Below, in pieces: positions 1-64,000 of a stretch of 64,000 bases of DNA. Numbering within the stretch: the stretch's first letter is position 1; each line of letters starts with the position of its first letter. The DNA comes from Nitrospirota bacterium (GTDB lineage Bacteria > Nitrospirota > UBA9217), in assembly GCA_963818475.1 (NCBI GenBank), contig CAWFSF010000002.1, forward strand, positions 416,001 through 480,000. The letters are read 5' to 3'. A program made the translations under genes and the position numbers. A model generated the notes under the pieces. That model was not told where the DNA came from and did not search any database. It worked only from the letters and a program-made list of their open reading frames with translations.

Positions 1-9
1 TGCATGGCG

Positions 10-2219
<2,210 letters not shown>

Positions 2220-2292
2220 AGGCTCCTATCTTCTTATTCTGTACTTCTCACTTCTTGTTTCTTGCTTCTTGTTCATACTCTTGCTCCCCGCC

Positions 2293-3099
2293 TTACCGCG
2301 CCAGCCACAGCAGCACCACTGCCGCGGCCAGAACAAGACGGTACCAGACGAATATTTTCATGGAATGATGCTCAAGATAGCGGATCAGAAATCTGATGGC
2401 AAGGTACCCGACGATCGCCGAGCTGAGCGTGCCCAGAACGAAACCAGCGGCCGCCTCTTGGCTATGGAGCGTAATGTGGTTGAGCTTCAATACCGCTGCG
2501 CCGGCGATCACCGGCGTGGACAGAAGAAAGGAGAACCGCGCCGCGTCCTCCCGCTTGTACCCCCCGGCAAGGCCGGCGGAGATCGTGATGCCTGAACGCG
2601 ATATGCCGGGCACCAGGGCAAGCGCCTGGGCGATCCCGACGAAAAAAGCGTGGTGGAAGGTCATGGACGCAAGCCGGCGCTCCTGCTTCGAATACCGGTC
2701 GGCAAGCCACATGGCGAGCGATCCCGCAACGAGCGCGGCAGCGACCAGGAGCGGATTGCGGAACAGGGTCTCGACAACGTGCTCGTACTGCATGCCGATG
2801 ACGGCGGCGGGGATCGTCGCCAGCACGATATACCAGACGAGCCGCGCCTCATAGTCCGGCGCGCTGCCGCGCAGCACGTTGAGGCACGCCTTGCCGAAGC
2901 GCAGCCAGTCGCGCCAGAAATACCAGAGCACGGCGACCAGGGTCCCGACATGGAGCGCGACATCGAAGGTGAGATTGTTCATGAGCTCGCCGGTCCAGCC
3001 CGTGGCCCACTGGGCGAGGATGAGATGTCCGGAACTGCTGATCGGAAGGAACTCCGTAAGCCCTTGGAGGATGCCGAGAATGATCGCTTCGAATATCAT
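2293..3099 (-). CDS. uppP: Undecaprenyl-diphosphate phosphatase
   Basis: QGLTEFLPISSSGH and PGISRSG motifs of the BacA family. Confidence 0.95.
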   Translation of the reverse strand: MIFEAIILGILQGLTEFLPISSSGHLILAQWATGWTGELMNNLTFDVALHVGTLVAVLWYFWRDWLRFGKACLNVLRGSAPDYEARLVWYIVLATIPAAVIGMQYEHVVETLFRNPLLVAAALVAGSLAMWLADRYSKQERRLASMTFHHAFFVGIAQALALVPGISRSGITISAGLAGGYKREDAARFSFLLSTPVIAGAAVLKLNHITLHSQEAAAGFVLGTLSSAIVGYLAIRFLIRYLEHHSMKIFVWYRLVLAAAVVLLWLAR

Positions 3100-3278
3100 G
3101 ATCCCTCTTGCTTAAGACGCCGCATGATGCAATGTTTCGGAACATGCTGGAATAGACGGCACATGCTGGAATGCATTATTTCATAAAGCCGGCAGGATTT
3201 CAAGATGATTCGGGGCAGGCGTGGCCCCAAACCGGGCGAGGAGAGCGGTAAAGTCGCCTTATGACACTGTGCTGTTAC

Positions 3279-3307
3279 TTGACCTGTCCGACTCCCCCCC
3301 GTATAAT
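3279..3307 (+). promoter_or_regulatory. sigma70-type promoter, probably leaderless transcript
   Basis: TTGACC-17bp-TATAAT, 8 nt before ATG 3316, no SD. Confidence 0.65.
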
Positions 3308-3315
3308 CAGGCACG

Positions 3316-4209
3316 ATGAAAAAATATAAGCTCATTGCAAACCCTATGACACGCAGGGGGAACACGCACCTCATCATCTCCCGAACCCTGGAACTCCTTG
3401 CGCGACGCGGGGTATCGTACAACCTGGAATTTACGACCGGACCGAAGGAAGCAGGCAGGATCGCCCGTGCGGCCTGCCGCAACCATGATGTCATTGTCGC
3501 CATCGGCGGCGACGGGACCGTGAACGAAGTGGTCCAGGGCATGGTATTCTCCGATACGCCGCTGGGCATCATCCCCGGAGGCACGGGGAACGACTTCGTC
3601 AGATCGCTGCAGATCCCCAACCGGCTGGAGCAGGCCGTGGACATCATCCTGGCCGGACAGACCCGTCGTATCGATGTCGGGAAGATCAACGGCACCTATT
3701 TTGCCAACAACATCGGTTTTGGCTTCGATGCAGCAGTCAACATCACGGCCAGCACCATGAGCAGCCGTTCGGGGGGGCTTTCGCTCTATTTACGCGCCCT
3801 TATCAGAACGCTCGGCAAATACCAGCCCGTGCAGTTGACGATCACCATGAATGACCGGTCCGTAGAGCAGGAGATCTTTCTCCTGTCGATCGGGAACGGC
3901 ACCACCTGCGGCGGGGGATTCAGGCTCACACCCCAGGCGAAGCTCGATGACCAGCTGCTTGACGTTACGCTGCTGAAGCCCCTGCCCCTGGCATCTCTGC
4001 TCTGGCATTTTCCCAAAGTCTTTCTCGGCACCATTGGCCGGGTCTCCTACGCATCACAGGAAAGAACAACGGAACTGACAGTAATGAGCAGCGCCCCCCT
4101 TCCCATCCATGTTGACGGCGAGATCTTTTCCGGCAATGACGGCAACTACAAGGTAAGCATTGTTCCCCGCGCCCTGACCGTGATCGCGAGCCCGACAGCA
4201 TTCCAATAA
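3316..4209 (+). CDS. Diacylglycerol/lipid kinase family protein (YegS/BmrU-like)
   Basis: NP, GGDGTVNEV, PGGTGNDF and DGE motifs. Confidence 0.9.
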   Translation: MKKYKLIANPMTRRGNTHLIISRTLELLARRGVSYNLEFTTGPKEAGRIARAACRNHDVIVAIGGDGTVNEVVQGMVFSDTPLGIIPGGTGNDFVRSLQIPNRLEQAVDIILAGQTRRIDVGKINGTYFANNIGFGFDAAVNITASTMSSRSGGLSLYLRALIRTLGKYQPVQLTITMNDRSVEQEIFLLSIGNGTTCGGGFRLTPQAKLDDQLLDVTLLKPLPLASLLWHFPKVFLGTIGRVSYASQERTTELTVMSSAPLPIHVDGEIFSGNDGNYKVSIVPRALTVIASPTAFQ

Positions 4210-4277
4210 AGTTCGCGTTGGTCCTCCAAAGAACCTGACAATCCGTATAATCGATTTTTTTGCGGTAAAATAGGAAT

Positions 4278-5513
4278 ATGTCATCAGACCGCGATAGGAG
4301 AACGAGCATCGTCATCATCGGCGGGGGCTTTGCCGGGCTTGAGGCCGCCTTCACCCTCAAAGGCCTTCTGGGATCCGCTGCCGGCATCACGCTTATCGAT
4401 CGGAACGCCTGTCATACTTTCATCCCGTCCATTCATGAGATCATCTCAGGAAAGGTGGAGCCGCAGCAGCTCCGCATCCCGCTTCGCGTCATGCTCGCTC
4501 CGGCAGGCATCGATTTTATCCAGGAGGAGGTCCTGGGACTGGACCGCGAACGACGTCAGATCAGTACGAACAGCACGATCCTGGACTACGACTACCTGGT
4601 CCTGGGCGTCGGCGCGGAGAACAATTTTTTCAACATCCCCGGCGCTGCAGAGCTGGCATACCGGTTCCGGTCATCCGAGGATGCTGAGCGGATCAGACAA
4701 GAGTTCTCACGCATCATGGCAGACGAGTCGTACACCTACACCGTCATGATCGCCGGCGGCGGCACCGAAGGCGTCGAGGTCGCCGGTGAGGTAGTCGACG
4801 CGATTGAAAACGGCTGCGGACGCGATGCGCTCCTGTCAGGAAGGATCACGGTCGAACTGATCGAGGGACAGGACCGGCTGCTGCCGGGCTTCCCTGGCCG
4901 GGTCCGGGACTTTTCCGGAGATTATCTGAGGAAACGGGGTGTCAAGCTCACGACAGGCAGCCGCATCATCGGGGTGCAGAAGGACAGCGTGATACTCGAT
5001 GACGGCGCAAACCGCCCGATGTCCCTGCTGATATGGACCGGCGGCATCCAGCCCCCGAAACTGATCAGTACGCTTTCACTGCCCAAAGACCCCTCAGGCT
5101 GGCTCAAAGTGAACGACCACCTCCAGGTGTTCGATGATGACCAGGCCTACGGCATCGGCGATGCCGTCAGCATCTACCATGGCGAGGAGCCCCTGCGTGT
5201 TGCCCGCCTTGCCTACCATGCGCAGGACCAGGCCCATATTGCTGCGCTCAACATCGCGAACCATCTGGCAGGACGCGGCCTGGACTCCTATGTTCCGAAG
5301 AAGAAGCCGCAGCTCATTTCCATGGGCAAAAACATGGGCCTCTATGTTGAAGGCGATGAGTTCCATAGCGGTGCCTGGGTCGTGTCTTTAAAGAAGGGCA
5401 TTGAAAAACAGCATCTGCTGGCCTATCTCTCGAAACCTGTTTCCTCAGCTCTGTGGTCGAAGGTTCCGGGTTCTGAGATCCTGAACAGACTGTGGCTGCG
5501 CCGGACACGGTGA
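4278..5513 (+). CDS. FAD-dependent pyridine nucleotide-disulfide oxidoreductase (NDH-2-like)
   Basis: IIGGGFAG FAD motif, second GGGTEGVEVAGE motif, YGIGDA. Confidence 0.85.
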   Translation: MSSDRDRRTSIVIIGGGFAGLEAAFTLKGLLGSAAGITLIDRNACHTFIPSIHEIISGKVEPQQLRIPLRVMLAPAGIDFIQEEVLGLDRERRQISTNSTILDYDYLVLGVGAENNFFNIPGAAELAYRFRSSEDAERIRQEFSRIMADESYTYTVMIAGGGTEGVEVAGEVVDAIENGCGRDALLSGRITVELIEGQDRLLPGFPGRVRDFSGDYLRKRGVKLTTGSRIIGVQKDSVILDDGANRPMSLLIWTGGIQPPKLISTLSLPKDPSGWLKVNDHLQVFDDDQAYGIGDAVSIYHGEEPLRVARLAYHAQDQAHIAALNIANHLAGRGLDSYVPKKKPQLISMGKNMGLYVEGDEFHSGAWVVSLKKGIEKQHLLAYLSKPVSSALWSKVPGSEILNRLWLRRTR

Positions 5514-5714
5514 GCAGCATAGACAAATCGACAACCCTGTTGATCCGGAACTTCGGAAGAAGTCCCGGCTTTTTATTTCATACGATATCATTCCAGGATC
5601 GAACAAACATATATTGATTGATCAGCACCGTATGAGTATAATTGCATCATGAGCCGGACATACTGATCTTTGATGCCTTCCCCTCATGCTGCTCAAAATA
5701 TTCAGGAGGTAGTT

Positions 5715-6260
5715 ATGCCAAAAGTTGCAGTCATTCTAGCCGATGGATTTGAGGAAGTGGAAGCCATAGCCATCATCGATGTGCTGCGACGGGCCGGGAT
5801 CGATGTCGTCGCCGCAGGCTTGCACGACGGCCACATAACGAGCTCGCACAAGGTCAAGGTCATCCCGGATACGGTGATCGACACCGTGAAAGTTGATGAC
5901 TTCGACATGCTCGTGCTGCCGGGCGGACAACCCGGGTCTGACAACTTGAACGCCGATGCGCGCGTCATCGCGCTGATCAAAAGCTTTTCGCAAAAAGGCA
6001 AGCTCACCGGAGCCATCTGCGCAGCGCCCTTCGTGCTCGGCAACGCAGGCGTGCTTGCCGGCAAACGCGCGACTTCCTACCCTTCCTACAAGGACAAGCT
6101 CTGCGGAGCGACCTATGAGGAAAAGACCGTGGTGGAAGATGGAAATGTACTGACCAGCAGGGGCGCCGGCACGGCGCTCGCCTTCGGCCTTGCCATTGTG
6201 GCGCGGCTGGTGGGCGCGGAGAAAGCGCAGAAGATCAAGGAAGCGATGCTGATCGCATGA
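5715..6260 (+). CDS. DJ-1/PfpI (YajL/ThiJ) family glyoxalase/deglycase
   Basis: ADGFEEVEA, LPGG, AICAAP nucleophile elbow; SD AGGAGG before ATG 5715. Confidence 0.92.
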   Translation: MPKVAVILADGFEEVEAIAIIDVLRRAGIDVVAAGLHDGHITSSHKVKVIPDTVIDTVKVDDFDMLVLPGGQPGSDNLNADARVIALIKSFSQKGKLTGAICAAPFVLGNAGVLAGKRATSYPSYKDKLCGATYEEKTVVEDGNVLTSRGAGTALAFGLAIVARLVGAEKAQKIKEAMLIA

Positions 6261-6292
6261 AAAACGAAAAGCTAAAGAAAACTTTAGATTCG

Positions 6293-6391
6293 TCTCTCGC
6301 AAAGCCCGCAGAACGCAAAGGAAATCTTTAACCCTGGCTTTTAAACCTGATAATTCGCCGTTCTTGGCGACCTTTGCGCCTTTGCGAGAGA
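6293..6391. repeat. Intergenic inverted-repeat element, CGCAAAG family
   Basis: tctcgcaaag...cgcaaagg / cctttgcgcctttgcgaga; related copy at 36238-36338. Confidence 0.75.
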
Positions 6392-6456
6392 CGCCGTTGC
6401 TTTCGGTTCCTGCCTTCCCGGTTTAAGGTATTTTATAGAAGCAATTACAAAACGAG

Positions 6457-7062
6457 GTGCCACCCATGGACGACAAACCCCTTCCCAAGCCAGCCGCAAC
6501 ACCCTTCACCCGCAAGAAGGCCGGCGAGCACCGCGAAGACCAGGAACCGCTCACCGCCGACCGGATGGCGGAGGCCATGGCACAAGGCACGCTCGATGAA
6601 TTCCTCAAGCAGAAAATGCCTGATAACGAAGCTGCCAGAAAACTGGCCAGCATGATGATGGGAATGACGGGGATGATGCCGATGGGTGGCTCACCCGCGT
6701 CGCCTCCGCCTTCTGCGCCTGAGCAACAGCCCCTTTCTTCCGAAATGAATGCAGCAGAACAAATATCTCCACCGGGAGATGTACCCGAGGATGTGAGAAA
6801 GGCCATCGAAAGCGGAGATGTCCAGGGTCTCAAGGACCTGCTTCGACGGGAATATCTCAAGCGGACGCCCGGAGCCAATATTGATAACAGCGAAGAAGCT
6901 GCTGCACCGCCGCCGCAGGCGTCCGGCATGCCCGCGATCGACAAGGAATTGATCGATGCAATGTTCCAGATAGCGAAAGACAATTACGTTACCATGGACT
7001 GGATGATCCTGAGGGCTATCAAGTTTTATGTTGAAGAGTACCGGAAGACCGGGAAGTTGTAG
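6457..7062 (+). CDS. Hypothetical protein with possible C-terminal ribbon-helix-helix-like segment
   Basis: 201-aa ORF with host-like codon usage and Pro-rich linkers. Confidence 0.7.
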   Translation: MPPMDDKPLPKPAATPFTRKKAGEHREDQEPLTADRMAEAMAQGTLDEFLKQKMPDNEAARKLASMMMGMTGMMPMGGSPASPPPSAPEQQPLSSEMNAAEQISPPGDVPEDVRKAIESGDVQGLKDLLRREYLKRTPGANIDNSEEAAAPPPQASGMPAIDKELIDAMFQIAKDNYVTMDWMILRAIKFYVEEYRKTGKL

Positions 7063-7135
7063 GCTGGGTAGAGCCAACGCGAAACCCGACAAATGATCCC
7101 AACACCTTCGTAGATAGAGCCAACGGGAACCCACT
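7058..7135. repeat. GTAG-type REP-like pair between convergent genes
   Basis: gtaggctgggtagagccaacgcgaaacccgac and gtagatagagccaacgggaaccc share tagagccaacg-aaccc. Confidence 0.55.
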
Positions 7136-8269
7136 CTACTTTCTCAAAAACTCCTGCACCTGTTTCTTGATCTCCAGATGATGCACCGGAATATTCGGCA
7201 CATCCTTGTTCCCCGGAACCGTGAGAACATGGATAAAAGTTAATCCCTCACGCTGTCTTTTCATCACGTCGACCAACTCCTGCTCACCCGCAACTTTGAT
7301 CGTATTTCTGAAACCAAATCCCCGCGCAACCTGTTCAAGGTCCACGCAGGACGCAGCGAGCGTGGGTTGGTTTCCTGTTGACCCGTAGGCGCCGTTGTCG
7401 ATGGCGACGATCGTGAGGTTACGGGGATAAACGGAGGCTGCTGTCGCGAGCGTGCCGGGGTTCATGAGCAGGCTGCCGTCGCCGTCGATGACGACCACTT
7501 CTTTCTTTGATGAGAGAGCGATGCCGAGGCCGATGGGCGTTGCCATGCCCATGCTGCCGAGCATGTAGAAGTTCGACGGCTGGTGCTTGATCGCGTACAA
7601 CTCCTTGGACGGCCAGCCGAGATTACTGACAACGACTTTACCGTCAAGGTATGGTGAAATTATTTTGATGATATCATAACGCGTATAGGTTGGTTTCAGT
7701 GCGTCCTGCCGTTTCATGACAGCACTTCCGCATTCCGCATTCCGTATTCCGAATTCGGTTTTCACTGTTCCGCAATCAGAACCTTCCCACACTGCCGGGC
7801 TCATCAGGAATGCATGGACCATGTTCTCATCATACACATCCTTGAGCTTCCGGTCCACCTTGCTGATATCATCGATGCTGTGTATCTCTGTATAGGTGAT
7901 CCCGGCGCTTATGAGCATAGCAGGAAGCCGCCTGCCCATGGGGAACTGGGCTTCGATCTTTTCCTTGTAGATCCCGCGCTGGCTCACGAAGATGGCAAGG
8001 GGCAGTTCAAAGAATTGGGTAAGCGAGAGCAAGGCATTGATCATGTTCCCGATGCCCGAGCTCTGGACGAACATGGCAGGTCTTCTCCCTGCCAGCGCGG
8101 CGCCGGCGCAGATTCCCACGCCCTCTTCCTCCCTCGTCAGCGGAAGATGATGAAAGGACCCGGCAACCAGCTCGAGCAGGGTCTTGATCTTCTCGCAGGG
8201 AAGCGATGCGGTGAGATCCACCCCGTGCTTTTTCAGTATGGCTATGAGCTCTTCTTCAGGTCGTGGCAC
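7136..8269 (-). CDS. comDE: Fused sulfopyruvate decarboxylase alpha/beta (ComDE)
   Basis: ComD half SLPC, TREEEGVGICAGAALAG, QSSGIGNMINALLSL; ComE half NFYMLGSMG, ThDP motif DGDGSLLMN...DNGAYGSTGNQ; adjacent to cysteate synthase. Confidence 0.88.
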   Translation of the reverse strand: MPRPEEELIAILKKHGVDLTASLPCEKIKTLLELVAGSFHHLPLTREEEGVGICAGAALAGRRPAMFVQSSGIGNMINALLSLTQFFELPLAIFVSQRGIYKEKIEAQFPMGRRLPAMLISAGITYTEIHSIDDISKVDRKLKDVYDENMVHAFLMSPAVWEGSDCGTVKTEFGIRNAECGSAVMKRQDALKPTYTRYDIIKIISPYLDGKVVVSNLGWPSKELYAIKHQPSNFYMLGSMGMATPIGLGIALSSKKEVVVIDGDGSLLMNPGTLATAASVYPRNLTIVAIDNGAYGSTGNQPTLAASCVDLEQVARGFGFRNTIKVAGEQELVDVMKRQREGLTFIHVLTVPGNKDVPNIPVHHLEIKKQVQEFLRK

Positions 8270-9501
8270 AGCAGTTCCTCGATATCTTTCTCCGTCGCGC
8301 TCTTCGAGATGAACTTCGGCAGGACCATGTGGGTTCGCTTGACCTCCCGCAGCTTTGCCTCGCCGCCGCCGGTGATGTTCAGGAGAACGGTGTCGCTCTT
8401 CTTGATAGCGCCTTTCCGCACGGCATCTTTGAGCACGGCCACGGCGACACCCGATGCAGGGACAAGGTCGATGCCCTCGGCCGCGAGAAACTCGTCCATT
8501 CCTGCGTATACCGCCTCGTTCTCAACGCCGTACATCCCTCCTCCGGCAGAGGTGAGGAGATCGAATACGCCGCCTTGCACCGAGTAGGCAGGGTAACGGG
8601 TAGAAAGTACGCGCGTGGTGATCTGGCTGATGAGCTCCGGATCCAGGTCTTCGGTGAACAGCGAGCGGCTGCCCTTCTCCCAGGCATGCAGCATCGGCGC
8701 AAAGGGCAGGTTCTGGCCCAGGTGGAACTGCGGCAAGCGCGTGCCGAACCTGCCGTCCCTGATGAACCGCTCGGCCATCTCCCAGCCTCCGATAGCGCCG
8801 GTGCCGCTTCCGACCGCCTGGACATAATGGTCCGGCAGTTTTCCGATCTTCGAGACCGCCTCGAGCATGACGATGCCGAGCCCGTCCCGCTTCGCGATAT
8901 TCTTCACCCCTCCTTCGAAGGGGTAGCCCGTTGCCGAAGCGACGCGCCTCGCGACATCGATGGAATCCGAGTAGTCTCCGTCTCCCACGGCCAGCGTGGG
9001 CACCAAGGACGAGCTTTCCAGGTACCACATCTCCGCCAGACACATCCGCGGCACGACGATGACCACGGGAAAACCCGTTCTTGTCGAAAGGTGTGCGAAG
9101 GCCCGCGCCGTGTTCCCTGCCGAGGCGACGATCAGCCCGTTCACACCGTTCTCCCGGGCGTTCTGAATCACGACAGCAGCTTCGAACTCCTTGAAGGTGC
9201 AGGTTTCGAGCAGCGCCCCCTTCTCGGGCCAGTAACCGTTGAACGCGATGAAGAGCTGCTCGAGACCGAGATGCCTGGCAAGACCCTGGGACCGGTACAC
9301 CAGCGGCCCCGGCTGGACCGACGCGGGCTGATGGACCGGAAGCCAGTTGAACCTCCAGATGCCGTCGGCGCCGCTCTCCCTGAACTGGCGGTCATGATAC
9401 TCTGTCACCAGGAGAGCGTCCTTGCAGTGCTCGCAGAAGGCGCAGTAGGAGTTCTCCAGCGTCTTTCCGCATTTCCTGCATCGTATGGAATAATGGCTCA
9501 T
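8242..9501 (-). CDS. Cysteate synthase (PLP, threonine-synthase-like)
   Basis: N-terminal CxxC..C, FNGYWPEKGA..TCTFKEFEA (PLP Lys), ASAGNTARAF, EGGVKNIAKRDGLG, HYVQAVGSGTG; overlaps comDE start. Confidence 0.85.
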   Translation of the reverse strand: MSHYSIRCRKCGKTLENSYCAFCEHCKDALLVTEYHDRQFRESGADGIWRFNWLPVHQPASVQPGPLVYRSQGLARHLGLEQLFIAFNGYWPEKGALLETCTFKEFEAAVVIQNARENGVNGLIVASAGNTARAFAHLSTRTGFPVVIVVPRMCLAEMWYLESSSLVPTLAVGDGDYSDSIDVARRVASATGYPFEGGVKNIAKRDGLGIVMLEAVSKIGKLPDHYVQAVGSGTGAIGGWEMAERFIRDGRFGTRLPQFHLGQNLPFAPMLHAWEKGSRSLFTEDLDPELISQITTRVLSTRYPAYSVQGGVFDLLTSAGGGMYGVENEAVYAGMDEFLAAEGIDLVPASGVAVAVLKDAVRKGAIKKSDTVLLNITGGGEAKLREVKRTHMVLPKFISKSATEKDIEELLCHDLKKSS

Positions 9502-9530
9502 GATTTTACCCTCTAAAAATAAAACTATCT

Positions 9531-9794
9531 CACCACGGAGTCACGGAGACACGGAGAAAGAGATTGGTTTTAAAAATCTGGTACAGAATGATTCCACGGA
9601 ATTCAAGTTTTATGGTCTCGTAAAAAGTCCTTAGTGCTTTCATCGCGAGGAGCGGAGCGACGCAGCAATCTCGTTTACCAGACACATACGAACTGCGAGA
9701 TTGCTTCGCTACACTCGCAAAGACGGCTGAGCAGACTTATTAAGCAAGCCTCGAACTTGAAGCGTCCTCCTCCGTGTCTCCGTGCCTCCGTGGT
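9531..9794. repeat. CACGGAG-family inverted-repeat element with nested palindromic element (9634-9727)
   Basis: caccacggagtcacggagacacggag ... ctccgtgtctccgtgcctccgtggt; inner gcgagg..gcaatctcg / cgagattgcttcgct..ctcgc. Confidence 0.85.
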
Positions 9795-11017
9795 AAATTC
9801 GTTTTTTTGCTTTCCTCTACCAACCCGCTCACCAGCTCCATGATGTCGGTGATCTTGATCTGTTTGTCGTGCCCCTGCATGGCCTCGTTCACCTTGGCAT
9901 AACACGCAGGACAGCTCAAGATCAGCCGGTCGGCCTTCTTTGCCACTGCCTCATCGATCGTTTGTCTGCCCATCTTGATGGCATTCTCGTGGTACACCTT
10001 GCGCGCCGCGCCGCCCGAGCCGCAGCAGCGCGAGTTCAGGCCGTGGCGCTCAAACTCGATGACCTTAACGCCCGGAATGCTCCGGAGAACGTCACGCGGT
10101 TCTTCGATGACGCCGACTCCCCGGGAAAGATAACAGGGGTCGTGATAGATCACCGTCTCGCGAAGTTCTTTCGTGATGCGCAGCGTTCCCGCCTTGACCG
10201 CGCCCGCAACGAACTGGGTGATATGCCGGATCGCAAAAGGAAGCTCTTTCCCATAGAACGCGGGCCAGTCCCTGCTCATGATGTTCACGCAGCAGGGACA
10301 GGAGCAGACCAGCGTTTTTACGCCCCTCGCCTCGTATCCCGCCACCAGCCTCTTGACCAGGTCTTCGAGCAGATCGTGCTGGCCGGTGATGAAGAGCGGG
10401 AAACCGCAGCACACCTCTTCCTCCGGCGGCAGCATGGTGAAGGGCGCTCCGATCGCATTCAGGACGAGCACGTCGCCGCGCACCATCGTCTGCGCTTCGT
10501 ACGCGCCCGTGCATCCTGCATAGTAGGCAACATCGGCGCGCTCGGCGACCCTCACGTTCCCGGGGAACCAGGGTTTGTATCGTTCTGCCGCCGGCTTTTC
10601 GTAGGGGTTGCCGCTTTTCGTAATGGCCTGCGGCAGGTTCGCCTGGACGCCGATCGGGCCGAGGCCGCGTTTTACCATTTCCTTCCGGAGCATGGGCCAG
10701 AGCCGCTGCGTGAAGATGCCGACAGGGCAGTTCTTCCCGCAGGCGCCGCAGGTAGTGCACTCGTACACGGCCTTGGTAAAGTCCTCGAGAAGCCTGGGGT
10801 CAACCGCTCCCGCGCCGAAAAGCTTCGCCTTGAGGCCGTCCGTGGACCGGATGAACTCCCGGAACATGCGGATCTTCTCGGGCGGAGAGACCGCTGCGTT
10901 TCCCGTCACGTCCTGGACCGGGCAGTGCTTGAGGCACTCGCCGCATTGGGTGCAGGCATCGATCTCCAGGACCTGCTTCGGTGAAAGCTCTTCCGTGAAT
11001 GAACGTTTATTTTTCAT
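9740..11017 (-). CDS. HdrD/GlcF-like iron-sulfur protein (2x[4Fe-4S] plus two CCG domains)
   Basis: CTQCGECLKHCP, CTTCGACGKNCP, CCG..CSCPCC, YHDPC..CCG..SCPAC. Confidence 0.9.
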   Translation of the reverse strand: MKNKRSFTEELSPKQVLEIDACTQCGECLKHCPVQDVTGNAAVSPPEKIRMFREFIRSTDGLKAKLFGAGAVDPRLLEDFTKAVYECTTCGACGKNCPVGIFTQRLWPMLRKEMVKRGLGPIGVQANLPQAITKSGNPYEKPAAERYKPWFPGNVRVAERADVAYYAGCTGAYEAQTMVRGDVLVLNAIGAPFTMLPPEEEVCCGFPLFITGQHDLLEDLVKRLVAGYEARGVKTLVCSCPCCVNIMSRDWPAFYGKELPFAIRHITQFVAGAVKAGTLRITKELRETVIYHDPCYLSRGVGVIEEPRDVLRSIPGVKVIEFERHGLNSRCCGSGGAARKVYHENAIKMGRQTIDEAVAKKADRLILSCPACYAKVNEAMQGHDKQIKITDIMELVSGLVEESKKTNLPRRHGDTEEDASSSRLA

Positions 11018-11693
11018 GCATCACCAAGGGAAGCGCCAGTTCCCGTTTCTCCGCTTCAAGCATCACCAGCGGAGCGGTCAGAATATGGGTTGGAAGAAAA
11101 GGGATCAGGACCAGAACCAGGGAAAAATGCAGCAGGAACAGGATGCTGCCCGGTACTGCAGCCGGCGAGAAGCACAGTATCCCTTGGATGAACAATTTCA
11201 CCATCACGATATCGGCCCTGAAAACGGTGTTCATCAGAAGGCCGAGTGAACTGATCACGAGCAAAAGGACCAGAAGGAACATATTGGCAGGCGAGGAATA
11301 TTTTTCCTGGACGGAGAACCGCCGGATGACAAGGATATAGACCAGTGACAGAGGAAGGACGTAGCCGGCGATCAGTCCGGGGACCTGGACCCACCATACC
11401 CACTCCGGGACGGTGTGGAGAAAATACTTCAGATGCCGCAGGACAACGAGCAGGAACGAAACATGGAAGACCCACTCGCCGAACCACAGCGCGGGGTTGA
11501 CCATTAAAAGCCTCCAGAAGAAGACCACGTCCCGTACCGATAACGCACATGCCTTCGCCGACAACGGCGGCGCCGTCCCCGCGATCGCAGCGGGACGCGC
11601 CACCGCCTTCCACCAGAGCAGTGCATGCAGAAAGAACCGTATGCAGAACGCCGCATACACGCCGTACGCGGCAACGATCAACAACGTACCCAT
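11007..11693 (-). CDS. NarI/HdrE-like cytochrome b membrane subunit
   Basis: About 5 TM helices, His pairs WVFH..LRH and LLH..PTH; overlaps the HdrD-like gene. Confidence 0.8.
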   Translation of the reverse strand: MGTLLIVAAYGVYAAFCIRFFLHALLWWKAVARPAAIAGTAPPLSAKACALSVRDVVFFWRLLMVNPALWFGEWVFHVSFLLVVLRHLKYFLHTVPEWVWWVQVPGLIAGYVLPLSLVYILVIRRFSVQEKYSSPANMFLLVLLLVISSLGLLMNTVFRADIVMVKLFIQGILCFSPAAVPGSILFLLHFSLVLVLIPFLPTHILTAPLVMLEAEKRELALPLVMHEK

Positions 11694-11771
11694 AGGCGTC
11701 CTTTCACAAGGAGATAGTATGAGTATAACTCACCGTCCTCGTGTGAGATAGGGGGACAGCAGCCGGCGACC

Positions 11772-12089
11772 TCATTTCTCCCGGACGAATTCGATCCGCA
11801 CGTCCTTCGGCACGTTCATGCCCGCTTCCGTCTCGATGGCCTTCAGGATGGCGGAAGGCACCGGGCAGGCGACGTGCTTGAGATGCTTCGCCGCGGACAG
11901 GTAGATCGGGTTGTCGCGGAAACCTGTGAGCGTCACCCGCTGGTCCACGGTCGCGATATCCGCAAGCATCTTCTGCACCATCTCGCAGGCCGTGTCCAGG
12001 GAGATTGCGATCTTCTTATCCTTCCCTTTCTCCGCCGTGATGGTGACGGTGAACCCGCATGCGCCTGAATTGACGATGACTTTGGTCAT
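11772..12089 (-). CDS. Small Cys-containing conserved protein (GxCG...C...HxxCPVP; DUF6951-like)
   Basis: MTKVIVNSGACGF...TACE...HVACPVP; SD GGAG before ATG 12089. Confidence 0.75.
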   Translation of the reverse strand: MTKVIVNSGACGFTVTITAEKGKDKKIAISLDTACEMVQKMLADIATVDQRVTLTGFRDNPIYLSAAKHLKHVACPVPSAILKAIETEAGMNVPKDVRIEFVREK

Positions 12090-12125
12090 TGTTGCTCCGT
12101 CCGAAAAAAACAACATCAAGGATCC

Positions 12126-12220
12126 TTTGACACTGATCAAGGCCGATTAACCTATGATAGGGGCAGATATCAGTGAATCATGCCTTTTTTCATAAATAAT
12201 CCGCCTTTATCAGTGTCAAA
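12126..12220. repeat. TTTGACACTGAT-family inverted-repeat element
   Basis: tttgacactgat ... atcagtgtcaaa; second copy at 55441-55537. Confidence 0.7.
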
Positions 12221-12254
12221 TATTTTTACCTTGTTGTTTCAATTCGCAATCGAC

Positions 12255-14231
12255 TCATCCTTTGATCTCCACCGTAGCCCCTTGCTTTACGAGCAGCTCC
12301 TTCAGGTTCGGGAACTTGTCCTTCATGTGCGGGATGTGCATGGCCTGCATGAACTCCTTCTCGAAGGCCGGGTCCGTGGCGATCTCGACGAATTCGACCC
12401 AGCGGGCCCGTTCGTTCGCTTCCCGCCGCTTGTCCCGGTTCAGGAGCGCTATGCGCGAACCGTCGCCGGCAGCGTTGCCCACGGCGTAGACCATGTCGAT
12501 GGGGCAGTCCGGGAACATGCCGAGCGTGAGCGAAGCCACTTTGTCGATGTGGCTCCCGAAGGCGCCTGCCAGTATCACGCGGTCGAGCTTGGTGATGCCG
12601 AGCCGCTTCATCATCAGTTTTGCGCCTGCATAGAGCGCTCCTTTGGCTAGCTGGAGCGCGCGCACGTCGCCCTGGGTGATGGTGATGTCGTGGCCGATGG
12701 ATGTCTCCGCAGCCCAGGCAAGCACGTACTCCGGTTTACCGTCCACGTCCTTCCGTACTCGATTGGTGCCGAGGTCCAGGACGAACCTGCCGCTTTTATC
12801 AATGATGCCGGCCTTGAACATTTCGGCCACCACGCCGATGATGCCGGAGCCGCAGAGGCCCTTGGCATTCACCTTTTCGATATGCGTGTGCCAGTCCGCC
12901 TTGCCGATGACCTTGTACCGGGGCTCCTTCGTGGCGGGGTCGATCTCGACGGTCTCGATGGCGCCCGGTGCTGCGCGCATGCCGAACTTGATCTGGGCGC
13001 CTTCGAAGGCCGGGCCGGTTGCGCAGGACGTGGAGCAGACCTTGTTCCGGTTGCCCATGAGCAGCTCGCCGTTCGTGCCGATGTCGATGATCAGGACCAT
13101 CTCGTCCTGGTTGTAGGGTTCTTCCGCGATCAGCACGCCCACGTTGTCGGCGCCCACGAAGCCCGCTTCGATCGGCAGCACGTGAATGTAGGAACCTGGA
13201 TTGATCCGGAGGCCCAGGTCGCGCGCCTTGATATCGAGCGAGTTCTGGACCGCAGGGATGAAGGGCGACCGGCCGATGTATTCGGGGTTCAGGCCCAGGA
13301 AGATGTGGTGCATGGCCGTATTGAATACGATCGTCAGGTCGTCGATCATGAACCCGGGGTTCAAGTCGTCCTTTTTTATGTCCACGGAAACGCGCTCGAT
13401 GATCTCGTTCAGGCCCTGGATGATCGCCTTCTGCATGGTGTCCAGGCCGCCCGGATTGCTCATGGCAAAGGTGATGCGCGACATCACGTCCTCGCCGTAG
13501 GGCACCTGGGGGTTCATCATGGATTCGGTGTTCACGACCTTGCCCGTGCTCAGGTCCGTCAAATAGCCCACGCAGGTCGTCGTGCCGACGTCCACGGCAA
13601 GGCCGTAGCTCGCCTCGACAAAGCCCGGCTCCACCTTGATGATCTCCCTGTCCATCCAGACCGTGACCGTTGCCTTCCACGCGTCCTTTCTGAGAACGTC
13701 CTGGAGGTCTTTGAGCACCAGGTAATCGAACGTAAGCCCTGTAAGCTTGTAGTTGTCCTCAAGGTATTTCAGCACCCGTTCCCAGTCGCCCGTGGTCATA
13801 TCGTGGAGTGACGGTTGTGCGAGTTCGACATTGTACTTCTTTACCGCCGGGTCGAGCTTGATCGTGAGCTCTTTCGCTGCCTTCCTGACGACCTGTTTGC
13901 CCGCGCGCGAACGTTCGGGTACGAAGACCTTGACGTCGCCGTGGATCTCGGCCGTACACGACAGCCTGATGCCCGGCCCGTCCTCGGGCTTGATGTGCTT
14001 TTTCTCCGCTTCGGAGAGCGGGGAGAGATGGGCCATGCCCGATTCGATATTGTCCTTTTCGAAATAGCCTTCTTCGATCCTGACCTTGCACTTGCCGCAG
14101 ACCTTTTTGTTTCCGCAGAGCGCTTCGATGTCAACACCCAGGGACTGGGCCGCTTCAAGGATGGTCTTGCCGTCCTCTACTTCGCCGCGGCTGCCCGAGG
14201 GCTGGAATATCACTTTGTGTTTCTTGAGCAT
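12255..14231 (-). CDS. ASKHA-type ATP-dependent reductive activator of corrinoid proteins (RACo/COG3894)
   Basis: N-terminal [2Fe-2S] CGNKKVCGKC..RLSC; DVGTTT, DIGTNGE, CATGPAFEG, GLCGSG, LAGAFG, GNAA. Confidence 0.93.
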   Translation of the reverse strand: MLKKHKVIFQPSGSRGEVEDGKTILEAAQSLGVDIEALCGNKKVCGKCKVRIEEGYFEKDNIESGMAHLSPLSEAEKKHIKPEDGPGIRLSCTAEIHGDVKVFVPERSRAGKQVVRKAAKELTIKLDPAVKKYNVELAQPSLHDMTTGDWERVLKYLEDNYKLTGLTFDYLVLKDLQDVLRKDAWKATVTVWMDREIIKVEPGFVEASYGLAVDVGTTTCVGYLTDLSTGKVVNTESMMNPQVPYGEDVMSRITFAMSNPGGLDTMQKAIIQGLNEIIERVSVDIKKDDLNPGFMIDDLTIVFNTAMHHIFLGLNPEYIGRSPFIPAVQNSLDIKARDLGLRINPGSYIHVLPIEAGFVGADNVGVLIAEEPYNQDEMVLIIDIGTNGELLMGNRNKVCSTSCATGPAFEGAQIKFGMRAAPGAIETVEIDPATKEPRYKVIGKADWHTHIEKVNAKGLCGSGIIGVVAEMFKAGIIDKSGRFVLDLGTNRVRKDVDGKPEYVLAWAAETSIGHDITITQGDVRALQLAKGALYAGAKLMMKRLGITKLDRVILAGAFGSHIDKVASLTLGMFPDCPIDMVYAVGNAAGDGSRIALLNRDKRREANERARWVEFVEIATDPAFEKEFMQAMHIPHMKDKFPNLKELLVKQGATVEIKG

Positions 14232-14269
14232 GATTCCTCCTGAACTACTCGAATCTAAGAGCTATATCC

Positions 14270-14395
14270 ACCACGGAGACACGGAGGCACGGAGGAAAAC
14301 AGATTACTAGTGCTTCATTAAGTTCGTTAGTTGCTTAATCCAAAGACACGCCTGATCTCAGTATCGATTTCTCCGTGTCTCCGTGACTCCGTGGT
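14270..14395. repeat. CACGGAG-family inverted-repeat element
   Basis: accacggagacacggaggcacggag / ctccgtgtctccgtgactccgtggt. Confidence 0.85.
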
Positions 14396-14401
14396 TAAAA
14401 A

Positions 14402-15040
14402 TTATCCTGCAATCGTTTCTTTCCTCCCATACGGACAAATATTGATACACAGCCCGCAGTTGGGCTTGCCGTCAGTTGCCCGCTTGGTCGATTTGTGGCT
14501 TCTGCAGTCGCTGAGCTTCACCAGTTCAACAAAAGGCGAGGACCGGGACCATTCCCGACCCGTGATCGCATGCGAAGGACAGTAGGTCATGCAGAGCGTG
14601 CAATCGCCGCACAAGCTGTGTTCCATGGGCGCATCCGGCCGGAAACGGGCATCGGTCAGGACCGTGACAAGCGACAGGCGCGGACCGTGGTCGATGTTGA
14701 TAAGAAGCCCGTTCTTCCCGATCCAGCCCAACCCGGCGGACGTGGCCGCCATCTTGTGATTGAACAGGGAGTAGAGCTTCGAGATGCACGTGCCCTTCCT
14801 GCGGTCCGAGTCCGGCGGGATGGCAAGGGTGCGATGCCCCCGGGCCTTCAGGAACCGGACCGCCCGCTTCTCAAGCTTCGCGAGCAGGCTGAGGGTGTCT
14901 TCATTCAGCCTCCGGTCCACACCGATGGACACCGCCCGGGCCAGATGGGCGATCTCGCCGCTCAGGTACCCGTCGAGGCCTGCGAACCCCACGACCGTTG
15001 CGCCGTGGTCCAGCAGTTCTTTCCTGAGCGAGGTCTTCAT
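14402..15040 (-). CDS. QueG/reductive-dehalogenase-like 2x[4Fe-4S] protein
   Basis: HKMAATSAGLGWIGKNGLL..GPRLSLVTVLTD, CGDCTLCMTYCP, CGLCINICP. Confidence 0.8.
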   Translation of the reverse strand: MKTSLRKELLDHGATVVGFAGLDGYLSGEIAHLARAVSIGVDRRLNEDTLSLLAKLEKRAVRFLKARGHRTLAIPPDSDRRKGTCISKLYSLFNHKMAATSAGLGWIGKNGLLINIDHGPRLSLVTVLTDARFRPDAPMEHSLCGDCTLCMTYCPSHAITGREWSRSSPFVELVKLSDCRSHKSTKRATDGKPNCGLCINICPYGRKETIAG

Positions 15041-15729
15041 TTCGCTTTCTTGGCTTCCACCTCATCCTTCATCTTTTTGAGCGACTCGATCATGTTGATG
15101 GCGTCCTTCAACGCGTTGGTCGCGTCCTTGGCGTAGCCGTCGGCGCCGTACTTGTCAGCCACGTCCTGGGACACCGGGGCGCCGCCGATCATGATCTTGA
15201 CATGCGGGTTCTTGGCCCGGAGATCGTCGATGACCTTCTTCATGCCGGTCATGGTCGTGGTCATCATGGCCGAAAGGCAGACGAGGTCGGAATCGGTCCG
15301 GAGCTGCTCGGCGACGAATTTGTCCAGCGGCACATCCCGGCCCAGATCGTAGACCGTGAAGCCGGCCACGTCGAACATCATCTTCACGATGTTCTTGCCG
15401 ATATCGTGCACGTCGCCTTCCACGGTCCCGATAACGACCGATCCCTTCACGCCCAGGTCCAGCTGCTTCACGTGGGGCTTCAGGATGTCCAGGCCCGCGT
15501 AGAGCGCGTCTGCGCACATGAGCAGCTCGGGCACGAAGTACTCCTGCGCCTCGAACATCTTTCCCACTTCCACCATGCCGGAGACGAGTCCGTTGAAGAT
15601 GGCGTCGTTCGCTTCCATGCCCACGTCCAGCGCCTCCTGCGACGCTTCCTTGGACGTGTCTTCGTCGTACTGGATCACCGCGTTCCGCAGTTTTGCCAGG
15701 AGCTCTTTCTTTTTTTCTTCCGTAACCAT
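15037..15729 (-). CDS. Corrinoid (B12-binding) protein, MtaC/MtbC family
   Basis: B12 cap YFVPELLM; DVHDIGKN..SAMMTTT..IGGAP motif. Confidence 0.95.
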   Translation of the reverse strand: MVTEEKKKELLAKLRNAVIQYDEDTSKEASQEALDVGMEANDAIFNGLVSGMVEVGKMFEAQEYFVPELLMCADALYAGLDILKPHVKQLDLGVKGSVVIGTVEGDVHDIGKNIVKMMFDVAGFTVYDLGRDVPLDKFVAEQLRTDSDLVCLSAMMTTTMTGMKKVIDDLRAKNPHVKIMIGGAPVSQDVADKYGADGYAKDATNALKDAINMIESLKKMKDEVEAKKAK

Positions 15730-15733
15730 AGGG

Positions 15734-16753
15734 TCACCTCCGGTAATTTTTAACTTCGTCCATCATGGCCTTCATGTTCTCCGGCGGCACCGTGGGCCAG
15801 ATATCGCAGCCGGGCCAGACCGCGCTCACGCCGTCGTCCATGCACTTCCTGATGGTCTGACGCACCAGGTCCGGCGTACCGGCCACCAGCACGTTGTAGG
15901 GATCGTAGTTCCCGAAGACCAGCGCTTTGGGGCCGAGCTTCTTGCGCGTTTCGGCAACATCGTTCTTCTGGTCCACGCTGATCGCCTTGGCGCCGCTTTC
16001 GGCCATGAACGGAACGATATCGTTCGTCTTGCCGCAGATATGGATCACGCTCGGCACGGAGAGGTTCTCGAAGATCTTCTTGAGGTACGGCAGGATGAGG
16101 CTCTTGAAAACCCGCGGGGAAAGCACGTCCGACGTCGCCCCCATCTCGCGCACCGTGATGAAGTCCACGCCTGCCTTCTCGTACTCCTTCGCCACCTGGA
16201 TGATCACGTCCGCCATCTGGTCGAGCAGTTTCCCGATCTTGTCCGGCTTTTTAAAGGACAGCTTCAGCAGGTCGTTCAGCTCCATGATCTGGCCGGCCAG
16301 CGTGAACGGCCCGAGCACGTAGGAACCGACGGCTGCTTCAGCGCCGATGTCCTTTTTGAGCAGTTTGATGACCTCGACCATGAGCGGCACCCTGCCGCGC
16401 CCGGTAAGGCCCGTGGGGAGCGCAATGTCGAGCTCCGCCTCGTTGTGGATCAGCTTTTTCTTGATCGTGGGGTACAGCAGGTCCTCGGAATGGGCATACA
16501 CGTTGATCTCGCAGCCCATTGCCTCGGCCTCGATGCAGAGGTCGAAGGGCGCCACGCCGCATTCGAAACCGAAGAGCTTGTAGGTCGACGCAGCTGCCGC
16601 TGCCATCATCTTCGCGTCAAGATGAGTAGCCGCGAAATTCTGGCCGAGCGCTTTGAGGCCCTCGGTCGTTACATTGCCCATGCCGCTGAAGCAGGGAGGT
16701 CGGTCGACCTCCTCGCCTGCAAACAGCTTCAGTACTCGTTCTCGTGAATTCAT
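15734..16753 (-). CDS. MtaA/CmuA-family methylcobamide:thiol methyltransferase (URO-D fold)
   Basis: PFDLCIEAEAMGC, Zn ligands HICG and PGC; probable start MNSRERV after SD GGAGG. Confidence 0.85.
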   Translation of the reverse strand: MNSRERVLKLFAGEEVDRPPCFSGMGNVTTEGLKALGQNFAATHLDAKMMAAAAASTYKLFGFECGVAPFDLCIEAEAMGCEINVYAHSEDLLYPTIKKKLIHNEAELDIALPTGLTGRGRVPLMVEVIKLLKKDIGAEAAVGSYVLGPFTLAGQIMELNDLLKLSFKKPDKIGKLLDQMADVIIQVAKEYEKAGVDFITVREMGATSDVLSPRVFKSLILPYLKKIFENLSVPSVIHICGKTNDIVPFMAESGAKAISVDQKNDVAETRKKLGPKALVFGNYDPYNVLVAGTPDLVRQTIRKCMDDGVSAVWPGCDIWPTVPPENMKAMMDEVKNYRR

Positions 16754-16808
16754 TATTATGGAACCTCCTTGAAATACAGTATCGGAATCAAATGGACCTA
16801 AAGCTATT

Positions 16809-16939
16809 ACCACGGAGACACGGAGGCACGGAGAAAGGCAATTAACTTTATGCAAGAACAGAAAATAATTTTCTGAGATTCTTAAAGCAAAATACGTGTT
16901 GGCCTTAACGTCTTCTCCGTGTCTCCGTGCCTCCGTGGT
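16809..16939. repeat. CACGGAG-family inverted-repeat element
   Basis: accacggagacacggaggcacggag / ctccgtgtctccgtgcctccgtggt. Confidence 0.85.
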
Positions 16940-16948
16940 GAAAAGGCT

Positions 16949-17896
16949 CTATTTTCTCGCTGCTCCTGCCGTTAACTTTCCTAAAAATTCGTTAAAGTAC
17001 TTCTTAATAGGAATATTCTCGTTGGCCGAGATCGTTTGTGTTTCATCGTAGACCAGGGTCGAGAGCAGGATCTGCGCTGCAGCCACGGCCGGGAAGATGC
17101 GCGGCGCCGTAACGATGGGGCCATAAAAATTAAAGTCGCTCCAGATCGCAGAGGACATTCCCTGCACCACGGCGTCCATGGCCTTGAACCCGTCCAGGCT
17201 CCAGATGGTCTTCGCTTCTTTCCACATGTGCGTGCCGTTCGAGTAGGCGCCGCCGCAGGGAAGGCCAAGCTTCTCCTTGATGAGCCTGTTGGCGACGAGC
17301 GAGAACGACGTCGCGGGCAGGTTCATGACCGAGGTGTCGACGATGACGGTCTCGAAATCCCCGGCGCCCTGGTCGAGCAGCTTTTCGAGCGATTTCAGCC
17401 GCCCCGCCGGCGTCTGGTCCTGGTCGTCGAAGGCCTGGACCACCACGTGTTTGATCCCCAGGTCCTTGAGCTTCTGTACCTGCCCCTTGATGTCCTTGTC
17501 CCAGGGCGTGATGCTGTTGTACAGGAACTTGTCCTGCAGACCCAGCTTGGCCACGTACTCGGTTGCCTCTGCCCGCTTCTCGGCGACCCACATGTCGATG
17601 CCGAAGGGCATCGTGGTAGTCTCGCGATAGAAATCGACATAGATCTTCGCTTCTTCCGCAGAGTTCGCCACCATGGCCACCATGGACGGAATGCCGGTGG
17701 AGAGCGAGAGCTGTTCCTGCGTTTTGATCAGCTCCGTCGCCTTCACACGGTCGAAGTTGCCTTTCCGGTCAGTCACGATCCGGTCCTTGTTATGGAACAT
17801 GGACGCGATCAAGAGAGGCGGGTTCTCCCCTGCCTGGCCGCCGACCTTGATCCCGTTGATGTTGAAAATCTTCTGTTCGCGGCTGAATCGAAACAT
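16949..17896 (-). CDS. MtrH/MtgA-like pterin:corrinoid methyltransferase
   Basis: N-terminus MFRFSREQKIFNINGIKVGGQAGENP resembles the MtrH family; LYNSI, IVDT, GLPCG, YGP. Confidence 0.85.
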   Translation of the reverse strand: MFRFSREQKIFNINGIKVGGQAGENPPLLIASMFHNKDRIVTDRKGNFDRVKATELIKTQEQLSLSTGIPSMVAMVANSAEEAKIYVDFYRETTTMPFGIDMWVAEKRAEATEYVAKLGLQDKFLYNSITPWDKDIKGQVQKLKDLGIKHVVVQAFDDQDQTPAGRLKSLEKLLDQGAGDFETVIVDTSVMNLPATSFSLVANRLIKEKLGLPCGGAYSNGTHMWKEAKTIWSLDGFKAMDAVVQGMSSAIWSDFNFYGPIVTAPRIFPAVAAAQILLSTLVYDETQTISANENIPIKKYFNEFLGKLTAGAARK

Positions 17897-17956
17897 CGTT
17901 GTCCTCTTTTCTTGTCTCTATCTGGTGGAACCGCTGGAATGTCTAAATCTATATCC

Positions 17957-18169
17957 ACCACGGAGGCACGGAGTCACGGAGAAATGCTGGCTTTAAACTT
18001 TCACGGCTGTCATTGCGAGGAGCGTTTTATGCGACGCGGCAATCTCGAACTTGTTGTTTTGTTGAACTACGAGATTGCTTCGCTTCGCTCGCAAAGACGG
18101 CTAAAGGGCTTTTCAACAACCTGCTGGATCTGCAGTCCGTGATTTTGCTCTCCTCCGTGTCTCCGTGGT
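17957..18169. repeat. CACGGAG-family element with nested GTCATTGCGAG element (18009-18098)
   Basis: Outer arms as in other copies; inner gtcattgcgagg..gcaatctcg / cgagattgcttcgcttcgctcgcaaagac. Confidence 0.85.
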
Positions 18170-18207
18170 TAATAAGGTTTTTATGTACTGTATAAAAGTA
18201 TGATTTC

Positions 18208-18240
18208 AAAAGGCGGGGGAGCCTTCGAAACGCTCCCCCA
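18208..18240 (-). terminator. Probable intrinsic terminator/attenuator inside the operon
   Basis: Minus strand GGGGGAGC-loop-GCTCCCCC then GCCTTTT, just after the CMD-family gene. Confidence 0.55.
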
Positions 18241-18249
18241 TGATGATCG

Positions 18250-18696
18250 TTAAAACACGCCGTGGTCGAACTTCGGCGCCGGGAGATACTCCCACTTCTC
18301 GCCTTTCCTGAACTTGGTTTCTATGTCGAGGCACTTTAAGGCGTACTCGAAAGCATAGGGAATGCCGGGACCGCCCGGCACAAAGCCGCCGAGGATCATG
18401 CCTACCGACGCCGCCTCGAAGATCTCCATCGTGGTCGCGCCGGCATTGATCGCCGGGATCACGTGGATGATGCACCGGGGCGAGCAGTAGGCAACGCCGC
18501 CCGACATGAACATCAACTCCTTCACCTTGCGGGAAAGCGCCCCGTCTGCGAAAATGCTCGCATAGAAATCTGCGAAAGTCCTTCCCGGTTCGGGTGTCAC
18601 GGTGTTGATGACCTGGAACATGCGCGGTACGAACCCGCACTGCTGCTTCATGTAATCGTTACATTCTTCCGTCGTCATCTTTTTCTTGTCAGCCAT
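18250..18696 (-). CDS. Carboxymuconolactone decarboxylase/AhpD-family protein
   Basis: GALSRKVKEL, CSPRCIIH, AGAT..EIFEA; SD AGGAGG. Confidence 0.85.
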   Translation of the reverse strand: MADKKKMTTEECNDYMKQQCGFVPRMFQVINTVTPEPGRTFADFYASIFADGALSRKVKELMFMSGGVAYCSPRCIIHVIPAINAGATTMEIFEAASVGMILGGFVPGGPGIPYAFEYALKCLDIETKFRKGEKWEYLPAPKFDHGVF

Positions 18697-18826
18697 TTGT
18701 GTTTCCCTCCTCTTGCCCTGGCGCTGTCTGCGCCCGGGAAACTTGGTTTTTCAACGCCTCACGTACCTTCGTGCAACATACTTCAAATTCAGTCTGAAAC
18801 GCCTTCACCTCTCTCTCATCTGAAAG

Positions 18827-18877
18827 TCCCCCTCACCTTTATCCTCTCCCCCGAGGGGAGAGGGTAGGGTGAGGGGT
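18827..18877. repeat. CCCCTCACC...GGTGAGGGG cruciform repeat
   Basis: cccctcacctttatcctctcccccgaggggagagggtagggtgagggg. Confidence 0.7.
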
Positions 18878-18922
18878 TTCGTTCTACTCCTAGTTGTACA
18901 GATTTTCAGCATGCATGTTTCT

Positions 18923-19957
18923 CTAATATTTCCATTCATGCGCCACCTGGATGAACTTCTGGATGTTCTCGTACGGAACGGTCGGGGGTATGTCGCAGCC
19001 CGGCATCAGCACGAACCCGCCGTCGATGCCGGCGGCCTTGATGATGTCCGTACAAGCGTTCTCCACGTCCTGGACCGTGCCGTTCAGCATGATCTTAACG
19101 GGGTCCACGTTCCCGCCGAAGCACATCTTGCCGTGAAGCGCCTCTTTGGCCTTCGCAATGTCCGTCTTGTGGTCCAGGCTGATGCAGCTGGCGCCGGTCA
19201 GCGGGAACAGGTCCAGCCGGTCCGTGGTGTTCCCGCAGATATGGACCAGCGTATGGACGCCCTTTGACTTTGCCCAGTCCGTGAACTTTTTGAGTGCGGG
19301 CACGGCGAACTTCTCGAACTGTTTCTTGGAAATGAGGTCGCCCGAAGCAGTAGGGTCTGCGAGGCTGATGACCTCGAGGGTCTTGTCCGCAACGATCGGC
19401 TCGTAGAGATGGATCAGAATATCGGTTGCGAAGTCGACCACCTTCTCGACAAAGGCCGGTTTCTTGAACGTGGCCTTCATCATCGCCTCTTCGCCCACGA
19501 GCCGCGCGCCGAGGGTGAAGGGTCCCCAGGCCGTCATGGTCACCACGTAATTATTGCCGATCTTCGCCTTGGTCTGGCGCAGGGCCTTAATGACGGTCGT
19601 GATCACCTCGTCCTTGTCGAGGTCGCTCAGCTTGAGCCTCGCAAGGTCCTCCTCGGATGAGACGAAATGGTTCTCCAGGTCCGGCGCACCCACCTCCCGC
19701 CACTTGATCTTTCCGCCCAAGGCCGTCGCATGAAAGTTGTTGTAGCCCGAGCCCGGGTAAACAATATCGCACTTCAGCGTCTCGCTCATGGCGACCAGCA
19801 TGTCGGTCATCTTGTTCGCGTCCTTTGACAGGGCCTCGAACGACGTCCCGTGCCGCTTGATGCTCCACATGCCCGCGCCGAACAGGGTCACCGGGAGCCG
19901 GTCGGGTTTTCCTCCTTCGTAAGCTTTCAGGATCACTTCCTTCGGTGTCATCATGAA
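18923..19957 (-). CDS. Second MtaA/CmuA-family (URO-D fold) methyltransferase
   Basis: GPFTL, ADPTASGDLIS, Zn ligands HICG and PGCD. Confidence 0.85.
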   Translation of the reverse strand, partial: FMMTPKEVILKAYEGGKPDRLPVTLFGAGMWSIKRHGTSFEALSKDANKMTDMLVAMSETLKCDIVYPGSGYNNFHATALGGKIKWREVGAPDLENHFVSSEEDLARLKLSDLDKDEVITTVIKALRQTKAKIGNNYVVTMTAWGPFTLGARLVGEEAMMKATFKKPAFVEKVVDFATDILIHLYEPIVADKTLEVISLADPTASGDLISKKQFEKFAVPALKKFTDWAKSKGVHTLVHICGNTTDRLDLFPLTGASCISLDHKTDIAKAKEALHGKMCFGGNVDPVKIMLNGTVQDVENACTDIIKAAGIDGGFVLMPGCDIPPTVPYENIQKFIQVAHEWKY

Positions 19958-19989
19958 CATCTCCCTTCGTACCAAGTGGAATCACACCA

Positions 19990-20319
19990 TCAAGACGCGA
20001 TGCTGTGGATCGTTCTTTTGAACTCTTCAAGGTCCAGCGGCGCCCCCATGCCGCCGGCACGGTCCTGCTCCCATTCGCCTCCCATGATCAAGATGGGCAT
20101 GCCGGGCGAGACAGACCTGATGACCTGCGCTGCCTCCTCGGCAGACATGCCGAAAGGCTCGGAATCCACGATGACGAAACCGTAAAGCGCTTGGAGGACC
20201 TTCTTCACCGCAAGCGCCGGATGCTCCACGGTTTCGACAGTGTACCCCTCGTCCCGCAGGACCCCATAGAGGTTCTTGATCAGCAGGGGATTGGAAGAGC
20301 AGAGAAGAATGTTCTTCAT
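19990..20319 (-). CDS. Stand-alone atypical receiver (CheY-like) domain protein
   Basis: NILLCSS..EGYTVETV..VIVD..PILIMGG..PLDLEEF; acidic pocket and Lys degenerate. Confidence 0.7.
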   Translation of the reverse strand: MKNILLCSSNPLLIKNLYGVLRDEGYTVETVEHPALAVKKVLQALYGFVIVDSEPFGMSAEEAAQVIRSVSPGMPILIMGGEWEQDRAGGMGAPLDLEEFKRTIHSIAS

Positions 20320-20333
20320 AACAAGGGATAGTT

Positions 20334-20349
20334 TGCAATAGCTGTGCCA
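20334..20349 (-). promoter_or_regulatory. sigma54 (-24/-12) promoter
   Basis: Minus strand TGGCAC-AGCTA-TTGCA, consensus match, directly upstream of the first operon gene. Confidence 0.85.
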
Positions 20350-20553
20350 GTGATTCCAGCCGGATCAGACACAGTACTTTCGTCGCAGCGTGTTAAGCGG
20401 CAGTGATGCCCTCTCTGACAATCGCAGCATGGCTGTACTGAAATACTCCGGGAAATACGATATACGTCATTAGAAGATCAGTTCAACAGGGAGCGATAGA
20501 AACAACGCGGACTAAAATTGGAGGTTGAGGTAATCACTAGCGGGAAAATAGCA

Positions 20554-20584
20554 GAATAATGCCCCACCCTGCGGGGCATTATTC
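20554..20584. promoter_or_regulatory. Perfect 12-bp inverted repeat: candidate activator UAS and/or metF terminator
   Basis: gaataatgcccc-accctgc-ggggcattattc about 210 bp upstream of the sigma54 site. Confidence 0.5.
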
Positions 20585-20603
20585 CCCAAACTGTGGAGGC
20601 GGA

Positions 20604-21494
20604 TCACGCGGCATTCGGTGTCTTCGTTATTTCCTTGCCGAGGGTTGCCAGGATATCTATCATCGAGTCAGCGCGATTCATGGTGTAAAAGTGAAAGTAG
20701 TTCACGCCGTGCCTCATCAGATCCTCGACCTGTTTCACGGCGAACTCCACGCCGAGTTTCCTCATGTCCTCGGGCAGATCGCTCACGGGCTCCATTCGGT
20801 CCAGGATCTCCTTCGGGATGGTGGCGCTGCAGACCCCGGCAAACTCCTTGATCCGTTTGCAGTCCACGATCGGCATGATGCCGGGTATGATGGGGATGGT
20901 GATGCCGGCACTGGCGGCCCGGTCCCGGAACCGGTAGAAATAGCGATTATCGAAGAACATCTGGGTGATCGCGAAGTCCGCGCCCTGGTCGATCTTCTGC
21001 TTCGTATATTCCAGGTCCTTCTCGACGTTCGGCGACTGCGGATGCCCTTCGGGATAGACCGCCACGGCAAGAGAAAAACGGCCGGTTTTCGCTAGAAAAT
21101 CGACGAGGTCCCGGGCGAACAGGAAGTCGCCCTTCGATGCATCGAACCCGGACAGGGCCTTCGGCGGGTCGCCGCGCAGGGCGAGGATGTTGTCGATCCC
21201 GCTTGCTTTGAACTCCTCCACGATGGCGCCGATGGATTCCTTCGTCGCGCCGATGCAGGTGAGGTGGGACATGAGGGTGAGTCCGCTGTCCTCACGAAGC
21301 CACCGCAGGGCATTCAGGGTCCTTTCCTGTGTTGTTCCACCCGCCCCATAGGTCACGGACACATAGAGCGGATCGAAGACCTTTAAGTCCGCCACGACCG
21401 TGAGGAATGCGGGCTTCCCCTCGGCATTCTTCGGCGGAAAGACTTCAAAAGCGATCCCCCGCTTTTGCGTTTTAAGGACATCCTTTATCTTCAT
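20604..21494 (-). CDS. metF: Methylenetetrahydrofolate reductase
   Basis: FEVFPPK, SVTYGAGG, HLTC, LALRGDPP, YPEGH, ITQMFFD, HFYTMN. Confidence 0.95.
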   Translation of the reverse strand: MKIKDVLKTQKRGIAFEVFPPKNAEGKPAFLTVVADLKVFDPLYVSVTYGAGGTTQERTLNALRWLREDSGLTLMSHLTCIGATKESIGAIVEEFKASGIDNILALRGDPPKALSGFDASKGDFLFARDLVDFLAKTGRFSLAVAVYPEGHPQSPNVEKDLEYTKQKIDQGADFAITQMFFDNRYFYRFRDRAASAGITIPIIPGIMPIVDCKRIKEFAGVCSATIPKEILDRMEPVSDLPEDMRKLGVEFAVKQVEDLMRHGVNYFHFYTMNRADSMIDILATLGKEITKTPNAA

Positions 21495-21758
21495 GGCTGC
21501 TTCCTTCCTGGAGTATTATCCCTCTTTCGGAGGAAAATATCGCTACCCTGAAATGTCGATTTCTGCTCATGGCATCAGCATTGCAGACTGCGGTTTACTG
21601 AGTTCAGGAAAAACGACCTTCAGGACGGGCTTAACAAAGAGTTTCTCTTGCAGACGATATCCCTTGGTGCCTCTGGTTTGGCGCCCTGACCGCTATTATT
21701 GAAGAGAAAAAAGAGTTATGATGACTACACGAAATCTAACATTACGGGAGGATCCATC

Positions 21759-22289
21759 ATGCCAGTAGTGAATGGATTAGACACAGACGATCTCATGAAG
21801 GTAGTTGGAGCGGTGAAAGAGAACTGGGAAAAAGGCAAGACGATCTGGAAAGCATCGACAACGTGGAAGGGCGGCTTCAAGGTCGAGACCTGCTCGCGTG
21901 AGTTTACGCTCCTGGCTGACGAGCCTGAAATGCTCTGCGGCACCAATACCGCATCCAATCCCGTGGAGATGATCCTTCAGGCATACGGTGCGTGCCTGAC
22001 CATCGGGTATGCCATGAACGCAGCGGTCCGGGGCATCAAGCTCGACGATATCAAGATCGACCTTGAAGGCGAGATCGACCTGCCCGGGTTCCTGGGCCTT
22101 GAGGCGCCGGAAAAGCTGAATATGGCGAAGCTGCCGGGGTTCAAGAATATCACGGTTAAAGTGAAGATAAAATCCCTGACCGACAAAAAAGCGCTCGAAG
22201 AGCTGCATCGGCACGTGATCGGCACGTCGCCGGTAGGGGTAACGCTCGCCCGGCCCGTTACCATTCAGACCTCGCTGGAGGTGGGTTGA
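21759..22289 (+). CDS. OsmC-family protein
   Basis: VNGLD, ADEPEMLCGTNTASNPVE..GACL, GFLG, TSPV; SD GGAGG. Confidence 0.88.
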   Translation: MPVVNGLDTDDLMKVVGAVKENWEKGKTIWKASTTWKGGFKVETCSREFTLLADEPEMLCGTNTASNPVEMILQAYGACLTIGYAMNAAVRGIKLDDIKIDLEGEIDLPGFLGLEAPEKLNMAKLPGFKNITVKVKIKSLTDKKALEELHRHVIGTSPVGVTLARPVTIQTSLEVG

Positions 22290-22319
22290 ACGCTAAACTG
22301 ACTGACAGACTCTGGAAAA

Positions 22320-22349
22320 AAGAGGCCCGAATCGTTCCGGGCCTCTTCT
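22320..22349. terminator. Intrinsic terminator after osmC-like gene
   Basis: aagaggccc..gggcctctt hairpin with upstream A run. Confidence 0.65.
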
Positions 22350-22374
22350 GTAGGAATGGTGAAATTCAATTATG

Positions 22375-23733
22375 TGTCAAATGTCAGGACATCGGTTACC
22401 CGAGTCTGATAGTTTGCTCAACTGGTAGTAAATCGTCCGGCATTAGGTACTCAAAAGTATCGACGATGTCATTTCCTAGATAGAGCTGCACAGCATGTAG
22501 ATTCGTTACAATCTGTGCCCTGACATAAGAGTATATGAGGTCTCTTGATACCTCGAAACGTTCTCCAAAGATATCAAGCTGCCGATTGCTCCGGATGAAC
22601 CGTACGAGAGATACATTTCCATCCGGGATGAAGCTAAGATCCGGCATCTTGCTATTCGACCTCACGGTTATTGGCGCAAAGCCGTGGGCCAGTTTCATTT
22701 CATGAGCCGTTTTCCCTTTGAGGCAGCTGTATCGGTGATGCTTGTTGTGAAACCGTTGAAAATTCTTGTTCTGCTGTTTCAGCACAGCATAGCTTGAGAA
22801 CCATTGCCGACGAAAGAACCGTTTGTCGTAGGTGTCATTGAAACGTTCCACAACGCCGTTACGCCATGGTTCTCCGATCGGGATGAATACCGGATGGACA
22901 CCGTAACTCAGACAAAGCCGTATGACCATCCCCATGGACCTGGGATGCCGGTTGCTGCCCCGGAAGTTCAGCGCGTTGTCCATCTGCAGGTAATCAGGGA
23001 TGCCCATGGTCTTCCAACAGCGCAAAAGGCCTTGGCAGACGTGGGAATCCTGTTTCGTTCTTTGAGCCTCGGTGTAGACTTCATGGCTGAACAGATCAAT
23101 GACATTCAGCGCATAGAATCTGCCGTCATCTTTAATGTAGCGCGGCCCCACCAGGTCCATCTGGTGGATGTTGTTGCATCCCAAGGCTTCGGTGAAGTAC
23201 GGGTATTCGACCCCTTTGGGCGCATAAGCTGTTTTTTTTAACGAGCCCTTCGCGTTTCAACACCCGGTTTATCGTGCTGTCCGAGGGAAACGGCAACCCT
23301 TGCTTCTTAAGCTCCCATTTTATGGAGGAAACTCCAATTTGGGCATAAGGGGCATCCACCAAGTTTTGTCTGGTCGAAAGAATACGCTCTTTCGACTTCT
23401 CGTCGATTTCTGAGGGCTTTGTTTTGGGAGCGCGAGATTGCTCTTTGTACCAGTCGGGTCCGCCGGTTCGATATCGTATCAGCCATTTGAAGAACCACTT
23501 TTTGGATCGGTTCAGGCTGGTATAAACATCCTTTGGCGATTCGCCTCCCTGGATGTGTCGGCTAATAGCTGCCTGTCTGAGTTCTTCTTCCATAGAGGCT
23601 CTCCTTCTTGATTCAGATTAGGAGAGCATGATAGCATCAAACAGCATTAAGGAAACTGACATCCTAATTTAAATGGATTTCGGGTAACCGATGTCTTGAC
23701 ATATCCGGGTAACCGATGTCCTGAAACTTGTCA
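22375..23733 (-). mobile_element. Insertion sequence (DDE/rve, IS481/IS3-like)
   Basis: Terminal IRs TGTCAAATGTCAGGACATCGGTTACCCG / CGGGTAACCGATGTCCTGAAACTTGTCA, extra internal IR copy near 23681; ATG on both flanks. Confidence 0.88.
22396..23593 (-). CDS. Transposase, two ORFs joined by a -1 shift at an A8 run (~23232-23239)
   Basis: HTH ORF 23132..23593; rve ORF with HQMD, QMDN, NGVVERFN. Confidence 0.85.
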
Positions 23734-23865
23734 ATGATGCCTTACGCAGCTTTCTTCAATGCATATGCAACCATGCCTGGCCAAAAGTTGCAGAAAAAGT
23801 GACACATCATAAAAAAGCAACAGTGATGCTAATCAAGCTGTACTATTTCACCGGGAGCTCCGAGC

Positions 23866-24642
23866 CTACTTCTTATCGATCCATTCGATCAGCTTGTCTT
23901 CCGGGAGAAATCCGGAAAGCACCGTTCCGTCGTCACGCACCAATGTCGGCGTGCTGTTGAAATTGAGCGACCGGGCCAGCGCGGCGTTCCGGTTCATCGC
24001 ATCTGCGGTGCAGTTCGCGGGCGGCTCGGGCACGGTCTTTCCCGAGAAAGCGTCATCGAGCATCTCGGTTGATTTCGAGCACAGGACGGACTGGATCTTT
24101 TTGGGAGCATCCTTGTGCATCGGCAAGGGATAAAGGATATCGACAAATGCGATATCGGGCCGCTTGGCGATGATCTGCTTTATGCTGTCGTGAAGCTTCC
24201 GGCAATAAGGACAGTCAGGATCGCTGAAGACGATCACTTTTTTTGCGGCCGCTTTTGCACCCACGGTAATGGCGTCACCCAGGGGGATCTTCGAGACATC
24301 GACCTTCTGCGGAGTCTGCTGCGCCTGCATCTGCTTGAGATAGGCATCGACCGGCATAAGCTGGAGCAGGTATTTTCCCGAGCAATCGAGATATATCGGT
24401 CCGCGCTGGCCGTTTTTTTCTACGTCGACCTCCCAAACACCCTTGACCGGCGACTCTTTGATATCCAGCGTGGTGCCGCCAGGGACGACTTTTTTGACGA
24501 TGGCGTCCACCTTTTTCTTTTCAAGCTCGGGACATTTTTCGGCAACGTTTACTTCGCTTTTGTCAGCAGCCTGCGATGCGGGCGTGAAAACAAACATGAA
24601 CAGCACTGCGGAGACAACTGCAACACCCTGAAATCTTTTCAT
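23866..24642 (-). CDS. dsbC: DsbC-family thiol:disulfide isomerase
   Basis: Signal peptide, FSDPDCPYC, STPT. Confidence 0.88.
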   Translation of the reverse strand: MKRFQGVAVVSAVLFMFVFTPASQAADKSEVNVAEKCPELEKKKVDAIVKKVVPGGTTLDIKESPVKGVWEVDVEKNGQRGPIYLDCSGKYLLQLMPVDAYLKQMQAQQTPQKVDVSKIPLGDAITVGAKAAAKKVIVFSDPDCPYCRKLHDSIKQIIAKRPDIAFVDILYPLPMHKDAPKKIQSVLCSKSTEMLDDAFSGKTVPEPPANCTADAMNRNAALARSLNFNSTPTLVRDDGTVLSGFLPEDKLIEWIDKK

Positions 24643-24859
24643 TGAGAGCTCCCTTCAGATTAGTATCGTTCGTTACAACTTATGCGATTACGGTTCCCAT
24701 GCCGGGTCAGTGACTATAACGATTAATATAACGCATTTTTAAGCTGCATACTTCAATCGATACTTTCAAAACACTAAGATTTTGGAACTCTGCAGAACAC
24801 CTGATAGTCTGTAATTTCGATTAGACGAAGCAATCGTCGAATACAGGACGAAAAGTGGA

Positions 24860-24919
24860 CATGAACACGGCGGTCACTCGCCGCTTCTTGGCGAGTCGCA
24901 GCGGACCCGCTGGTTGTAG
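24860..24919 (-). other. attC site (degenerate) of cassette 3
   Basis: Minus strand CTACAAC-CAGCG-GGTCCGCT..CTCGCCAAGAAGCGGCGAG..TGACC-GCCGT-GTTCATG. Confidence 0.65.
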
Positions 24920-24955
24920 CGCGTTTTCTTCGCTGTAACTGTAAATACATACCCT

Positions 24956-25414
24956 TTACTTTGACGTTGCACCCAAATTCGTTTTATACAGTTGAACTGC
25001 CTCAGCAATAGTTTTGACACTTATTACATCTAGCGTTTTATAACCATCAGCCTTATGGAAGTACACCATCATGATCTGCGGCTTAGCGACCTTTTGACCC
25101 GCTGTATCACCGACGACGGTACTTATGTGAAGGTTATATCCATTTTGTTGTGGAATTATCATTTCAACGCAGACAGGGGCTGACCTGCCATCACCGCCTT
25201 CACCGCAATCGTTTACTTCCCAGGTCGCTTTCCCCCCGTACTGAAACGTGTTTTCTAACCATACAGGAATTGCTATGGCTGGCAATCCTTTCTCCAAGAT
25301 AGCTGCGTTTGATTTTTTTATCATATCTATGAAGTCTGAGTCTTGAAGGCCGGCAAATGAACTTGTTGGGAGCAAAAAGAGAAGAGATAAAATTATTGAG
25401 TATAATAACCGCAT
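24956..25414 (-). CDS. Integron cassette gene, secreted hypothetical protein
   Basis: Low GC, SD GGAGG, signal peptide MRLLYSIILSLLFLLPTSSFA, flanked by attC sites. Confidence 0.75.
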   Translation of the reverse strand: MRLLYSIILSLLFLLPTSSFAGLQDSDFIDMIKKSNAAILEKGLPAIAIPVWLENTFQYGGKATWEVNDCGEGGDGRSAPVCVEMIIPQQNGYNLHISTVVGDTAGQKVAKPQIMMVYFHKADGYKTLDVISVKTIAEAVQLYKTNLGATSK

Positions 25415-25433
25415 TAATACCTCCCTTGACAGT

Positions 25434-25494
25434 GTACAACACGCGCCTGACGCGCCGCTTTCTGGCGCGTCGCTGTCGAGGCGCTGCGTTAGGT
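25434..25494 (-). other. attC site of cassette 2
   Basis: Minus strand ACCTAAC..GCGCCT(C)GAC..GACGCGCCAGAAAGCGGCGCGTC AGGCGC..GTTGTAC, extrahelical C in L box. Confidence 0.8.
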
Positions 25495-25496
25495 GT

Positions 25497-25823
25497 TTAG
25501 GGGATAAGCGATATGCGAGAACCTCTAGCATGAGCCCACGCTAATAATGTGCTCTTCACTTTATCCTTAGCTTTGAGATCTAACGGTTTACCGTCAACCC
25601 GTTCTAAGCTTGATTCGAAAAGAATGAAGTCGACTTCTGAGCCAAGATCGTAATAATATTTCGCAGTCACCCCATCGATTTCAATTAATATGTGACCGTC
25701 GCGTCCGCCAGAAACCTTACACTTGAATAGACGGTCAATCTTATTCTTTTTGTATATACGAAAAGAAAACCAAGCAAAAATAGAAACAATAAATATAGAT
25801 ATTGCTATCTGTATGTCGCTCAT
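25497..25823 (-). CDS. Integron cassette gene, small membrane-anchored hypothetical protein
   Basis: Low GC; bounded by complementary GTTAGGTGT / ACACCTAAC. Confidence 0.75.
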   Translation of the reverse strand: MSDIQIAISIFIVSIFAWFSFRIYKKNKIDRLFKCKVSGGRDGHILIEIDGVTAKYYYDLGSEVDFILFESSLERVDGKPLDLKAKDKVKSTLLAWAHARGSRISLIP

Positions 25824-25833
25824 TGTTTAAGAC

Positions 25834-25897
25834 ACCTAACGAGTCTGTAGGCTGAGGGGCGCGGTGTTCGCGACCCTCTCGAGCCGAATGGTTATAA
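25834..25897 (-). other. attC site of cassette 1
   Basis: Minus strand TTATAAC-CATTC-GGCT(C)GAG..CTCAGCC..GTTAGGT. Confidence 0.72.
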
Positions 25898-25915
25898 ATA
25901 CGCAATTCTTTGGCG

Positions 25916-26317
25916 TCACAACTGAGTTGTTTCCGGTGACACAGAGGACTTCTCAAAGTACGCACGCACTGATGTGTCTGACCGAAAGCGCATGAACAGC
26001 CATATGAAGATTATAAAAAAAATAGTGGATTCCGCGGTGGCAATAACTTCCGACCGCCGAGCAAAACTGCCCAGGAAACCCAAGCCTGATGTTACCATGT
26101 AGAAACCGAACACCGATTTGCTTAGGGTGTATCCCCACTTCGATCGTTTCGCAATACCGAATATGCCCGCAGCATGCAGAGAAAACGCGAAGAGCGTAGT
26201 CGAGATGCCCCAGATTGTAAAGCCAGACCAACGGGGGATAGCGACAACAGGAACGATGACGAAAGCGAAAACAGTATGAACAAATAGAGCTGTAACAATA
26301 GGGATAGATCTAAACAT
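25916..26317 (-). CDS. Integron cassette gene, 4-TM membrane protein
   Basis: SD AGGAGG, hydrophobic; preceded by core site GTTATAG (26339-26345). Confidence 0.75.
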   Translation of the reverse strand: MFRSIPIVTALFVHTVFAFVIVPVVAIPRWSGFTIWGISTTLFAFSLHAAGIFGIAKRSKWGYTLSKSVFGFYMVTSGLGFLGSFARRSEVIATAESTIFFIIFIWLFMRFRSDTSVRAYFEKSSVSPETTQL

Positions 26318-26436
26318 GGCCGCCTCCTGGGGGTGGAACTATAACAAGTTATTGAGTAGCCCCCTCTATAATTACGGATTTCCGGAATTATGGAGTTTAG
26401 CAATGAACATGCCAAAGCACTTGCAGGATCCAGACA

Positions 26437-26465
26437 AATATATGCCTTAGCTGAGAATATGTCAA
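26437..26465 (-). promoter_or_regulatory. Pc-like sigma70 promoter facing the cassette array
   Basis: TTGACA-17bp-TATATT on minus strand. Confidence 0.7.
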
Positions 26466-26481
26466 CGACAGTGGCGGTTAG

Positions 26482-27891
26482 TGTCAACCCAAAGTAGAAA
26501 TGTCCTACTCTTACCAAGATAGAAATGTCCGCTTTTAGGAAGCAATTGGAAATTGTACATTTGCTCTGCGGAGTCTCTTCCATGGATGATCTGATGGTTG
26601 ATACCGACTTGTCGGTTTCTTATTGACTGCCGGTGTTTTAGGGTTTTCTTTCGCTGGCCGTGTTTTGATCTCCCGATATGTTAATTCCAAGCCCCTGTGA
26701 GTGATATGCAGAGATCCATCGAGTCGTTCTTCCACTGCGACCTTTTGAGTCTTTATAGCGTCTTTGATCTGGTACAGTTTGCCATTATAAGCTATGGTGA
26801 AATCGTTCCGTAGCGTACGCTCCTCTCGAATGCAGAAGATCTTGTCGAGTTCCCTTATGGATAGCGCGCGTTGGTGTACATCGGCTGCAGAAACGGGTTT
26901 TACCTTGAATTTCGCATTGTATATTGGATGATACTTTATCAGGAATTCGTTTGCCTGCACAACACTGTTTACCCTGGCAAGCCTCATCTCTTTAACCAAT
27001 CGATCCTGGAGCGTTCGAAAACTTCTTTCTATCCTGCCTTTTGCCTGGGGTGAATTCGCATGGATGACCGTTACCCCGAGTTCGGTTAGACTCCTTTCGA
27101 ACTGGCTCATGGGTTTTCTATCTTCCAACTCATCCTCGATGCTCTGCTTGGCATTGGATTTATACGTTGAGTGCTTGTCCAAATAGACACTCTGTGGAAT
27201 GCCGTAGCGCTTGATATACCGCTTGAAGCTATCCATGGCTGGCATGGTCCCCTCATAATCATAAAAGCGCCCATACACCGTTCCTGTGGCATCATCGATA
27301 TATCCCATTAATACGCTCTCAGGACCCCGGCCTTCGAACCAGGCATGATGGGAGCCATCCATCTGGAGCATTTCACCAAAATGATGCTTCCTCTCGCGCC
27401 ATTGCCGGTGCTTTCTACCCTTGCGCTTCTCGTAAGGGATGCTTTCCTGATTAAGCCATAGACGGAGGGTTTCGTCGCTTAGCTTGATTTCATGAACATC
27501 AAGAAGCTTCTCGCAGGCAAAGGTGGGGCCAAAATCACTGTATTTCTCCCGATACAGCTTGAGTGCCTTGTCTTTTGCCTTCTGAGGGAATCGACGATTC
27601 GAGGTTTTGCCGCGGGATCGGTGACTGATGCCGTCGTCTCCCTCCTTCCGTACTCGTTTGAGTATCCGTCGAATCTGCCTGCTGCTCAAGCCTACAAGTT
27701 CAGCAGCTGTCTTCTGCGTGATCCTTTTATCCAATGCTTGGTGGATAATGTGCAGTCTTTTTGTTTCTCTCCTGCTCATAGTGATCATGTCCATTTCTGT
27801 CACAGTACCCTCCAATTACATCAGGGTATTGTAACTTAGAATAGGACATTTCTACTTTGGGAGAATAGGACATTATCATTTTGGGAGTACA
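26482..27891 (-). mobile_element. IS1202-like (ISNCY) insertion sequence, copy 1
   Basis: TGT..ACA ends with repeated (A)AATGTCC motifs; 16-bp DR cgacagtggcggttag. Confidence 0.9.
26535..27815 (-). CDS. DDE transposase (IS1202/ISNCY-like)
   Basis: HTH, QMDGSHHAW, IDDATG, YLDKH, SPQAKGRIER..TLQDRL. Confidence 0.92.
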   Translation of the reverse strand: MEGTVTEMDMITMSRRETKRLHIIHQALDKRITQKTAAELVGLSSRQIRRILKRVRKEGDDGISHRSRGKTSNRRFPQKAKDKALKLYREKYSDFGPTFACEKLLDVHEIKLSDETLRLWLNQESIPYEKRKGRKHRQWRERKHHFGEMLQMDGSHHAWFEGRGPESVLMGYIDDATGTVYGRFYDYEGTMPAMDSFKRYIKRYGIPQSVYLDKHSTYKSNAKQSIEDELEDRKPMSQFERSLTELGVTVIHANSPQAKGRIERSFRTLQDRLVKEMRLARVNSVVQANEFLIKYHPIYNAKFKVKPVSAADVHQRALSIRELDKIFCIREERTLRNDFTIAYNGKLYQIKDAIKTQKVAVEERLDGSLHITHRGLELTYREIKTRPAKENPKTPAVNKKPTSRYQPSDHPWKRLRRANVQFPIAS

Positions 27892-27907
27892 CGACAGTGG
27901 CGGTTAG

Positions 27908-29318
27908 TGTCAACCCAAAGTAGAAATGTCCTACTCTTACCAAGATAGAAATGTCCGCTTTTAGGAAGCAATTGGAAATTGTACATTTGCTCTGCGGAGT
28001 CTCTTCCATGGATGATCTGATGGTTGATACCGACTTGTCGGTTTCTTATTGACTGCCGGTGTTTTAGGGTTTTCTTTCGCTGGCCGTGTTTTGATCTCCC
28101 GATATGTTAATTCCAAGCCCCTGTGAGTGATATGCAGAGATCCATCGAGTCGTTCTTCCACTGCGACCTTTTGAGTCTTTATAGCGTCTTTGATCTGGTA
28201 CAGTTTGCCATTATACGCAATGGTGAAATCGTTCCGTAGCGTACGCTCCTCTCGAATGCAGAAGATCTTGTCGAGTTCCCTTATGGATAGCGCGCGTTGG
28301 TGTACATCGGCTGCAGAAACGGGTTTTACCTTGAATTTCGCATTGTATATTGGATGATACTTTATCAGGAATTCGTTTGCCTGCACAACACTGTTTACCC
28401 TGGCAAGCCTCATCTCTTTAACCAATCGATCCTGGAGCGTTCGAAAACTTCTTTCTATCCTGCCTTTTGCCTGGGGTGAATTCGCATGGATGACCGTTAC
28501 TCCGAGTTCGGTTAGACTCCTTTCGAACTGGCTCATGGGTTTTCTATCTTCCAACTCATCCTCGATGCTCTGCTTGGCATTGGATTTATACGTTGAGTGC
28601 TTGTCCAAATAGACACTCTGTGGAATGCCGTAGCGCTTGATATACCGCTTGAAGCTATCCATGGCTGGCATGGTCCCCTCATAATCATAAAAGCGCCCAT
28701 ACACCGTTCCTGTGGCATCATCGATATATCCCATTAATACGCTCTCAGGACCCCGGCCTTCGAACCAGGCATGATGGGAGCCATCCATCTGGAGCATTTC
28801 ACCAAAATGATGCTTCCTCTCGCGCCATTGCCGGTGCTTTCTACCCTTGCGCTTCTCATAAGGGATGCTTTCCTGATTAAGCCATAGACGGAGGGTTTCG
28901 TCGCTTAGCTTGATTTCATGAACATCAAGAAGCTTTTCGCAGGCAAAGGTGGGGCCAAAATCACTGTATTTCTCCCGATACAGCTTGAGTGCCTTGTCTT
29001 TTACCTTCTGAGGGAATCGACGATTCGAGGTTTTGCCGCGGGATCGGTGACTGATGCCGTCGTCTCCCTCCTTCCGTACTCGTTTGAGTATCCGTCGAAT
29101 CTGCCTGCTGCTCAAGCCTACAAGTTCAGCAGCTGTCTTCTGCGTGATCCTTTTATCCAATGCTTGGTGGATAATGTGCAGTCTTTTTGTTTCTCTCCTG
29201 CTCATAGTGATCATGTCCATTTCTGTCACAGTACCCTCCAATTACATCAGGGTATTGTAACTTAGAATAGGACATTTCTACTTTGGGAGAATAGGACATT
29301 ATCAATTTTGGGAGTACA
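27908..29318 (-). mobile_element. IS1202-like insertion sequence, copy 2 (tandem)
   Basis: Near-identical to copy 1; same 16-bp DR between the copies and after. Confidence 0.9.
27961..29241 (-). CDS. DDE transposase (IS1202/ISNCY-like)
   Basis: Matches copy 1 except QKAKDK to QKVKDK. Confidence 0.92.
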   Translation of the reverse strand: MEGTVTEMDMITMSRRETKRLHIIHQALDKRITQKTAAELVGLSSRQIRRILKRVRKEGDDGISHRSRGKTSNRRFPQKVKDKALKLYREKYSDFGPTFACEKLLDVHEIKLSDETLRLWLNQESIPYEKRKGRKHRQWRERKHHFGEMLQMDGSHHAWFEGRGPESVLMGYIDDATGTVYGRFYDYEGTMPAMDSFKRYIKRYGIPQSVYLDKHSTYKSNAKQSIEDELEDRKPMSQFERSLTELGVTVIHANSPQAKGRIERSFRTLQDRLVKEMRLARVNSVVQANEFLIKYHPIYNAKFKVKPVSAADVHQRALSIRELDKIFCIREERTLRNDFTIAYNGKLYQIKDAIKTQKVAVEERLDGSLHITHRGLELTYREIKTRPAKENPKTPAVNKKPTSRYQPSDHPWKRLRRANVQFPIAS

Positions 29319-29398
29319 CGACAGTGGCGGTTAGTGGCGGTTAGCGATGGGGTATTTTCAGGGTATTCCAGCAATTGCAGAATGTAGCATGAAGGGCT

Positions 29399-30016
29399 TT
29401 AAAAAAAGGCAACTTCATATCTAGACGTCAGTGTCCCGGCAATTTCCCGTGCCCGATAGGTTGCAAAGGTGATCCGGTCTACGGTAAGTTTGCAGGGGTC
29501 CCTGGGGAAGGAGGACATCCTATCGACTACCACGCTGCCCGGAAAAGCCCCCGAATAGAGCCCGACGGTTATATGGGGAGTGTATGCGCTCCTGCCGATC
29601 TCTTTTCCTGTCGTCGCCAACAGCGCCCTCACGCGGCCGAGGCCGCCTTCCAGATCAGCGACTTCCAGAAAGGGAGCGGAGGCAAAACTGCTCAATCCAC
29701 CGATCTCAACGGTAAAGGGCTCAACAGCCGCCTCTCTCAGCAAATGCAAATGTTGTCCGAACTGCAGAGCACTGTAATCGTCGTCATACCGCGGGGTGGC
29801 GGCCAAGAAACCGCACACAAAGATCGTAATATGCGGCTGTCGCTGATAGGGTTTTATCAGAAAATCCGAAAGGTGTTCTCTCGCGGCGTCGACTTTTCGA
29901 GAAACCTCCATCCTGCCGAGCTCAATGAGCCAGACGGAGTAGTCCTGACGCCCGTGATGCCATTCGGGGTGATCATGAACAGGTGAGGGGGTGGTTTCCT
30001 GGTTCTGGTGGAGCAT
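29399..30016 (-). CDS. 2H phosphoesterase (2'-5' RNA ligase/LigT-like)
   Basis: Two HxT motifs: PHITI and PHITV. Confidence 0.85.
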   Translation of the reverse strand: MLHQNQETTPSPVHDHPEWHHGRQDYSVWLIELGRMEVSRKVDAAREHLSDFLIKPYQRQPHITIFVCGFLAATPRYDDDYSALQFGQHLHLLREAAVEPFTVEIGGLSSFASAPFLEVADLEGGLGRVRALLATTGKEIGRSAYTPHITVGLYSGAFPGSVVVDRMSSFPRDPCKLTVDRITFATYRAREIAGTLTSRYEVAFF

Positions 30017-30039
30017 CGCCGTCGACCCTCTTGCTGTCT

Positions 30040-30906
30040 CTATCTATTCCTGATATCGGGGTATAGTTTCTTTGCGCATTCCGGACAGATCCCATGACTG
30101 AATTCGGCTTCGGAATGGTCTCGTATATATGCTTCGATCTGCTTCCAATACCCTTTGTCATCTCTGATGTTCTTGCAGGAAGCACAAATAGGAAGCAAGC
30201 CGGTTAGCATTTTAACTTTGGACAACGCCTCCCGCATTTTAACATAAGCCGCATTCAGCGTTTCATTTATGCTCTGCCAGTATTTTTCCTTTTTCGCAGT
30301 CTGGTTTTGAAGATGTTTCATTTCCCACTCGGCTTCTTCCAGGATATCTCCGTGATTCCAGGTGAGCGTGGCCCGGTTTTGTCTGGTGACAAAGTAGATA
30401 TCGAAACGGTCCGCATGCGATGCGTTGCTGACATCATAATAGAGCAGTTCGCCCGCGAGTCCTATGCCTCCAAGGAGTACGCCGCGTTCTATCTCACGAG
30501 GGAAAACAGTTGAGCTGTAAATGCTCGCGGTACCCCCTGCTTCATCTAAATCCGTGAGATCGAAGTTGCCGGTGCGTTCCGGCGGCCCCTTTATAACGCT
30601 TTGAAAACCCTTTGAACTGGTCTGGAACTTCAAGAAATCAACACCGGAAGAAATAAGGCTTTTGCCCGGTCCGTGATGATACCATCCTTTCATCATTTCA
30701 ATGCCGATCTGTTCCAGAATGCTGCCGTGATTTTTATACTGGGATGCCCGCCGCAGTAATTTCTGGAGTTCCTCGAGCGGATACCATTTGTCAGGCTCAA
30801 ATGGTCCAATCTCCTCCGCGTCTCCCTGCAAAAGCAGCTGTAAACTTTCACCTGCGTCCAGGAAGGAGCGAAGTAAAGCACCGTATATTTCAACTTGATC
30901 GTTCAT
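30040..30906 (-). CDS. Ligand-binding-like N-domain fused to C-terminal Cys4 signalling tail
   Basis: C-terminal LLPICASCKNIRDDKGYW..SHGICPEC; start MNDQ chosen because the upstream extension is repeat DNA. Confidence 0.7.
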   Translation of the reverse strand: MNDQVEIYGALLRSFLDAGESLQLLLQGDAEEIGPFEPDKWYPLEELQKLLRRASQYKNHGSILEQIGIEMMKGWYHHGPGKSLISSGVDFLKFQTSSKGFQSVIKGPPERTGNFDLTDLDEAGGTASIYSSTVFPREIERGVLLGGIGLAGELLYYDVSNASHADRFDIYFVTRQNRATLTWNHGDILEEAEWEMKHLQNQTAKKEKYWQSINETLNAAYVKMREALSKVKMLTGLLPICASCKNIRDDKGYWKQIEAYIRDHSEAEFSHGICPECAKKLYPDIRNR

Positions 30907-30944
30907 GATATTATTATGCGGCGAATCATTTACCCTCAAAGCGG

Positions 30945-31085
30945 CATTTGGACACGGAAGAATTGGAAACATCTGATTAACGCGGATAAATTCAAAGCAA
31001 AGCATTCACCTATTGGGTGAACCTCTTATAAAAGAAATAATCCGCCGTTATCCGGCTCTTATCCGTGTTTATCCGTGTCCAAATG
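30945..31085. repeat. GGACACGGA/TATCCGTG-family inverted-repeat element
   Basis: catttggacacgga ... ttatccgtgtttatccgtgtccaaatg; half copy at ~58905-58948. Confidence 0.65.
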
Positions 31086-31113
31086 TTTTTTTAAGGTTTA
31101 CCGGCTCTAGAAG

Positions 31114-31142
31114 AATATAGGCTTGATCTGAGAATATGTCAA
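31114..31142 (-). promoter_or_regulatory. sigma70 promoter, paralog of 26437-26465
   Basis: TTGACA-TATTCTCAGATCAAGCC-TATATT. Confidence 0.7.
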
Positions 31143-31310
31143 CGATGGCGATGGGGTATTTTAAGGGTATTCCAACGGACAGGGAATAGAACAGGACAGG
31201 TTTCAAAAAGTGCATTTTCAACGCTCAGGAAGGTATTTTTTCTTGCCATGATCCGGCTTCCTTTCGGTGATAATTGGAAAACCAAATTCTACTGAAAAGG
31301 AAAACAACGT

Positions 31311-31440
31311 TCTCGCGGAGGCGCGGAGAAGGCATAATCACGGGGAAGTATTGAGCGCTACACTAATTACACATAGGGGAGATTTTATCAAACTAAAAAA
31401 GATTTAGCCTTCTCCGCGGCCTCCGCGCCTCCGCGAGAGA
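31311..31440. repeat. CGCGGAG-family inverted-repeat element
   Basis: tctcgcggaggcgcggagaa / ttctccgcggcctccgcgcctccgcgaga. Confidence 0.75.
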
Positions 31441-31470
31441 CGCCCTTTTGATCCTCGCTTTTCGCCCGGC

Positions 31471-32805
31471 TCAGGTGCTGATCCCATACTTCTTCAGCTT
31501 GAGATAGAGCGTCTTGCGGTCGATGCCTAAGAGCTGGCTCGCCTTTGACTGGTTGTTGTTCGCTTCCTTGAGCACCCGGAGGATATAGTTCTTCTCCATC
31601 TCTTCGAGCGACGGGTTCGTGCCGAGCTCCGAGACGGTCGCCGCAGACGGGATCGAGAGGTCCTCTGCGCCGATCCTGTCCGATTCGCAGAGGATCACGG
31701 CCCGTTCGATCACGTTCTCCAGCTCCCGCACATTTCCCGGCCAGTGATATCCCGCGAGCAGTTCCAATGCCTCGGCAGTGAAATCCGTCACGACCTTGGA
31801 CAGTTTTCGGGAATACTTATTCAGAAAATAGCGCGCCAATTCGGAAATGTCCTCTTTGCGTTCCCGGAGGGGCGGGATGGTAACGGTGATCACGTTGAGG
31901 CGGTAAAAAAGGTCTTCGCGGAAGGTCCCGGCCTTGATCATCTCCGGGAGGTCCTTGTTGGTTGCGGTGATCAGGCGGACATCGACGCGCATGGCCTTGT
32001 TCCCTCCCACCCGCCGGAACTCGCCGGAATCGAGGAACCGCAGCAGCTTCGCCTGGAGCCCCACGGGCATTTCGCCGATCTCGTCCAGGAAGAGCGTCCC
32101 CTTGTCGGCGACCTCGACGAGGCCGTGCTTCAGCTGATGGGCGCTGGTGAAGGCCCCCTTCTCGTGCCCGAAGATCTCAGACTCGATGAGGCTCTCCGAC
32201 AGGCTTGCGCAGTTCAGCGCGATGAACGGGGTGTCCTTCCGCTTGCTGTTATGCCAGACCGTGTTGGCCACCAGCTCCTTGCCCGTGCCGCTCTCTCCCT
32301 GGATGAAGACCGGCGAGTCCGTGGGCGCCACCTTCCTGATGAGCGCCAGGACGTCCTGCAACTGCCTGCTGGTGCCGATGAACTCGAAGGGGGTCTCCTT
32401 GCGAACCAGCTCCTGCTCCAGCAGTTTGCTCTTGACGCTTAAGCGGCTGTACTCGCAAGCGCGGTCCACGACGATCACCAGTTCGTCGAGCTTGTACGGC
32501 TTGGTGAGGTAATCATAGGCCCCGTTCTTCATGGCCTCCACCGCGGTCTCGACCGTGGCCTTGCCGGTCAGCACGATGATGGGCGGCGCCTGCGGGTCTT
32601 CCTTGAGCTTTTTCATGAGCGACAGGCCGTCCATGCCGGGCATGACCACGTCGAGCAGGATAGCGTCAAAGGCGTTGTTCGACAAGAGCCGCAGAGCCTC
32701 TCCGCCGTCGGCGGCCACCGACACGGAATAGCCCTTGCGGGTCAGCTCGTTCTTCAGAAGCCTTCGGAACGGCTCTTCGTCATCGACAACAAGAATGTTC
32801 AGCAT
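31471..32805 (-). CDS. sigma54-dependent response regulator (NtrC/AtoC family)
   Basis: Receiver, GESGTGKE, GAFT, FLDEIGE, WPGNVREL, Fis HTH. Confidence 0.95.
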   Translation of the reverse strand: MLNILVVDDEEPFRRLLKNELTRKGYSVSVAADGGEALRLLSNNAFDAILLDVVMPGMDGLSLMKKLKEDPQAPPIIVLTGKATVETAVEAMKNGAYDYLTKPYKLDELVIVVDRACEYSRLSVKSKLLEQELVRKETPFEFIGTSRQLQDVLALIRKVAPTDSPVFIQGESGTGKELVANTVWHNSKRKDTPFIALNCASLSESLIESEIFGHEKGAFTSAHQLKHGLVEVADKGTLFLDEIGEMPVGLQAKLLRFLDSGEFRRVGGNKAMRVDVRLITATNKDLPEMIKAGTFREDLFYRLNVITVTIPPLRERKEDISELARYFLNKYSRKLSKVVTDFTAEALELLAGYHWPGNVRELENVIERAVILCESDRIGAEDLSIPSAATVSELGTNPSLEEMEKNYILRVLKEANNNQSKASQLLGIDRKTLYLKLKKYGIST

Positions 32806-32846
32806 TGTGATATCCCAACCCGGAAAACCCGGAACTGCCTTTTTTC

Positions 32847-33093
32847 ACCACGGAGGCACAGAGACACGGAGAAAACCTTACGTCAGTATTAATTCAAGAA
32901 CGTAACCTTTAAAAGAATCTCACTTCTACTTTTAGCCGTCATTCCGGCATGTCTCTAGCCGGAATCCAGAGGTGTTGTTTTTATATCTTAAAAATCCTGG
33001 ATTCCCGATGAAGCATTCGGGAATGACGAGAAAAGGACAATCGTACTTAAGAATCTACTCCCGCCTTCCTCCGTGTCTCCGTGCCTCCGTGGT
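32847..33093. repeat. CACGGAG-family element with nested GTCATTCC..GGAATGAC element (32937-33028)
   Basis: Outer arms as above; inner cgtcattccgg..ccggaatccag / ctggattcccg..cgggaatgacg. Confidence 0.85.
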
Positions 33094-33127
33094 AAAAAAG
33101 GTTCTTCTTTTGCTCTGACGATTCTGT

Positions 33128-35079
33128 TCACCGATGCCTGATCGCCGGCAGTTTGATGATAAAGGTCGTTCCCTTTCCCGGTTCGCTCTCCACATCAATG
33201 GTCCCGCCGTGCTCTTCCACGATCCGGTGGCAGATGGTGAGCCCCAGGCCGGTCCCCTCGCCGACGGGCTTGGTCGTAAAGAAGGGATCGAACACCTTGC
33301 CGATGAGGTCCGCAGGGATGCCCGCGCCCGTGTCCCGGACATCAAGCCGGACCCAGCCCGCGTTCTCCACCCCGTCAGGGCTGGTCGCGATCGAGATGCT
33401 CCCGCCCTCGGGCGTGAAATAGATGGCGTTCAGGAGCAGGTTCATCAGGAGCTGCCGGAGGCTCCCCGCGTCAGCGGAGATCTTCGGCAGGTCGCGGTTC
33501 AGCGTGAGCGACAGGGTATGCTGCAGCCGGGCTGTCCGGTGCTGGAGCAGGAGCAGCACTTCCTTGATGAGCTCGTTGATGTCGATCTCCCGGAACGTGC
33601 CGCCCGACGGCCGCGCGAACTCAAGCAGGCTTTTGAGGATCCCCTTGCACCGGAAGATCTCGCTGTGGATGGTCCGCAGATACTCGGGAAAGTCCTCGAA
33701 GCCCGGGACGCCCGAGAGCGTTGGTTCGTGGGCGCGGTCGAGCAGCGCCTCGGAATAACCCGCGATGATCCCCAGGGGATTGTTGATCTCGTGGGCGATG
33801 CCCGCCACGAGCGTGCCGAGCGACGCCAGCTTGTCCGTGCGGATGAGCTGCTGTTCGAGCCGCCGCTGCGCCGTCACGTCCTTCAGATAATGAACGATGG
33901 CGTAGAGCTTGCCCTCGTCGTCCAGGAGCGGATAGGCCCAGAAGTGGAAGATGTTCCCGCTCGTTGGTCTTCAGCTCCTGAAAGGTCGGGCGCTTGTGGG
34001 TCAACGTGTCCTGGCACAGGCAGTGTGCGATCGTGATCCCGATCCGGTCGAGCAGTTCCCCGCAGTACTTGCCCGTGATCTCGGTCTTGGAAAAGCCCGT
34101 TGTGGCGAGCAGGGTCTGGTTGGCGCGGACGACCTGCTGTTTGCCGTCCTCGATCCAGACCATGTCGGTGATCGCATCGAAGGTCCGCTCCCACTCCTTT
34201 TTCTCCTTCGATATTTCTTCAAAGAGCAGCGCGTTCTCCAGGGCGACGGCAATGTGCTTGGCCACCATCAGCAGGACCTCGAGGTCCTTCTCGGAGTACT
34301 GCCCGGGCTCGGTGCTGTCGAAGTTGAACACGCCGAGCATCCGGTCGTGGTAGAGAGGGATGCTGACAGTGGACCGGATGCCTTCCTGCAGCAGCTTCCG
34401 GTCCAGGGGGAACGCTGTCGTCTCCAGGTCTTCGCTGATCCAGGGCCTGTTGTTCCGAACGACCCAGCCGGCGCTGGTGCCTTCGATCGGCGCCTTGACG
34501 CCTTTTTTCATGGCCGTCTTCATCTCCGTGTCCAGGGCGAAGATGAGGAGCGTGTTGTCCGTTTCATTGTAGAGGAGGAGGCTCGCCCTGCTGTAGGCAA
34601 TGATTTTGCGCAGTTCGGAGACGACCATGCGGAAGATGGTGCCGATGCTGAGGCTGGAGTTGATGATGCCCGATAAGCTCGTTGATGAGCTCGACCTGCG
34701 CCACCTTGCCGGGTGGCATGCAGGCGGGCAGGCCGTCCTCAGGCGCGTCCCGCACCACCACGGTCCGGAGGCCTATGCGCAGGTCCTGGCCGGAAATGAC
34801 GACGATGCGCGAGTGGAAGGAACTCCCGTCTTTCCGGTAACAGGGAGTAGGAGCAGATACAACAGGCATGGCTGCCGGATCGGACAGCAACCCCTCGAAA
34901 AACAGGAATTTTCCCACGTCGAGCCCGACCATCTCGTCCCTTTGCCAGCCAAAAACCCGGGGCACACTATCATTGCACGTGACGACCCTGCCCGCTGCGT
35001 CGATGACGAACACCGGCAGGTTCAGCACATCGAAGGTCTTCAGGAGTTCCGCGTTGTCGCTCTGAAGTGCGGTTTTCAT
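33128..35079 (-). CDS. PAS-GAF-PAS sensor histidine kinase (two apparent frameshifts)
   Basis: PAS (34564..35079), GAF+PAS (33621..34628), H-box AHEINNPL and G boxes (33128..33877). Confidence 0.88.
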
Positions 35080-35280
35080 GATTTATAGTAACACAGTCGG
35101 GAAGGGGGTTCAATTGCGGATTGCAGATTTAAGTCTTACGGTAATTTTGAGCCGCGAGCACATCCAAGCCAGGTTCAAAAGCCTTAACGCACAGTCCATT
35201 TTCGTTGTTTTAATCCGCAATCCGAAATCCGAAATCCGCAATGCTTGACTAAGCAAGGTGTTGCAGACTATTATGAACCC

Positions 35281-36201
35281 GTGAAGCTCAGGATCGGACA
35301 TCTTTCCACCTTCTACCATACCGCCATCCTGCTTATGGCCCGAAAGGATATTTTATCCCGACAGGGGATAGAGGCTGAATGGACGCTCATGGGCACCGGT
35401 CCTGCCATCATGAAGGCCTTTGGCAGGGGCGAGCTTGACCTTGCTTACATCGGCCTGCCGCCTGCCATCATCGCTATGGAACAGGGCAGCCGGGTCGTTT
35501 GCATCGCAGGCGGCCACATGGAAGGCACGGTCATGGCCGGCAAGTCGCACTGGCTCGGCTTCCCGGAGACTGACGATCTTGGAAAGATCCTCGGCCAGTT
35601 CGAAGGTAAGACGATCGGCGTGCCGGGGAACGGTTCCATCCACGATGTCATCCTGAAGGATTCCATCGCCCGGTATGCGGCAGGAAGGAACATCCTGGTC
35701 AGGAACTACCCCTGGGCGGACCTCGTCACCGAAGCTGTGGTAACAGGAGAGGCGGCGGCTGCCTTCGGGACCCCTGCTTTGGCGATCGCGATCAAGCGCT
35801 TCGCCGGGGGGAAGATACTCTATCCTGCTGCGAAGCTCTGGCCGCACAATCCGAGCTACGGCATCATCGCGGACAGGTCCTTTCTGAATGCACATCGAGA
35901 GACGGCCGAGCGGTTCCTGATCAGCCATGAGGAGGCCGAGGCGGTCCTCAGGAACGATCCCGCCAATGCAGCGCAGGCGATAGCTGACCACGTGGGCATC
36001 ATCGACCAGGAGTTCGTGCTCGAGACCCTGCAGGTCTCGCCGAAGTACTGCGCACAGCTCACAACGGAGTACATCTCCTCCACCATGGCATTCGTCGGCG
36101 CTCTCAGAAAACTCGGATATATCAGGCGGGAACTGGAGAAGAACGAGATCTTTGATACGTCGCTGATCGCAAAGATACATCCGGAAAAGGACCATTACTG
36201 A
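35281..36201 (+). CDS. SsuA/TauA/NMT1-fold binding protein lacking a signal peptide
   Basis: GPAIMKAF..DLAYIGLPP, GKTIGVP..GSIHDVIL; GTG start MKLRIGH. Confidence 0.8.
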   Translation: MKLRIGHLSTFYHTAILLMARKDILSRQGIEAEWTLMGTGPAIMKAFGRGELDLAYIGLPPAIIAMEQGSRVVCIAGGHMEGTVMAGKSHWLGFPETDDLGKILGQFEGKTIGVPGNGSIHDVILKDSIARYAAGRNILVRNYPWADLVTEAVVTGEAAAAFGTPALAIAIKRFAGGKILYPAAKLWPHNPSYGIIADRSFLNAHRETAERFLISHEEAEAVLRNDPANAAQAIADHVGIIDQEFVLETLQVSPKYCAQLTTEYISSTMAFVGALRKLGYIRRELEKNEIFDTSLIAKIHPEKDHY

Positions 36202-36237
36202 ATTCCACGCAATAGGGCAAAAAACGGCAAGAAATTT

Positions 36238-36338
36238 TCTCGCAAAGGCGCAAAGGTCGCAAAGAAAAGCAAATCATTCGGGGGTTAAAAGCCAGGTCTT
36301 AAAGGTTTCCTTTGCGACCTTTGCGCCTTTGCGAGAGA
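36238..36338. repeat. CGCAAAG-family inverted-repeat element
   Basis: tctcgcaaaggcgcaaaggtcgcaaag / ctttgcgacctttgcgcctttgcgaga. Confidence 0.8.
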
Positions 36339-36384
36339 CGCCTTTGCTTGTCCGGGTTAACGAAACGTGATAATATAACGATTC

Positions 36385-37152
36385 ATGCGAAAACAAGCAT
36401 TGCTCGACAATATCAGCATCATCCTCGTGGATACGAAGACGCCCGCGAATATCGGGGCTGTTGCCCGGTGCATGATGAACACCGGCCTCTCCCGCCTGAT
36501 CCTGGTGGATCCGCCGATCGACCGGAACGGCGAAGCGCTCAAGCTGGCTGCAGGAGCGGGCGCGATACTCGCTGCTGCACAGACCTATGACTCGCTGGAC
36601 AAGGCTGTTGCCGACCACCACTTGGTGATCGGCACCTCGCGCCACAAAGGAAAACAGCGAAAGAACATGCGCTCTCCACGCGTGCAGGCAGAAATCGTGG
36701 TTCCGCTGCTGGCACACAACAAGGCGGCAGTTGTGTTCGGGAACGAGGTGAACGGACTGACGAACCAGGATCTCGCCCTCTGCCATGAGTTGATCGCCAT
36801 CCCGTCGGCTGAGGCCCATCCTTCCCTGAACCTGTCCCATGCGGTCATGATCGTGGCATATGAACTGTTCCTGGCCGCAGGAGCAGGAGCCACGCCTTCT
36901 GTTTCCCGGACCGCACTGGCCACAGGAGCGGATGCCGAGCAGTTTTACAGCCATCTGCAGCAGACCCTGCAGGACATCGGCTTTCTGGACAAGGAGCGGC
37001 CGGAACGCATGATGCTTTCTTTGCGCCAGCTCTTCGGTAAAGCCCGCCTCAGCAGCCGGGACATCGGAATATTGCAGGGCGTCCTGAGCGCTGTTGACCG
37101 TGTCCGCAGCTCGGGCAGCAGCAGACCCCGGACCCCCTCAAACTGCGATTAG
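36385..37152 (+). CDS. trmJ: tRNA 2'-O-methyltransferase, TrmJ/LasT SPOUT family
   Basis: PANIGAVAR, VFGNEVNGLTN, SLNLSHAV. Confidence 0.85.
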   Translation: MRKQALLDNISIILVDTKTPANIGAVARCMMNTGLSRLILVDPPIDRNGEALKLAAGAGAILAAAQTYDSLDKAVADHHLVIGTSRHKGKQRKNMRSPRVQAEIVVPLLAHNKAAVVFGNEVNGLTNQDLALCHELIAIPSAEAHPSLNLSHAVMIVAYELFLAAGAGATPSVSRTALATGADAEQFYSHLQQTLQDIGFLDKERPERMMLSLRQLFGKARLSSRDIGILQGVLSAVDRVRSSGSSRPRTPSNCD

Positions 37153-37296
37153 CAGACAATCTTCAGTTTAACATTCCCATTGATTTTATTTTCCGCATTA
37201 ATTATATTGTACAAAATTTAATGTTGCCAAGTTCGCGGTTACAAAGCGCGGACAAACCCCTTCCGAATCGGGAGGACAGCGCAGCTGGGAGATTCG

Positions 37297-37692
37297 ATGA
37301 AGAAAAACTGCTGGGAGCATAAAAAGTGCGGCAGACAGCCGGGTGGCAGCAAGGCCGCCGAGCTCGGCATTTGCCCGGTCACCACCTACGCGGAGCTGGA
37401 TGGAGCCCATGAGGGGAAGAATGCGGGCCGGGCCTGCTGGGCCATCGCAGGCTCGCTCTGCGGCGGCAAGATCCAGGGCACCTACGCTCAGAAACTGCAC
37501 AACTGCTGGAGATGCGAATTCATGAACGCAGTCAAGGCTGAAGAAGAACCCACGCCCTTCGGTTTTTCCGCAACGCGCCTCGGCATGGACAAGGCGCTCG
37601 AAAAAGAGCGGACAGCCAAAACCGCTCCTCAAAGAAGCGCGCCGGTTGTTGAGCAGAGCCAGCCTAAGAAAGTAAACTTCTGGGGCCGATAA
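37297..37692 (+). CDS. Cys/Trp-rich (two-CW-type) domain protein
   Basis: NCWEHKKCGR..CP..GRACW..LC..NCWRC. Confidence 0.8.
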   Translation: MKKNCWEHKKCGRQPGGSKAAELGICPVTTYAELDGAHEGKNAGRACWAIAGSLCGGKIQGTYAQKLHNCWRCEFMNAVKAEEEPTPFGFSATRLGMDKALEKERTAKTAPQRSAPVVEQSQPKKVNFWGR

Positions 37693-37706
37693 TTTTTTCA
37701 GAAAGG

Positions 37707-38093
37707 ATGGAGCATCGATCGATGGGGAAATTGAACTGCTGGGAACACAAAAAGTGCGGACGACAGCCGGGAGGGCACAAGTCTCAGGAGCTGGGCATCT
37801 GCCCCGTCACAACACATCAGGACCTGCATGGCGCCCACGAGGGGAAAAATGCCGGCCGGGCCTGCTGGGTCGTTGCAGGCTCGCTCTGCGGAGGCAAGAT
37901 CCAGGGTACCTATGCCCAGAAGCTGTCGAACTGCTGGAGATGTGATTTTATGACCGCGGTGAAGCGGGAGGAAGACCCGACGCCGCTCGGATTTTCAGCA
38001 ACGCGCCTTGGCATGGAAAAGTCCATTGAAAAACAACGGTACGGCATTCCTGCCGATTTCCTGTCATCGGTCCAGAAAACCGAATCCCATTAG
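37707..38093 (+). CDS. Cys/Trp-rich (two-CW-type) domain protein, tandem paralog
   Basis: Same motif set, highly similar to upstream ORF. Confidence 0.8.
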   Translation: MEHRSMGKLNCWEHKKCGRQPGGHKSQELGICPVTTHQDLHGAHEGKNAGRACWVVAGSLCGGKIQGTYAQKLSNCWRCDFMTAVKREEDPTPLGFSATRLGMEKSIEKQRYGIPADFLSSVQKTESH

Positions 38094-38122
38094 GGTCATC
38101 ACAACTTTATTTTTTGCATCTG

Positions 38123-38155
38123 ATGCCACAGCACAGTGCTGTGGCATTTTGTTTT
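38123..38155 (+). terminator. Intrinsic terminator
   Basis: atgccacagca-cag-tgctgtggcat followed by tttgtttt. Confidence 0.75.
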
Positions 38156-38274
38156 CCATTAATCCTCTTCGCAAGTCTTTGTAACTACTCACATCAATAC
38201 ATTCTTCGCAGAATCCGAAAGCAGTCGCTTGTAATCGACGCAGTTTCCAGCCTTTTTTGGTTCTCAGGGTTAGT

Positions 38275-39531
38275 TCAATCCGCCTGCCGCCTGAGGAACG
38301 TGGGCTTGTCGTAATCCTGGTCGTCGATGCCCAGCGCCTCGTTCTTGAAAGCGAAGGCCTCCTGCTTGCGCACCGCCTTGGTAACTCCGCCGATCTTCTG
38401 ATATTCTTTCAGGTTCGACACCACCTTCATGCGGGTCTTGGCGCCCTCCTCATCAAAGCCCGTGGCGATCACCGTCACCATGAGCTCCTCGCTCATGACC
38501 GGATTGATCACCGCGCCGAAGATGATGTTCGCATCGGGGTCCACCTCCGCCTTGATGATGGCCGTGGCCTCGTCGAACTCGAAGATCCCCATGTCGCTGC
38601 CGCCGGTAATGTTGATGAGCACCCCGCGGGCGCCTTTGATGGAGCCGTCCTCGAGCAGCGGGCTGGAGATAGCCTTCTGCGCCGCCTCGACCGCCCGGTT
38701 CTCCCCCGTGCCGACGCCCGTGCCCATCACCGCCCTGCCGCGGTTCGACATCACGGTCTTGACGTCGGCGAAGTCGACGTTCACGTAGCCGTGCATCATC
38801 ACCACGTCGGAGATGCCCTTGACGGCCTGCACCAGCACGTTGTCGGCCAGCTTGAACGCATCGAGCGCGGAGGTCTTCTTTTCGGACAGATTGAGCACGC
38901 GGCTGTTGGGGATCACGATAAGCGCATCCACCTGTTTCTTCAGCTCCGCGATGCCTTCATCGGCATACTTCATCCGCTTGGCGCCCTCGAAATCGAAGGG
39001 CTTGGTCACCACGCCGACGACCAGGGCGCCCACCTCGCGCGCCAGCCCGGCGATCACCGGCGCCGCGCCCGTGCCCGTGCCGCCGCCCATGCCCGCGGTT
39101 ATGAAGACCATCTCGGTGCCGGCCAGCGCGGCCTTGATCTTCTCGGCATCCTCCAGCGCCGCGCTCCTGCCGATCTCCGGGTTCGCCCCGGCCCCCCGTC
39201 CGCTGGTGAGCTTGGACCCGATCTGGAGCTTCACCGGCACGGGCGACCGGTCCAGGGCCTGCATATCGGTGTTGACCACGATGAACTGCACGCCCTTCAC
39301 GTCGGCTTTGACCATGGTGCTGACCGCATTGCTTCCGCCGCCGCCCACGCCGATCACCTTGATGATCGCCGGCAGGTTCTCCTCGGCGAACTGGAGCATG
39401 CCCGCCGGGCCGCGCGCTCCTGCAGCGTCAGCCGTTCTGGAGCGGGTGGCCTCTGCAGCGGCATCGTGCTCGCTTGCCACGAATTCCATGATGTCCTGAA
39501 ATCCAAAATCGAGATTGTCGTCAGCCATCAA
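38275..39531 (-). CDS. ftsZ: Cell division protein FtsZ
   Basis: GVGGGGSNAV, GGGTGTG, NVDFAD, C-terminal DKPTFLRRQAD. Confidence 0.97.
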   Translation of the reverse strand: MMADDNLDFGFQDIMEFVASEHDAAAEATRSRTADAAGARGPAGMLQFAEENLPAIIKVIGVGGGGSNAVSTMVKADVKGVQFIVVNTDMQALDRSPVPVKLQIGSKLTSGRGAGANPEIGRSAALEDAEKIKAALAGTEMVFITAGMGGGTGTGAAPVIAGLAREVGALVVGVVTKPFDFEGAKRMKYADEGIAELKKQVDALIVIPNSRVLNLSEKKTSALDAFKLADNVLVQAVKGISDVVMMHGYVNVDFADVKTVMSNRGRAVMGTGVGTGENRAVEAAQKAISSPLLEDGSIKGARGVLINITGGSDMGIFEFDEATAIIKAEVDPDANIIFGAVINPVMSEELMVTVIATGFDEEGAKTRMKVVSNLKEYQKIGGVTKAVRKQEAFAFKNEALGIDDQDYDKPTFLRRQAD

Positions 39532-39634
39532 CCCCTCCGTTCTTTTTAATGAACCCGGGTCTCCCGTCGCCTCGCGTCTTTTGCCGCATCCGGTTTGCGA
39601 GGTGCTGCTTCCTCTTCCTGGTCAAAGCTCAGCA

Positions 39635-40855
39635 TTAGAAGTATTCTCCCATCCATTTCGAGACTTTGGTCAAGATCCCGGTGCCCCTGAATTTCCGCGG
39701 CGCCTCTCGCTGGTTCGCCGCGCCGTACAGCACCAGCCCGACGCCGGTGGAGTAGACCGGGCTGTTCACGACATCCATGAGGCCCCCGATGTTCTTCGGC
39801 GTTCCGCGCCGCACCGGCAGCCCGATAAAGCGCTCGGCCGCCTCCTGCAGCCCCTCGAGCAGGGCGACCCCGCCGGTAAGGACGATGCCCGATGCGCACA
39901 TATCCTCGTACCCGGTCTTTTTGAGCCGCTGCTGGATCATGCCGAAAAGCTCTTCCACGCGCGGCTCGATGATCTCGCACAGGATCTGGCGGGACAGGAG
40001 ACGCGGCGGCCTGCCGCCCACGCTCGGCACATCAAGGGTCTCTTCGTGCTTCACGAGCGACGACAGCGCGCACCCGTATTTGATCTTGATCTTCTCGGCC
40101 TCCGACGCGGGCGTGCGCAACCCGATGGCGATGTCATTGGTCAGGTGGTTGCCGCCGATGGGAAGCACTTCGGTATGCCAGAGGCTTCCCTCGAGGAAGA
40201 TCGCCATATCGGTCGTTCCGCCGCCGATGTCGACGACGACCACGCCCAGGTCCTGCTCCTCGGCGGTCAGCACGGCGCGGCTCGACGCCAGCGGCTGCAG
40301 CACCAGATCGTTGACCTGGAGACCGGCGCGGGAGCAGCTCTTGACGATGTTCTGGATCGAGGTGACGGCGCCGCTGATGATGTGCACCTTGACGTCGAGC
40401 CGCACCCCGGACATGCCGAGGGGGTCCTTGATCCCGTCCTGGTCGTCGATGATGAATTCCTGCGGCAGCACGTGCAGCACCTGCTGGTCCATGGGGATGT
40501 TCACGGCCCGGGCGCCGTCGATGGCGCGCGCCACGTCGGCCTGGCCCACTTCCTTGTTCTTGATCGCCGCGACCCCGCGGGAGTTGAGGCCCTTGATATG
40601 GCCGCCGGAAACGCCGACATAGACGGAGTTGATCTCCACGCCGGCCATCAGCTCGGCCTCGTGCACGGCCTTCCGGATGGACTCGACCGTGCTGTCGATG
40701 TTCACGACCACACCCTTCTTCAGTCCATGGGAGGGGCTGATGCCGATCCCGATGATGTCCACCTGACCGTCGTCCTTTACCTCGCCCACGATGGCGCAGA
40801 CCTTGGTCGTCCCCAGATCGAGCCCTACCAGCACATTATCCTGCTTTTTTACCAC
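39635..40855 (-). CDS. ftsA: Cell division protein FtsA
   Basis: GLDLGTTKV, DIGGGTT, LTGG, C-terminal amphipathic WMGEYF. Confidence 0.97.
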   Translation of the reverse strand: MVKKQDNVLVGLDLGTTKVCAIVGEVKDDGQVDIIGIGISPSHGLKKGVVVNIDSTVESIRKAVHEAELMAGVEINSVYVGVSGGHIKGLNSRGVAAIKNKEVGQADVARAIDGARAVNIPMDQQVLHVLPQEFIIDDQDGIKDPLGMSGVRLDVKVHIISGAVTSIQNIVKSCSRAGLQVNDLVLQPLASSRAVLTAEEQDLGVVVVDIGGGTTDMAIFLEGSLWHTEVLPIGGNHLTNDIAIGLRTPASEAEKIKIKYGCALSSLVKHEETLDVPSVGGRPPRLLSRQILCEIIEPRVEELFGMIQQRLKKTGYEDMCASGIVLTGGVALLEGLQEAAERFIGLPVRRGTPKNIGGLMDVVNSPVYSTGVGLVLYGAANQREAPRKFRGTGILTKVSKWMGEYF

Positions 40856-41006
40856 GGCGCACCCTCCCTGATCGTAACTGCCAAGGTATTTTGGCTGAAG
40901 ACTGAAGGCTGAAGATGGCAACTATCGGCCGCCTTAAATTCCTTTTATGTGGCCTCGCGCGATTTGCGCTTAACAACCTTCCACCTTCAGCCTATCTACC
41001 TGAATA

Positions 41007-41904
41007 CTATTTGCCCTTGCCCCGCGGACTGTTCCCCTTGACCGGTGACCCGCTGCCCGGAGCTTTTACGGTCATCACCGCTGCCTGACGCTCGGGACGC
41101 AGGTCGACGTAAGCGATGGTAAGGCCGCGCTGCTGTATGTCGCTCAGGATCTCACCCAGCCGCCTGAGCTTTTCCGTATAGTTGCCGCTGCCGATCCTGA
41201 ACTCATGTCCGTTGTACACCACGGCAAGCGTTTCAGCCGAATTCGCCCTGACCGTAATGTCGGCCGCTCTCCATCCGCCGCGGCGTGCGATCTCCTGCAG
41301 CAGCGCCAACGCCTCGGTCAGCACACCTGAATCCACCGGATGTCCTGGCTGCAGCCGGCAGCCGCTGATCGAAACGTTCGGCAAGACCTGCCCATCTGCC
41401 GCCGCCGCGGACTCCCGGACGATTACCACGCCCTCGTCGTCGATGAGGTAGCGCTCCGCTGCCGCTGTCGAGCACGGCAACGGGTGTCCGTTCGGATAGC
41501 GTCATGCTGATGCGGTTCGGCAAATGCCGGTGGAGCCGCACGTCCAGAACCCAGGGAAGCGCGCGGGCACGCTGCGCGGCTTCATCGAGGCTTACTTTGA
41601 AAATGCTCTGGCCGGTGAAAGCGCCGGCAATGTTCTGCAGCTCGTCTTTGCTCAGATGCCGGGCGCCGGTCACATCGACACCGGCGACCTGAAAGGTCTC
41701 GCTGTGCGCTGCCCATTGATACCCGATCCACGCAAGGTAACAGCCTCCGGTCACGAGCACGACCACCATGACCCTGATCAGCGCGGCCACCAGGCCGGAC
41801 GGTTCCCTCCGCGGTCCGCGGCCCACCGACACCCGCTTGACGGTCGTCCGTGGATTTCGTGAGCGGTACGATCTCGGTACCTTTACGTTCTTATAATCAC
41901 GCAT
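41007..41904 (-). CDS. ftsQ: Cell division protein FtsQ/DivIB (frameshift ~41460)
   Basis: TM plus POTRA (LPWV..PNRI..ERTP), C-terminal YVDLR; dcw position. Confidence 0.85.
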
Positions 41905-41908
41905 GGGC

Positions 41909-42043
41909 AATTTCGGATTGCGGATTTCGGATTTCGGATTTGTACATCAAAAAGACACCTTTCCTTTCGCAATCCGCATTCCGCATCTCCCCATCAGGAC
42001 TTCCAGTTCACATTCCGCAATCCGCAATCCGAAATCCGCAATT
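41909..42043. repeat. Heptamer (ATCCGCA/ATCCGAA) inverted tandem repeat
   Basis: cggattgcggatttcggatttcgg ... tccgcaatccgcaatccgaaatccgcaat; also 7726-7760, 35111-35243, 46476-46507, 47661-47678, 56536-56645. Confidence 0.8.
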
Positions 42044-42959
42044 AGAGTGCCAGTCTCAAGATCTCCTCCACCAGGTCCGGGAAGGAGATCCCCGCTCCCC
42101 GGGCGATATCGGGCAGCAGGCTCGTGGCGGTCATGCCCGGCAGCGTGTTCACCTCGAGGATGTAGGGCGCGCCGCTTTCATCGATGATGAAATCGACCCT
42201 GCTGTAGCCCCGGCAGCCAAGAGCGCGGTGCGCGTTCAATCCCGCTTCGAGCACCCCTTCGTAGGCCTCTTTATCGATCCTGGCCGGGAAGAAGTGGTCC
42301 GACATCCCCTGTTTGTATTTTGATTCGTAGTCATAGAAGACATTCTTCGGCACGATCTCGATCGCGCCGAGCGCGCGGTCCCCCAAGACCCCGACCTGGA
42401 CTTCTTTCCCCCTGATGTATTTCTCCACCAGGATCTCCCGGTCATACTGGAATGCCAGGTCCGCTGCGGGCCTGAGCTCTTCGTGCGCATACACCAGGCT
42501 CACGCCGACGCTCGAACCTTCGGAACTCGGTTTGACCACCACGGGATAGCTCATGACCGACGGCACTTCATTCAGCTGCTCCCGCTTGCGGGCATCGACG
42601 ACCAGGTACGGGCCGACCAGGAGGCCGTGGTTTTTGAACACCATCTTGGAAATGATCTTGTTCATTCCCATGGCGCTCGCGAGGATGCCCGAACCGGTGC
42701 AAGGGATGCCGGCGATCTCAAGCAGCCCCTGGATGGCACCGTCCTCGCCGTACTTGCCGTGCAGGCCGTTGAACGCGACCTCAATGCCTGCTTTCCGGAC
42801 CTGTTCCCCCGCATCCCTGCCCACGTCGATGGCCACCGCGTTGTAGCCTTTTTCCCGAAGCGCCGCAAGGATGGCCTTCCCCGTGGAGAGCGAGACCTCG
42901 CGCTCCGACGAAAGCCCGCCCATAAGTACGCCGATTTTTTTATTCGTCACCAAGGCCAT
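42042..42959 (-). CDS. ddl: D-alanine--D-alanine ligase
   Basis: GGLSSEREVS, LHGKYGEDG, EGSSVG, EVNTLPGMT. Confidence 0.96.
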   Translation of the reverse strand: MALVTNKKIGVLMGGLSSEREVSLSTGKAILAALREKGYNAVAIDVGRDAGEQVRKAGIEVAFNGLHGKYGEDGAIQGLLEIAGIPCTGSGILASAMGMNKIISKMVFKNHGLLVGPYLVVDARKREQLNEVPSVMSYPVVVKPSSEGSSVGVSLVYAHEELRPAADLAFQYDREILVEKYIRGKEVQVGVLGDRALGAIEIVPKNVFYDYESKYKQGMSDHFFPARIDKEAYEGVLEAGLNAHRALGCRGYSRVDFIIDESGAPYILEVNTLPGMTATSLLPDIARGAGISFPDLVEEILRLAL

Positions 42960-42965
42960 AATAGT

Positions 42966-43094
42966 GAAATTCCAAATACCAAAGTTCAAATCCCAAATAA
43001 TATCGAAACGCCAAGACCCAATGTACGAAACGCTTTATTTTCCTTTTGGTGCTTGGAGCTTATTTGAGATTTCGTGCTTGGTTTTTGGAATTTG
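42966..43094. repeat. AT-rich CCAAAT/TTGG heptamer-type inverted repeat
   Basis: aaattccaaataccaaagttcaaatcccaaat / ttggtgcttgg..cttggtttttggaattt. Confidence 0.6.
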
Positions 43095-43100
43095 TCCCTC

Positions 43101-44009
43101 CTATTCTTCTCCGAGGATCTTGATCTCCGGCTCAAGCCGCGCGCCGTGCACATCGAGCACGGTTTGCTTCACGATCTCCATGAGCGACAGAACATCGGCA
43201 GCCGTTGCCTTGCCGGTGTTCACGATGAAGTTCGCATGCTTTTCCGAGACCTGCGCGCCGCCCACGGTCTTGCCCTTGAGCCCTGCGCTTTCGATCAGCT
43301 TGCCGGCCGACTCGTCAAGCGGGTTTTTGAATATGGAACCGGCGTTCGGCAACCCCCAGGGCTGCCGCTCCTTCCGCTTGTCCATGAGCGCCTTGACCTT
43401 CGCTTCTATTTTGTTCTTCTCATCGTGTCGCAGCTGCAAGAGGGCGCTCAGCACGACGTGGCCCGCAGGAACACTTGCGCTCCGGTACCCGAAGCCCATC
43501 TCTTCTTTGCTCCGGGTTGCAAGCTCCCCGCCGGGGGTGAGCAGGGTCACGGTCTCGACCACATCTCCCATCTCCCCCTCGGCAGTGCCTGCGTTCATGC
43601 AGACCGCGCCGCCGAGGGTGCCGGGAATGCCGGTCGCAAATTCGAGTCCCGTCAGCGCCGCGTTGGCGGTGAAGGAGATCACTTTCGCGAGCGCAGCGCC
43701 CGCTTCCGCGTAAACGACCGCATAGGTGCCGCCCAGGGAGCGGTATTCCCGCTCGACCTTGACCGCGTTCAGGCGCCGCAGGCTGATCACGACGCCGCGA
43801 AACCCGCCGTCCCGCACCAGAACGTTCGTGCCTCCGCCCAGAACGACGGAGTTCAGCTCCTGCGCCCTGATCTCCCGAAGCAGCGCCACCAGATCAGCAG
43901 TGTCCGCGGGATAGACCAGCAGGTCCGCCGGACCGCCGATGCCGAAGGACGTGTGCCTGCTCAGCGGTTCGTTCCGCAGGACCTCTCCCTTAATGTTTTT
44001 TATCTCCAT
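43101..44009 (-). CDS. murB: UDP-N-acetylenolpyruvoylglucosamine reductase
   Basis: [34 protein letters not shown]. Confidence 0.96.
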
Positions 44010-45378
44010 GCGTCAGCCCCTCCAGTGTCTGTTCTCCCAGCTTCCACACGTCGCCGGCCCCGAGCGTGATAAGGAGGTCGCCCTTTTTGAGCGCCTCCAC
44101 GAGGTGCGGCACGATCTTGTCCCGGTCCGGGAGGAACGTCACGTCCTTGTGCCCGTACTTCTTGATGCCCTCGAAGAGCGCCTGGCCAGAAACGCCGGGG
44201 ATCGGCTTCTCACCGGCGGCGTAGATATCCATGATAATGAGCTTGTCCGCCTGGTTGAAGGACGTGAAGAACTCCTGGAGCAGATGCTGCGTCCGGGTGT
44301 AGCGGTGCGGCTGGAACACGACCACGACGCGGCGCTCCAACCCTGCTGCAGCGGCAGCCAGCGTGGCCCTGACCTCGGTGGGGTGGTGGCCGTAATCGTC
44401 CACAACGATGATGCCGTTCACCTCACCCTTGATCTGGAACCGCCGCTGCACGCCGGCGAACTCCTTGAGCGCCTTGCGGATCGTTTCAAGCTCCACCTCC
44501 AGCTCCCGGGCGACCGCGATGGCCGCCAGGCTGTTATTGATGTTATGCACGCCCGGCACCGACAGTTCGAACCAGCCCAGGTCCTGGCCGAGATGGACGA
44601 CCTTGAACCGGGACCCCAGCGGCTTGAGCGCGATGTCCCTGGCCTGGTAATCCGCCTGGGAGCTCATGCCGTAGGTCTGGTAGCGCTTCTGGACCGACTG
44701 GATGAGCGCCTGGATATGCGGCTGGTCCAGACAGAGGATCGCGACGCCGTAAAAGGGCACCTTGTTGATGAAGGTGAGGAATGCGTCCTTGATCTCCGCG
44801 ATGTCCTTATAGTAGTCGAGGTGCTCCTCGTCGATGGTCGTGACCACCGCGATGGTGGGCGAAAGCTTGAGAAAGCTGCCGTCGCTCTCGTCCGCTTCGG
44901 CCACCAGGAACTCGCCCTGGCCCAGCTTGGCATTGGACCCGCCCAGGCTGTTCAGCTTGCCGCCGATGACGACGGTGGGGTCGATGCCGCCCGCCGCCAG
45001 CACGGTCGCTACCATCGAGGTCGTCGTGGTCTTGCCGTGCGCGCCTGCGATGGCGACACCGTACTTCAGGCGCATGAGCTCTGCCAGCATCTCCGCCCGC
45101 GGGATCACCGGCACCTGCTGTTCCCGCGCCGCGATCACTTCGACGTTGTCGTTCTTGACCGCCGAAGAGATGACGACCACGTGCGGCGAGGTGACGTTCT
45201 CAGCACGGTGGCCGATGGCGATCTCGCCGCCGAGCTTCCGCAGCCGCTCCGTGATGTCCGACTCCTTCATGTCCGATCCCGAGACCTTGTACCCGAGGTT
45301 CAGGAGCACTTCGGCAATGCCGCTCATGCCGATGCCGCCGATGCCGACGAAATGAATGTGTTTAATTTTTTTGAACAT
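43990..45378 (-). CDS. murC: UDP-N-acetylmuramate--L-alanine ligase
   Basis: [32 protein letters not shown]. Confidence 0.97.
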
Positions 45379-46439
45379 AGTCTCTGCAGATGCCTGCGAT
45401 CTCCTCCGCCGCCGTGTTCGCCAGCGGTTGCACCGATGGCGCTTCTGTTCCGGCATATTTTTGTATCACTGCTGCGAGCTTCTCCGCCGTCAGTTCCGGC
45501 TGCAGCACCACCTCGGCTGCGCCGCGGGCCGCCAGGGTCCTCGCGTTATGCTCCTGATGATTGTCCGCGGCAAAAGGGAACGGGACCAGCACGGCCCGCT
45601 TTCCGCACACGGCGAGCTCCGCCACCGTGGTGGCGCCGGAGCGCGAGACCACCAGGTCCGCCACAGCATAGGCGCCTGCCATGTCAACGACATAGGGCAG
45701 CACGACCGCCTTCACGCCCGCCTCGCGGTATCCGGCGGCCACGTCGGCAACGTCGGCGGCCCCGGTCTGATGCAGTATCTGAAGGTTGGCGAGTCCTGCT
45801 CAGGTTCTGCGCCGCTTCCTTCATGGCCATGTTGATGGCATGGGCGCCGCCGCTTCCGCCCATGACGAAGACCGTGAACCTCCCGGGATCCAGTCCGAAA
45901 TCAAGAAGCGCCTTCCCGCGGTCGCCCTGATCAATGCCCTTGCGCACCAGCGGTCCGGCATGGACGGTCTTCTGCTTCGGAAAGAATTGCTGACGGTCCG
46001 TGCCGGGAAAACAGAGCACCACCTTCCGGGCCAGCCTGCCGAGCACGCGGTTCGCCAGACCGGCATAGGAGTTCGGCTCGATGATAAGGAGCGGCCTGCG
46101 GCTGAGCCAGGCCGCAAGCGCCACGGGCCCCGATGCGTAGCCGCCGACGCCGATCACCACGTCCGGATTCACTTCCCGCAGCAGGAGCAGTGACTGCAGA
46201 ATGCTCCGCGGCAGCGTAATGAGGGTCTTCAGCGTCGAGACCAGCTTCATTCCCTTGAGCTTGCCCACGCTGATGAAGCGCAGCGGCAGCCCTTCTCCGG
46301 GCAGCACCCGCGCCTCGATGCCCTGCTCGGTTCCCACGAACAGGACCTCGTTGCCGGGCTGGTGCAGCAGTTCCCGGGCAATAGCGATCCCCGGATAGAG
46401 ATGCCCCCCCGTTCCCCCGCCCGCAATGATCACCTTCAT
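45362..46439 (-). CDS. murG: MurG glycosyltransferase (frameshift ~45740-45800)
   Basis: GGGTGGH, GGYAS, GGSGGA, RSGATT..EL, HQ..NA. Confidence 0.92.
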
Positions 46440-46511
46440 GCCTTTGCCTGCTTTTTTTTCTTCGTCTTGGTTGTCATTCCGCAATCCGAAATCCGCAATC
46501 CGCAATGCATC

Positions 46512-47621
46512 TCAGGTTTCCCTCGAAATATTCAACAGCACTCCCAGCGCCCCCAGGGTGATCACCAGCGACGAACCGCCGTAGCTGACCAGCGGCAGCG
46601 CAATGCCCTTGGTCGGGAACATGCCGGTAACGACGGCCATGTTCATGAGCGCCTGGAGGCAGACCAGGAGCGTAATGCCGAACGCCAGCATCCGGCTGAA
46701 ACGCTCGCCCGCCGCAAGTGCGATCCGCAGGCCGCGCCACAGGAGGAACAGGAACAGGGCGAGCACCGCAAGCGCGCCGATCAATCCGAGCTCCTCGCCG
46801 ATCACGGCATAGATGAAATCCGAGTGGCGCTCCGGCAGGAAGAGCAGCTTCTGCCGACCCTCGCCGAGCCCCCGGCCGAAAATGCCGCCGCTGCCGAAGG
46901 CGAGGAACGACTGGATGATCTGATGTCCGGCACCCTGGGGGTCGGCCCAGGGATCGAGGAACGAGAAGATCCGCCGCGCCCGGTAGGCCTTGTGGAACAC
47001 GGCAATATAGATAAAGGGCAGCGCCGCAAGAACGGTCGCGCCAAGATGCAGAACATTCGCTCCTCCGGCAAAAAGCATGATGCCCGCGACCAGGGCGATC
47101 GTCATGGTCGTTCCGAAATCCGGCTGGAGCACCGCCGTTGCCATGAACAGACCGGCCACGACGTAGGCGGGTGTGATGCCGTTCATGAAATCTCTTATGC
47201 GTTCGCCCTTCTTTGCAATATAATAGCTCAGATAGACAACCAGAGCGACCTTGGCGAGCTCCGAGGGCTGGAACGAGAGCATGCCGAGCCGCAGCCACCG
47301 GCTCGAACCATTGACCGTCCGCCCGATGCCGGGCACCAGCGTCGCCGCCAGCAGCAGCAGCGATGCAAGCAGGATCGCCACGACGACCCGCTGTTCTCCG
47401 AGCCAGCGGTGGTCCATGCGCATGGTGATCGCCATGACCAGAAGCCCGCCAACGGCCCACAGAAGCTGGCGCCGTGCAAAGAACGCCGCGTCGTCGTAGC
47501 TCGTGAGCGCGACCACGCTGCTCGAACTGTAGACCATCACCACGCTGATGATGATAAGCCCCAGGATCGCTGCGAAGAGCGGGCTGTCGTAATGGCCTCG
47601 TTGTGTCGCTGCGATCTGCAT
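46512..47621 (-). CDS. ftsW: Peptidoglycan polymerase FtsW
   Basis: RWL..FQPSELAK, QPDFGT, LPERHSDFI, SYGGSS. Confidence 0.96.
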   Translation of the reverse strand: MQIAATQRGHYDSPLFAAILGLIIISVVMVYSSSSVVALTSYDDAAFFARRQLLWAVGGLLVMAITMRMDHRWLGEQRVVVAILLASLLLLAATLVPGIGRTVNGSSRWLRLGMLSFQPSELAKVALVVYLSYYIAKKGERIRDFMNGITPAYVVAGLFMATAVLQPDFGTTMTIALVAGIMLFAGGANVLHLGATVLAALPFIYIAVFHKAYRARRIFSFLDPWADPQGAGHQIIQSFLAFGSGGIFGRGLGEGRQKLLFLPERHSDFIYAVIGEELGLIGALAVLALFLFLLWRGLRIALAAGERFSRMLAFGITLLVCLQALMNMAVVTGMFPTKGIALPLVSYGGSSLVITLGALGVLLNISRET

Positions 47622-47681
47622 TCAGGGCTCCCGTTCCAACCTTCGCCTTGCCTTCATCTTAATCCGCAATCCGCATTGCCA

Positions 47682-49052
47682 TTACAGCTTCTTCACCGCT
47701 TCCTTGAACTTCCGGCCCCGGTCCTCGAAATCCTTGAACATGTCGAAGCTCGCGCAGGCCGGCGACAGCAGCACCACGTCGCCTAACGCTGCCTGTTCTG
47801 CTGCGATCCGAACCGCTTCCTCCAGGGAGGCAGCGCGCACGGTATCGGTCGCGCTGCCAAGCGCCTCTTCCATCTTGTCTGCGGCCTTGCCGATCAGGAT
47901 CAGCAGTTTCACCTTTTCGGCAAAGAGGTTGTAGAGCGGGCTGAAATCGCTTCCCTTGTCGAGTCCGCCGGCGATCAGGATGACCGGGTGCGTGAAGCCT
48001 TCGACGGACTTCACCACGGCGCCGACGTTCGTGCCCTTGGAATCGTTGATATAGGTGACGCCGTTCCGCTTGCGCACGAACTCAAGCCGGTGCTCGAGCC
48101 CGGGATATTCTTTCAGCACGGCCGCGACCGATGCGATGTCCGCACCGGCGATGAGCGACAAGGCCGCGGCTGCCAGGGCATTCTCGAGATTATGCACTCC
48201 TTTTATCCTGATCTCGTCGGTCCGGATAACGCGCTGGTTGTTAAACAGGAGATAGCCGTCCAGAACGCAGGCGCCGGGGTTGAACCGAAGCAGCCGCGAA
48301 AAAGGGACGATCGTGGCAGCCGTCCGCTGTGCGAACGCCTTCACCTCGGGATCGTCATAGTTCAGCACCAGGACATCGTCCTTCTGCTGGTTCATGAACA
48401 CGCGCGCCTTGGCTTCGCTGTACTCGGCCAGGTCGTGGTACCGGTCGAGATGGTCCTGGGTCACGTTCAGTATCGCGGCAACGCGGGGCCTGAACGTTTC
48501 GATGTCCTCCAGCTGGAAGCTTGACAGCTCGGCCACGATCCAGTCCTGGCCCCGAAGCAGTGCGACATCCTCGGTCAACGCATTGCCGATGTTCCCTGCC
48601 ACGAGGACCTTCTTTCCCGCCTTCGCCAGCATGAGCCCCACCAGGGTCGTGACCGTGGACTTGCCGTTCGTGCCGGTGATGCCGATGTAGGGAGACTCCG
48701 ACAGCAGCCACGCGAGCTCAAGTTCGCTGATCACGGGAACGCCCTTCTCGCGCGCCTTCAGGATCGGCGCGATCTTCGGCACGCCGGGGCTGAGCACGAT
48801 CAGGTCCGTTTCAAGGAAGATGCGCTCCGGGTGGCCGCCTGCCTCGACAACGATGCGGCTGATGCCCAGGGCCGTTACCTGCGCTGCCAGCTCCGCAAGC
48901 GGTTTTTTGTCCGTAATGGTCACCTGCGCGCCGAGCGCGTCGAGCGCGCGAGCTGCCGCAATGCCGCTCCGGGCCATGCCCACCACCGTTACCCGTTTAT
49001 CCTTAAAGTTCACCGCCACGTTTCCTCCGCCGTTACAGCTTTTTTCAGTCAT
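47682..49052 (-). CDS. murD: UDP-MurNAc-L-Ala--D-glutamate ligase
   Basis: GTNGKST, ELSSFQL, DSKGTN, SPACASFD. Confidence 0.96.
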   Translation of the reverse strand: MTEKSCNGGGNVAVNFKDKRVTVVGMARSGIAAARALDALGAQVTITDKKPLAELAAQVTALGISRIVVEAGGHPERIFLETDLIVLSPGVPKIAPILKAREKGVPVISELELAWLLSESPYIGITGTNGKSTVTTLVGLMLAKAGKKVLVAGNIGNALTEDVALLRGQDWIVAELSSFQLEDIETFRPRVAAILNVTQDHLDRYHDLAEYSEAKARVFMNQQKDDVLVLNYDDPEVKAFAQRTAATIVPFSRLLRFNPGACVLDGYLLFNNQRVIRTDEIRIKGVHNLENALAAAALSLIAGADIASVAAVLKEYPGLEHRLEFVRKRNGVTYINDSKGTNVGAVVKSVEGFTHPVILIAGGLDKGSDFSPLYNLFAEKVKLLILIGKAADKMEEALGSATDTVRAASLEEAVRIAAEQAALGDVVLLSPACASFDMFKDFEDRGRKFKEAVKKL

Positions 49053-49085
49053 CGCATCGTTAAGACTACATCACAAATCTTTTTT

Positions 49086-49162
49086 ACCACGGAATCACGG
49101 AGACACGGAGAAATGCCAGTTCTTTTAGCTTGTTCTTCTCCGTGCCTCCGTGTCTCCGTGGT
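49086..49162. repeat. CACGGAG-family element (minimal/empty copy)
   Basis: accacggaatcacggagacacggagaa / ttctccgtgcctccgtgtctccgtggt. Confidence 0.85.
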
Positions 49163-49183
49163 AGATCATGCTTTTTTAAAATT

Positions 49184-50266
49184 TTACCGCAGCTTCAGCG
49201 TGCTGATCGACACCAGCGCCAGGATGATGCCGGCGATCCAGAAACGCACGATCACCTTGGACTCGGGCCACCCGATCTGCTCGAAATGATGGTGCATGGG
49301 CGCCATCCTGAAGATCCGCTTGCCCCGCAGCTTGTACGAGCCGACCTGCAGCACCACCGAAAGCGTCTCGGCAACGAAGATGCCGCCGGTGACCACCAGG
49401 ATCAGTTCATGTTTGGTCACCACGGCCAGGGTGCCGAGCGCGGCTCCCAGCGAGAGCGAACCCACATCGCCCATGAACACCTCGGCAGGATGGGCGTTGT
49501 ACCACAGGAACCCGAGGCTCGCGCCGAGCAGGGCGCCGCAGAAGATCACGAGCTCGCCGCTGCCGGGGATATACAGGATCTTCAGATAGTCGGCGATCAC
49601 GCGGTTCCCGCCCAGGTAGACGAGCACGGCGTTGGCCGTTGCCGCAATGCCCACGAGGCCGATGGCCAGGCCGTCGAGGCCGTCGGTCAGGTTCACGGCG
49701 TTCGACGATCCCACGATCACGACCACGACAAAGGGGATATAGAACCAGCCCAGGTCTAGAAGTACGCGCTTCATGAACGGCACCGAGAGATAGGTGTTGT
49801 TCGGATCGCCCGGATTATAATAGAGGAAGAACCCGATGGCGAGCGCCGCTGCGATCTGCAGTCCGAACTTCTCCCGGGCCCGGAGGCCCGTGGATCGTTT
49901 TTTTACGACCTTGCGGTAATCGTCCCAGAACCCGATGGCACCGAAGGAGAGGGTGGCAAAGAGCACCACCCAGACATACTTGTTCGTCAGGTCGGACCAC
50001 AGCAGGGCCGAGCCTGCCAGCGCGGCGATGATGAGCAGGCCGCCCATGGTCGGCGTGCCCTGCTTGCTGAGATGGCTCTGGGGCCCGTCGTCCCTGACAT
50101 GCTGCCCCACTTTGAGCCTCCGGAGCCAGGAGATCATGGGCTTGCCGAAGACGAAGCAGATGATAAGCGCGGTCAGGACCGCCCCGGCGCTGCGGAAGGT
50201 GATGTACTTGAAGACATTGAATCCGGAGAACTGGTTGCGCAGCGGGTAAAGCAGATGATAGAGCAT
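49184..50266 (-). CDS. mraY: Phospho-N-acetylmuramoyl-pentapeptide transferase
   Basis: [33 protein letters not shown]. Confidence 0.97.
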
Positions 50267-51633
50267 TAGAATTCCTCCAGGATCTTTTCCATCTTCATGC
50301 CGCGCGAGCCCTTGATGAGCACGGCGTCGCCGTTTTTGGATTCTTTCGCCAGCCGCGCCGCAGCCTCAGCATGCGATCCTGCTGCGAAGAGGCGCTTGTT
50401 CGGCATCCCGGCCCCACGGGCGCCTTCGAGCATCAGCTTTGCCAGCGGACCCACGGTGATCAGCACCTCCACGCCCAGGCGCGCGGCAATCCTGCCGATT
50501 GCCCGGTGTTCCTCAACCGAGGAAGGGCCGAGCTCGAGCATGTCTCCCAGGACGGCCACGGACCGCGCTCCCGGTCGCAGGGTGACCAGCGTTTCGAGTG
50601 CGGCCTGGACCGAGCCGGGGTTGGCGTTGTAATAATCAGCAAGCACGGTCCTGCCCTTGATCACTTTGAGCTCGGAGCGCATGGCAACCGGTGAAAAATC
50701 ATCGAGCCCGTGCTGTATCGACTCGAGCGGCATGCCCACGGCTATCGCCGCAGCCGCCGCTGCCAGCGCATTGTAGATATTGTGCCTGCCCACGGCGCGG
50801 AGACGCACCTTCACCTGCCTGCCCTCCGCCTCGAGTGTAAAATCAGTGAGATCCTTCTCCTGCCGGATGGCGGAGGCCTTTACGTCCGCGCGCTGCTCGA
50901 TGCCGAAGGAAAGAACGCGGCCGCTCCACTTCTTTTTGAACGTTTCAAAATACGGATCATCGGCATTCAGCACAGCGGCTCCGCCGTCCCTGATATTTCC
51001 AAGCAGCTCCGCCTTGGCCTCGGCCACCCCGTCCAGGGATCCCAGGAACTCAAGGTGCGCCGGCCCGATGTTCGTGATCACGCCCACGTCCGGGTTCACG
51101 AGCCGGGCAAGCAGGTCGATCTCGCCCCGGGCGCTCATGCCCATCTCGATGACCGCGGCGCGGTGGTCCTTTTGAAGCTTCATCAGCGTCAGCGGCACGC
51201 CGATATGGTTGTTCAGGTTCCCTTCGTTCTTCAACACCGGCCCCTGCTGCTGCAGGATGCCGGCGGTCATTTCCTTGGTCGTGGTCTTGCCGTTCGACCC
51301 GGTGATGCCCACCATGGGAAGAGAGAACTTTTTGCGGTGCAGGAATGATATCTCCTGCAGCGCCCGCAGGGTATCTTCCACCGGAATGATGTTCGAAAGC
51401 CCGCTGAACTTCGCAAACTGTGTTTCCAGCATGGACCGGTCGACGACAGCGCCCCAGGCGCCTTTTTTCATCACCTCGGGCACGAAGTCGTGTCCATCGA
51501 AGCGGTCGCCTTTGATCGCAACAAAGAGCTCGCCTTCCTTGATTCTCCGAGAGTCTATGGATACACCCTTGATCTCCATGGCCTCGATCCTTTCGAGTAC
51601 GCCGGTCACTTTCTTTTTTTCAGCGTCGTTCAT
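50266..51633 (-). CDS. murF: UDP-MurNAc-tripeptide--D-Ala-D-Ala ligase
   Basis: [27 protein letters not shown]. Confidence 0.96.
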
Positions 51634-51663
51634 TGCCCGATTTCAAATGCAAGCTGACGGCTT

Positions 51664-53211
51664 TTATCCCGTGCAACCGGTTCCGCATTTTGCATTTTGC
51701 TTCCTCTTCCTGATCGCGTCGCGCGCGGCTTCCCGGTCGTCGAAATGGTGCTTCACATTGCCGATGATCTGGTAGTCCTCATGCCCTTTGCCGGCAAGCA
51801 CGACGACGTCTCCGGGTCCTGCAAGCATGATCGCCGTGCTGATGGCCGCGGCGCGGTCGGGAATGACCAGATAGGGCGTTTTCCCGGGAATAATCTGCAA
51901 TGCTGCCGCAGGCGAATCGACCCTGGTCCCCGAAGCGGCCATGCCGCCTTCTATCTCACCGATGACGGCCCGCGGGTCTTCGGTCCTCGGATTGTCCGTG
52001 GTGACGATCGCAAGGTCGCTTTTATTCACAGCAACAGCGCCCATCAAGGGCCGCTTGGTCCTGTCCCGGTCTCCGCCGCAGCCGAACAGCGTGATCACTT
52101 TTCCCGTTGCTATTTCCCGGACGGCGTCCAGCAGCTTCGCCAGGGAATCTTCCGTGTGTGCGTAATCCACGATAACACCGAAGCACTGCCCCGCCTCCAC
52201 CTTCTCCATCCTGCCCGGCACTGCCTTCATCGCCGCGATGCCCCGGCCGATCGTCTCCGCGCTTATTCCCTGGGACAGGCCTGCGCCGATGGCAGCGAGG
52301 ATATTGTAGACATTATGCATGCCGATGAGCGGCGACTCCACGGAGATCACGCCGATGGGCGTGTGCACGGAAAAGGAGAGCCCCCCGATACCGTGGCCGA
52401 TGGCCTTCGCCGGATGAATGTCGGCCTGTCCGGACATACCATAGGTATACACCTTCGCCTTCGTCCTTGCAATAATGTCCGAAGTGGCCGCATCGTCCTT
52501 ATTGACCACCGCGGTCTTGTCCGCAGCAAGGCCCGTGAACAGCCTGAGCTTTGCCTGAAAATAGGACCCCAGGTCCTTATGGAAGTCCAGGTGGTCCTGC
52601 GCCAGGTTCGTGAAAAGGGCGGCCTCGAACACGCAGCCGTCGGTGCGGCCCAGCGCCAGGGCATGGGAGGAAACCTCCATGACGCAATAATCAGCCTGCG
52701 CTGCCACCATCTCAGCCAGGAGCCTTTGCAGGTCCAGCGACTCGGGGGTCGTGTTCGGCGCGGGATAGACCTTGTCCCCCACGCGATAGTCGATGGTGCC
52801 TATGAGTCCGGTCCGATGACCGGCAGCCTCGATGATGGATTTCACGAGGTAGCTCGTGGTCGTCTTGCCCTTCGTGCCGGTGATGCCGATAAGCTTGAGC
52901 CGCTCTGAAGGATGGCCGTAAAAGACCGTTGCAAGGCGCGCAAGAGCAATGCGGGAGTCGGGCACACCAATGACCAGTGCAGCGTTCGTATCTGCAGTGC
53001 TCCCCTCCTCGGCTATGACCGCGACAGCACCCTGCGCGAGGGCCTGCTGAATAAACTGATGGCCGTCCGAGTGGAATCCTCGCACGGCCACAAAAAGCGA
53101 CCCGGCGGTGATTGACCGGGAGTCGTGGGAAAGGGCGACAATCTCGCTGTCAGGGCAGTGCGGGGGCAGCGCGACCTGCAATGCCGTTGTCAGCAATTCA
53201 CTGAGTTTCAT
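51664..53211 (-). CDS. murE: UDP-MurNAc-dipeptide--DAP ligase
   Basis: GTKGKTTT, EVSSH, DYAHT, DNPR, AGKGHE. Confidence 0.96.
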   Translation of the reverse strand: MKLSELLTTALQVALPPHCPDSEIVALSHDSRSITAGSLFVAVRGFHSDGHQFIQQALAQGAVAVIAEEGSTADTNAALVIGVPDSRIALARLATVFYGHPSERLKLIGITGTKGKTTTSYLVKSIIEAAGHRTGLIGTIDYRVGDKVYPAPNTTPESLDLQRLLAEMVAAQADYCVMEVSSHALALGRTDGCVFEAALFTNLAQDHLDFHKDLGSYFQAKLRLFTGLAADKTAVVNKDDAATSDIIARTKAKVYTYGMSGQADIHPAKAIGHGIGGLSFSVHTPIGVISVESPLIGMHNVYNILAAIGAGLSQGISAETIGRGIAAMKAVPGRMEKVEAGQCFGVIVDYAHTEDSLAKLLDAVREIATGKVITLFGCGGDRDRTKRPLMGAVAVNKSDLAIVTTDNPRTEDPRAVIGEIEGGMAASGTRVDSPAAALQIIPGKTPYLVIPDRAAAISTAIMLAGPGDVVVLAGKGHEDYQIIGNVKHHFDDREAARDAIRKRKQNAKCGTGCTG

Positions 53212-54950
53212 CGGTTCACCAGGAGCATGCTGCCTCCCACATCATCGGGCGCAACCTGCAGATAGGCCAGACTCTGCTCCGCCACTGCCCGGAACACCGG
53301 CGCTGCCACGGTGCCGCCATAGATGTCGCCTTCAGGACTGTCGACCATCACGAGGATCACCAGCTTCGGCGATGCTGCGGGTACGAAGCCGACAAAGGAA
53401 CTGACATATTCTTTTTTTGAATACAGGCCGGTCCGCTCGTCGATCTTCTGGGCCGTACCGGTCTTGCCTGCCGCGCTGTAGCCCGTGGGTTTCGCCTCCT
53501 TGCCCGTACCGGACGCGATGACCCGCTGCAGCATCCGGCTGACCTTGGCGCAGGTTTCTACCGTGATCACCCGGACGACGGGCTGCGGTGGGAATTTCTT
53601 TCCAGCCCCGCCGCCCTGGTCCACGATCTGGGAAACGATATAAGGCTTCATGAGCATACCGCCGTTGGCCAGCACGCCGTAGGCTGCGGCCATCTGGATC
53701 GGCGTTACCCCGATCTCCTGGCCGATGGCGATGGAGCCGATCGAGACGCCGGACCACAGCCTGCGGTCCTTGAGCAGCCCCGGGATCTCGCCCGGAATGT
53801 CCACGCCGGTCTTCCGCCCGAATCCAAAGGCAGAGATGTATCTGGCGAACCGCTCCTTGCCGAGCCGCAGGGCGACCTTGATCGTCCCCACGTTGCTCGA
53901 ATCGGCGATCACGTCCGTGAACGTCAGTACGCCGTTCCGGTGGGCATCACTGATCACCCGGTCAGCGACCTTGATGCTCCCGGCGCTGCAGTCGAATTTC
54001 TCAAAAGGGTGCACGACCTTTTCTTCCAGCGCTGCCGCTGCAAGCACCGGTTTGAAAATCGAGCCGGGCTCGAACATGTCGGTCACGCCGCGGTTCCGCC
54101 ACTCGCCCGATTGGTACCGCCGCGGCTCGTTCGGATTGAAGGACGGACGGCCATGGGCCGTGGCCACCGACAAAGCCAGCAGTTCGCCGGTTGCGGGGTC
54201 CATGACGATACAGACTCCGCCCTTCGCCCGGGCCGCCGCGACAGCGCGTTCGAGTTCCCGGTCGGCAATATGCTGGATCACCTCATCGAGGGTGAGGATG
54301 ACGTCGTTTCCCGCCTTCGGCAGCCGGTACTGGAAGCCGGGGCCGCCGGGAAAGACCGTCCTGCCCACCGCGTCCTTTTCCGCCAGCACCCAGCCGTTCA
54401 CGCCGCGGAGCTCCTTGTCGTAGGAGCGCTCCAGGCCTTCAAGCCCTTCGTTGTCCACGCCCGTAAAACCGAGCACCGGACCGGCAAGCGTCTTCTTGGG
54501 ATAGAACCGGCGGCTTTCGAATTTGAACCCGACGTCCCGGGACCCCAGGTCCTTCACTTTCGCGGCGCGGCCCGGCTCCACCTTGCGGCTGATCCAGACG
54601 AAATGCTTATCGCTCATGAGCCGGCGCTCCAGCGTTTTCCGATCTTCACGCAGGATCCGGGAGAGCTGTTGCGCCATCTGCCGGGGGTTCTCGATATCGG
54701 ACGGTACCCCGTAGACGGACTCCACATCGAGGCTCACGGCAAGTTCGCGCTTCTGTCGGTCGAAGATCGTGCCGCGTTTTGGTTCCAGCATGACCACGCG
54801 CTGCTGCTGCCGCTCGGCGCGGGCAGCCAGGTCCGCCCGGGCAATGACCTGCAAATACACGAGCCGCCCCGCGACCAGCGCGAAGCCCAGCCCCATCAAT
54901 GCAACTATGAGGAGTATCCTCCCCCGCCTGTCCATCCGCACCTGCTCCAT
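53208..54950 (-). CDS. ftsI: Penicillin-binding protein 3
   Basis: EPGSIFK, SSNVG, KTGTA; dcw position. Confidence 0.93.
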   Translation of the reverse strand: MEQVRMDRRGRILLIVALMGLGFALVAGRLVYLQVIARADLAARAERQQQRVVMLEPKRGTIFDRQKRELAVSLDVESVYGVPSDIENPRQMAQQLSRILREDRKTLERRLMSDKHFVWISRKVEPGRAAKVKDLGSRDVGFKFESRRFYPKKTLAGPVLGFTGVDNEGLEGLERSYDKELRGVNGWVLAEKDAVGRTVFPGGPGFQYRLPKAGNDVILTLDEVIQHIADRELERAVAAARAKGGVCIVMDPATGELLALSVATAHGRPSFNPNEPRRYQSGEWRNRGVTDMFEPGSIFKPVLAAAALEEKVVHPFEKFDCSAGSIKVADRVISDAHRNGVLTFTDVIADSSNVGTIKVALRLGKERFARYISAFGFGRKTGVDIPGEIPGLLKDRRLWSGVSIGSIAIGQEIGVTPIQMAAAYGVLANGGMLMKPYIVSQIVDQGGGAGKKFPPQPVVRVITVETCAKVSRMLQRVIASGTGKEAKPTGYSAAGKTGTAQKIDERTGLYSKKEYVSSFVGFVPAASPKLVILVMVDSPEGDIYGGTVAAPVFRAVAEQSLAYLQVAPDDVGGSMLLVNR

Positions 54951-54989
54951 GACGCACCCTGCCTGGTCTCGGCCGCGGGCCCGAACCGG

Positions 54990-55349
54990 TTATTCCGCGC
55001 GCTGCGCCTTCGACCGGGGCTTCGCAGCCTGCGGCTGACGCTTCGCGACGATCAGATTTTCCTTGGCGATCCGCACCATACCGAGACGCTTGAGCGCGAT
55101 CTCTTCGATCCGTGCCGGCGACGACAGGCTGGCGGCCTCGATGCGGAGGGCACGGTTCTCCCGTTCGAGGTCGCGCTTCTCCTGCTCAAGCGCCTCGATC
55201 TGATATCCCAGCTGGACGATCTTGACCTTGCCGCCCACATAGAGCAGCAGGGCCGCGACGATCATGAGGACAACCATGGCCCGGCGCAGACTACCCCGCC
55301 TGCCCCGTTCGAATACAAAAGACCCTATGTCACCTGCACGTGTCTGCAT
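54990..55349 (-). CDS. ftsL: Cell division protein FtsL
   Basis: TM plus coiled coil, SSPARIEEIA..LGM. Confidence 0.85.
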   Translation of the reverse strand: MQTRAGDIGSFVFERGRRGSLRRAMVVLMIVAALLLYVGGKVKIVQLGYQIEALEQEKRDLERENRALRIEAASLSSPARIEEIALKRLGMVRIAKENLIVAKRQPQAAKPRSKAQRAE

Positions 55350-55440
55350 TTTTTCACCGCACCGGCCTTTTCCGTGCCGGACTGCCGAGAAGTCAGTTAC
55401 GATTCAAACCTTCTCAAACTGGCAGGATAAATCTTGAAAA

Positions 55441-55537
55441 CTTTGACACTGATCAAAGCTGAGAACGGCTATGAAGGAGAATTGTTCTTATCTTTGTTTT
55501 ATCATAGTCGTCATCATGTCTTTTATCTGTGTCAAAG
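55441..55537. repeat. TTTGACACTGAT-family inverted-repeat element
   Basis: ctttgacactgat ... atctgtgtcaaag. Confidence 0.65.
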
Positions 55538-55612
55538 AAGTTGCTTCCTGCTTGTCCGGGTCAGGTTCTCTAAGACATGCTACTTATCCGTCCGCAGCCG
55601 GACTCACTGCTC

Positions 55613-56578
55613 TTACAGCTTCTCCGCACCCCTGAGCTTTGCGCTCCGCGAAGCCGGGTTGCGATCGATCTCCTCAGGTCCAGCGATGACCGGCCTTTTG
55701 GTCAACACCTTGAGCTCCGGAATTTTTCCGCAGGCGCATCGCGGCAGTTTCGGCGGACAGACACAGGCAGTAGCGGCCGCCACAAAGGCCTGTTTGATGA
55801 TCCGGTCCTCAAGAGAATGAAAGGAGATGACGGCGATCCTGCCGCCGGGCCTGAGAGCGCGGATCATGTGCTGCAACCCCTCGCGGAGCGCGCCGATCTC
55901 GTCGTTCACCGCGATCCGGAGGGCCTGGAACGTCTTGGTGGCAGGGTGAATGCGCCGCGGGGGGTAGGTCGGGAACACACTCGCGACGATGCCGGCGAAC
56001 TGGACCGTGCCCGTGATCGGCCCCCGGGTCCGCGCCCGCTCGATGGCCCTGGCGACGGCGCCCGCCCTGTCTTCTTCCCCGTATTCGCGGAAGATCCGGA
56101 CGAGCTCCGCAACGGGAAGCGTATTCACGAGGTCCGCTGCGGTCTGCGGCATTGATTGGTCCATCCGCATATCGAGCGGTCCGTCGAGCATGAAACTGAA
56201 ACCCCGCTCCGGGGTGCGCAGATGGAACCACGATACCCCCAGATCGAGCATGATACCGTCGACAGCGTCGTAGCCGAGCTCGGCCAGCACCGCAGGCAGG
56301 TCCCGGAAGTTCCTCTGGCGCAGCACCGCGCGGCTGCCGTACGGTGCAAGGATCTCGCGGGCCCGCGTCAGCGCCTGAACGTCCTGGTCCAGCCCGATAA
56401 CTACGCCGTCGGGCGCCGATCGCTTCAGGATCTCCGCTGCATGTCCGCCGCCGCCGAGCGTCCCGTCCACATAGATGCCGCCCGAACGGGGCGCAAGCAG
56501 GTCAACCGCTTCGTGGAGCAGAACGGTAATGTGTTCCGATTGCGGATTTCGGATTTCGGATTTCGGATTGGACTTCAT
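55613..56578 (-). CDS. rsmH: 16S rRNA m4C1402 methyltransferase
   Basis: DGTLGGGGH, DLGVS, FQALRIAVN, FHSLEDR. Confidence 0.96.
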   Translation of the reverse strand: MKSNPKSEIRNPQSEHITVLLHEAVDLLAPRSGGIYVDGTLGGGGHAAEILKRSAPDGVVIGLDQDVQALTRAREILAPYGSRAVLRQRNFRDLPAVLAELGYDAVDGIMLDLGVSWFHLRTPERGFSFMLDGPLDMRMDQSMPQTAADLVNTLPVAELVRIFREYGEEDRAGAVARAIERARTRGPITGTVQFAGIVASVFPTYPPRRIHPATKTFQALRIAVNDEIGALREGLQHMIRALRPGGRIAVISFHSLEDRIIKQAFVAAATACVCPPKLPRCACGKIPELKVLTKRPVIAGPEEIDRNPASRSAKLRGAEKL

Positions 56579-56648
56579 TCTTCAATCCTCCACCGGCGAA
56601 CTCGCGCCTCACATTCCGCAATCCGCATTCCGCAATCCGCAATGCCAT

Positions 56649-57008
56649 TCACAGTCCCAGCGGAAGGTTCGTTGCCGGCTTGGTCACCCCGAAGCTCCTG
56701 GCGGCCTGGAGCGGTGTATCGAACACCTGGAACTCCTCGAGCATGCCGGTGGTGCGGAATATGTTCTTGATATAATCCGACAACCCGGCGAGCCTGAGAT
56801 CCCCGCCAAAGGACTGGAGCCGTTTTTTTTCATCCACCAGCACTGAAAGGATCGTAAAGTGCACGTGCTCGACAGACTCGAAGTTCAGGATAAGGCCGTA
56901 CATTTCGCCCTTGACGAGCTGGCCGATGACGCGGTCGACCTCTGCCATCTTTGCAGCGTCGATCTCGCCGTCGAGATTCATCTGATATACTTTGAGTTTG
57001 GTCTCCAT
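56649..57008 (-). CDS. STAS-domain (anti-sigma antagonist-like) protein
   Basis: LDGEIDA..LILNFESVEHVH..GGDLRLAGLS..IF; starts immediately after the mraZ stop. Confidence 0.8.
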   Translation of the reverse strand: METKLKVYQMNLDGEIDAAKMAEVDRVIGQLVKGEMYGLILNFESVEHVHFTILSVLVDEKKRLQSFGGDLRLAGLSDYIKNIFRTTGMLEEFQVFDTPLQAARSFGVTKPATNLPLGL

Positions 57009-57009
57009 G

Positions 57010-57444
57010 CTATAGGCCCAGTGCTGCAAGCGTCTCGTTGATCTTGTCGCCGTTTTGAGAATGTCTCGCCTCCCACGCCCCGCTGTCCCAAATCTCTATT
57101 TTGTCGATGATGCCGATAAGCACCACATTCTTTGCGATCGTCGCATGTTCGCGGTGGGACGGCGGAATGAGAATGCGGCCTTGCTTGTCCAATTCGCACT
57201 CCGTTGCGGACGAGAAGAAGAAGCGCATGAAGTCCTTCACTTCCTGCTTCATCATCGGCAGCGCCTTGATCTTTCCCTCAAGTTTCTCCCACTCCTCGAG
57301 CGGATAGACCGTCAGACACTTGTCGTAGTCCATGGCCAGCACGAGCCTGCCGTCATAGCGGTCGGAAATGATGTCCCGGAACTTCGAAGGAACACTCACC
57401 CTGCCCTTGGTGTCAACAGTATGTTCAAAACTGCCTCTGAACAC
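57010..57444 (-). CDS. mraZ: Transcriptional regulator MraZ
   Basis: DTKGRV and DKQGRI motifs. Confidence 0.96.
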   Translation of the reverse strand: MFRGSFEHTVDTKGRVSVPSKFRDIISDRYDGRLVLAMDYDKCLTVYPLEEWEKLEGKIKALPMMKQEVKDFMRFFFSSATECELDKQGRILIPPSHREHATIAKNVVLIGIIDKIEIWDSGAWEARHSQNGDKINETLAALGL

Positions 57445-57460
57445 CGACCCCTCCAGCGCT

Positions 57461-57487
57461 GCCCACTTTTCCCCACCTTATACCACT
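57461..57487 (-). promoter_or_regulatory. MraZ operator repeats
   Basis: GTGGTATAAG GTGGGGAAAA GTGGG, three GTGG boxes at 10-nt period. Confidence 0.8.
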
Positions 57488-57497
57488 TGCCAGGCAA

Positions 57498-57526
57498 AGT
57501 ATATCTTTCACGCATGGCGATGTCAA
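57498..57526 (-). promoter_or_regulatory. dcw operon sigma70 promoter
   Basis: TTGACA-17bp-TATACT. Confidence 0.8.
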
Positions 57527-57708
57527 GAAAATTATTAATTTTATAGCAGGTTACAGGGTGGGTAGCCGATTGCTAAAAAAACTGTTTTTGGACGTGACAA
57601 GGGCTGGTGAAAAAGGTAGTATGGTTTGCTGGAAAGTGGACAATAGAAGTCAGATCCCGGAAGCCGGGCTCAAATAAGGGCCTGCACCCAGCTGTTTTTT
57701 ATTTTACT

Positions 57709-58020
57709 ATGACCGACTCTTTTTTCTTTACAGCCGACGAACAGCATATCAAGCGCGAGAAAGGCAAGGCGCGCGAGCTCCGGGCCTCGCAATGGTGGAA
57801 ACGGAAACGGTCGAGCGGGGTATGCTACTACTGCGGCAAGACGTTCAAGCCTGCAGACCTGACCATGGACCATCTCGTGCCGGTCGTGCGCGGCGGCAAG
57901 TCCGTACAGGGAAACCTTGTCCCGGCATGCAAAGACTGCAACAGCAAAAAAAAATATCTTCTCCCGGCGGAGTGGGAGGAGTATATAGCGTCGCTCAAAA
58001 AAGAACCTGCGCGCGGATAG
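57709..58020 (+). CDS. Small HNH endonuclease-domain protein
   Basis: CYYC..TMDHLVP..GG..NLV.ACKDCN. Confidence 0.88.
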   Translation: MTDSFFFTADEQHIKREKGKARELRASQWWKRKRSSGVCYYCGKTFKPADLTMDHLVPVVRGGKSVQGNLVPACKDCNSKKKYLLPAEWEEYIASLKKEPARG

Positions 58021-58104
58021 GCAGGACGAGGCAAGATCAGTGAGCTCTGCGACATTCTCTATGAAAACATTCACGCTGCAGCTATTCCTCTCCCTCTTTT
58101 TTTC

Positions 58105-58839
58105 ATGGCCGCAGTTCCGTCTTTCGCAGCGGCAAAGCTGGTGCAGATCGAGACGCGGCCCGGCGTTTCTGTTTCGATCTATTATATAAAACGCGCCGAT
58201 GCCAGGGCGACGGTGGTCCTGCTGCCGGGCGGGAACGGGAGCATCCAGCTCACCCATGGCTACCCTGCCTCCAACGGCTTTCTCGTCAGCAACCACTACT
58301 ATTTTGTCGACAGCGGCTTCAATGTCGCCATCGTCGACAAACCGAGCGATACCGAAGATCTCGACTTCTATGTCCGTTCGCGTCCCGAGCATGTGAAGGA
58401 CCTTCGCCAGGTTGTGGCATATCTGAAAGCTGACGAAAACCTTCCGATCTGGCTCGTCGGAAACAGCAGAGGGACCATCTCCGCAACTGCCGCGGCAATT
58501 GCCTTTGGGAATGACGAATTGGCGGGTATCGTGCTCACCTCGAGCATAACGTCCTGGTGGAAGAAAGGTGCGGTCCCGTCACAGAACCTGGAGGCCATTC
58601 GCATCCCGGTGCTGGTCGTGCATAACGAACTGGATGCATGCCGGCTCTGCAAACCCAGCAACGCTTCCCGGATTTTGGAAGGCCTGACGAATGCGCCGAT
58701 CAAAAAACTGGTCCTGGTAAAAGGCGGGGGCCCGCCCTCAGGAAAAGAATGCACATCGACGCATTGGCATGGGTTCGTGGGGATGCAAAAAGAGGTCGTG
58801 AGCCTCATTACGGACTGGATCAAGAAGCCGGTGAACTGA
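58105..58839 (+). CDS. Secreted alpha/beta hydrolase (true start probably ~58061, indel in a T run)
   Basis: LLPGG, nucleophile elbow GNSRG, H..D, HGF. Confidence 0.8.
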   Translation: MAAVPSFAAAKLVQIETRPGVSVSIYYIKRADARATVVLLPGGNGSIQLTHGYPASNGFLVSNHYYFVDSGFNVAIVDKPSDTEDLDFYVRSRPEHVKDLRQVVAYLKADENLPIWLVGNSRGTISATAAAIAFGNDELAGIVLTSSITSWWKKGAVPSQNLEAIRIPVLVVHNELDACRLCKPSNASRILEGLTNAPIKKLVLVKGGGPPSGKECTSTHWHGFVGMQKEVVSLITDWIKKPVN

Positions 58840-58962
58840 GGGGAGGCGGGAATTTTTTGCTAAGTAGTTTCGCCCAATAAGTAAAGGTCGTTGGCTGCAT
58901 TTAATCTGCTTTTATCCGTTGTTAATCCGCTCCTTCCGTGTCCAAATGCTTTTGGCCCTGCG

Positions 58963-59790
58963 TCATTTCTCAGGACCCGGCTTCATGTCCGTAAGGCTGA
59001 ACACGAAGGAACCGATCGTGATCGTGCTCTTCATAAGAACCGGGACCTTCCGACCGTCATCCGTAAGCCAGATAAAAACCTCCCCCTTGTTCAGGAAGAC
59101 CCCTTCGTATAACGGATGGGTCTTGACCTTGATCGTGGCAAACTCACCGGCAGGCGTCTTCACCTTCTCCCTGCCCAGCGTGAGGACCTCGATAGACCAG
59201 TTCTTGTCGCTGTCAAAAACGTTTACCGTGATCACCTTGCCGATGGTGAATTCATTGATCGTCCGGAGATAGTAGAGCGACGACAGTGCATCCTGCACCT
59301 GCTCCGGGATGTCCATGGTCTTCGGGACATCGTCGTTTTTCGTGCTGATGACTTTCTTCCGCTGATGGTCGAAGACCACATCGCGGCGCATCTTTTTCTT
59401 TCCGTGGCTCAGCCTGAGGCGGTAGGAGAGGCTTTCCATGATCTGCGGGTCAAAGGTGCTCTGGACAGTGTCACTCACCGGGAAGAACCTGTCCACGGCT
59501 CTTAGGGAGCGTCCCGTGATGACGAACAAGAGAACAGGCCTTCCGTCCCGCAGCGTTTCACTTTTGATCTCCATGACCGCGGTCCCTGCGGAGAGAAGCC
59601 TCGACCAGCTGATATCGTAGGTCAGTGTTTCGCCGGGCTGCAGCGCCCGAATGCCCGGTAGGGCAGAAACGAGCTGCCGCTCCTCCGCGACAACAACGCC
59701 GGGAACAAATAACCGTCCGAGAACGAGAAAATACAGGACAACCATTTTCAACAATATATGACGGGATTCGCCGCGTGAGAAGATTTCCAT
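58963..59790 (-). CDS. DUF3108-family exported protein
   Basis: PGETLTY, QDALSSLYYLR, TPAGEF, WLTDD..VPV. Confidence 0.8.
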   Translation of the reverse strand: MEIFSRGESRHILLKMVVLYFLVLGRLFVPGVVVAEERQLVSALPGIRALQPGETLTYDISWSRLLSAGTAVMEIKSETLRDGRPVLLFVITGRSLRAVDRFFPVSDTVQSTFDPQIMESLSYRLRLSHGKKKMRRDVVFDHQRKKVISTKNDDVPKTMDIPEQVQDALSSLYYLRTINEFTIGKVITVNVFDSDKNWSIEVLTLGREKVKTPAGEFATIKVKTHPLYEGVFLNKGEVFIWLTDDGRKVPVLMKSTITIGSFVFSLTDMKPGPEK

Positions 59791-60036
59791 GCGCTGAATG
59801 TAGCAAAACATCGGGCGATAGTCAAACAGGGGGACGTGAACCTAAACCCGACAGGTGACACGGATCAGATCGGACAAGAGCTATGCAGCGGTTTTAACTG
59901 TTGATGGTCGAGGAAGGTGAATGCGGTGATCGTACAATGGCAGGCGAATTATGCGTGCCGGGGAAAGGAGCCTGACCGTGAACGGGTTCGAAGGTCCGTC
60001 CGGCGATCCTGCTCGCCATGCCGGGACAGTGGCAGC

Positions 60037-60993
60037 CTAAATCTTTTTCATTCTCCGGGTCCGGTGCCGGTATTTTCTGACCGGTGGCTCCTGGAAGGAG
60101 ATCTCGAGGTCCGGATTCATTCCAAGCTCGGCCAGCGTCTGGGTGCTCTCCCAGAGCCGGAACCGTGATGCTGCCCCGAGAACCACGGTATAGATGAGGC
60201 CCTTCTCCGTATCCATGGCGCCTACAAAGCAATGCCGTGCGCTGCTCGTGAATCCCGTCTTGCCGCCGACCATATTGCTCCGGTACCACAGCATATCGTC
60301 CGAATTTTCCAGATAGAGCTCCCTGCCCGCTGTTGTCGTGATCTGCCACTCTTTTTTTCCAAGGATCTCTTTGATCAGCGGATAGGTGAGGGCCTGTTTC
60401 AGGATAACGACCAGATCGCGGGCGGTCGTATATTGATTGCCTTTGGGCAGCCCCGAGGCGGTAACGAAATGCGTATCGCAGGCCCCTATCTCCTCAGCCT
60501 TCTGGTTCATCAACGCCACAAAGGCATCCTCCGAACCGGCAGCCTCTTCGGCCAGCGCCACGGCCGCGCCGTTGATCGATTTCATGAGCGCGAGGTGGAG
60601 AAGATCGGACACCATCAGTTCATCGTCCGCTTTCAGCCTGGGTTTGATGGAGCGCGTTGCAGCCGCCGTACGGCTCACCCTCACCGGCGCTTCCGGCGCA
60701 AGGCGGTCCAGGGCCACCATGGCGGTCACCAGCTTTACCGTGCTGGCAGGCGGCAGTTTGGCTGAAGGGTTCTGGGCGTACAGGACGGATTCCTTATCAT
60801 CCATCACAAAGCACGCCCTGGCGGAAACGACCTGCGAAGAAGATGAAAAGGAAACGGCCGGCTGGGCGACTGCCAGCAGAAGAGCCACGCCCAACAGATA
60901 ACGGATGAATCGTTTCAATAGAGCTCCTGACGTGAATATTGGTGCGATATCGTGATATGTCCGCGTAATAGATAGGGTCCGCGCGGAAAGCAC
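60037..60993 (-). CDS. D-alanyl-D-alanine carboxypeptidase (peptidase S11)
   Basis: ASTVK, SIN, KTGFT; exact start uncertain. Confidence 0.88.
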   Translation of the reverse strand: MLSARTLSITRTYHDIAPIFTSGALLKRFIRYLLGVALLLAVAQPAVSFSSSSQVVSARACFVMDDKESVLYAQNPSAKLPPASTVKLVTAMVALDRLAPEAPVRVSRTAAATRSIKPRLKADDELMVSDLLHLALMKSINGAAVALAEEAAGSEDAFVALMNQKAEEIGACDTHFVTASGLPKGNQYTTARDLVVILKQALTYPLIKEILGKKEWQITTTAGRELYLENSDDMLWYRSNMVGGKTGFTSSARHCFVGAMDTEKGLIYTVVLGAASRFRLWESTQTLAELGMNPDLEISFQEPPVRKYRHRTRRMKKI

Positions 60994-61111
60994 GCAGCGA
61001 CCACATTATCAGGACTGGCCCGAAAAGTCAAACAGATAGACCAATAGATCCGCTTGACACCGGTTCCGGCAGCGCTACACTTGAAGCAGAACAACGAGGG
61101 AGGATACCACC

Positions 61112-63567
61112 GTGGACCTGCATAACCGTGAAGTGCCCTCCGCCGAACTCCGGCATGTCTGCGATCCCGCCGAATTCCCTTTTCAAACTACGGCAGAACT
61201 TGCTCCTTCCGATGAGGTCATCGGCCAGGAGCGCGCAGTGAAGGCCATCGAGTTCGGCCTCTCCATCACGAACCATGGCTACAACATCTTTGTGTCCGGC
61301 ATCCCGGGGACCGGCAAAAACTCCATTGTCAAGTCCATCGTACAGCGGATCTCCCGGGAGCTGCCCGTGCCGGACGACTGGTGCTACCTCAACAATTTCA
61401 AGGACCCCGATCGCCCGCGTGCCATCAAGCTCCCGCCGGGAAAAGGCGACGAGTTCCGGCGCGATACTGGAGAAGTTCATCGAGTTCATGCAGAGCGAGA
61501 TCCCCAAGGTCTTCGAATCCAAGGAATATGAGGAACAGAAGACCGGCATCACCGACGAGGCTGAGAAGGCAAAGGAAGTCCTGTTCAGCGATGCCGCCCG
61601 GCTCTCCCTCGAACTCGGATTTCAACTTACGATCACGCGCACCGGCATCGTCAAGGTCCCGATGTGGAAGGGCAAGCCGCTCACGCCCCAGGAGCTGGAG
61701 ACCCTTTCGCCGGAGCAGCGGCACGAGCTGGAGGAACACGAGAAAAAGGTGGACGCCGGGATCCGCGACTTTCTTTCCAAGGCGCGGCTGCTCGACAAGC
61801 AGGCGCACGAAAAGATCCATGAGCTGAACCGCCGGGTGGCGCACTTTTCCATGGGACACCAGCTCGACGACCTGAAGGAAAAGTACAGCGTCAACCCGCG
61901 CATTCCCGAATACCTCGCCGAAGTGGAAGAAGACATCCTGGGCAACCTGCGGGAGTTCCTGGGCCAGACGCAGGAGCTGCCGTTCCAGATCGAGGGCATG
62001 GACAAAGGGAGCTTTCTCGAGCGCTACAAGGTGAATCTCATCGTGGACAATGCCAGGACCAAAGGCGGGCCGCTCGTCGAGGAGGTCAATCCCACCTACA
62101 ACAACCTGGTCGGCCGCATCGAACGCAAGGCGCGGTTCGGCGCTTTCTTCACCAACTTCACCATGATCCGGTCCGGCTCGGTGCTCCAGGCCAACGGAGG
62201 CTACCTGCTCTTGAACGCCATTGACGTGCTCCGGAGCCCCTTTTCCTGGGACGCGCTTAAGCGGATCATCAAGCGGCAGGAAGTAAAGGTCGAGGACGTC
62301 ACCGAACTCTACGGTTTTGCCACCGGAGGCATCAAGCCCGAACCCATCCCGGTGTCGCTCAAGATCATCATGCTCGGCAGCCCCTGGCTCTATTACCTGC
62401 TCTACAATTACGACGAGGACTTCAGGGAGATCTTCAAGGTCAAGTCAGATTTCGACACCCAGACCCCGGGTTCAAAGGACGAAACCATGCGGTATGCGAA
62501 TTTCGTCGGCAGGATCGCAAAGAGCGACGGACTGCTCCCCTTTGACCGGAGCGCTGTTGCCGGCATCGTTGACCACGCCAAGCGCCTTGCCGAAAAAAAG
62601 AACAAGCTGTCGCTCCGCTTCAGCGAACTGTCGGACCTGGTGCGCGAGGCCTCGTACTGGGCAGGGAAAGCGGGGAGTTCCGTGGTGACCGATGGCCATG
62701 TGGATAAAGCGCTGGACCAGAAGATCTACCGGTCCGAATCTGCTCGATGAACGCATCCAGGAGCTGTTCACCGAGGGCACCCTGATGGTCGATGTCTCCG
62801 GCACAGCGATCGCGCAGGTGAACGGGTTGTCCATCTACGACATCGGCGATTTTTCCTTTGGAAAACCATCGCGCATCACCAGCCGCGTGTACCTCGGTAA
62901 AGCAGGCGTCGTCAACATCGAGCGCGAAGCCAAGCTCTCGGGCCGCATCTACAACAAAGGCGTGCTGATCCTGTCGGGCTATCTCGGCGGCGCCTTTGCC
63001 CGGGACAAAACGCTTTCGGTCTCGGCGACCCTTGCCTTTGAGCAAAGCTACGGCGAGATCGAGGGCGACAGCGCGTCAGCTGCCGAGCTGATCGCGCTGC
63101 TGTCGGGCATCGCCGAAGTGCCGGTCAGGCAGGACCTCGCCATCACCGGCTCGATCAACCAGAAGGGCGAGGTCCAGCCCATCGGCGGTGTGAACGAAAA
63201 GATCGAGGGATTTTTCAGTATTTGCAGGAACCGGGGATTGACCGGCGATCAGGGCGTGATCATTCCACAGCTTAATGTAAAGAACCTCATGCTGAAAAAG
63301 GACGTTGTCGAAGCGGTCAAGGAGGGTACGTTCCGGATCTATGCCGTCAGTACCGTGAATGAAGCGCTGGAGATCCTGACGGGCATGCCCGCAGGCGAGC
63401 GAAAGGAAGACGGCGCCTATCCCGAAGGTACAGTCAACTTTATGGTGGACAAGCGGCTTCGCGAGATGTCGAAGAAACTGAAGGCTGAAGACAAGGGAGA
63501 GGAGCAGAAAAAGAAGGAAGAAAATAATGATGCTGCTCCGAAGAAGGACCCGAGGCCGATGCCGTAG
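61112..63567 (+). CDS. Lon-like (LonB/LonC-type) ATP-dependent protease, two apparent frameshifts
   Basis: IGQERA, GIPGTGK, ANGGYL, EGDSAS, GGVNEKIEGF. Confidence 0.88.
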
Positions 63568-63762
63568 GACGGCACGGCAAAGGATCAGGGCAGCGTCCCC
63601 CTTTGTTACGCGGATTTATCCTCTACATTCTTCTCCATGACGATCAGTATGCAATTATCGGTTAAGGGCTCCCGCCTAATTTCTGTGTATCCCAGCTTTG
63701 TAACTATTCAGGTTGGCCGCGAAAGAACGCAAAGATCTCAAAAAATACAAACCGCTTCCCTT

Positions 63763-64000
63763 CTACTGTTCCTTCCCGCAGGCCTTGCAATACCTCCCGT
63801 ATACCGGCGTGGGCTGATCACAGGCGTTGCAGGTTTTGAACTGCGCAAACCCGCAGAACGGGCAGGCGTTCGATCCTGCGGGAAGATGCTTCCCGCACTG
63901 CTGGCACAAGCCTTTGGCGATCCGCCGCTCCATCAGCTTCTGCCGCGAAAAGAGCTTCTTCTGAAAAATGTAGATAACGAACAGTGCCGCCGCGACCGCG
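63763..64000 (-). CDS. Partial membrane protein with C-terminal double zinc ribbon
   Basis: Minus strand translates to ..LFVIYIFQKK..CQQC..CPFC..CNAC..CKAC-GKEQ*; runs off the window. Confidence 0.7.
   Translation of the reverse strand, partial: AVAAALFVIYIFQKKLFSRQKLMERRIAKGLCQQCGKHLPAGSNACPFCGFAQFKTCNACDQPTPVYGRYCKACGKEQ

Follow-up and report, generated by a model that had tools for sequence, protein, structure and literature searches.

A widespread bacterial lineage within the Nitrospirota carries, as a fixed gene pair, what is predicted to be the archaeal front half of the coenzyme M (CoM) pathway, joined to MtaA-type and HdrD-like genes. The pair, a putative cysteate synthase and a fused sulfopyruvate decarboxylase (ComDE), forms the tail of a 12–13 gene operon, its last genes on the minus strand, within the 64,000-nucleotide stretch of a Nitrospirota genome analysed here (the window; Table 1). 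The contents of this operon (MtaA-like, MtrH-like, corrinoid and HdrD-like proteins) are the main clue to the use of the pair. They suggest, with the balance evenly poised, that sulfoacetaldehyde produced by the pair goes into a CoM-type thiol used by the methyltransferase/Hdr-like system. We found no publication describing an association between a CoM-type gene pair and a methyltransferase–Hdr operon.

Identity and origin of the gene pair

An earlier note on this DNA had described two genes overlapping by 28 bp at the end of an operon and had read them as an archaeal-type cysteate synthase and a fused ComDE, without recognising that they close a conserved operon of MtaA-like, MtrH-like, corrinoid and HdrD-like genes. 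Both open reading frames were confirmed, and the curated cut-offs for both identities are exceeded. The cysteate synthase scores 459.9 bits over the whole protein on the NCBIfam model TIGR03844 (cut-off 324.9) and 302.7 bits against a solved protein named 'Cysteate synthase' (9K3C). Its K104, which lies in an FKE motif, is invariant in 25 diverse homologues, aligns with the FKE of 9K3C and is presumably the PLP-binding lysine. In ComDE, residues 5–161 score 184.4 bits on the ComD model TIGR03845 (cut-off 147.95) and residues 197–374 score 232.6 bits on the ComE model TIGR03846 (cut-off 221.5), the latter by a small margin of 11 bits. Pfam detects TPP_enzyme_N and TPP_enzyme_C (64.7 bits) in the same protein, and its translation contains a GDG...N motif (GDGSLLMNPGTLATAASVYPRNLTIVAIDNG), which we take to be the TPP-binding motif. 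A GAGGA Shine–Dalgarno sequence lies 6 nt upstream of the ComDE GTG, and homologues with 72–92% identity are labelled sulfopyruvate decarboxylase in Nitrospirota records. As judged from sequence, the first enzyme is predicted to convert O-phosphoserine and sulfite to L-cysteate and the second to convert sulfopyruvate to sulfoacetaldehyde and CO2.

Both enzymes have closely related families, and a misannotation would make the PLP enzyme a threonine synthase (ThrC) and the TPP enzyme a phosphonopyruvate decarboxylase. ComDE does score 212.8 bits on the phosphonopyruvate decarboxylase model TIGR03297, and the 419-residue protein up to 97.1 bits on ThrC models, but these values lie under the respective cut-offs of 312.5 and 303, whereas the scores for cysteate synthase, ComD and ComE exceed theirs. 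Against solved ThrC structures the cysteate synthase reaches at most 49 bits. The genome also encodes a separate ThrC (contig C6, positions 793282–794451) that scores 272.9 bits on TIGR00260 (cut-off 167.1) and has 24% identity to the cysteate synthase, which therefore is not the organism's ThrC. The adjacency and order of the pair further match 37 of 44 archaeal loci. Misannotation is thus highly improbable, and neither of the identities that the earlier note had set against its own reading was borne out, the decarboxylase being judged by profile score.

The suggestion in the same note that the pair may have been acquired from methanogens is not demonstrated by the trees. All Nitrospirota sequences group in a single clade, which sits among those of archaea on an unresolved backbone, and the ComDE tree places them closest to the non-methanogenic Hydrothermarchaeota and Promethearchaeota, which are also without COG1900. 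Related modules exist in both of these archaeal groups.

Table 1. Features of the operon and associated loci, with positions counted from the first nucleotide of the window
Feature	Position	Strand	Evidence
Convergent ORF bounding the operon, no known family	6457-7062	+	Stop 73 bp from ComDE stop
Predicted fused sulfopyruvate decarboxylase ComDE (TPP enzyme), 377 aa, GTG start	7136-8269	-	TIGR03845 and TIGR03846
28-bp overlap of cysteate synthase stop region and ComDE GTG start	8242-8269	-	
Predicted cysteate synthase (PLP enzyme), 419 aa, ATG start	8242-9501	-	TIGR03844
Intergenic spacer with dispersed REP-like element flanked by CTCCGTG-heptad inverted repeats	9502-9739	.	Genome-wide copies
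HdrD-like iron-sulfur protein, two 4Fe-4S motifs and two CCG domains	9740-11017	-	Pfam CCG x2, Fer4_8
NarI/DsrM-like membrane cytochrome b	11007-11693	-	DsrM model 53.5 bits, cut-off 300
DUF6951 small protein	11772-12089	-	PF22263 104.9 bits
RACo-type corrinoid reductive activase	12255-14231	-	Pfam RACo_C_ter, Raco_middle, RACo_linker, Fer2
Shortened QueG/reductive-dehalogenase-like protein, two 4Fe-4S motifs	14402-15040	-	TIGR00276 61.6, TIGR02486 44.5, both under cut-off
Corrinoid (B12-binding) methyl carrier protein	15037-15729	-	Pfam B12-binding, B12-binding_2; TIGR02370 208.2
MtaA-type methylcobamide:thiol methyltransferase (UroD family)	15734-16753	-	NF004889, TIGR01463
MtrH-family methyl-corrinoid:pterin methyltransferase	16949-17896	-	NF002142 325.6, cut-off 287; Pfam MtrH
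AhpD/CMD-like small protein, CSPRC motif	18250-18696	-	PF02627 27.1, cut-off 23
Second UroD-family methyltransferase (UROD2)	18923-19975	-	PF01208 205.7; TIGR01463 192.9, under cut-off 235.4
Small receiver-like protein	19990-20319	-	Response_reg 25.2, under cut-off 30.2; kept in 9 loci
Methylenetetrahydrofolate reductase (MTHFR), upstream neighbour	20604-21494	-	TIGR00676 323.7, cut-off 293.7
Sigma-54 response regulator	31471-32805	-	Pfam
GAF/PAS histidine kinase split over three ORFs	33128-35079	-	Pfam
Cytoplasmic TauA/SsuA-fold protein (NMT1_2)	35281-36201	+	PF13379 61.1; SsuA_fam 91.5, under cut-off

Operon contents and conservation

The receiver-like gene is probably the first of the operon. 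A terminator-like hairpin (20553-20585) lies between it and the MTHFR gene, which is probably on its own transcript and also adjoins the cluster in three other loci (L015, L016 and L105). The sigma-54 response regulator and the GAF/PAS kinase are probable regulators, and in genus g39 the same two genes immediately precede the cluster. At the opposite end, the convergent ORF is kept in 14 of the 25 loci compared.

Family tests place the MtaA-like protein, whose true start is M35 of the listed ORF, above the cut-offs of two models. It scores 253.7 bits on TIGR01463 (cut-off 235.4) and 275.3 bits on NF004889, 'methylcobalamin:coenzyme M methyltransferase' (cut-off 244), a subfamily model that does not prove CoM specificity. 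Its scores on the methanogen equivalog models are 249 for MtaA (cut-off 400) and 191 for MtbA (cut-off 600). It matches the Methanosarcina mazei MtaA structure 4AY7 with 160 bits, and the zinc ligands H-x-C (HICG) and PGC are aligned; in UROD2, HICG and PGC are likewise aligned to the 4AY7 zinc ligands. A His-Cys-Cys site of this kind is given as a mark of S/Se-methyltransferases in the passages cited from PMC10418091.

Among the other methyl-transfer components, the corrinoid protein is 91–100% identical in relatives, and the MtrH-like and RACo proteins score under the cut-offs of the MtgA (155 bits) and AcsV (473 bits) models, respectively. The QueG-like protein matches the solved QueG 5D6S with an E value of 1.6e-10. 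Across 14 relatives the AhpD/CMD-like protein keeps 81–96% identity, falling to 64% in the remotest of them (L043). Every NCBIfam score of the HdrD-like protein is under cut-off, the best being thiol:fumarate reductase TfrB (189.8 bits, cut-off 385), followed by DsrK (88, cut-off 400). The cytochrome b gene overlaps the HdrD-like gene by 11 bp, and its counterpart in genus g39 matches Pfam Nitrate_red_gam. Between the HdrD-like and cysteate synthase genes the spacing in relatives varies from a 4-bp overlap to a spacer of approximately 124 bp, with the HdrD-like stop overlapping the cysteate synthase start in four of them.

Operon gene order is kept across Thermodesulfovibrionia-type Nitrospirota and is the same in all six loci from other genera that are long enough. 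Of 22 Nitrospirota-type loci taken from named records, 18 have cluster genes directly upstream of the pair, and two more are too short to tell. In a phylum sample of 301 genomes, cysteate synthase was found in 58, the MtaA-like gene in 60 and both in 54, counts that overstate the support for co-occurrence because related genomes are not independent. Loci L031 and L036 carry cysteate synthase, ComDE and the TauA-like gene with no methyltransferase genes within 4.5–10 kb upstream, and one locus (L040) is without the HdrD-like pair. In three genomes of genus g39 the methyltransferase core is present while cysteate synthase and ComDE are found nowhere in the genome, which means that the core can work without the pair.

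A third gene travels with the pair. Orthologues of the TauA/SsuA-fold protein occur in 57 of the 58 cysteate-synthase-positive genomes and in none of 12 genomes of family f3. Its gene adjoins ComDE in many genomes. In 10 genomes it lies on the ComDE side of the cysteate synthase gene at a distance of 1.1–2.1 kb, and two Hydrothermarchaeota loci have it overlapping the ComDE stop; the protein encoded in the window has 43% identity to the product of the gene that overlaps the ComDE stop in L044. A search for a signal peptide on the TauA-like protein found none, no ABC transporter genes were seen beside its gene in the loci examined, and many His and Cys residues are invariant. Sequence profiles match TauA and SsuA, and the predicted structure (pLDDT 87.6) has 3UN6, TauA and SsuA as its best folds, with Foldseek E values of 7e-18 to 4e-15 and TM scores of 0.76–0.84 for TauA/SsuA and 0.70–0.78 for THI5. 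Such a fold would suit taurine or isethionate as well as CoM. For the DUF6951 protein, in which Cys11, Cys35, His72 and Cys75 are invariant in the alignment, the model (pLDDT 89.3) gives weak top Foldseek matches to IscU, SufE, CsdE and SufU (E 0.05–0.5, TM 0.45–0.57), and VIA Z scores of 5–6.2 come intermixed with unrelated folds.

Missing steps and the fate of sulfoacetaldehyde

Two steps of a CoM pathway are not represented at the locus, as the earlier note had remarked. No class I/II aminotransferase is encoded within the window, and none (PF00155) is conserved near the pair in the loci compared; 20 PF00155 matches occur elsewhere in the genome, the nearest at contig C2, positions 407950–408975, approximately 7 kb before the window start. 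A housekeeping aminotransferase could complete the conversion of cysteate to sulfopyruvate, from which the pair would then yield sulfoacetaldehyde. The remark that no COG1900 (MMP16/ComF) gene is visible extends to the whole genome: PF01837 has no match in its 4.66 Mb (91% complete), while control genomes gave matches, and tblastn with Methanosarcina MMP16 returned matches to the ferredoxin part alone (best E 0.002). PF01837 was likewise found in none of five near-complete relatives and in none of the 58 cysteate-synthase-positive genomes of the phylum sample.

The direction of the pathway bears on a catabolic alternative, in which ComDE breaks down sulfopyruvate derived from sulfolactate or cysteate and the sulfite freed is respired. 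Bacterial ComDE acts in sulfolactate degradation, and a search for sulfite-generating Dsr and Apr, which the earlier note had proposed, found DsrA-like and AprA-like genes in the genome, split by frameshifts; ACS-like genes are present as well. However, cysteate synthase as defined by the TIGR03844 family consumes sulfite and phosphoserine, which argues for the biosynthetic direction. Furthermore, ComA was looked for in the genome and not found, Xsc reaches at best 111.5 bits (cut-off 676.4), with no alternative sulfoacetaldehyde sink found, and no desulfonating enzyme is conserved near the pair. A catabolic role is consequently very unlikely.

If the pair is biosynthetic, sulfoacetaldehyde could be the starting point for a C2 sulfonate thiol private to this system, CoM being the most likely one. 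The DsrA-like and AprA-like genes would account for the supply of sulfite and sulfide. This thiol would act as methyl acceptor or donor for the MtaA-type enzyme and as a thiol/disulfide couple for the HdrD-like/cytochrome b pair, linked to the quinone pool, and methyl groups would move on through the MtrH-like enzyme to tetrahydrofolate and the Wood–Ljungdahl pathway. Against this reading, methyl groups can reach folate without CoM where a corrinoid protein and an MtrH-like enzyme are both present. McrA (PF02249) was found in none of the six cluster-bearing genomes searched, this one and five relatives, which leaves methyl-CoM without a known sink. The thiol group would be installed without COG1900/MMP16, either from sulfide that the cell itself produces or by an enzyme that has escaped recognition, for which the TauA/SsuA-fold protein would be the first candidate and DUF6951 the second. 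Such a COG1900-free route is plausible by analogy with Methanosarcina acetivorans, in which, according to the cited portion of PMC11844431, an MMP16 deletion strain needs CoM only when sulfide is absent and 0.4–1.5 mM sulfide masks the defect.

The same observations can be read differently. Sulfoacetaldehyde may instead end up in taurine, isethionate or sulfoacetate, C2 sulfonates that would serve as solutes or building blocks and not as a thiol cofactor, with the position in the operon reflecting only co-regulation or a shared sulfite supply. The lack of any detected COG1900 gene and the taurine/sulfonate-binding fold of the travelling partner would fit such a product, as would the three-gene module without a methyltransferase cluster in L031, L036 and Hydrothermarchaeota and the g39 core that runs without the pair; anaerobic taurine synthesis from cysteate is also floated in the cited part of a subsurface study (PMC12019592). 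On the other hand, none of the genes conserved around the pair encodes a sulfoacetaldehyde reductase or a taurine aminotransferase, and none is a lipid gene; the tie to the methyltransferase cluster is also close: the MtaA-like gene occurs in 54 of the 58 cysteate-synthase-positive genomes, cluster genes precede the pair in most loci, translational coupling links the HdrD-like gene to the pair in four relatives, and both UroD enzymes have thiol-type zinc sites. We consider this the leading alternative, and another C2 sulfonate a somewhat unlikely product.

Returning to CoM, a more specific proposal is that bacteria resembling sulfate reducers and without MCR both make and use the cofactor independently of COG1900. 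The TauA-like protein, possibly together with DUF6951 and the HdrD-like protein, would replace MMP16 as CoM synthase, and CoM would serve as methyl carrier and quinone-linked couple that connects methyl-sulfur metabolism to the Wood–Ljungdahl pathway. Taken as a whole, this chain is speculative and rather doubtful.

CoM is textbook-restricted to methanogens, alkanotrophs and a few alkene-oxidising bacteria, and the last archaeal step has only recently been assigned to MMP16. Were the product CoM, the cofactor would be known from a wider range of organisms and in more roles, these bacteria would offer a natural test bed for an MMP16-independent route, and the TauA-like partner would become a concrete candidate, open to testing, either as the protein behind the missing step or as a sensor of CoM; mtaA, hdrD, comDE and cysteate synthase genes would also need care as 'methanogen' markers in metagenomes. 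The COG1900-independent proposal, if true, would add a fourth biosynthetic solution for CoM and a third physiological role, beyond methane/alkane and alkene metabolism. Should a different sulfonate be the product, the three genes would still define a conserved anaerobic route to compounds of the C2 sulfonate class.

Comparison with known systems

The pair resembles the type-2 (phosphoserine) CoM pathway of Methanosarcinales and Methanomicrobiales, which proceeds through cysteate synthase, an aminotransferase, ComDE and MMP16/ComF and uses the same two enzyme families, including a fused ComDE. The cysteate synthase–ComDE order is the prevailing archaeal one, but identities to the archaeal proteins are only 41–48% for cysteate synthase and 42–55% for ComDE. 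COG1900/MMP16 is next door in 19 of the 44 archaeal loci, whereas here it is missing from all 58 positive genomes. The host also differs in being a bacterium in which no MCR was found and in having the pair joined to a methyltransferase/Hdr-like operon.

In alkene oxidisers, the Xanthobacter xcb genes for CoM biosynthesis reportedly sit beside the epoxyalkane:CoM transferase, and the logic of clustering cofactor biosynthesis genes with cofactor-using enzymes is similar. The chemistry and genes differ: the bacterial CoM route of alkene oxidisers begins with ComA, which was not found here, and the operon holds no alkene or epoxide genes. The TauA-like protein shares its fold with the periplasmic TauA/SsuA proteins and with THI5 (NMT1 family), but differs from the periplasmic proteins in lacking a signal peptide, in its invariant His and Cys residues and in scoring under the SsuA_fam cut-off.

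A two-CCG protein of HdrD-like architecture, encoded beside a membrane cytochrome b, recalls the HdrDE heterodisulfide reductase, although the HdrD-like protein falls under every curated cut-off. Without MCR, no heterodisulfide is known to be formed here. The MtaA-family enzyme with its zinc ligands and the corrinoid protein recall the MtaA/MtbA/MtsA systems of methylotrophic methanogens, whereas the MtrH-like folate-type methyltransferase together with MTHFR points to methyl oxidation or assimilation by the Wood–Ljungdahl pathway.

The type 1 mlp clusters, for which Kountz and Balskus proposed methyl-sulfur or methyl-selenium metabolism, combine two or more Mlp proteins with a corrinoid protein and a RACE activase and have no folate methyltransferase, according to the cited passages of PMC10418091. 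That portion of the text mentions no CoM biosynthesis gene, no HdrD-like pair and no Nitrospirota. Relative to the clusters as described there, the present operon differs in containing an MtrH-family gene above cut-off, and shares with them multiple MtaA-like proteins of the UroD family that bear His-Cys-Cys sites, as well as a corrinoid protein, a RACE/RACo activase and an occurrence in anaerobic non-methanogens.

The cysteate synthase–ComDE pair and its operon

The genes for cysteate synthase and the fused sulfopyruvate decarboxylase ComDE overlap by 28 bp, at the same coordinates as in the earlier note, and a GAGGA motif lies 6 nt 5' of the ComDE GTG. Both are intact in an indel-prone assembly. 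Because the gene 3' of ComDE is convergent, the pair ends its transcription unit, again as the note had placed it. This neighbour matches no Pfam or NCBIfam family; its middle part is rich in Met, Pro and Ala, and it is kept 3' of ComDE in 14 of 25 compared loci.

On the cysteate synthase equivalog of NCBIfam (cut-off 324.9) the first protein reaches 459.9 bits. It has 302.7 bits against the solved chain 9K3C, deposited as 'Cysteate synthase', and falls under the cut-off on every NCBIfam threonine synthase model, with ≤49 bits against solved threonine synthases. The genome's own ThrC sits elsewhere (TIGR00260, 272.9 vs 167.1). By these models the PLP enzyme would not be a threonine synthase, one of two objections that the earlier note had raised against itself. 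The other, a decarboxylase that prefers phosphonopyruvate, likewise appears improbable: ComDE residues 5-161 score 184.4 on the NCBIfam ComD model (cut-off 147.95) and residues 197-374 score 232.6 on ComE (cut-off 221.5, a small margin of 11 bits), while the phosphonopyruvate decarboxylase model gives 212.8, under its cut-off of 312.5.

Features of the locus and related genes (window positions unless a contig of the genome is named)
Feature	Position	Strand	Remarks
ftsK, split	10-2219
Pyridine-nucleotide disulfide oxidoreductase	4278-5513	+	TIGR03169-like, under cut-off
DJ-1 family protein	5670-6260	+
Convergent ORF	6457-7062	+	201 aa; next gene 3' of ComDE
ComDE	7136-8269	-	377 aa, GTG start
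Cysteate synthase	8242-9501	-	419 aa, ATG start
HdrD-like protein	9740-11017	-	two CCG domains and ferredoxin motifs
NarI/DsrM-like cytochrome b	11007-11693	-
DUF6951	11772-12089	-
RACo activase	12255-14231	-
Truncated QueG/RdhA-like Fe-S protein	14402-15040	-
Corrinoid protein	15037-15729	-
MtaA-type methyltransferase	15734-16753	-	NF004889 'methylcobalamin:coenzyme M methyltransferase', 275.3 vs 244
MtrH-family methyltransferase	16949-17896	-	325.6 vs 287
AhpD-like protein	18250-18696	-
Second UroD-family methyltransferase	18923-19975	-
Small receiver-like protein	19990-20319	-
Strong hairpin	20553-20585		after MTHFR
MTHFR	20604-21494	-	beyond the hairpin
OsmC-like protein	21699-22289	+	flanks operon
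CTCCGTG-heptad repeats	9542/9770, 14272/14371, 16811/16915, 18153, 33069, 49096/49146
Low-GC island	22001-32000		GC 0.46-0.50 vs about 0.58-0.62 elsewhere
Two 426-aa ORFs in island	26535-27815 and 27961-29241		near-identical Pfam matches
GAF/PAS histidine kinase, split	33128-35079
TauA-like protein	35281-36201	+	orthologue of Hydrothermarchaeota NMT1_2/SsuA-like gene, 43% identity, E 3e-92
dsrA, split	C6:2058388-2060509
aprA, split	C2:262347-264297
cdhC, split	C2:359300-359769

The remaining operon genes lie 5' of the pair and share its strand, each separated from the next by a short spacer or overlapping it; the earlier note was right that the pair closes an operon but missed this methyltransferase/Hdr-like context. 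Both UroD proteins have thiol-type zinc sites, with H-x-C and PGC motifs that align with the zinc ligands of Methanosarcina mazei MtaA (4AY7). According to passages of Kountz and Balskus (PMC10418091), His-Cys-Cys marks S-/Se-methyltransferases, and O-demethylases swap a Cys. DUF6951 has four invariant residues (Cys11, Cys35, His72 and Cys75) and a confident structure model, for which the top Foldseek matches are nearly all IscU, SufE, CsdE or SufU (E 0.05-0.5), and VIA-align mixes IscU/SufE-type folds with unrelated ones (Z 5-6). A possible role as sulfur carrier or in Fe-S chemistry is a lead from this model, not a finding; the term DUF6951 was not found in the literature searched, and a predicted complex with the HdrD-like protein scored 0.00 and gave no verdict. 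The AhpD/CMD-like protein, with a CSPRC motif, is among the best conserved in the operon (81-96% identity in 14 relatives, 64% in L043, the most distant in that comparison) and shows a weak likeness to the AhpD domains found in fusion with arsenite or other methyltransferase selenoproteins (20-27 bits in NCBIfam, well under the cut-offs).

Promoter and terminator scans did no better than shuffles, with the hairpin after MTHFR as the sole strong-looking element, and Rfam found no riboswitch over 5000-23000. A sub-threshold Rfam match to mir-4861 (16807-16941) was taken as spurious since it sits on a REP-like hairpin. Such inverted CTCCGTG-heptad pairs, with the 15-mer CTCCGTGTCTCCGTG (44 occurrences genome-wide), occupy the operon's intergenic spacers, and the 100-130-bp core between the 9542/9770 repeats recurs in some 20 or more dispersed copies that are 73-88% identical. 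The disulfide oxidoreductase and DJ-1 genes, which flank the operon as OsmC does, were dropped as parts of the system because they are not conserved beyond L024 and L026, the two closest relatives; OsmC adjoins the cluster also in L011 and L104.

Conservation of the cluster and a TauA-like partner

A 25-sequence cysteate synthase alignment yielded 80 loci from named records, 22 of them of the Nitrospirota type. Cluster genes stand directly 5' of the pair in 18 of these; two more (L029 and L033) are too short to judge, and the last two (L031 and L036) have no cluster genes in 4.5-10 kb of upstream DNA. L040 is without the cytochrome b/HdrD-like pair, and L030, with a 3-kb insertion, yields no ComDE match. 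From the second UroD gene through ComDE the order is identical in the six loci of other genera whose length suffices to show this, and two short contigs carry as much of the cluster as their length allows. Four relatives have the stop of the HdrD-like gene overlapping the start of cysteate synthase. In the window, a dispersed REP-like element is inserted between these two genes; it has grown the spacer to 238 bp and adds ~25 residues to the HdrD-like C-terminus.

Across a phylum sample of 301 genomes, our own included, cysteate synthase (E <= 1e-100) occurs in 58 and the MtaA-like protein (E <= 1e-120) in 60, with both together in 54; these counts describe a pattern and do not test it, since related genomes are not independent. 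The four genomes with cysteate synthase only are fragmented or incomplete. Among the six with MtaA only, two have contigs that end inside the cluster (one has a ComDE fragment at another contig end), and in G231 (74% complete, 440 contigs) the match begins 17 bp from a contig end. The other three belong to one genus, g39, of another Nitrospirota family, and genome-wide searches found no cysteate synthase and no ComDE in them. Its cluster ends after DUF6951, and a NarI-like/HdrD-like pair (45% identity) lies ~5 kb 5' of it, beyond a GAF-PAS kinase and a sigma-54 regulator that are directly 5' of the cluster. The g39 loci (L103, L106 and L107) hold a short cluster that lacks the in-line cytochrome b/HdrD-like pair, cysteate synthase and ComDE. 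Next in line come genes for a radical SAM protein, a SAM methyltransferase and a B12-binding radical SAM protein; COG1900 is encoded elsewhere in two of the three genomes. One further genome, G156, holds two copies each of the cysteate synthase, MtaA-like and TauA-like genes (contigs C16 and C40), each at 77-78% identity to the query, which may reflect duplication or a mixed bin.

A third gene accompanies the pair. Among archaea the closest ComDE is that of Hydrothermarchaeota, where an NMT1_2/SsuA-like gene overlaps the ComDE stop; the window encodes its TauA-like orthologue beside the split GAF/PAS kinase and the sigma-54 regulator. The low-GC island, with its integrase/HTH transposase-like ORFs, stands between the operon and these three genes; the two 426-aa ORFs have equal HTH_23 and HTH_28 scores, with HTH_32 reported for one only. 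Orthologues (E <= 1e-60) are present in 61 of the 301 genomes, comprising 57 of the 58 with cysteate synthase (the single miss is 74% complete) and four others, three with a fragmented cluster; the family that holds g39 has none in 12 genomes. The gene lies 1.1-2.1 kb past cysteate synthase, on the ComDE side, in ten genomes, and in L031, L032, L036, L040 and L041 it is convergent and ends 0.04-1.9 kb past ComDE (nearest in L036, furthest in L032). Its presence in L031 and L036, which are without methyltransferase genes, links it to the pair and not to the methyltransferases. The protein lacks a signal peptide; two Cys and many His residues in it are invariant. Its model (pLDDT 87.6) superposes at TM 0.76-0.85 on 3UN6 and on TauA and SsuA, which bind taurine and alkanesulfonates respectively; the THI5 enzyme ranks next. 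A language-model search, as a lead only, puts the protein closest to NMT1_2 clusters of archaea. It may catalyse the missing step, on a C2 sulfonate, or it may sense sulfonates in the cytoplasm.

Archaeal affinities in a bacterial genome

The window is C2:416001-480000 in a genome of 4.66 Mb on 7 contigs (91% complete, 6.2% contamination), and bacterial housekeeping genes (ftsK, uppP, ftsZ and ftsA) surround the locus. The closest homologues of both pair proteins (72-92% identity) are in records named Nitrospirota, Nitrospirae or Thermodesulfovibrionia; of 10 homologue-cluster representatives looked up, only two carried a taxon name, a Phycisphaerae bacterium and Methanomassiliicoccus sp.

A quick maximum-likelihood tree was computed for 79 cysteate synthases, the ThrC of this genome serving as outgroup. 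In it the Nitrospirota-type sequences fall into a single clade (SH-aLRT 82) within archaeal clades, on an unresolved backbone with a very long outgroup branch. A second bacterial clade, of Spirochaetota, Cyanobacteria, Moduliflexota and Aminicenantes (support 100), is sister to Methanomicrobiales and ANME-1 (support 92). It has no ComDE adjoining cysteate synthase and presumably serves another sulfonate product (loci L059, L068, L069, L071, L077, L079, L082, L084, L086, L093, L094, L097, L099 and L100). In an unrooted ComDE tree of 53 rows, the Nitrospirota clade (support 81) groups with Hydrothermarchaeota (support 72), followed by Promethearchaeota and one unclassified archaeon (L050), with all Methanobacteriota on the other side (support 91). 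The simplest reading is that the pair and the TauA-like gene came from archaea in one acquisition. The methanogen donor that the earlier note had suggested is not supported by these trees.

The last step and a possible coenzyme M-type thiol

The earlier note saw no COG1900/ComF-like gene, and genome-wide the family (PF01837; MMP16/ComF), the known last enzyme of coenzyme M (CoM) synthesis, has 0 matches here, nor were McrA, ComA or Xsc found. None of five near-complete cluster-bearing relatives and none of the 58 genomes with cysteate synthase match PF01837. It occurs in 10 of the 301 genomes, all from two families in which cysteate synthase is found in 0/12 and 0/11 genomes, and control genomes matched in every search. 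Two Hydrothermarchaeota and two Promethearchaeota genomes, all of unknown completeness, had no match. With Methanosarcina MMP16 (PF01837, 348 bits) as positive control for linkage, the fetched flanks held an MMP16 neighbour in 19 of 44 archaeal loci and in none of the 22 Nitrospirota-type or 14 other bacterial loci.

The main rival to a CoM-type product is that the pair makes another C2 sulfonate; passages of a subsurface study (PMC12019592) mention one bacterial MAG with a gene for cysteate synthase and speculate on taurine. The preferred reading, a CoM-type thiol for which the pair would supply the precursor and which the rest of the operon would use, we regard as evenly poised, because methyl can pass directly to folate with no call for the thiol, and because g39 does without the pair. 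Under it, phosphoserine and sulfite would give cysteate, a general aminotransferase would convert this to sulfopyruvate and ComDE to sulfoacetaldehyde, and a thiol would be installed to yield CoM or a close analogue. Methyl groups would be exchanged between the corrinoid protein and this thiol by the MtaA-type enzyme. The second UroD enzyme would demethylate a methylated sulfur (or selenium) compound, tetrahydrofolate would receive methyl from the MtrH-like enzyme, and the HdrD-like/cytochrome b pair would link the thiol's disulfide to the quinone pool.

The Dsr and Apr genes for which the earlier note had proposed a search are present as DsrA-like and AprA-like sequences, alongside acetyl-CoA synthase (CdhC). 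All three are broken over two or three frames, so that none alone reaches a full-length cut-off; ftsK and the GAF/PAS kinase are split in the same way, which points to an indel-prone assembly and calls for caution with single-ORF annotations in this genome.

The enzymes themselves are already known. No description was found of the pair's fixation in a bacterial methyltransferase/Hdr-like operon, of the systematic MMP16 absence or of the TauA-like partner in the searchable literature; subscription journals and supplements lay outside the search, so this means 'not found', not 'not published'. Passages of PMC12740246 and PMC11631310 are irrelevant to the association.

For the last step, passages of Chadwick et al. 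(PMC11844431) describe an M. acetivorans MMP16 deletion strain that is a CoM auxotroph only without sulfide, the defect being masked by 0.4-1.5 mM sulfide, and do not exclude an uncatalysed or promiscuous CoM route. Such a route is at least conceivable where the cell has a dissimilatory sulfite reductase, so the absence of COG1900 alone does not exclude CoM.

Follow-up and report, generated by a model that had tools for sequence, protein, structure and literature searches.

A Nitrospirota gene cluster that may couple a coenzyme M-like thiol-sulfonate to corrinoid methyl transfer

The committed part of the type-2 route to coenzyme M (CoM) in methanogens comprises the formation of cysteate from phosphoserine and sulfite and of sulfoacetaldehyde from sulfopyruvate, and both steps are encoded in the bacterial gene cluster described here. 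According to Kountz & Balskus (PMC10418091), a His-Cys-Cys zinc site is the mark of S-methyltransferases in the MtaA superfamily, whereas O-demethylases replace the Cys ligands; the same paper describes that ClMlp2 methylates selenide, and sulfide more slowly, in vitro. In the literature searched, we found no description of a bacterial CoM-type methyl-transfer system like this cluster.

Layout of the cluster and its host genome

The window (the whole stretch of DNA analyzed, 64,000 nucleotides) contains genes of CoM-type synthesis together with genes of B12-dependent methyl transfer at 7136-20319 on the minus strand, behind one perfect sigma-54 promoter. The original prediction had named 14 genes here. 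Their coordinates, strand and order were all borne out by the ORF list, Pfam and NCBIfam, and the profile searches upheld the proposed identities. In transcription order, MetF and the cluster read as follows:

20604..21494, minus: MetF (methylene-THF reductase), own transcription unit; TIGR00676 323.7 > 293.7
20334..20349, minus: sigma-54 promoter TGGCAC-N5-TTGCA, read straight from the sequence
19990..20319, minus: single-domain receiver (CheY-like), first operon gene; PF00072 25.2 bits, below the cut-off of 30.2
18923..19975, minus: MtaA-like 1 (MtaA1), divergent URO-D-fold Zn thiol/selenol methyltransferase; PF01208 205.7
18250..18696, minus: AhpD/CMD-like protein with CxxxCxxH motif; PF02627 27.1 bits
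16949..17896, minus: MtrH-family methyl-pterin:corrinoid methyltransferase; PF02007 176.7, NF002142 325.6 > 287
15734..16753, minus: MtaA-like 2 (MtaA2), URO-D-fold Zn thiol methyltransferase; NF004889 275.3 > 244, TIGR01463 253.7 > 235.4
15037..15729, minus: MtaC/MtbC/MtgC-type corrinoid protein (DxHxxG, His-on); Pfam B12-binding, B12-binding_2
14402..15040, minus: mini QueG/RdhA-fold protein with two [4Fe-4S] motifs; sub-cut-off scores with QueG (61.6 bits) and RDH (44.5 bits)
12255..14231, minus: RACo-type ATP-dependent reductive activator of the corrinoid protein; Pfam RACo_C_ter, Raco_middle, RACo_linker, Fer2
11772..12089, minus: DUF6951, 105-aa Cys3-His protein; PF22263 104.9 bits
11007..11693, minus: HdrE/DsrM/NarI-like membrane cytochrome b subunit; weak DsrM match, 53.5 bits
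9740..11017, minus: HdrD/DsrK/TfrB-like FeS protein with two [4Fe-4S] motifs and two CCG domains; Pfam CCG x2, Fer4_8
8242..9501, minus: cysteate synthase (PLP; phosphoserine + sulfite to cysteate); TIGR03844 459.9 > 324.9
7136..8269, minus: fused ComDE sulfopyruvate decarboxylase (ThDP), last operon gene; TIGR03846 232.6 > 221.5, TIGR03845 184.4 > 147.95

The promoter, which had also been predicted, runs from 20349 to 20334, and the position of the receiver gene upstream of MtaA1 is conserved among relatives. At the other end, the operon closes with ComDE, toward which the next conserved gene, on the plus strand (6457-7062), converges. MetF had been counted as a member of the cluster, which was not borne out: a terminator-like hairpin (15-bp stem, 20585-20553) lies behind it, and it adjoins the cluster only in the window and in three of the relatives seen (L129, L144, L157). 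Since the adjacency is limited to these cases, we consider MetF a neighbor. The layout is best explained by an operon of two modules, A for corrinoid methyl transfer and B consisting of HdrE, HdrD, cysteate synthase and ComDE, under sigma-54 and two-component control.

The dcw cluster (mraW to ftsZ, 38-56.6 kb) verifies the bacterial host, an anaerobic, sulfate-reducer-type member of the Nitrospirota (Thermodesulfovibrionia type), whose genome is 91% complete and carries dsrA and acsB. A genome search for mcr, comF and Wood-Ljungdahl genes, proposed with the original prediction, recovered the last of these through acsB. McrA was not found in the 91%-complete genome, as expected from the prediction, and neither was ComA. 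For MMP16/ComF, no match in this genome exceeded the cut-off (the best, at 28 bits, is a ferredoxin stretch), and PF01837 (DUF39) was not found in the search. With a threshold of E<=1e-20, neither MMP16 nor a COG1900-type protein was matched in any of the 70 cysteate-synthase-bearing genomes of 401 sampled from the phylum.

Tentatively, we propose that a CoM-like thiol-sulfonate may well be made by this organism and serve a methyl-thiol/corrinoid/methyl-THF system tied to the quinone pool. The earlier reading of CoM as a carrier holds with respect to gene identities, zinc sites and synteny, but it is weakened in that the last step has no known enzyme here, module A can occur without module B and MetF lies outside the cluster.

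Proposed methyl transfer around a single corrinoid protein

According to our proposal, one MtaC-type corrinoid protein, kept active by RACo, would serve three methyltransferases: the MtrH-like protein on the methyl-THF side, and MtaA2 and MtaA1, each with a His-Cys-Cys zinc site, on the thiol or selenol side. The thiol-type H-x-C...C ligands claimed for both MtaA-like proteins are indeed present. Aligned to MtaA 4ay7, the top PDB match of both (E 7e-46 for MtaA2, 1e-24 for MtaA1), they are kept in 64/64 orthologs of MtaA2 (H272, C274, C350) and 40/40 orthologs of MtaA1 (H245, C247, C327). The listed ORF of MtaA2 reaches 16855, and its start is most likely near residue 35 (~16753), because the alignments of relatives begin at residues 28-35. 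In NCBIfam, MtaA2 does not reach the cut-offs of the MtaA and MtbA equivalogs, and MtaA1 falls under those of the MtaA/CmuA subfamilies (192.9 < 235.4). In a phylogenetic placement (FastTree, SH-like support, unnamed representatives), the clade of MtaA2 is sister to MtaA/MtbA, and that of MtaA1 is separate and more distant; neither protein is inside the MtaA/MtbA clades. Consequently, homology leaves CoM unfixed as the substrate. The only URO-D methyltransferases in the genome are those of the cluster.

The MtrH-like protein scores 155 with the MtgA model (cut-off 550). Elsewhere, a natural MtrH-MtaA2 fusion (P0002) was found, 48% identical to the window protein in its N-terminal MtrH half and 58% in its MtaA2 part, a combination reminiscent of MetH with its modules for pterin and thiol. 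The corrinoid protein reaches 208.2 with TIGR02370, slightly below the cut-off of 215.3; its His108 (DxHxxG) is kept in 72/72 orthologs, and it is the only MtaC-type protein found in the genome by tblastn. For the RACo-type activator, the AcsV model gave 473 bits (cut-off 800).

Three further proteins would be accessories of module A. The first had been labeled QueG-like FeS; its likeness to QueG holds, and structural matching extended the label to the entire protein, a mini version of the QueG/RdhA fold. The start of its gene overlaps the end of the corrinoid protein gene, an HKxAAxxAGLGWIGKNGL motif and eight Cys are conserved, and its model (pLDDT 80) matched QueG 5d6s (E 8e-10, TMq 0.67), then PceA/NpRdhA and, weakly, MMACHC. 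The second, formerly just a small Cys protein, does contain Cys and could be assigned to DUF6951. Its Cys11, Cys35, His72 and Cys75 are invariant in 31/31 sequences, and its fold is predicted to be IscU/SufE-like (AlphaFold pLDDT 93; Foldseek best IscU/SufE/CsdE, E 0.018, prob 0.99; VIA top match IscU at a middling Z of 6.5). The third, the AhpD-like protein, retains C75 and H78 in 59/59 and C71 in 53/59 orthologs and is weakly matched by the AhpD domains of the ArsM_AhpD_UU and MduS selenoprotein families (NCBIfam).

This kinship to domains of methyltransferase selenoproteins fits an alternative that we regard as possible though unlikely: module A alone is the functional unit, and the product that module B makes from sulfoacetaldehyde is never methylated and shares only the regulation, for instance an osmolyte (isethionate or taurine), a sink for sulfite or a thiol with a plain redox role. 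A SelD with an in-frame TGA in the genome, the in vitro activity of ClMlp2 cited above, the position of both MtaA-like proteins outside the MtaA/MtbA clades and a second, mlp-like cluster in some relatives, whose MtaA paralog is 52% identical to MtaA2, speak for it as well, as does the failure to find a ComF-type enzyme. However, three methyltransferases per corrinoid protein exceed the needs of a two-step demethylase, and genes for a sulfoacetaldehyde reductase or an aminotransferase were not seen in the cluster with Pfam and NCBIfam.

Module B and its co-occurrence with module A

Cysteate synthase, single-copy in the genome, aligns over residues 3-398 with 9k3c, a solved enzyme of this type (E 4e-89). 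ComDE carries Pfam TPP_enzyme_N/C; phosphonopyruvate decarboxylase was rejected as its identity, the model being below cut-off (212.8 < 312.5). Together, the two enzymes would turn phosphoserine and sulfite into cysteate and, after a housekeeping transamination, sulfopyruvate into sulfoacetaldehyde, which a non-ComF enzyme would reductively thiolate to CoM or a very close thiol-sulfonate.

HdrD lies directly upstream of cysteate synthase in 72/73 loci, and ComDE downstream of it in all 75 loci with enough flank. Where related loci extend 9.5 kb or more upstream of cysteate synthase (48 loci), MtrH, MtaA2, corrinoid protein, QueG-like protein, RACo, DUF6951 and HdrD are co-linear in 42, an arrangement far beyond chance. 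Cysteate synthase and ComDE are thus syntenic with the methyltransferase genes across relatives, as had been anticipated. Of the 401 genomes, 68 combine cysteate synthase with MtaA2, 324 have neither and seven have MtaA2 only; the two with cysteate synthase only are 65 and 68% complete. That MtaA2 accompanies cysteate synthase in 68/70 genomes, with no complete genome lacking it, argues against module A working on its own, and the co-occurrence holds where the modules are apart: in three genomes with unlinked cysteate synthase-ComDE, the methyltransferase module is found elsewhere in the same genome. Conversely, one genus (three genomes, 81-97% complete) keeps the series from receiver, MtaA1, CMD, MtrH and MtaA2 through corrinoid protein, QueG-like protein and RACo to DUF6951, while HdrED, cysteate synthase, ComDE and ComA are absent from these three genomes. 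Therefore, module A can exist without the cell making this thiol, in line with the alternative of an independent module A.

The HdrE-like gene overlaps the start of HdrD. Its product, described as dihaem-b, has several hydrophobic segments and four His (77, 87, 189, 203) invariant in 71/71 orthologs, and orthologs match Pfam Nitrate_red_gam. Of 66 HdrD orthologs, 65-66 retain the two CCG motifs and all eight Cys of the ferredoxin motifs; the best NCBIfam matches of HdrD are TfrB (189.8) and DsrK (88), both below cut-off. With DsrM as top NCBIfam match of the membrane subunit, a Dsr organism as host and a Cys3His DUF6951 of IscU/SufE-like predicted fold, the pair could also be a DsrMK-type module whose substrate, instead of a CoM disulfide, is protein-bound sulfur, with DUF6951 or the AhpD-like protein carrying a persulfide or trisulfide. 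In that case, the cluster would represent a variant for sulfur trafficking or respiration, and the sulfonate would be only a by-product. We consider this highly improbable, as all DsrM/DsrK matches are far below cut-off, DUF6951 remains with module A where HdrED is absent, and the corrinoid methyltransferases and ComDE are left unexplained. In our CoM-like reading, the dihaem-b/CCG pair would link a thiol/disulfide (or persulfide) couple to menaquinone, although menaquinol is, judging by the potentials, an unfavorable reductant for an alkyl disulfide.

Candidate sensing genes and the possible direction of methyl flow

Regulatory genes that accompany orthologous clusters lie further away in the window:

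31471..32805, minus: NtrC-type sigma-54 activator (REC-AAA-HTH_8; Pfam); 60% identity with the L126 regulator that lies upstream of the cluster
33128..34628, minus: GAF-PAS-HisKA-HATPase sensor kinase in two frames (Pfam on each piece); 57-61% identical to the L126 kinase
35245..36201, plus: SsuA-like protein; NMT1_2 61 bits, TIGR01728 SsuA_fam 91.3 < 163.5, alignment from residue 15

A sigma-54 activator gene precedes orthologous clusters, in relatives directly as an ortholog of the NtrC-type gene; in the window, IS copies intervene. The kinase is split by a frameshift in this assembly. The SsuA-like protein, divergent from the kinase and with no room for a signal peptide, is a candidate sulfonate sensor loosely associated with the cluster. 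Its orthologs are near ComDE in 10/80 loci, and some also stand beside kinase/NtrC genes (L055 among the 80; L134, L142 and L144 among the G loci). Further, L143, L157 and L117 have an SsuA-family ABC binding protein (194.2 > 163.5) within module A or next to it. These genes point to a sulfonate. The slot between DUF6951 and HdrE holds FolD in 11/80 and an MCP chemoreceptor gene in 7/80 loci which, with the adjacent MetF, dsrA and acsB, point to THF-linked catabolism of a sensed compound.

Thiol methylation is thermodynamically favored. This would suit an exergonic, methionine-synthase-like direction, in which Wood-Ljungdahl methyl-THF passes via MtrH and the corrinoid to MtaA2/MtaA1 and on to CoM, sulfide, selenide or metalloid thiolates. 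Methyl-CoM, methanethiol or methyl-selenides would be formed as a methyl sink or for detoxification, and HdrED would maintain redox contact between the thiol and quinone pools. The MetH-like fusion, acsB and MetF in the genome and the relation of the AhpD-like protein to domains fused to arsenite methyltransferases agree with such a direction. Nevertheless, we judge it improbable: the chemoreceptor genes and the inducible sigma-54/two-component control better fit use of an external compound, and we know of no sink for methyl-CoM without MCR, McrA not having been found; a benefit is not evident.

Under the thiol-sulfonate reading, MtaA2 would methylate or demethylate the thiol via the corrinoid protein, to which MtrH would join methyl-THF, a scheme that splits the logic of methionine synthase into separate pieces. 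MtaA1 may deliver or remove methyl groups of another small compound, one with methylated sulfur or selenium. Most likely, the net flow would be catabolic, from an external methyl-S(e) compound to the corrinoid, with methyl-CoM as a charged intracellular carrier, and on to methyl-THF. Oxidation of the latter would run via MetF, FolD and the Wood-Ljungdahl pathway, and sulfite or sulfate would accept the electrons. The catabolic direction is weakened by its energetics, since moving a methyl group from a thioether onto a pterin costs ~30 kJ/mol (the methyl-CoM/H4MPT value). The cluster suggests an unreported bacterial use of the archaeal cofactor CoM.

Organization and boundaries of the cluster

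According to the original prediction, the window contains a methanogen-like coenzyme M (CoM), methyl-corrinoid and heterodisulfide reductase operon without methyl-CoM reductase. After ORFs were listed and named by Pfam and NCBIfam models, its gene list proved right apart from small corrections. The genes form a co-oriented block on the minus strand, at positions 7136-20319 of the window.

Genes of the cluster in transcription order (window coordinates, strand, assignment; NCBIfam score > cut-off)
19990-20319, minus, single-domain receiver (REC), first in transcription order
18923-19975, minus, MtaA-like 1 (MtaA1), URO-D fold, under the MtaA and CmuA cut-offs
18250-18696, minus, AhpD/CMD-like protein
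16949-17896, minus, MtrH-family methyltransferase (NF002142, 325.6 > 287)
15734-16753/16855, minus, MtaA-like 2 (MtaA2; NF004889, 275.3 > 244; TIGR01463, 253.7 > 235.4)
15037-15729, minus, MtaC/MtgC-type corrinoid protein (CorP)
14402-15040, minus, QueG/RDH-like FeS protein, 212 aa
12255-14231, minus, RACo
11772-12089, minus, DUF6951 protein
11007-11693, minus, membrane protein (HdrE-like), weak DsrM match
9740-11017, minus, HdrD/DsrK/TfrB-like protein with two CCG domains
8242-9501, minus, cysteate synthase (TIGR03844, 459.9 > 324.9)
7136-8269, minus, fused sulfopyruvate decarboxylase ComDE (TIGR03846, 232.6 > 221.5; TIGR03845, 184.4 > 147.95)

The genes from the receiver to DUF6951 are referred to as module A, and the HdrE-like and HdrD-like pair (HdrED), cysteate synthase and ComDE as module B. 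The cysteate synthase matches a solved enzyme (9k3c) over its whole length with an E-value of 4e-89, and the score of ComDE against the NCBIfam phosphonopyruvate decarboxylase model is under the cut-off of that model. The corrinoid protein and QueG-like genes overlap, stop to start.

A perfect sigma-54 promoter (TGGCAC-N5-TTGCA, 20349-20334) is located 5′ of the receiver gene, while a sigma-70 scan was uninformative (6 promoter-like sites, 4.5 expected). metF (20604-21494; TIGR00676, 323.7 > 293.7) had been counted as an operon gene, but constitutes a transcription unit of its own, because a terminator-like hairpin of 15 pairs is found at its end. At the other boundary, the gene beyond ComDE is convergent. 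Two ORFs on the operon strand 3′ of ComDE (6691-7134 and 6423-6983) were considered as operon members and rejected as shadows of this conserved gene. The convergent gene itself (6457-7062, plus strand) encodes a conserved 201-aa protein without family match, with a low-complexity middle and a helix-rich C-terminal end; it has 36 tblastn matches among the related loci, i.e., the best 80 of 444 cysteate synthase relatives among GTDB species genomes, to which the window proteins were mapped by tblastn. No riboswitch or known RNA was detected between 6500 and 22500 using Rfam, the matches being limited to weak miRNA models. A long inverted repeat or hairpin (16784-16964) between the MtrH and MtaA2 genes matches plant and animal miRNA precursor models only, and weakly. 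A G/C-rich, REP-like nested inverted repeat (approx. 18830-18890, minus strand) occupies part of the 226 nt that separate MtaA1 from the AhpD-like gene, and further intergenic gaps within the operon measure 165-350 nt.

Upstream, the window encodes a GAF-PAS sensor kinase (33128-34628, frameshifted) and an NtrC-type sigma-54 activator (31471-32805), both orthologues of regulators found directly 5′ of the cluster in other genomes. Here, they are set apart from the operon by metF, a low-GC stretch and IS copies (26535-27815 and 27961-29241, plus a fragment spanning 22396-23593). The low-GC stretch (22396-31400; GC 0.46-0.50 compared to approx. 0.58 around it) harbors two near-identical 426-aa HTH-transposase ORFs, coinciding with the first two IS copies, along with part of an rve integrase (22396-23184), an accompanying HTH piece (23132-23593) and genes for a DsbC-like thioredoxin (23866-24642) and a 2′-5′ RNA ligase-like protein. 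The stretch resembles a mobile element inserted between the operon and the sigma-54 activator by which the operon is controlled in relatives.

Divergent from the two regulators is a gene for an SsuA-like protein (35245-36201). An SsuA-like protein occurs near ComDE in 10 of the 80 related loci, scoring 76-91 bits and therefore under the cut-off; its alignment to the SsuA model starts at the first residues, which leaves no room for a signal peptide. An ABC transporter is present in or beside module A in three loci (L143, L157, L117), and its binding protein exceeds the cut-off of the aliphatic-sulfonate SsuA model (194.2 > 163.5). The interval between DUF6951 and HdrE contains FolD in 11/80 loci and a methyl-accepting chemotaxis protein in 7/80. 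Judged by gene context, these neighbors point to an inducible system which may sense or import a sulfonate, with chemotaxis to the substrate and C1 flow via tetrahydrofolate (THF). The cluster is also flanked by three plus-strand genes of the thiol/peroxide-stress type, a pyridine nucleotide-disulfide oxidoreductase (4278-5513), a DJ-1/PfpI protein (5670-6260) and an OsmC-like protein (21699-22289), whose position beside the cluster is conserved in hardly any relatives (1-4 tblastn matches).

Conservation of the cluster and genomic background of the host

The record titles of the related loci name Nitrospirota, Nitrospirae, Thermodesulfovibrionia, Thermodesulfovibrio and Candidatus Sulfobium, and enrichments of the Candidatus Sulfobium type are among the carriers of the cluster (L104, L106, L119). 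Cysteate synthase and ComDE are co-linear with the methyltransferase genes in these relatives, as the original prediction had expected: of the 48 loci in which 9.5 kb or more precede cysteate synthase, 42 share with the window the order MtrH, MtaA2, corrinoid protein, QueG-like protein, RACo, DUF6951, HdrD. Four further loci are short of one gene at the thresholds used (HdrD in L057, the QueG-like protein in L079, DUF6951 in L080, MtrH in L117), and cysteate synthase-ComDE stands alone in two (L113, L118). In 72/73 loci with sufficient room, HdrD is the gene immediately before cysteate synthase, and ComDE follows cysteate synthase in 75/75.

We then scanned 401 genomes, evenly sampled from the phylum, for cysteate synthase (E ≤ 1e-60) and the MtaA2 orthologue (E ≤ 1e-40). 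Cysteate synthase was detected in 70 genomes (67 over the family cut-off) and MtaA2 in 75; 68 genomes have both and 324 have neither. Within the family of the window's organism, 36 of 63 genomes carry cysteate synthase. The two genomes with cysteate synthase but without MtaA2 are incomplete (65 and 68%). Seven genomes have MtaA2 only. In two of these (L128, L129) the contig breaks off within the cluster, in L131 cysteate synthase is fragmented, and one more genome is 74% complete. The remaining three belong to a single genus, are 81-97% complete and carry the entire module A (REC-MtaA1-CMD-MtrH-MtaA2-CorP-QueG-like-RACo-DUF6951). HdrED, cysteate synthase and ComDE are absent from this locus, and neither a ComDE-type match over cut-off nor ComA was found anywhere in these three genomes. 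This genus shows that module A does not strictly require module B. In another three genomes, cysteate synthase-ComDE is unlinked, and the methyltransferase module is located elsewhere in the same genome, with HdrED attached in one case and metF upstream in one. Linkage, together with co-occurrence where linkage is lost, is strong evidence that modules A and B work together, even though related genomes are not independent observations.

The window contains a complete dcw cluster. The genome to which it belongs (G000) comprises 4.66 Mb on 7 contigs and is 91% complete. It contains dsrA and acsB/cdhC, which, like the sensor kinase, are each read in two or three frames (window 33128-34628; G000:C6:2059359-2060509; G000:C2:359300-359769). 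Since the assembly probably carries indel errors, these apparent frameshifts are not evidence for pseudogenes. selD (G000:C6:2120103-2120939) has two in-frame TGA codons, at least one of which probably encodes selenocysteine, and selenium use by the host would thereby be indicated. The own genome has no other URO-D genes than hemE and the two of the cluster. By tblastn, the cluster genes are single-copy, barring paralogues of RACo and HdrD and a 24%-identical relative of cysteate synthase, which appears threonine-synthase-like from a weak TIGR03844 match at that place.

The claim that the operon occurs without mcr agrees with the genome search, as McrA (PF02249) has no match in the 91% complete genome; ComA was likewise not found there. 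A search for comF and Wood-Ljungdahl genes, also proposed, showed acsB/cdhC and no MMP16/ComF over cut-off. The best MMP16/ComF match in the own genome reaches 28 bits (cut-off 364) and falls on a ferredoxin stretch, and PF01837/DUF39 has no match in this genome. None of the 70 cysteate-synthase-bearing genomes in the sample has an MMP16 or COG1900-type match at E ≤ 1e-20. Such matches are found in 10 sampled genomes, nine from one family (f3) and one other, and two of the nine belong to the genus with module A and without cysteate synthase. The genome outside f3 has the sole full MMP16/ComF match among the 401 genomes (503 bits, G076:C157:3105-4268); this match is located on a small contig of a genome which is 78% complete and 5% contaminated, and may be a binning contaminant from a methanogen.

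Predicted thiol or selenol methyltransferases, cofactor sites and accessory proteins

Both MtaA-like proteins have a URO-D fold (PF01208), and for both the best solved match is MtaA (4ay7), with whose HICG and PGCGI motifs their zinc-ligand residues align. The His-x-Cys motif and the distal Cys are invariant in 40/40 orthologues of MtaA1 and 64/64 of MtaA2. Within the superfamily, His-Cys-Cys is the mark of S-methyltransferases, whereas O-demethylases replace the Cys ligands (Kountz & Balskus, PMC10418091). As both proteins keep these ligands, they are not O-demethylase-type MT1 enzymes, the kinship named in the original prediction as speaking against CoM methylation.

The attribution to CoM itself is less direct. 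MtaA2 scores over the subfamily models NF004889 and TIGR01463 but under the equivalogs MtaA (249 < 400) and MtbA (191 < 600), and MtaA1 is over none of these NCBIfam models. A whole-library search with MtaA2 gave 4249 representatives at E ≤ 0.001, with 150 among the matches listed. From these, a quick FastTree phylogeny with NCBIfam labels was calculated on 118 rows (111 near-full-length proteins of the 150 listed and 7 added). Of the 111 representatives, three pass the MtaA equivalog, two are just under it and one passes MtbA. In this tree, MtaA2 belongs to a separate 29-row clade (support 98), which includes a paralogue encoded by a second cluster present in part of the relatives, while MtaA1 is placed in a more distant 14-row clade shared with the HemE outgroup. 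Because neither falls inside the MtaA/MtbA clades of the 118-row tree, homology allows the designation “thiol or selenol methyltransferase”, not “CoM methyltransferase”.

The second cluster is conserved in loci L152-L155 (e.g., L152:6274-19865) and absent from the window's genome. It comprises a PAS kinase, a LuxR regulator, the MtaA2 paralogue (approx. 52% identical), a CobW GTPase, a 151-aa ORF, a CbbQ/NorQ AAA protein, a 921-aa ORF without Pfam match, DUF2284, a distant URO-D protein, a corrinoid protein and RACo, and is similar to published type 1 mlp clusters.

The closest representative among the 150 matches listed of 4249 is P0002, a natural MtrH-URO-D fusion of 662 aa. Its MtrH domain is 48% identical to the MtrH of the window and its URO-D domain 58% identical to MtaA2. 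By the Rosetta-stone principle, this fusion argues that MtrH and MtaA2 may form a pterin/thiol pair acting on one corrinoid protein, like the modules of methionine synthase. Fusions of URO-D with a corrinoid domain, of the MtsD/F/H kind, also occur (P0031, P0033, P0034, P0044, P0053, P0070, P0077, P0083).

The other predicted cofactor sites are similarly well kept. The histidine of the DxHxxG motif in the corrinoid protein is present in 72/72 orthologues, the eight ferredoxin cysteines and both CCG motifs of HdrD in 65-66/66, and Cys75 and His78 of the AhpD-like protein in 59/59. The membrane subunit has several hydrophobic segments and four histidines invariant in 71/71, as expected of two b haems; judged by NCBIfam scores, it may be an orthologue of HdrE or of DsrM/NarI. 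In the QueG-like protein, the motif HKxAAxxAGLGWIGKNGL and eight cysteines are conserved. Its structural model (pLDDT 80) is closest to QueG (5d6s; E 8e-10, TMq 0.67), followed by reductive dehalogenases, with a weak match to MMACHC, an enzyme that processes B12. Its family scores are under cut-off (QueG 61.6 < 200, RDH 44.5 < 160), and it has 212 aa compared to 367-384 aa in the chains of the solved matches. From its model, the protein is predicted to be a minimal member of the B12/FeS reductase fold.

In DUF6951, Cys11, Cys35, His72 and Cys75 are invariant. All Foldseek matches of its model (pLDDT 93) are IscU, SufE, CsdE or SufU (best E 0.018, probability 0.99), and an independent VIA search ranked IscU first with a middling Z of 6.5. 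A role as IscU/SufE-like sulfur or metal carrier is a lead from this predicted fold rather than a finding. Fused forms of DUF6951 were not detected among longer proteins, which is weak evidence.

Known relatives and a possible CoM-dependent metabolism

With Methanosarcina methylotrophy (MtaA/MtbA/MtsA), the cluster shares URO-D methyltransferases with zinc-binding His-Cys-Cys, a DxHxxG corrinoid protein and an ATP-dependent activase; with Methanosarcina HdrDE, it shares the two-CCG HdrD and a dihaem-b membrane subunit. It differs in its bacterial host, in its activase (bacterial RACo instead of RamA), in its pterin link (a soluble MtrH homologue instead of the Mtr complex) and in its MtaA-like proteins, placed outside the MtaA/MtbA clades by FastTree; MCR, MMP16/ComF and DUF39 were not found in the host genome. 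Cysteate synthase adjacent to a fused ComDE is also a feature of the Methanosarcina type-2 CoM pathway, which consists of cysteate synthase MA3297, ComDE MA3298 and MMP16/ComF MA3299, with MMP16 adjoining cysteate synthase-ComDE (PMC12068725). Of this pathway, cysteate synthase and ComDE are present here, and ComF (MMP16) and the COG1900 back-up were not found in the host genome. Instead, HdrED holds the place that MMP16 has in the published gene order. By analogy of position, a non-orthologous, quinol-driven reductive thiolation by HdrE-HdrD is an attractive hypothesis.

MtgABC of Desulfitobacterium is a THF-dependent corrinoid system with an MtrH-family MT2. Both have RACo, an MtrH-family enzyme for methylcorrinoid:THF methyl transfer and an MtgC-like corrinoid protein (the one here scoring 185 bits against MtgC), but the substrate side here consists of thiol-type URO-D proteins instead of an MttB-family protein, and MtrH scores far below the MtgA equivalog (155 < 550). 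To our knowledge, MtgABC-type systems have no CoM or Hdr genes. Methionine synthase (MetH) likewise combines pterin, B12, zinc-thiol and reactivation modules; the corrinoid protein scores 118 bits to the metH model, and the natural MtrH-MtaA2 fusion follows the same logic. However, the modules are separate proteins here, the pterin and thiol modules have unrelated folds, and reactivation depends on ATP/RACo rather than SAM. In addition, a distribution this patchy and accessory (75/401 genomes) is not that of a housekeeping enzyme. DsrMK and the HdrD/NarI-type quinone-linked modules of sulfate reducers resemble HdrED in having a dihaem-b membrane protein and a cytoplasmic CCG protein in a Dsr-bearing host. 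Nevertheless, the scores are far under the equivalog cut-offs (DsrM 53.5 < 300, DsrK 88 < 400), and HdrED is tied to cysteate synthase (72/73 loci), not to dsr genes.

Type 1 mlp clusters of non-methanogenic anaerobes, for which 367 cluster-bearing organisms are listed and a role in methyl-sulfur or methyl-selenium metabolism was proposed (Kountz & Balskus preprint, PMC10418091), also encode at least two MtaA-like proteins with His-Cys-Cys, a corrinoid protein and a RACE-type activase. The selenium utilization genes of the present host add to this likeness. In contrast, a THF methyltransferase is absent from the clusters as published, whereas MtrH, HdrED, cysteate synthase and ComDE are added here and synteny is strongly conserved. 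The main text of PMC10418091 makes no mention of any term beginning with “Nitrospir”, of cysteate, MtrH or a type 2. The bacterial CoM route of Xanthobacter autotrophicus Py2 begins with ComA and serves aerobic alkene/epoxide metabolism (PMC9457059). In contrast, ComA was not found in the present genome, which has genes of the archaeal phosphoserine route and belongs to an anaerobe.

Taken together, the genes are consistent with corrinoid-based methyl transfer through one port for a pterin and two for thiols or selenols. This system is genetically coupled to a quinone-linked CCG protein and to genes for making sulfoacetaldehyde out of phosphoserine and sulfite. In the most economical reading, sulfoacetaldehyde would be converted to CoM or a near analogue, and this thiol would be the substrate of MtaA2. 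MtaA1 would act on another small compound carrying methylated sulfur or selenium, the link to methyl-THF would come from MtrH, and HdrED would link a thiol/disulfide or persulfide couple to menaquinone. We favor a catabolic direction, in which methyl-sulfur or methyl-selenium compounds would be oxidized through THF, because regulation is inducible, genes for a chemoreceptor, FolD and MetF occur in this context and the host has Dsr and Wood-Ljungdahl genes. However, direction is the weakest part of this reading, as the thermodynamics of thioether-to-pterin methyl transfer run contrary to it. The main objections to CoM are the missing CoM synthase, the genus without module B and the position of the MtaA-like proteins outside the MtaA/MtbA clades. 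We consider it possible, but rather doubtful, that all parts hold jointly, i.e., that anaerobic Nitrospirota make genuine CoM by the archaeal phosphoserine route, with quinol-linked HdrE-HdrD as a new terminal enzyme replacing ComF, possibly with the IscU-like DUF6951 as sulfur carrier, and use it in a methyl-CoM/corrinoid/methyl-THF cycle without methyl-CoM reductase.

CoM is regarded as a hallmark of methanogens and alkane-oxidizing archaea, with one aerobic bacterial exception using a different pathway. About one fifth of the sampled Nitrospirota genomes (75/401) carry the present cluster of archaeal CoM genes, thiol-type corrinoid methyltransferases, an MtrH-type protein and an HdrDE-like pair; the protein families are all known, their combination is not. 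Full-text searches of openly available main texts retrieved no paper describing cysteate synthase, ComDE or the biosynthesis of CoM as a trait of Nitrospirota; in PMC13730134, comE is used solely as a marker of methanogenesis. If CoM is made here, this would be the second case in Bacteria after X. autotrophicus Py2, and a CoM synthase of a new kind would be indicated. If the joint reading is true, C1 metabolism dependent on CoM would be described for the first time in Bacteria, and sulfate reducers would have a route to compete for, or produce, methylated sulfur compounds. If the economical reading is right, methyl transfer via CoM would extend to anaerobes among the bacteria of groundwater, sediments and wetlands, and comDE or cysteate synthase matches in metagenomes could not be taken as methanogen markers. 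The orphan mlp methyltransferase clusters would gain a possible methyl acceptor, and the turnover of methanethiol and DMS by sulfate reducers, whose biochemistry has long been unclear, could be tested with a defined set of genes.
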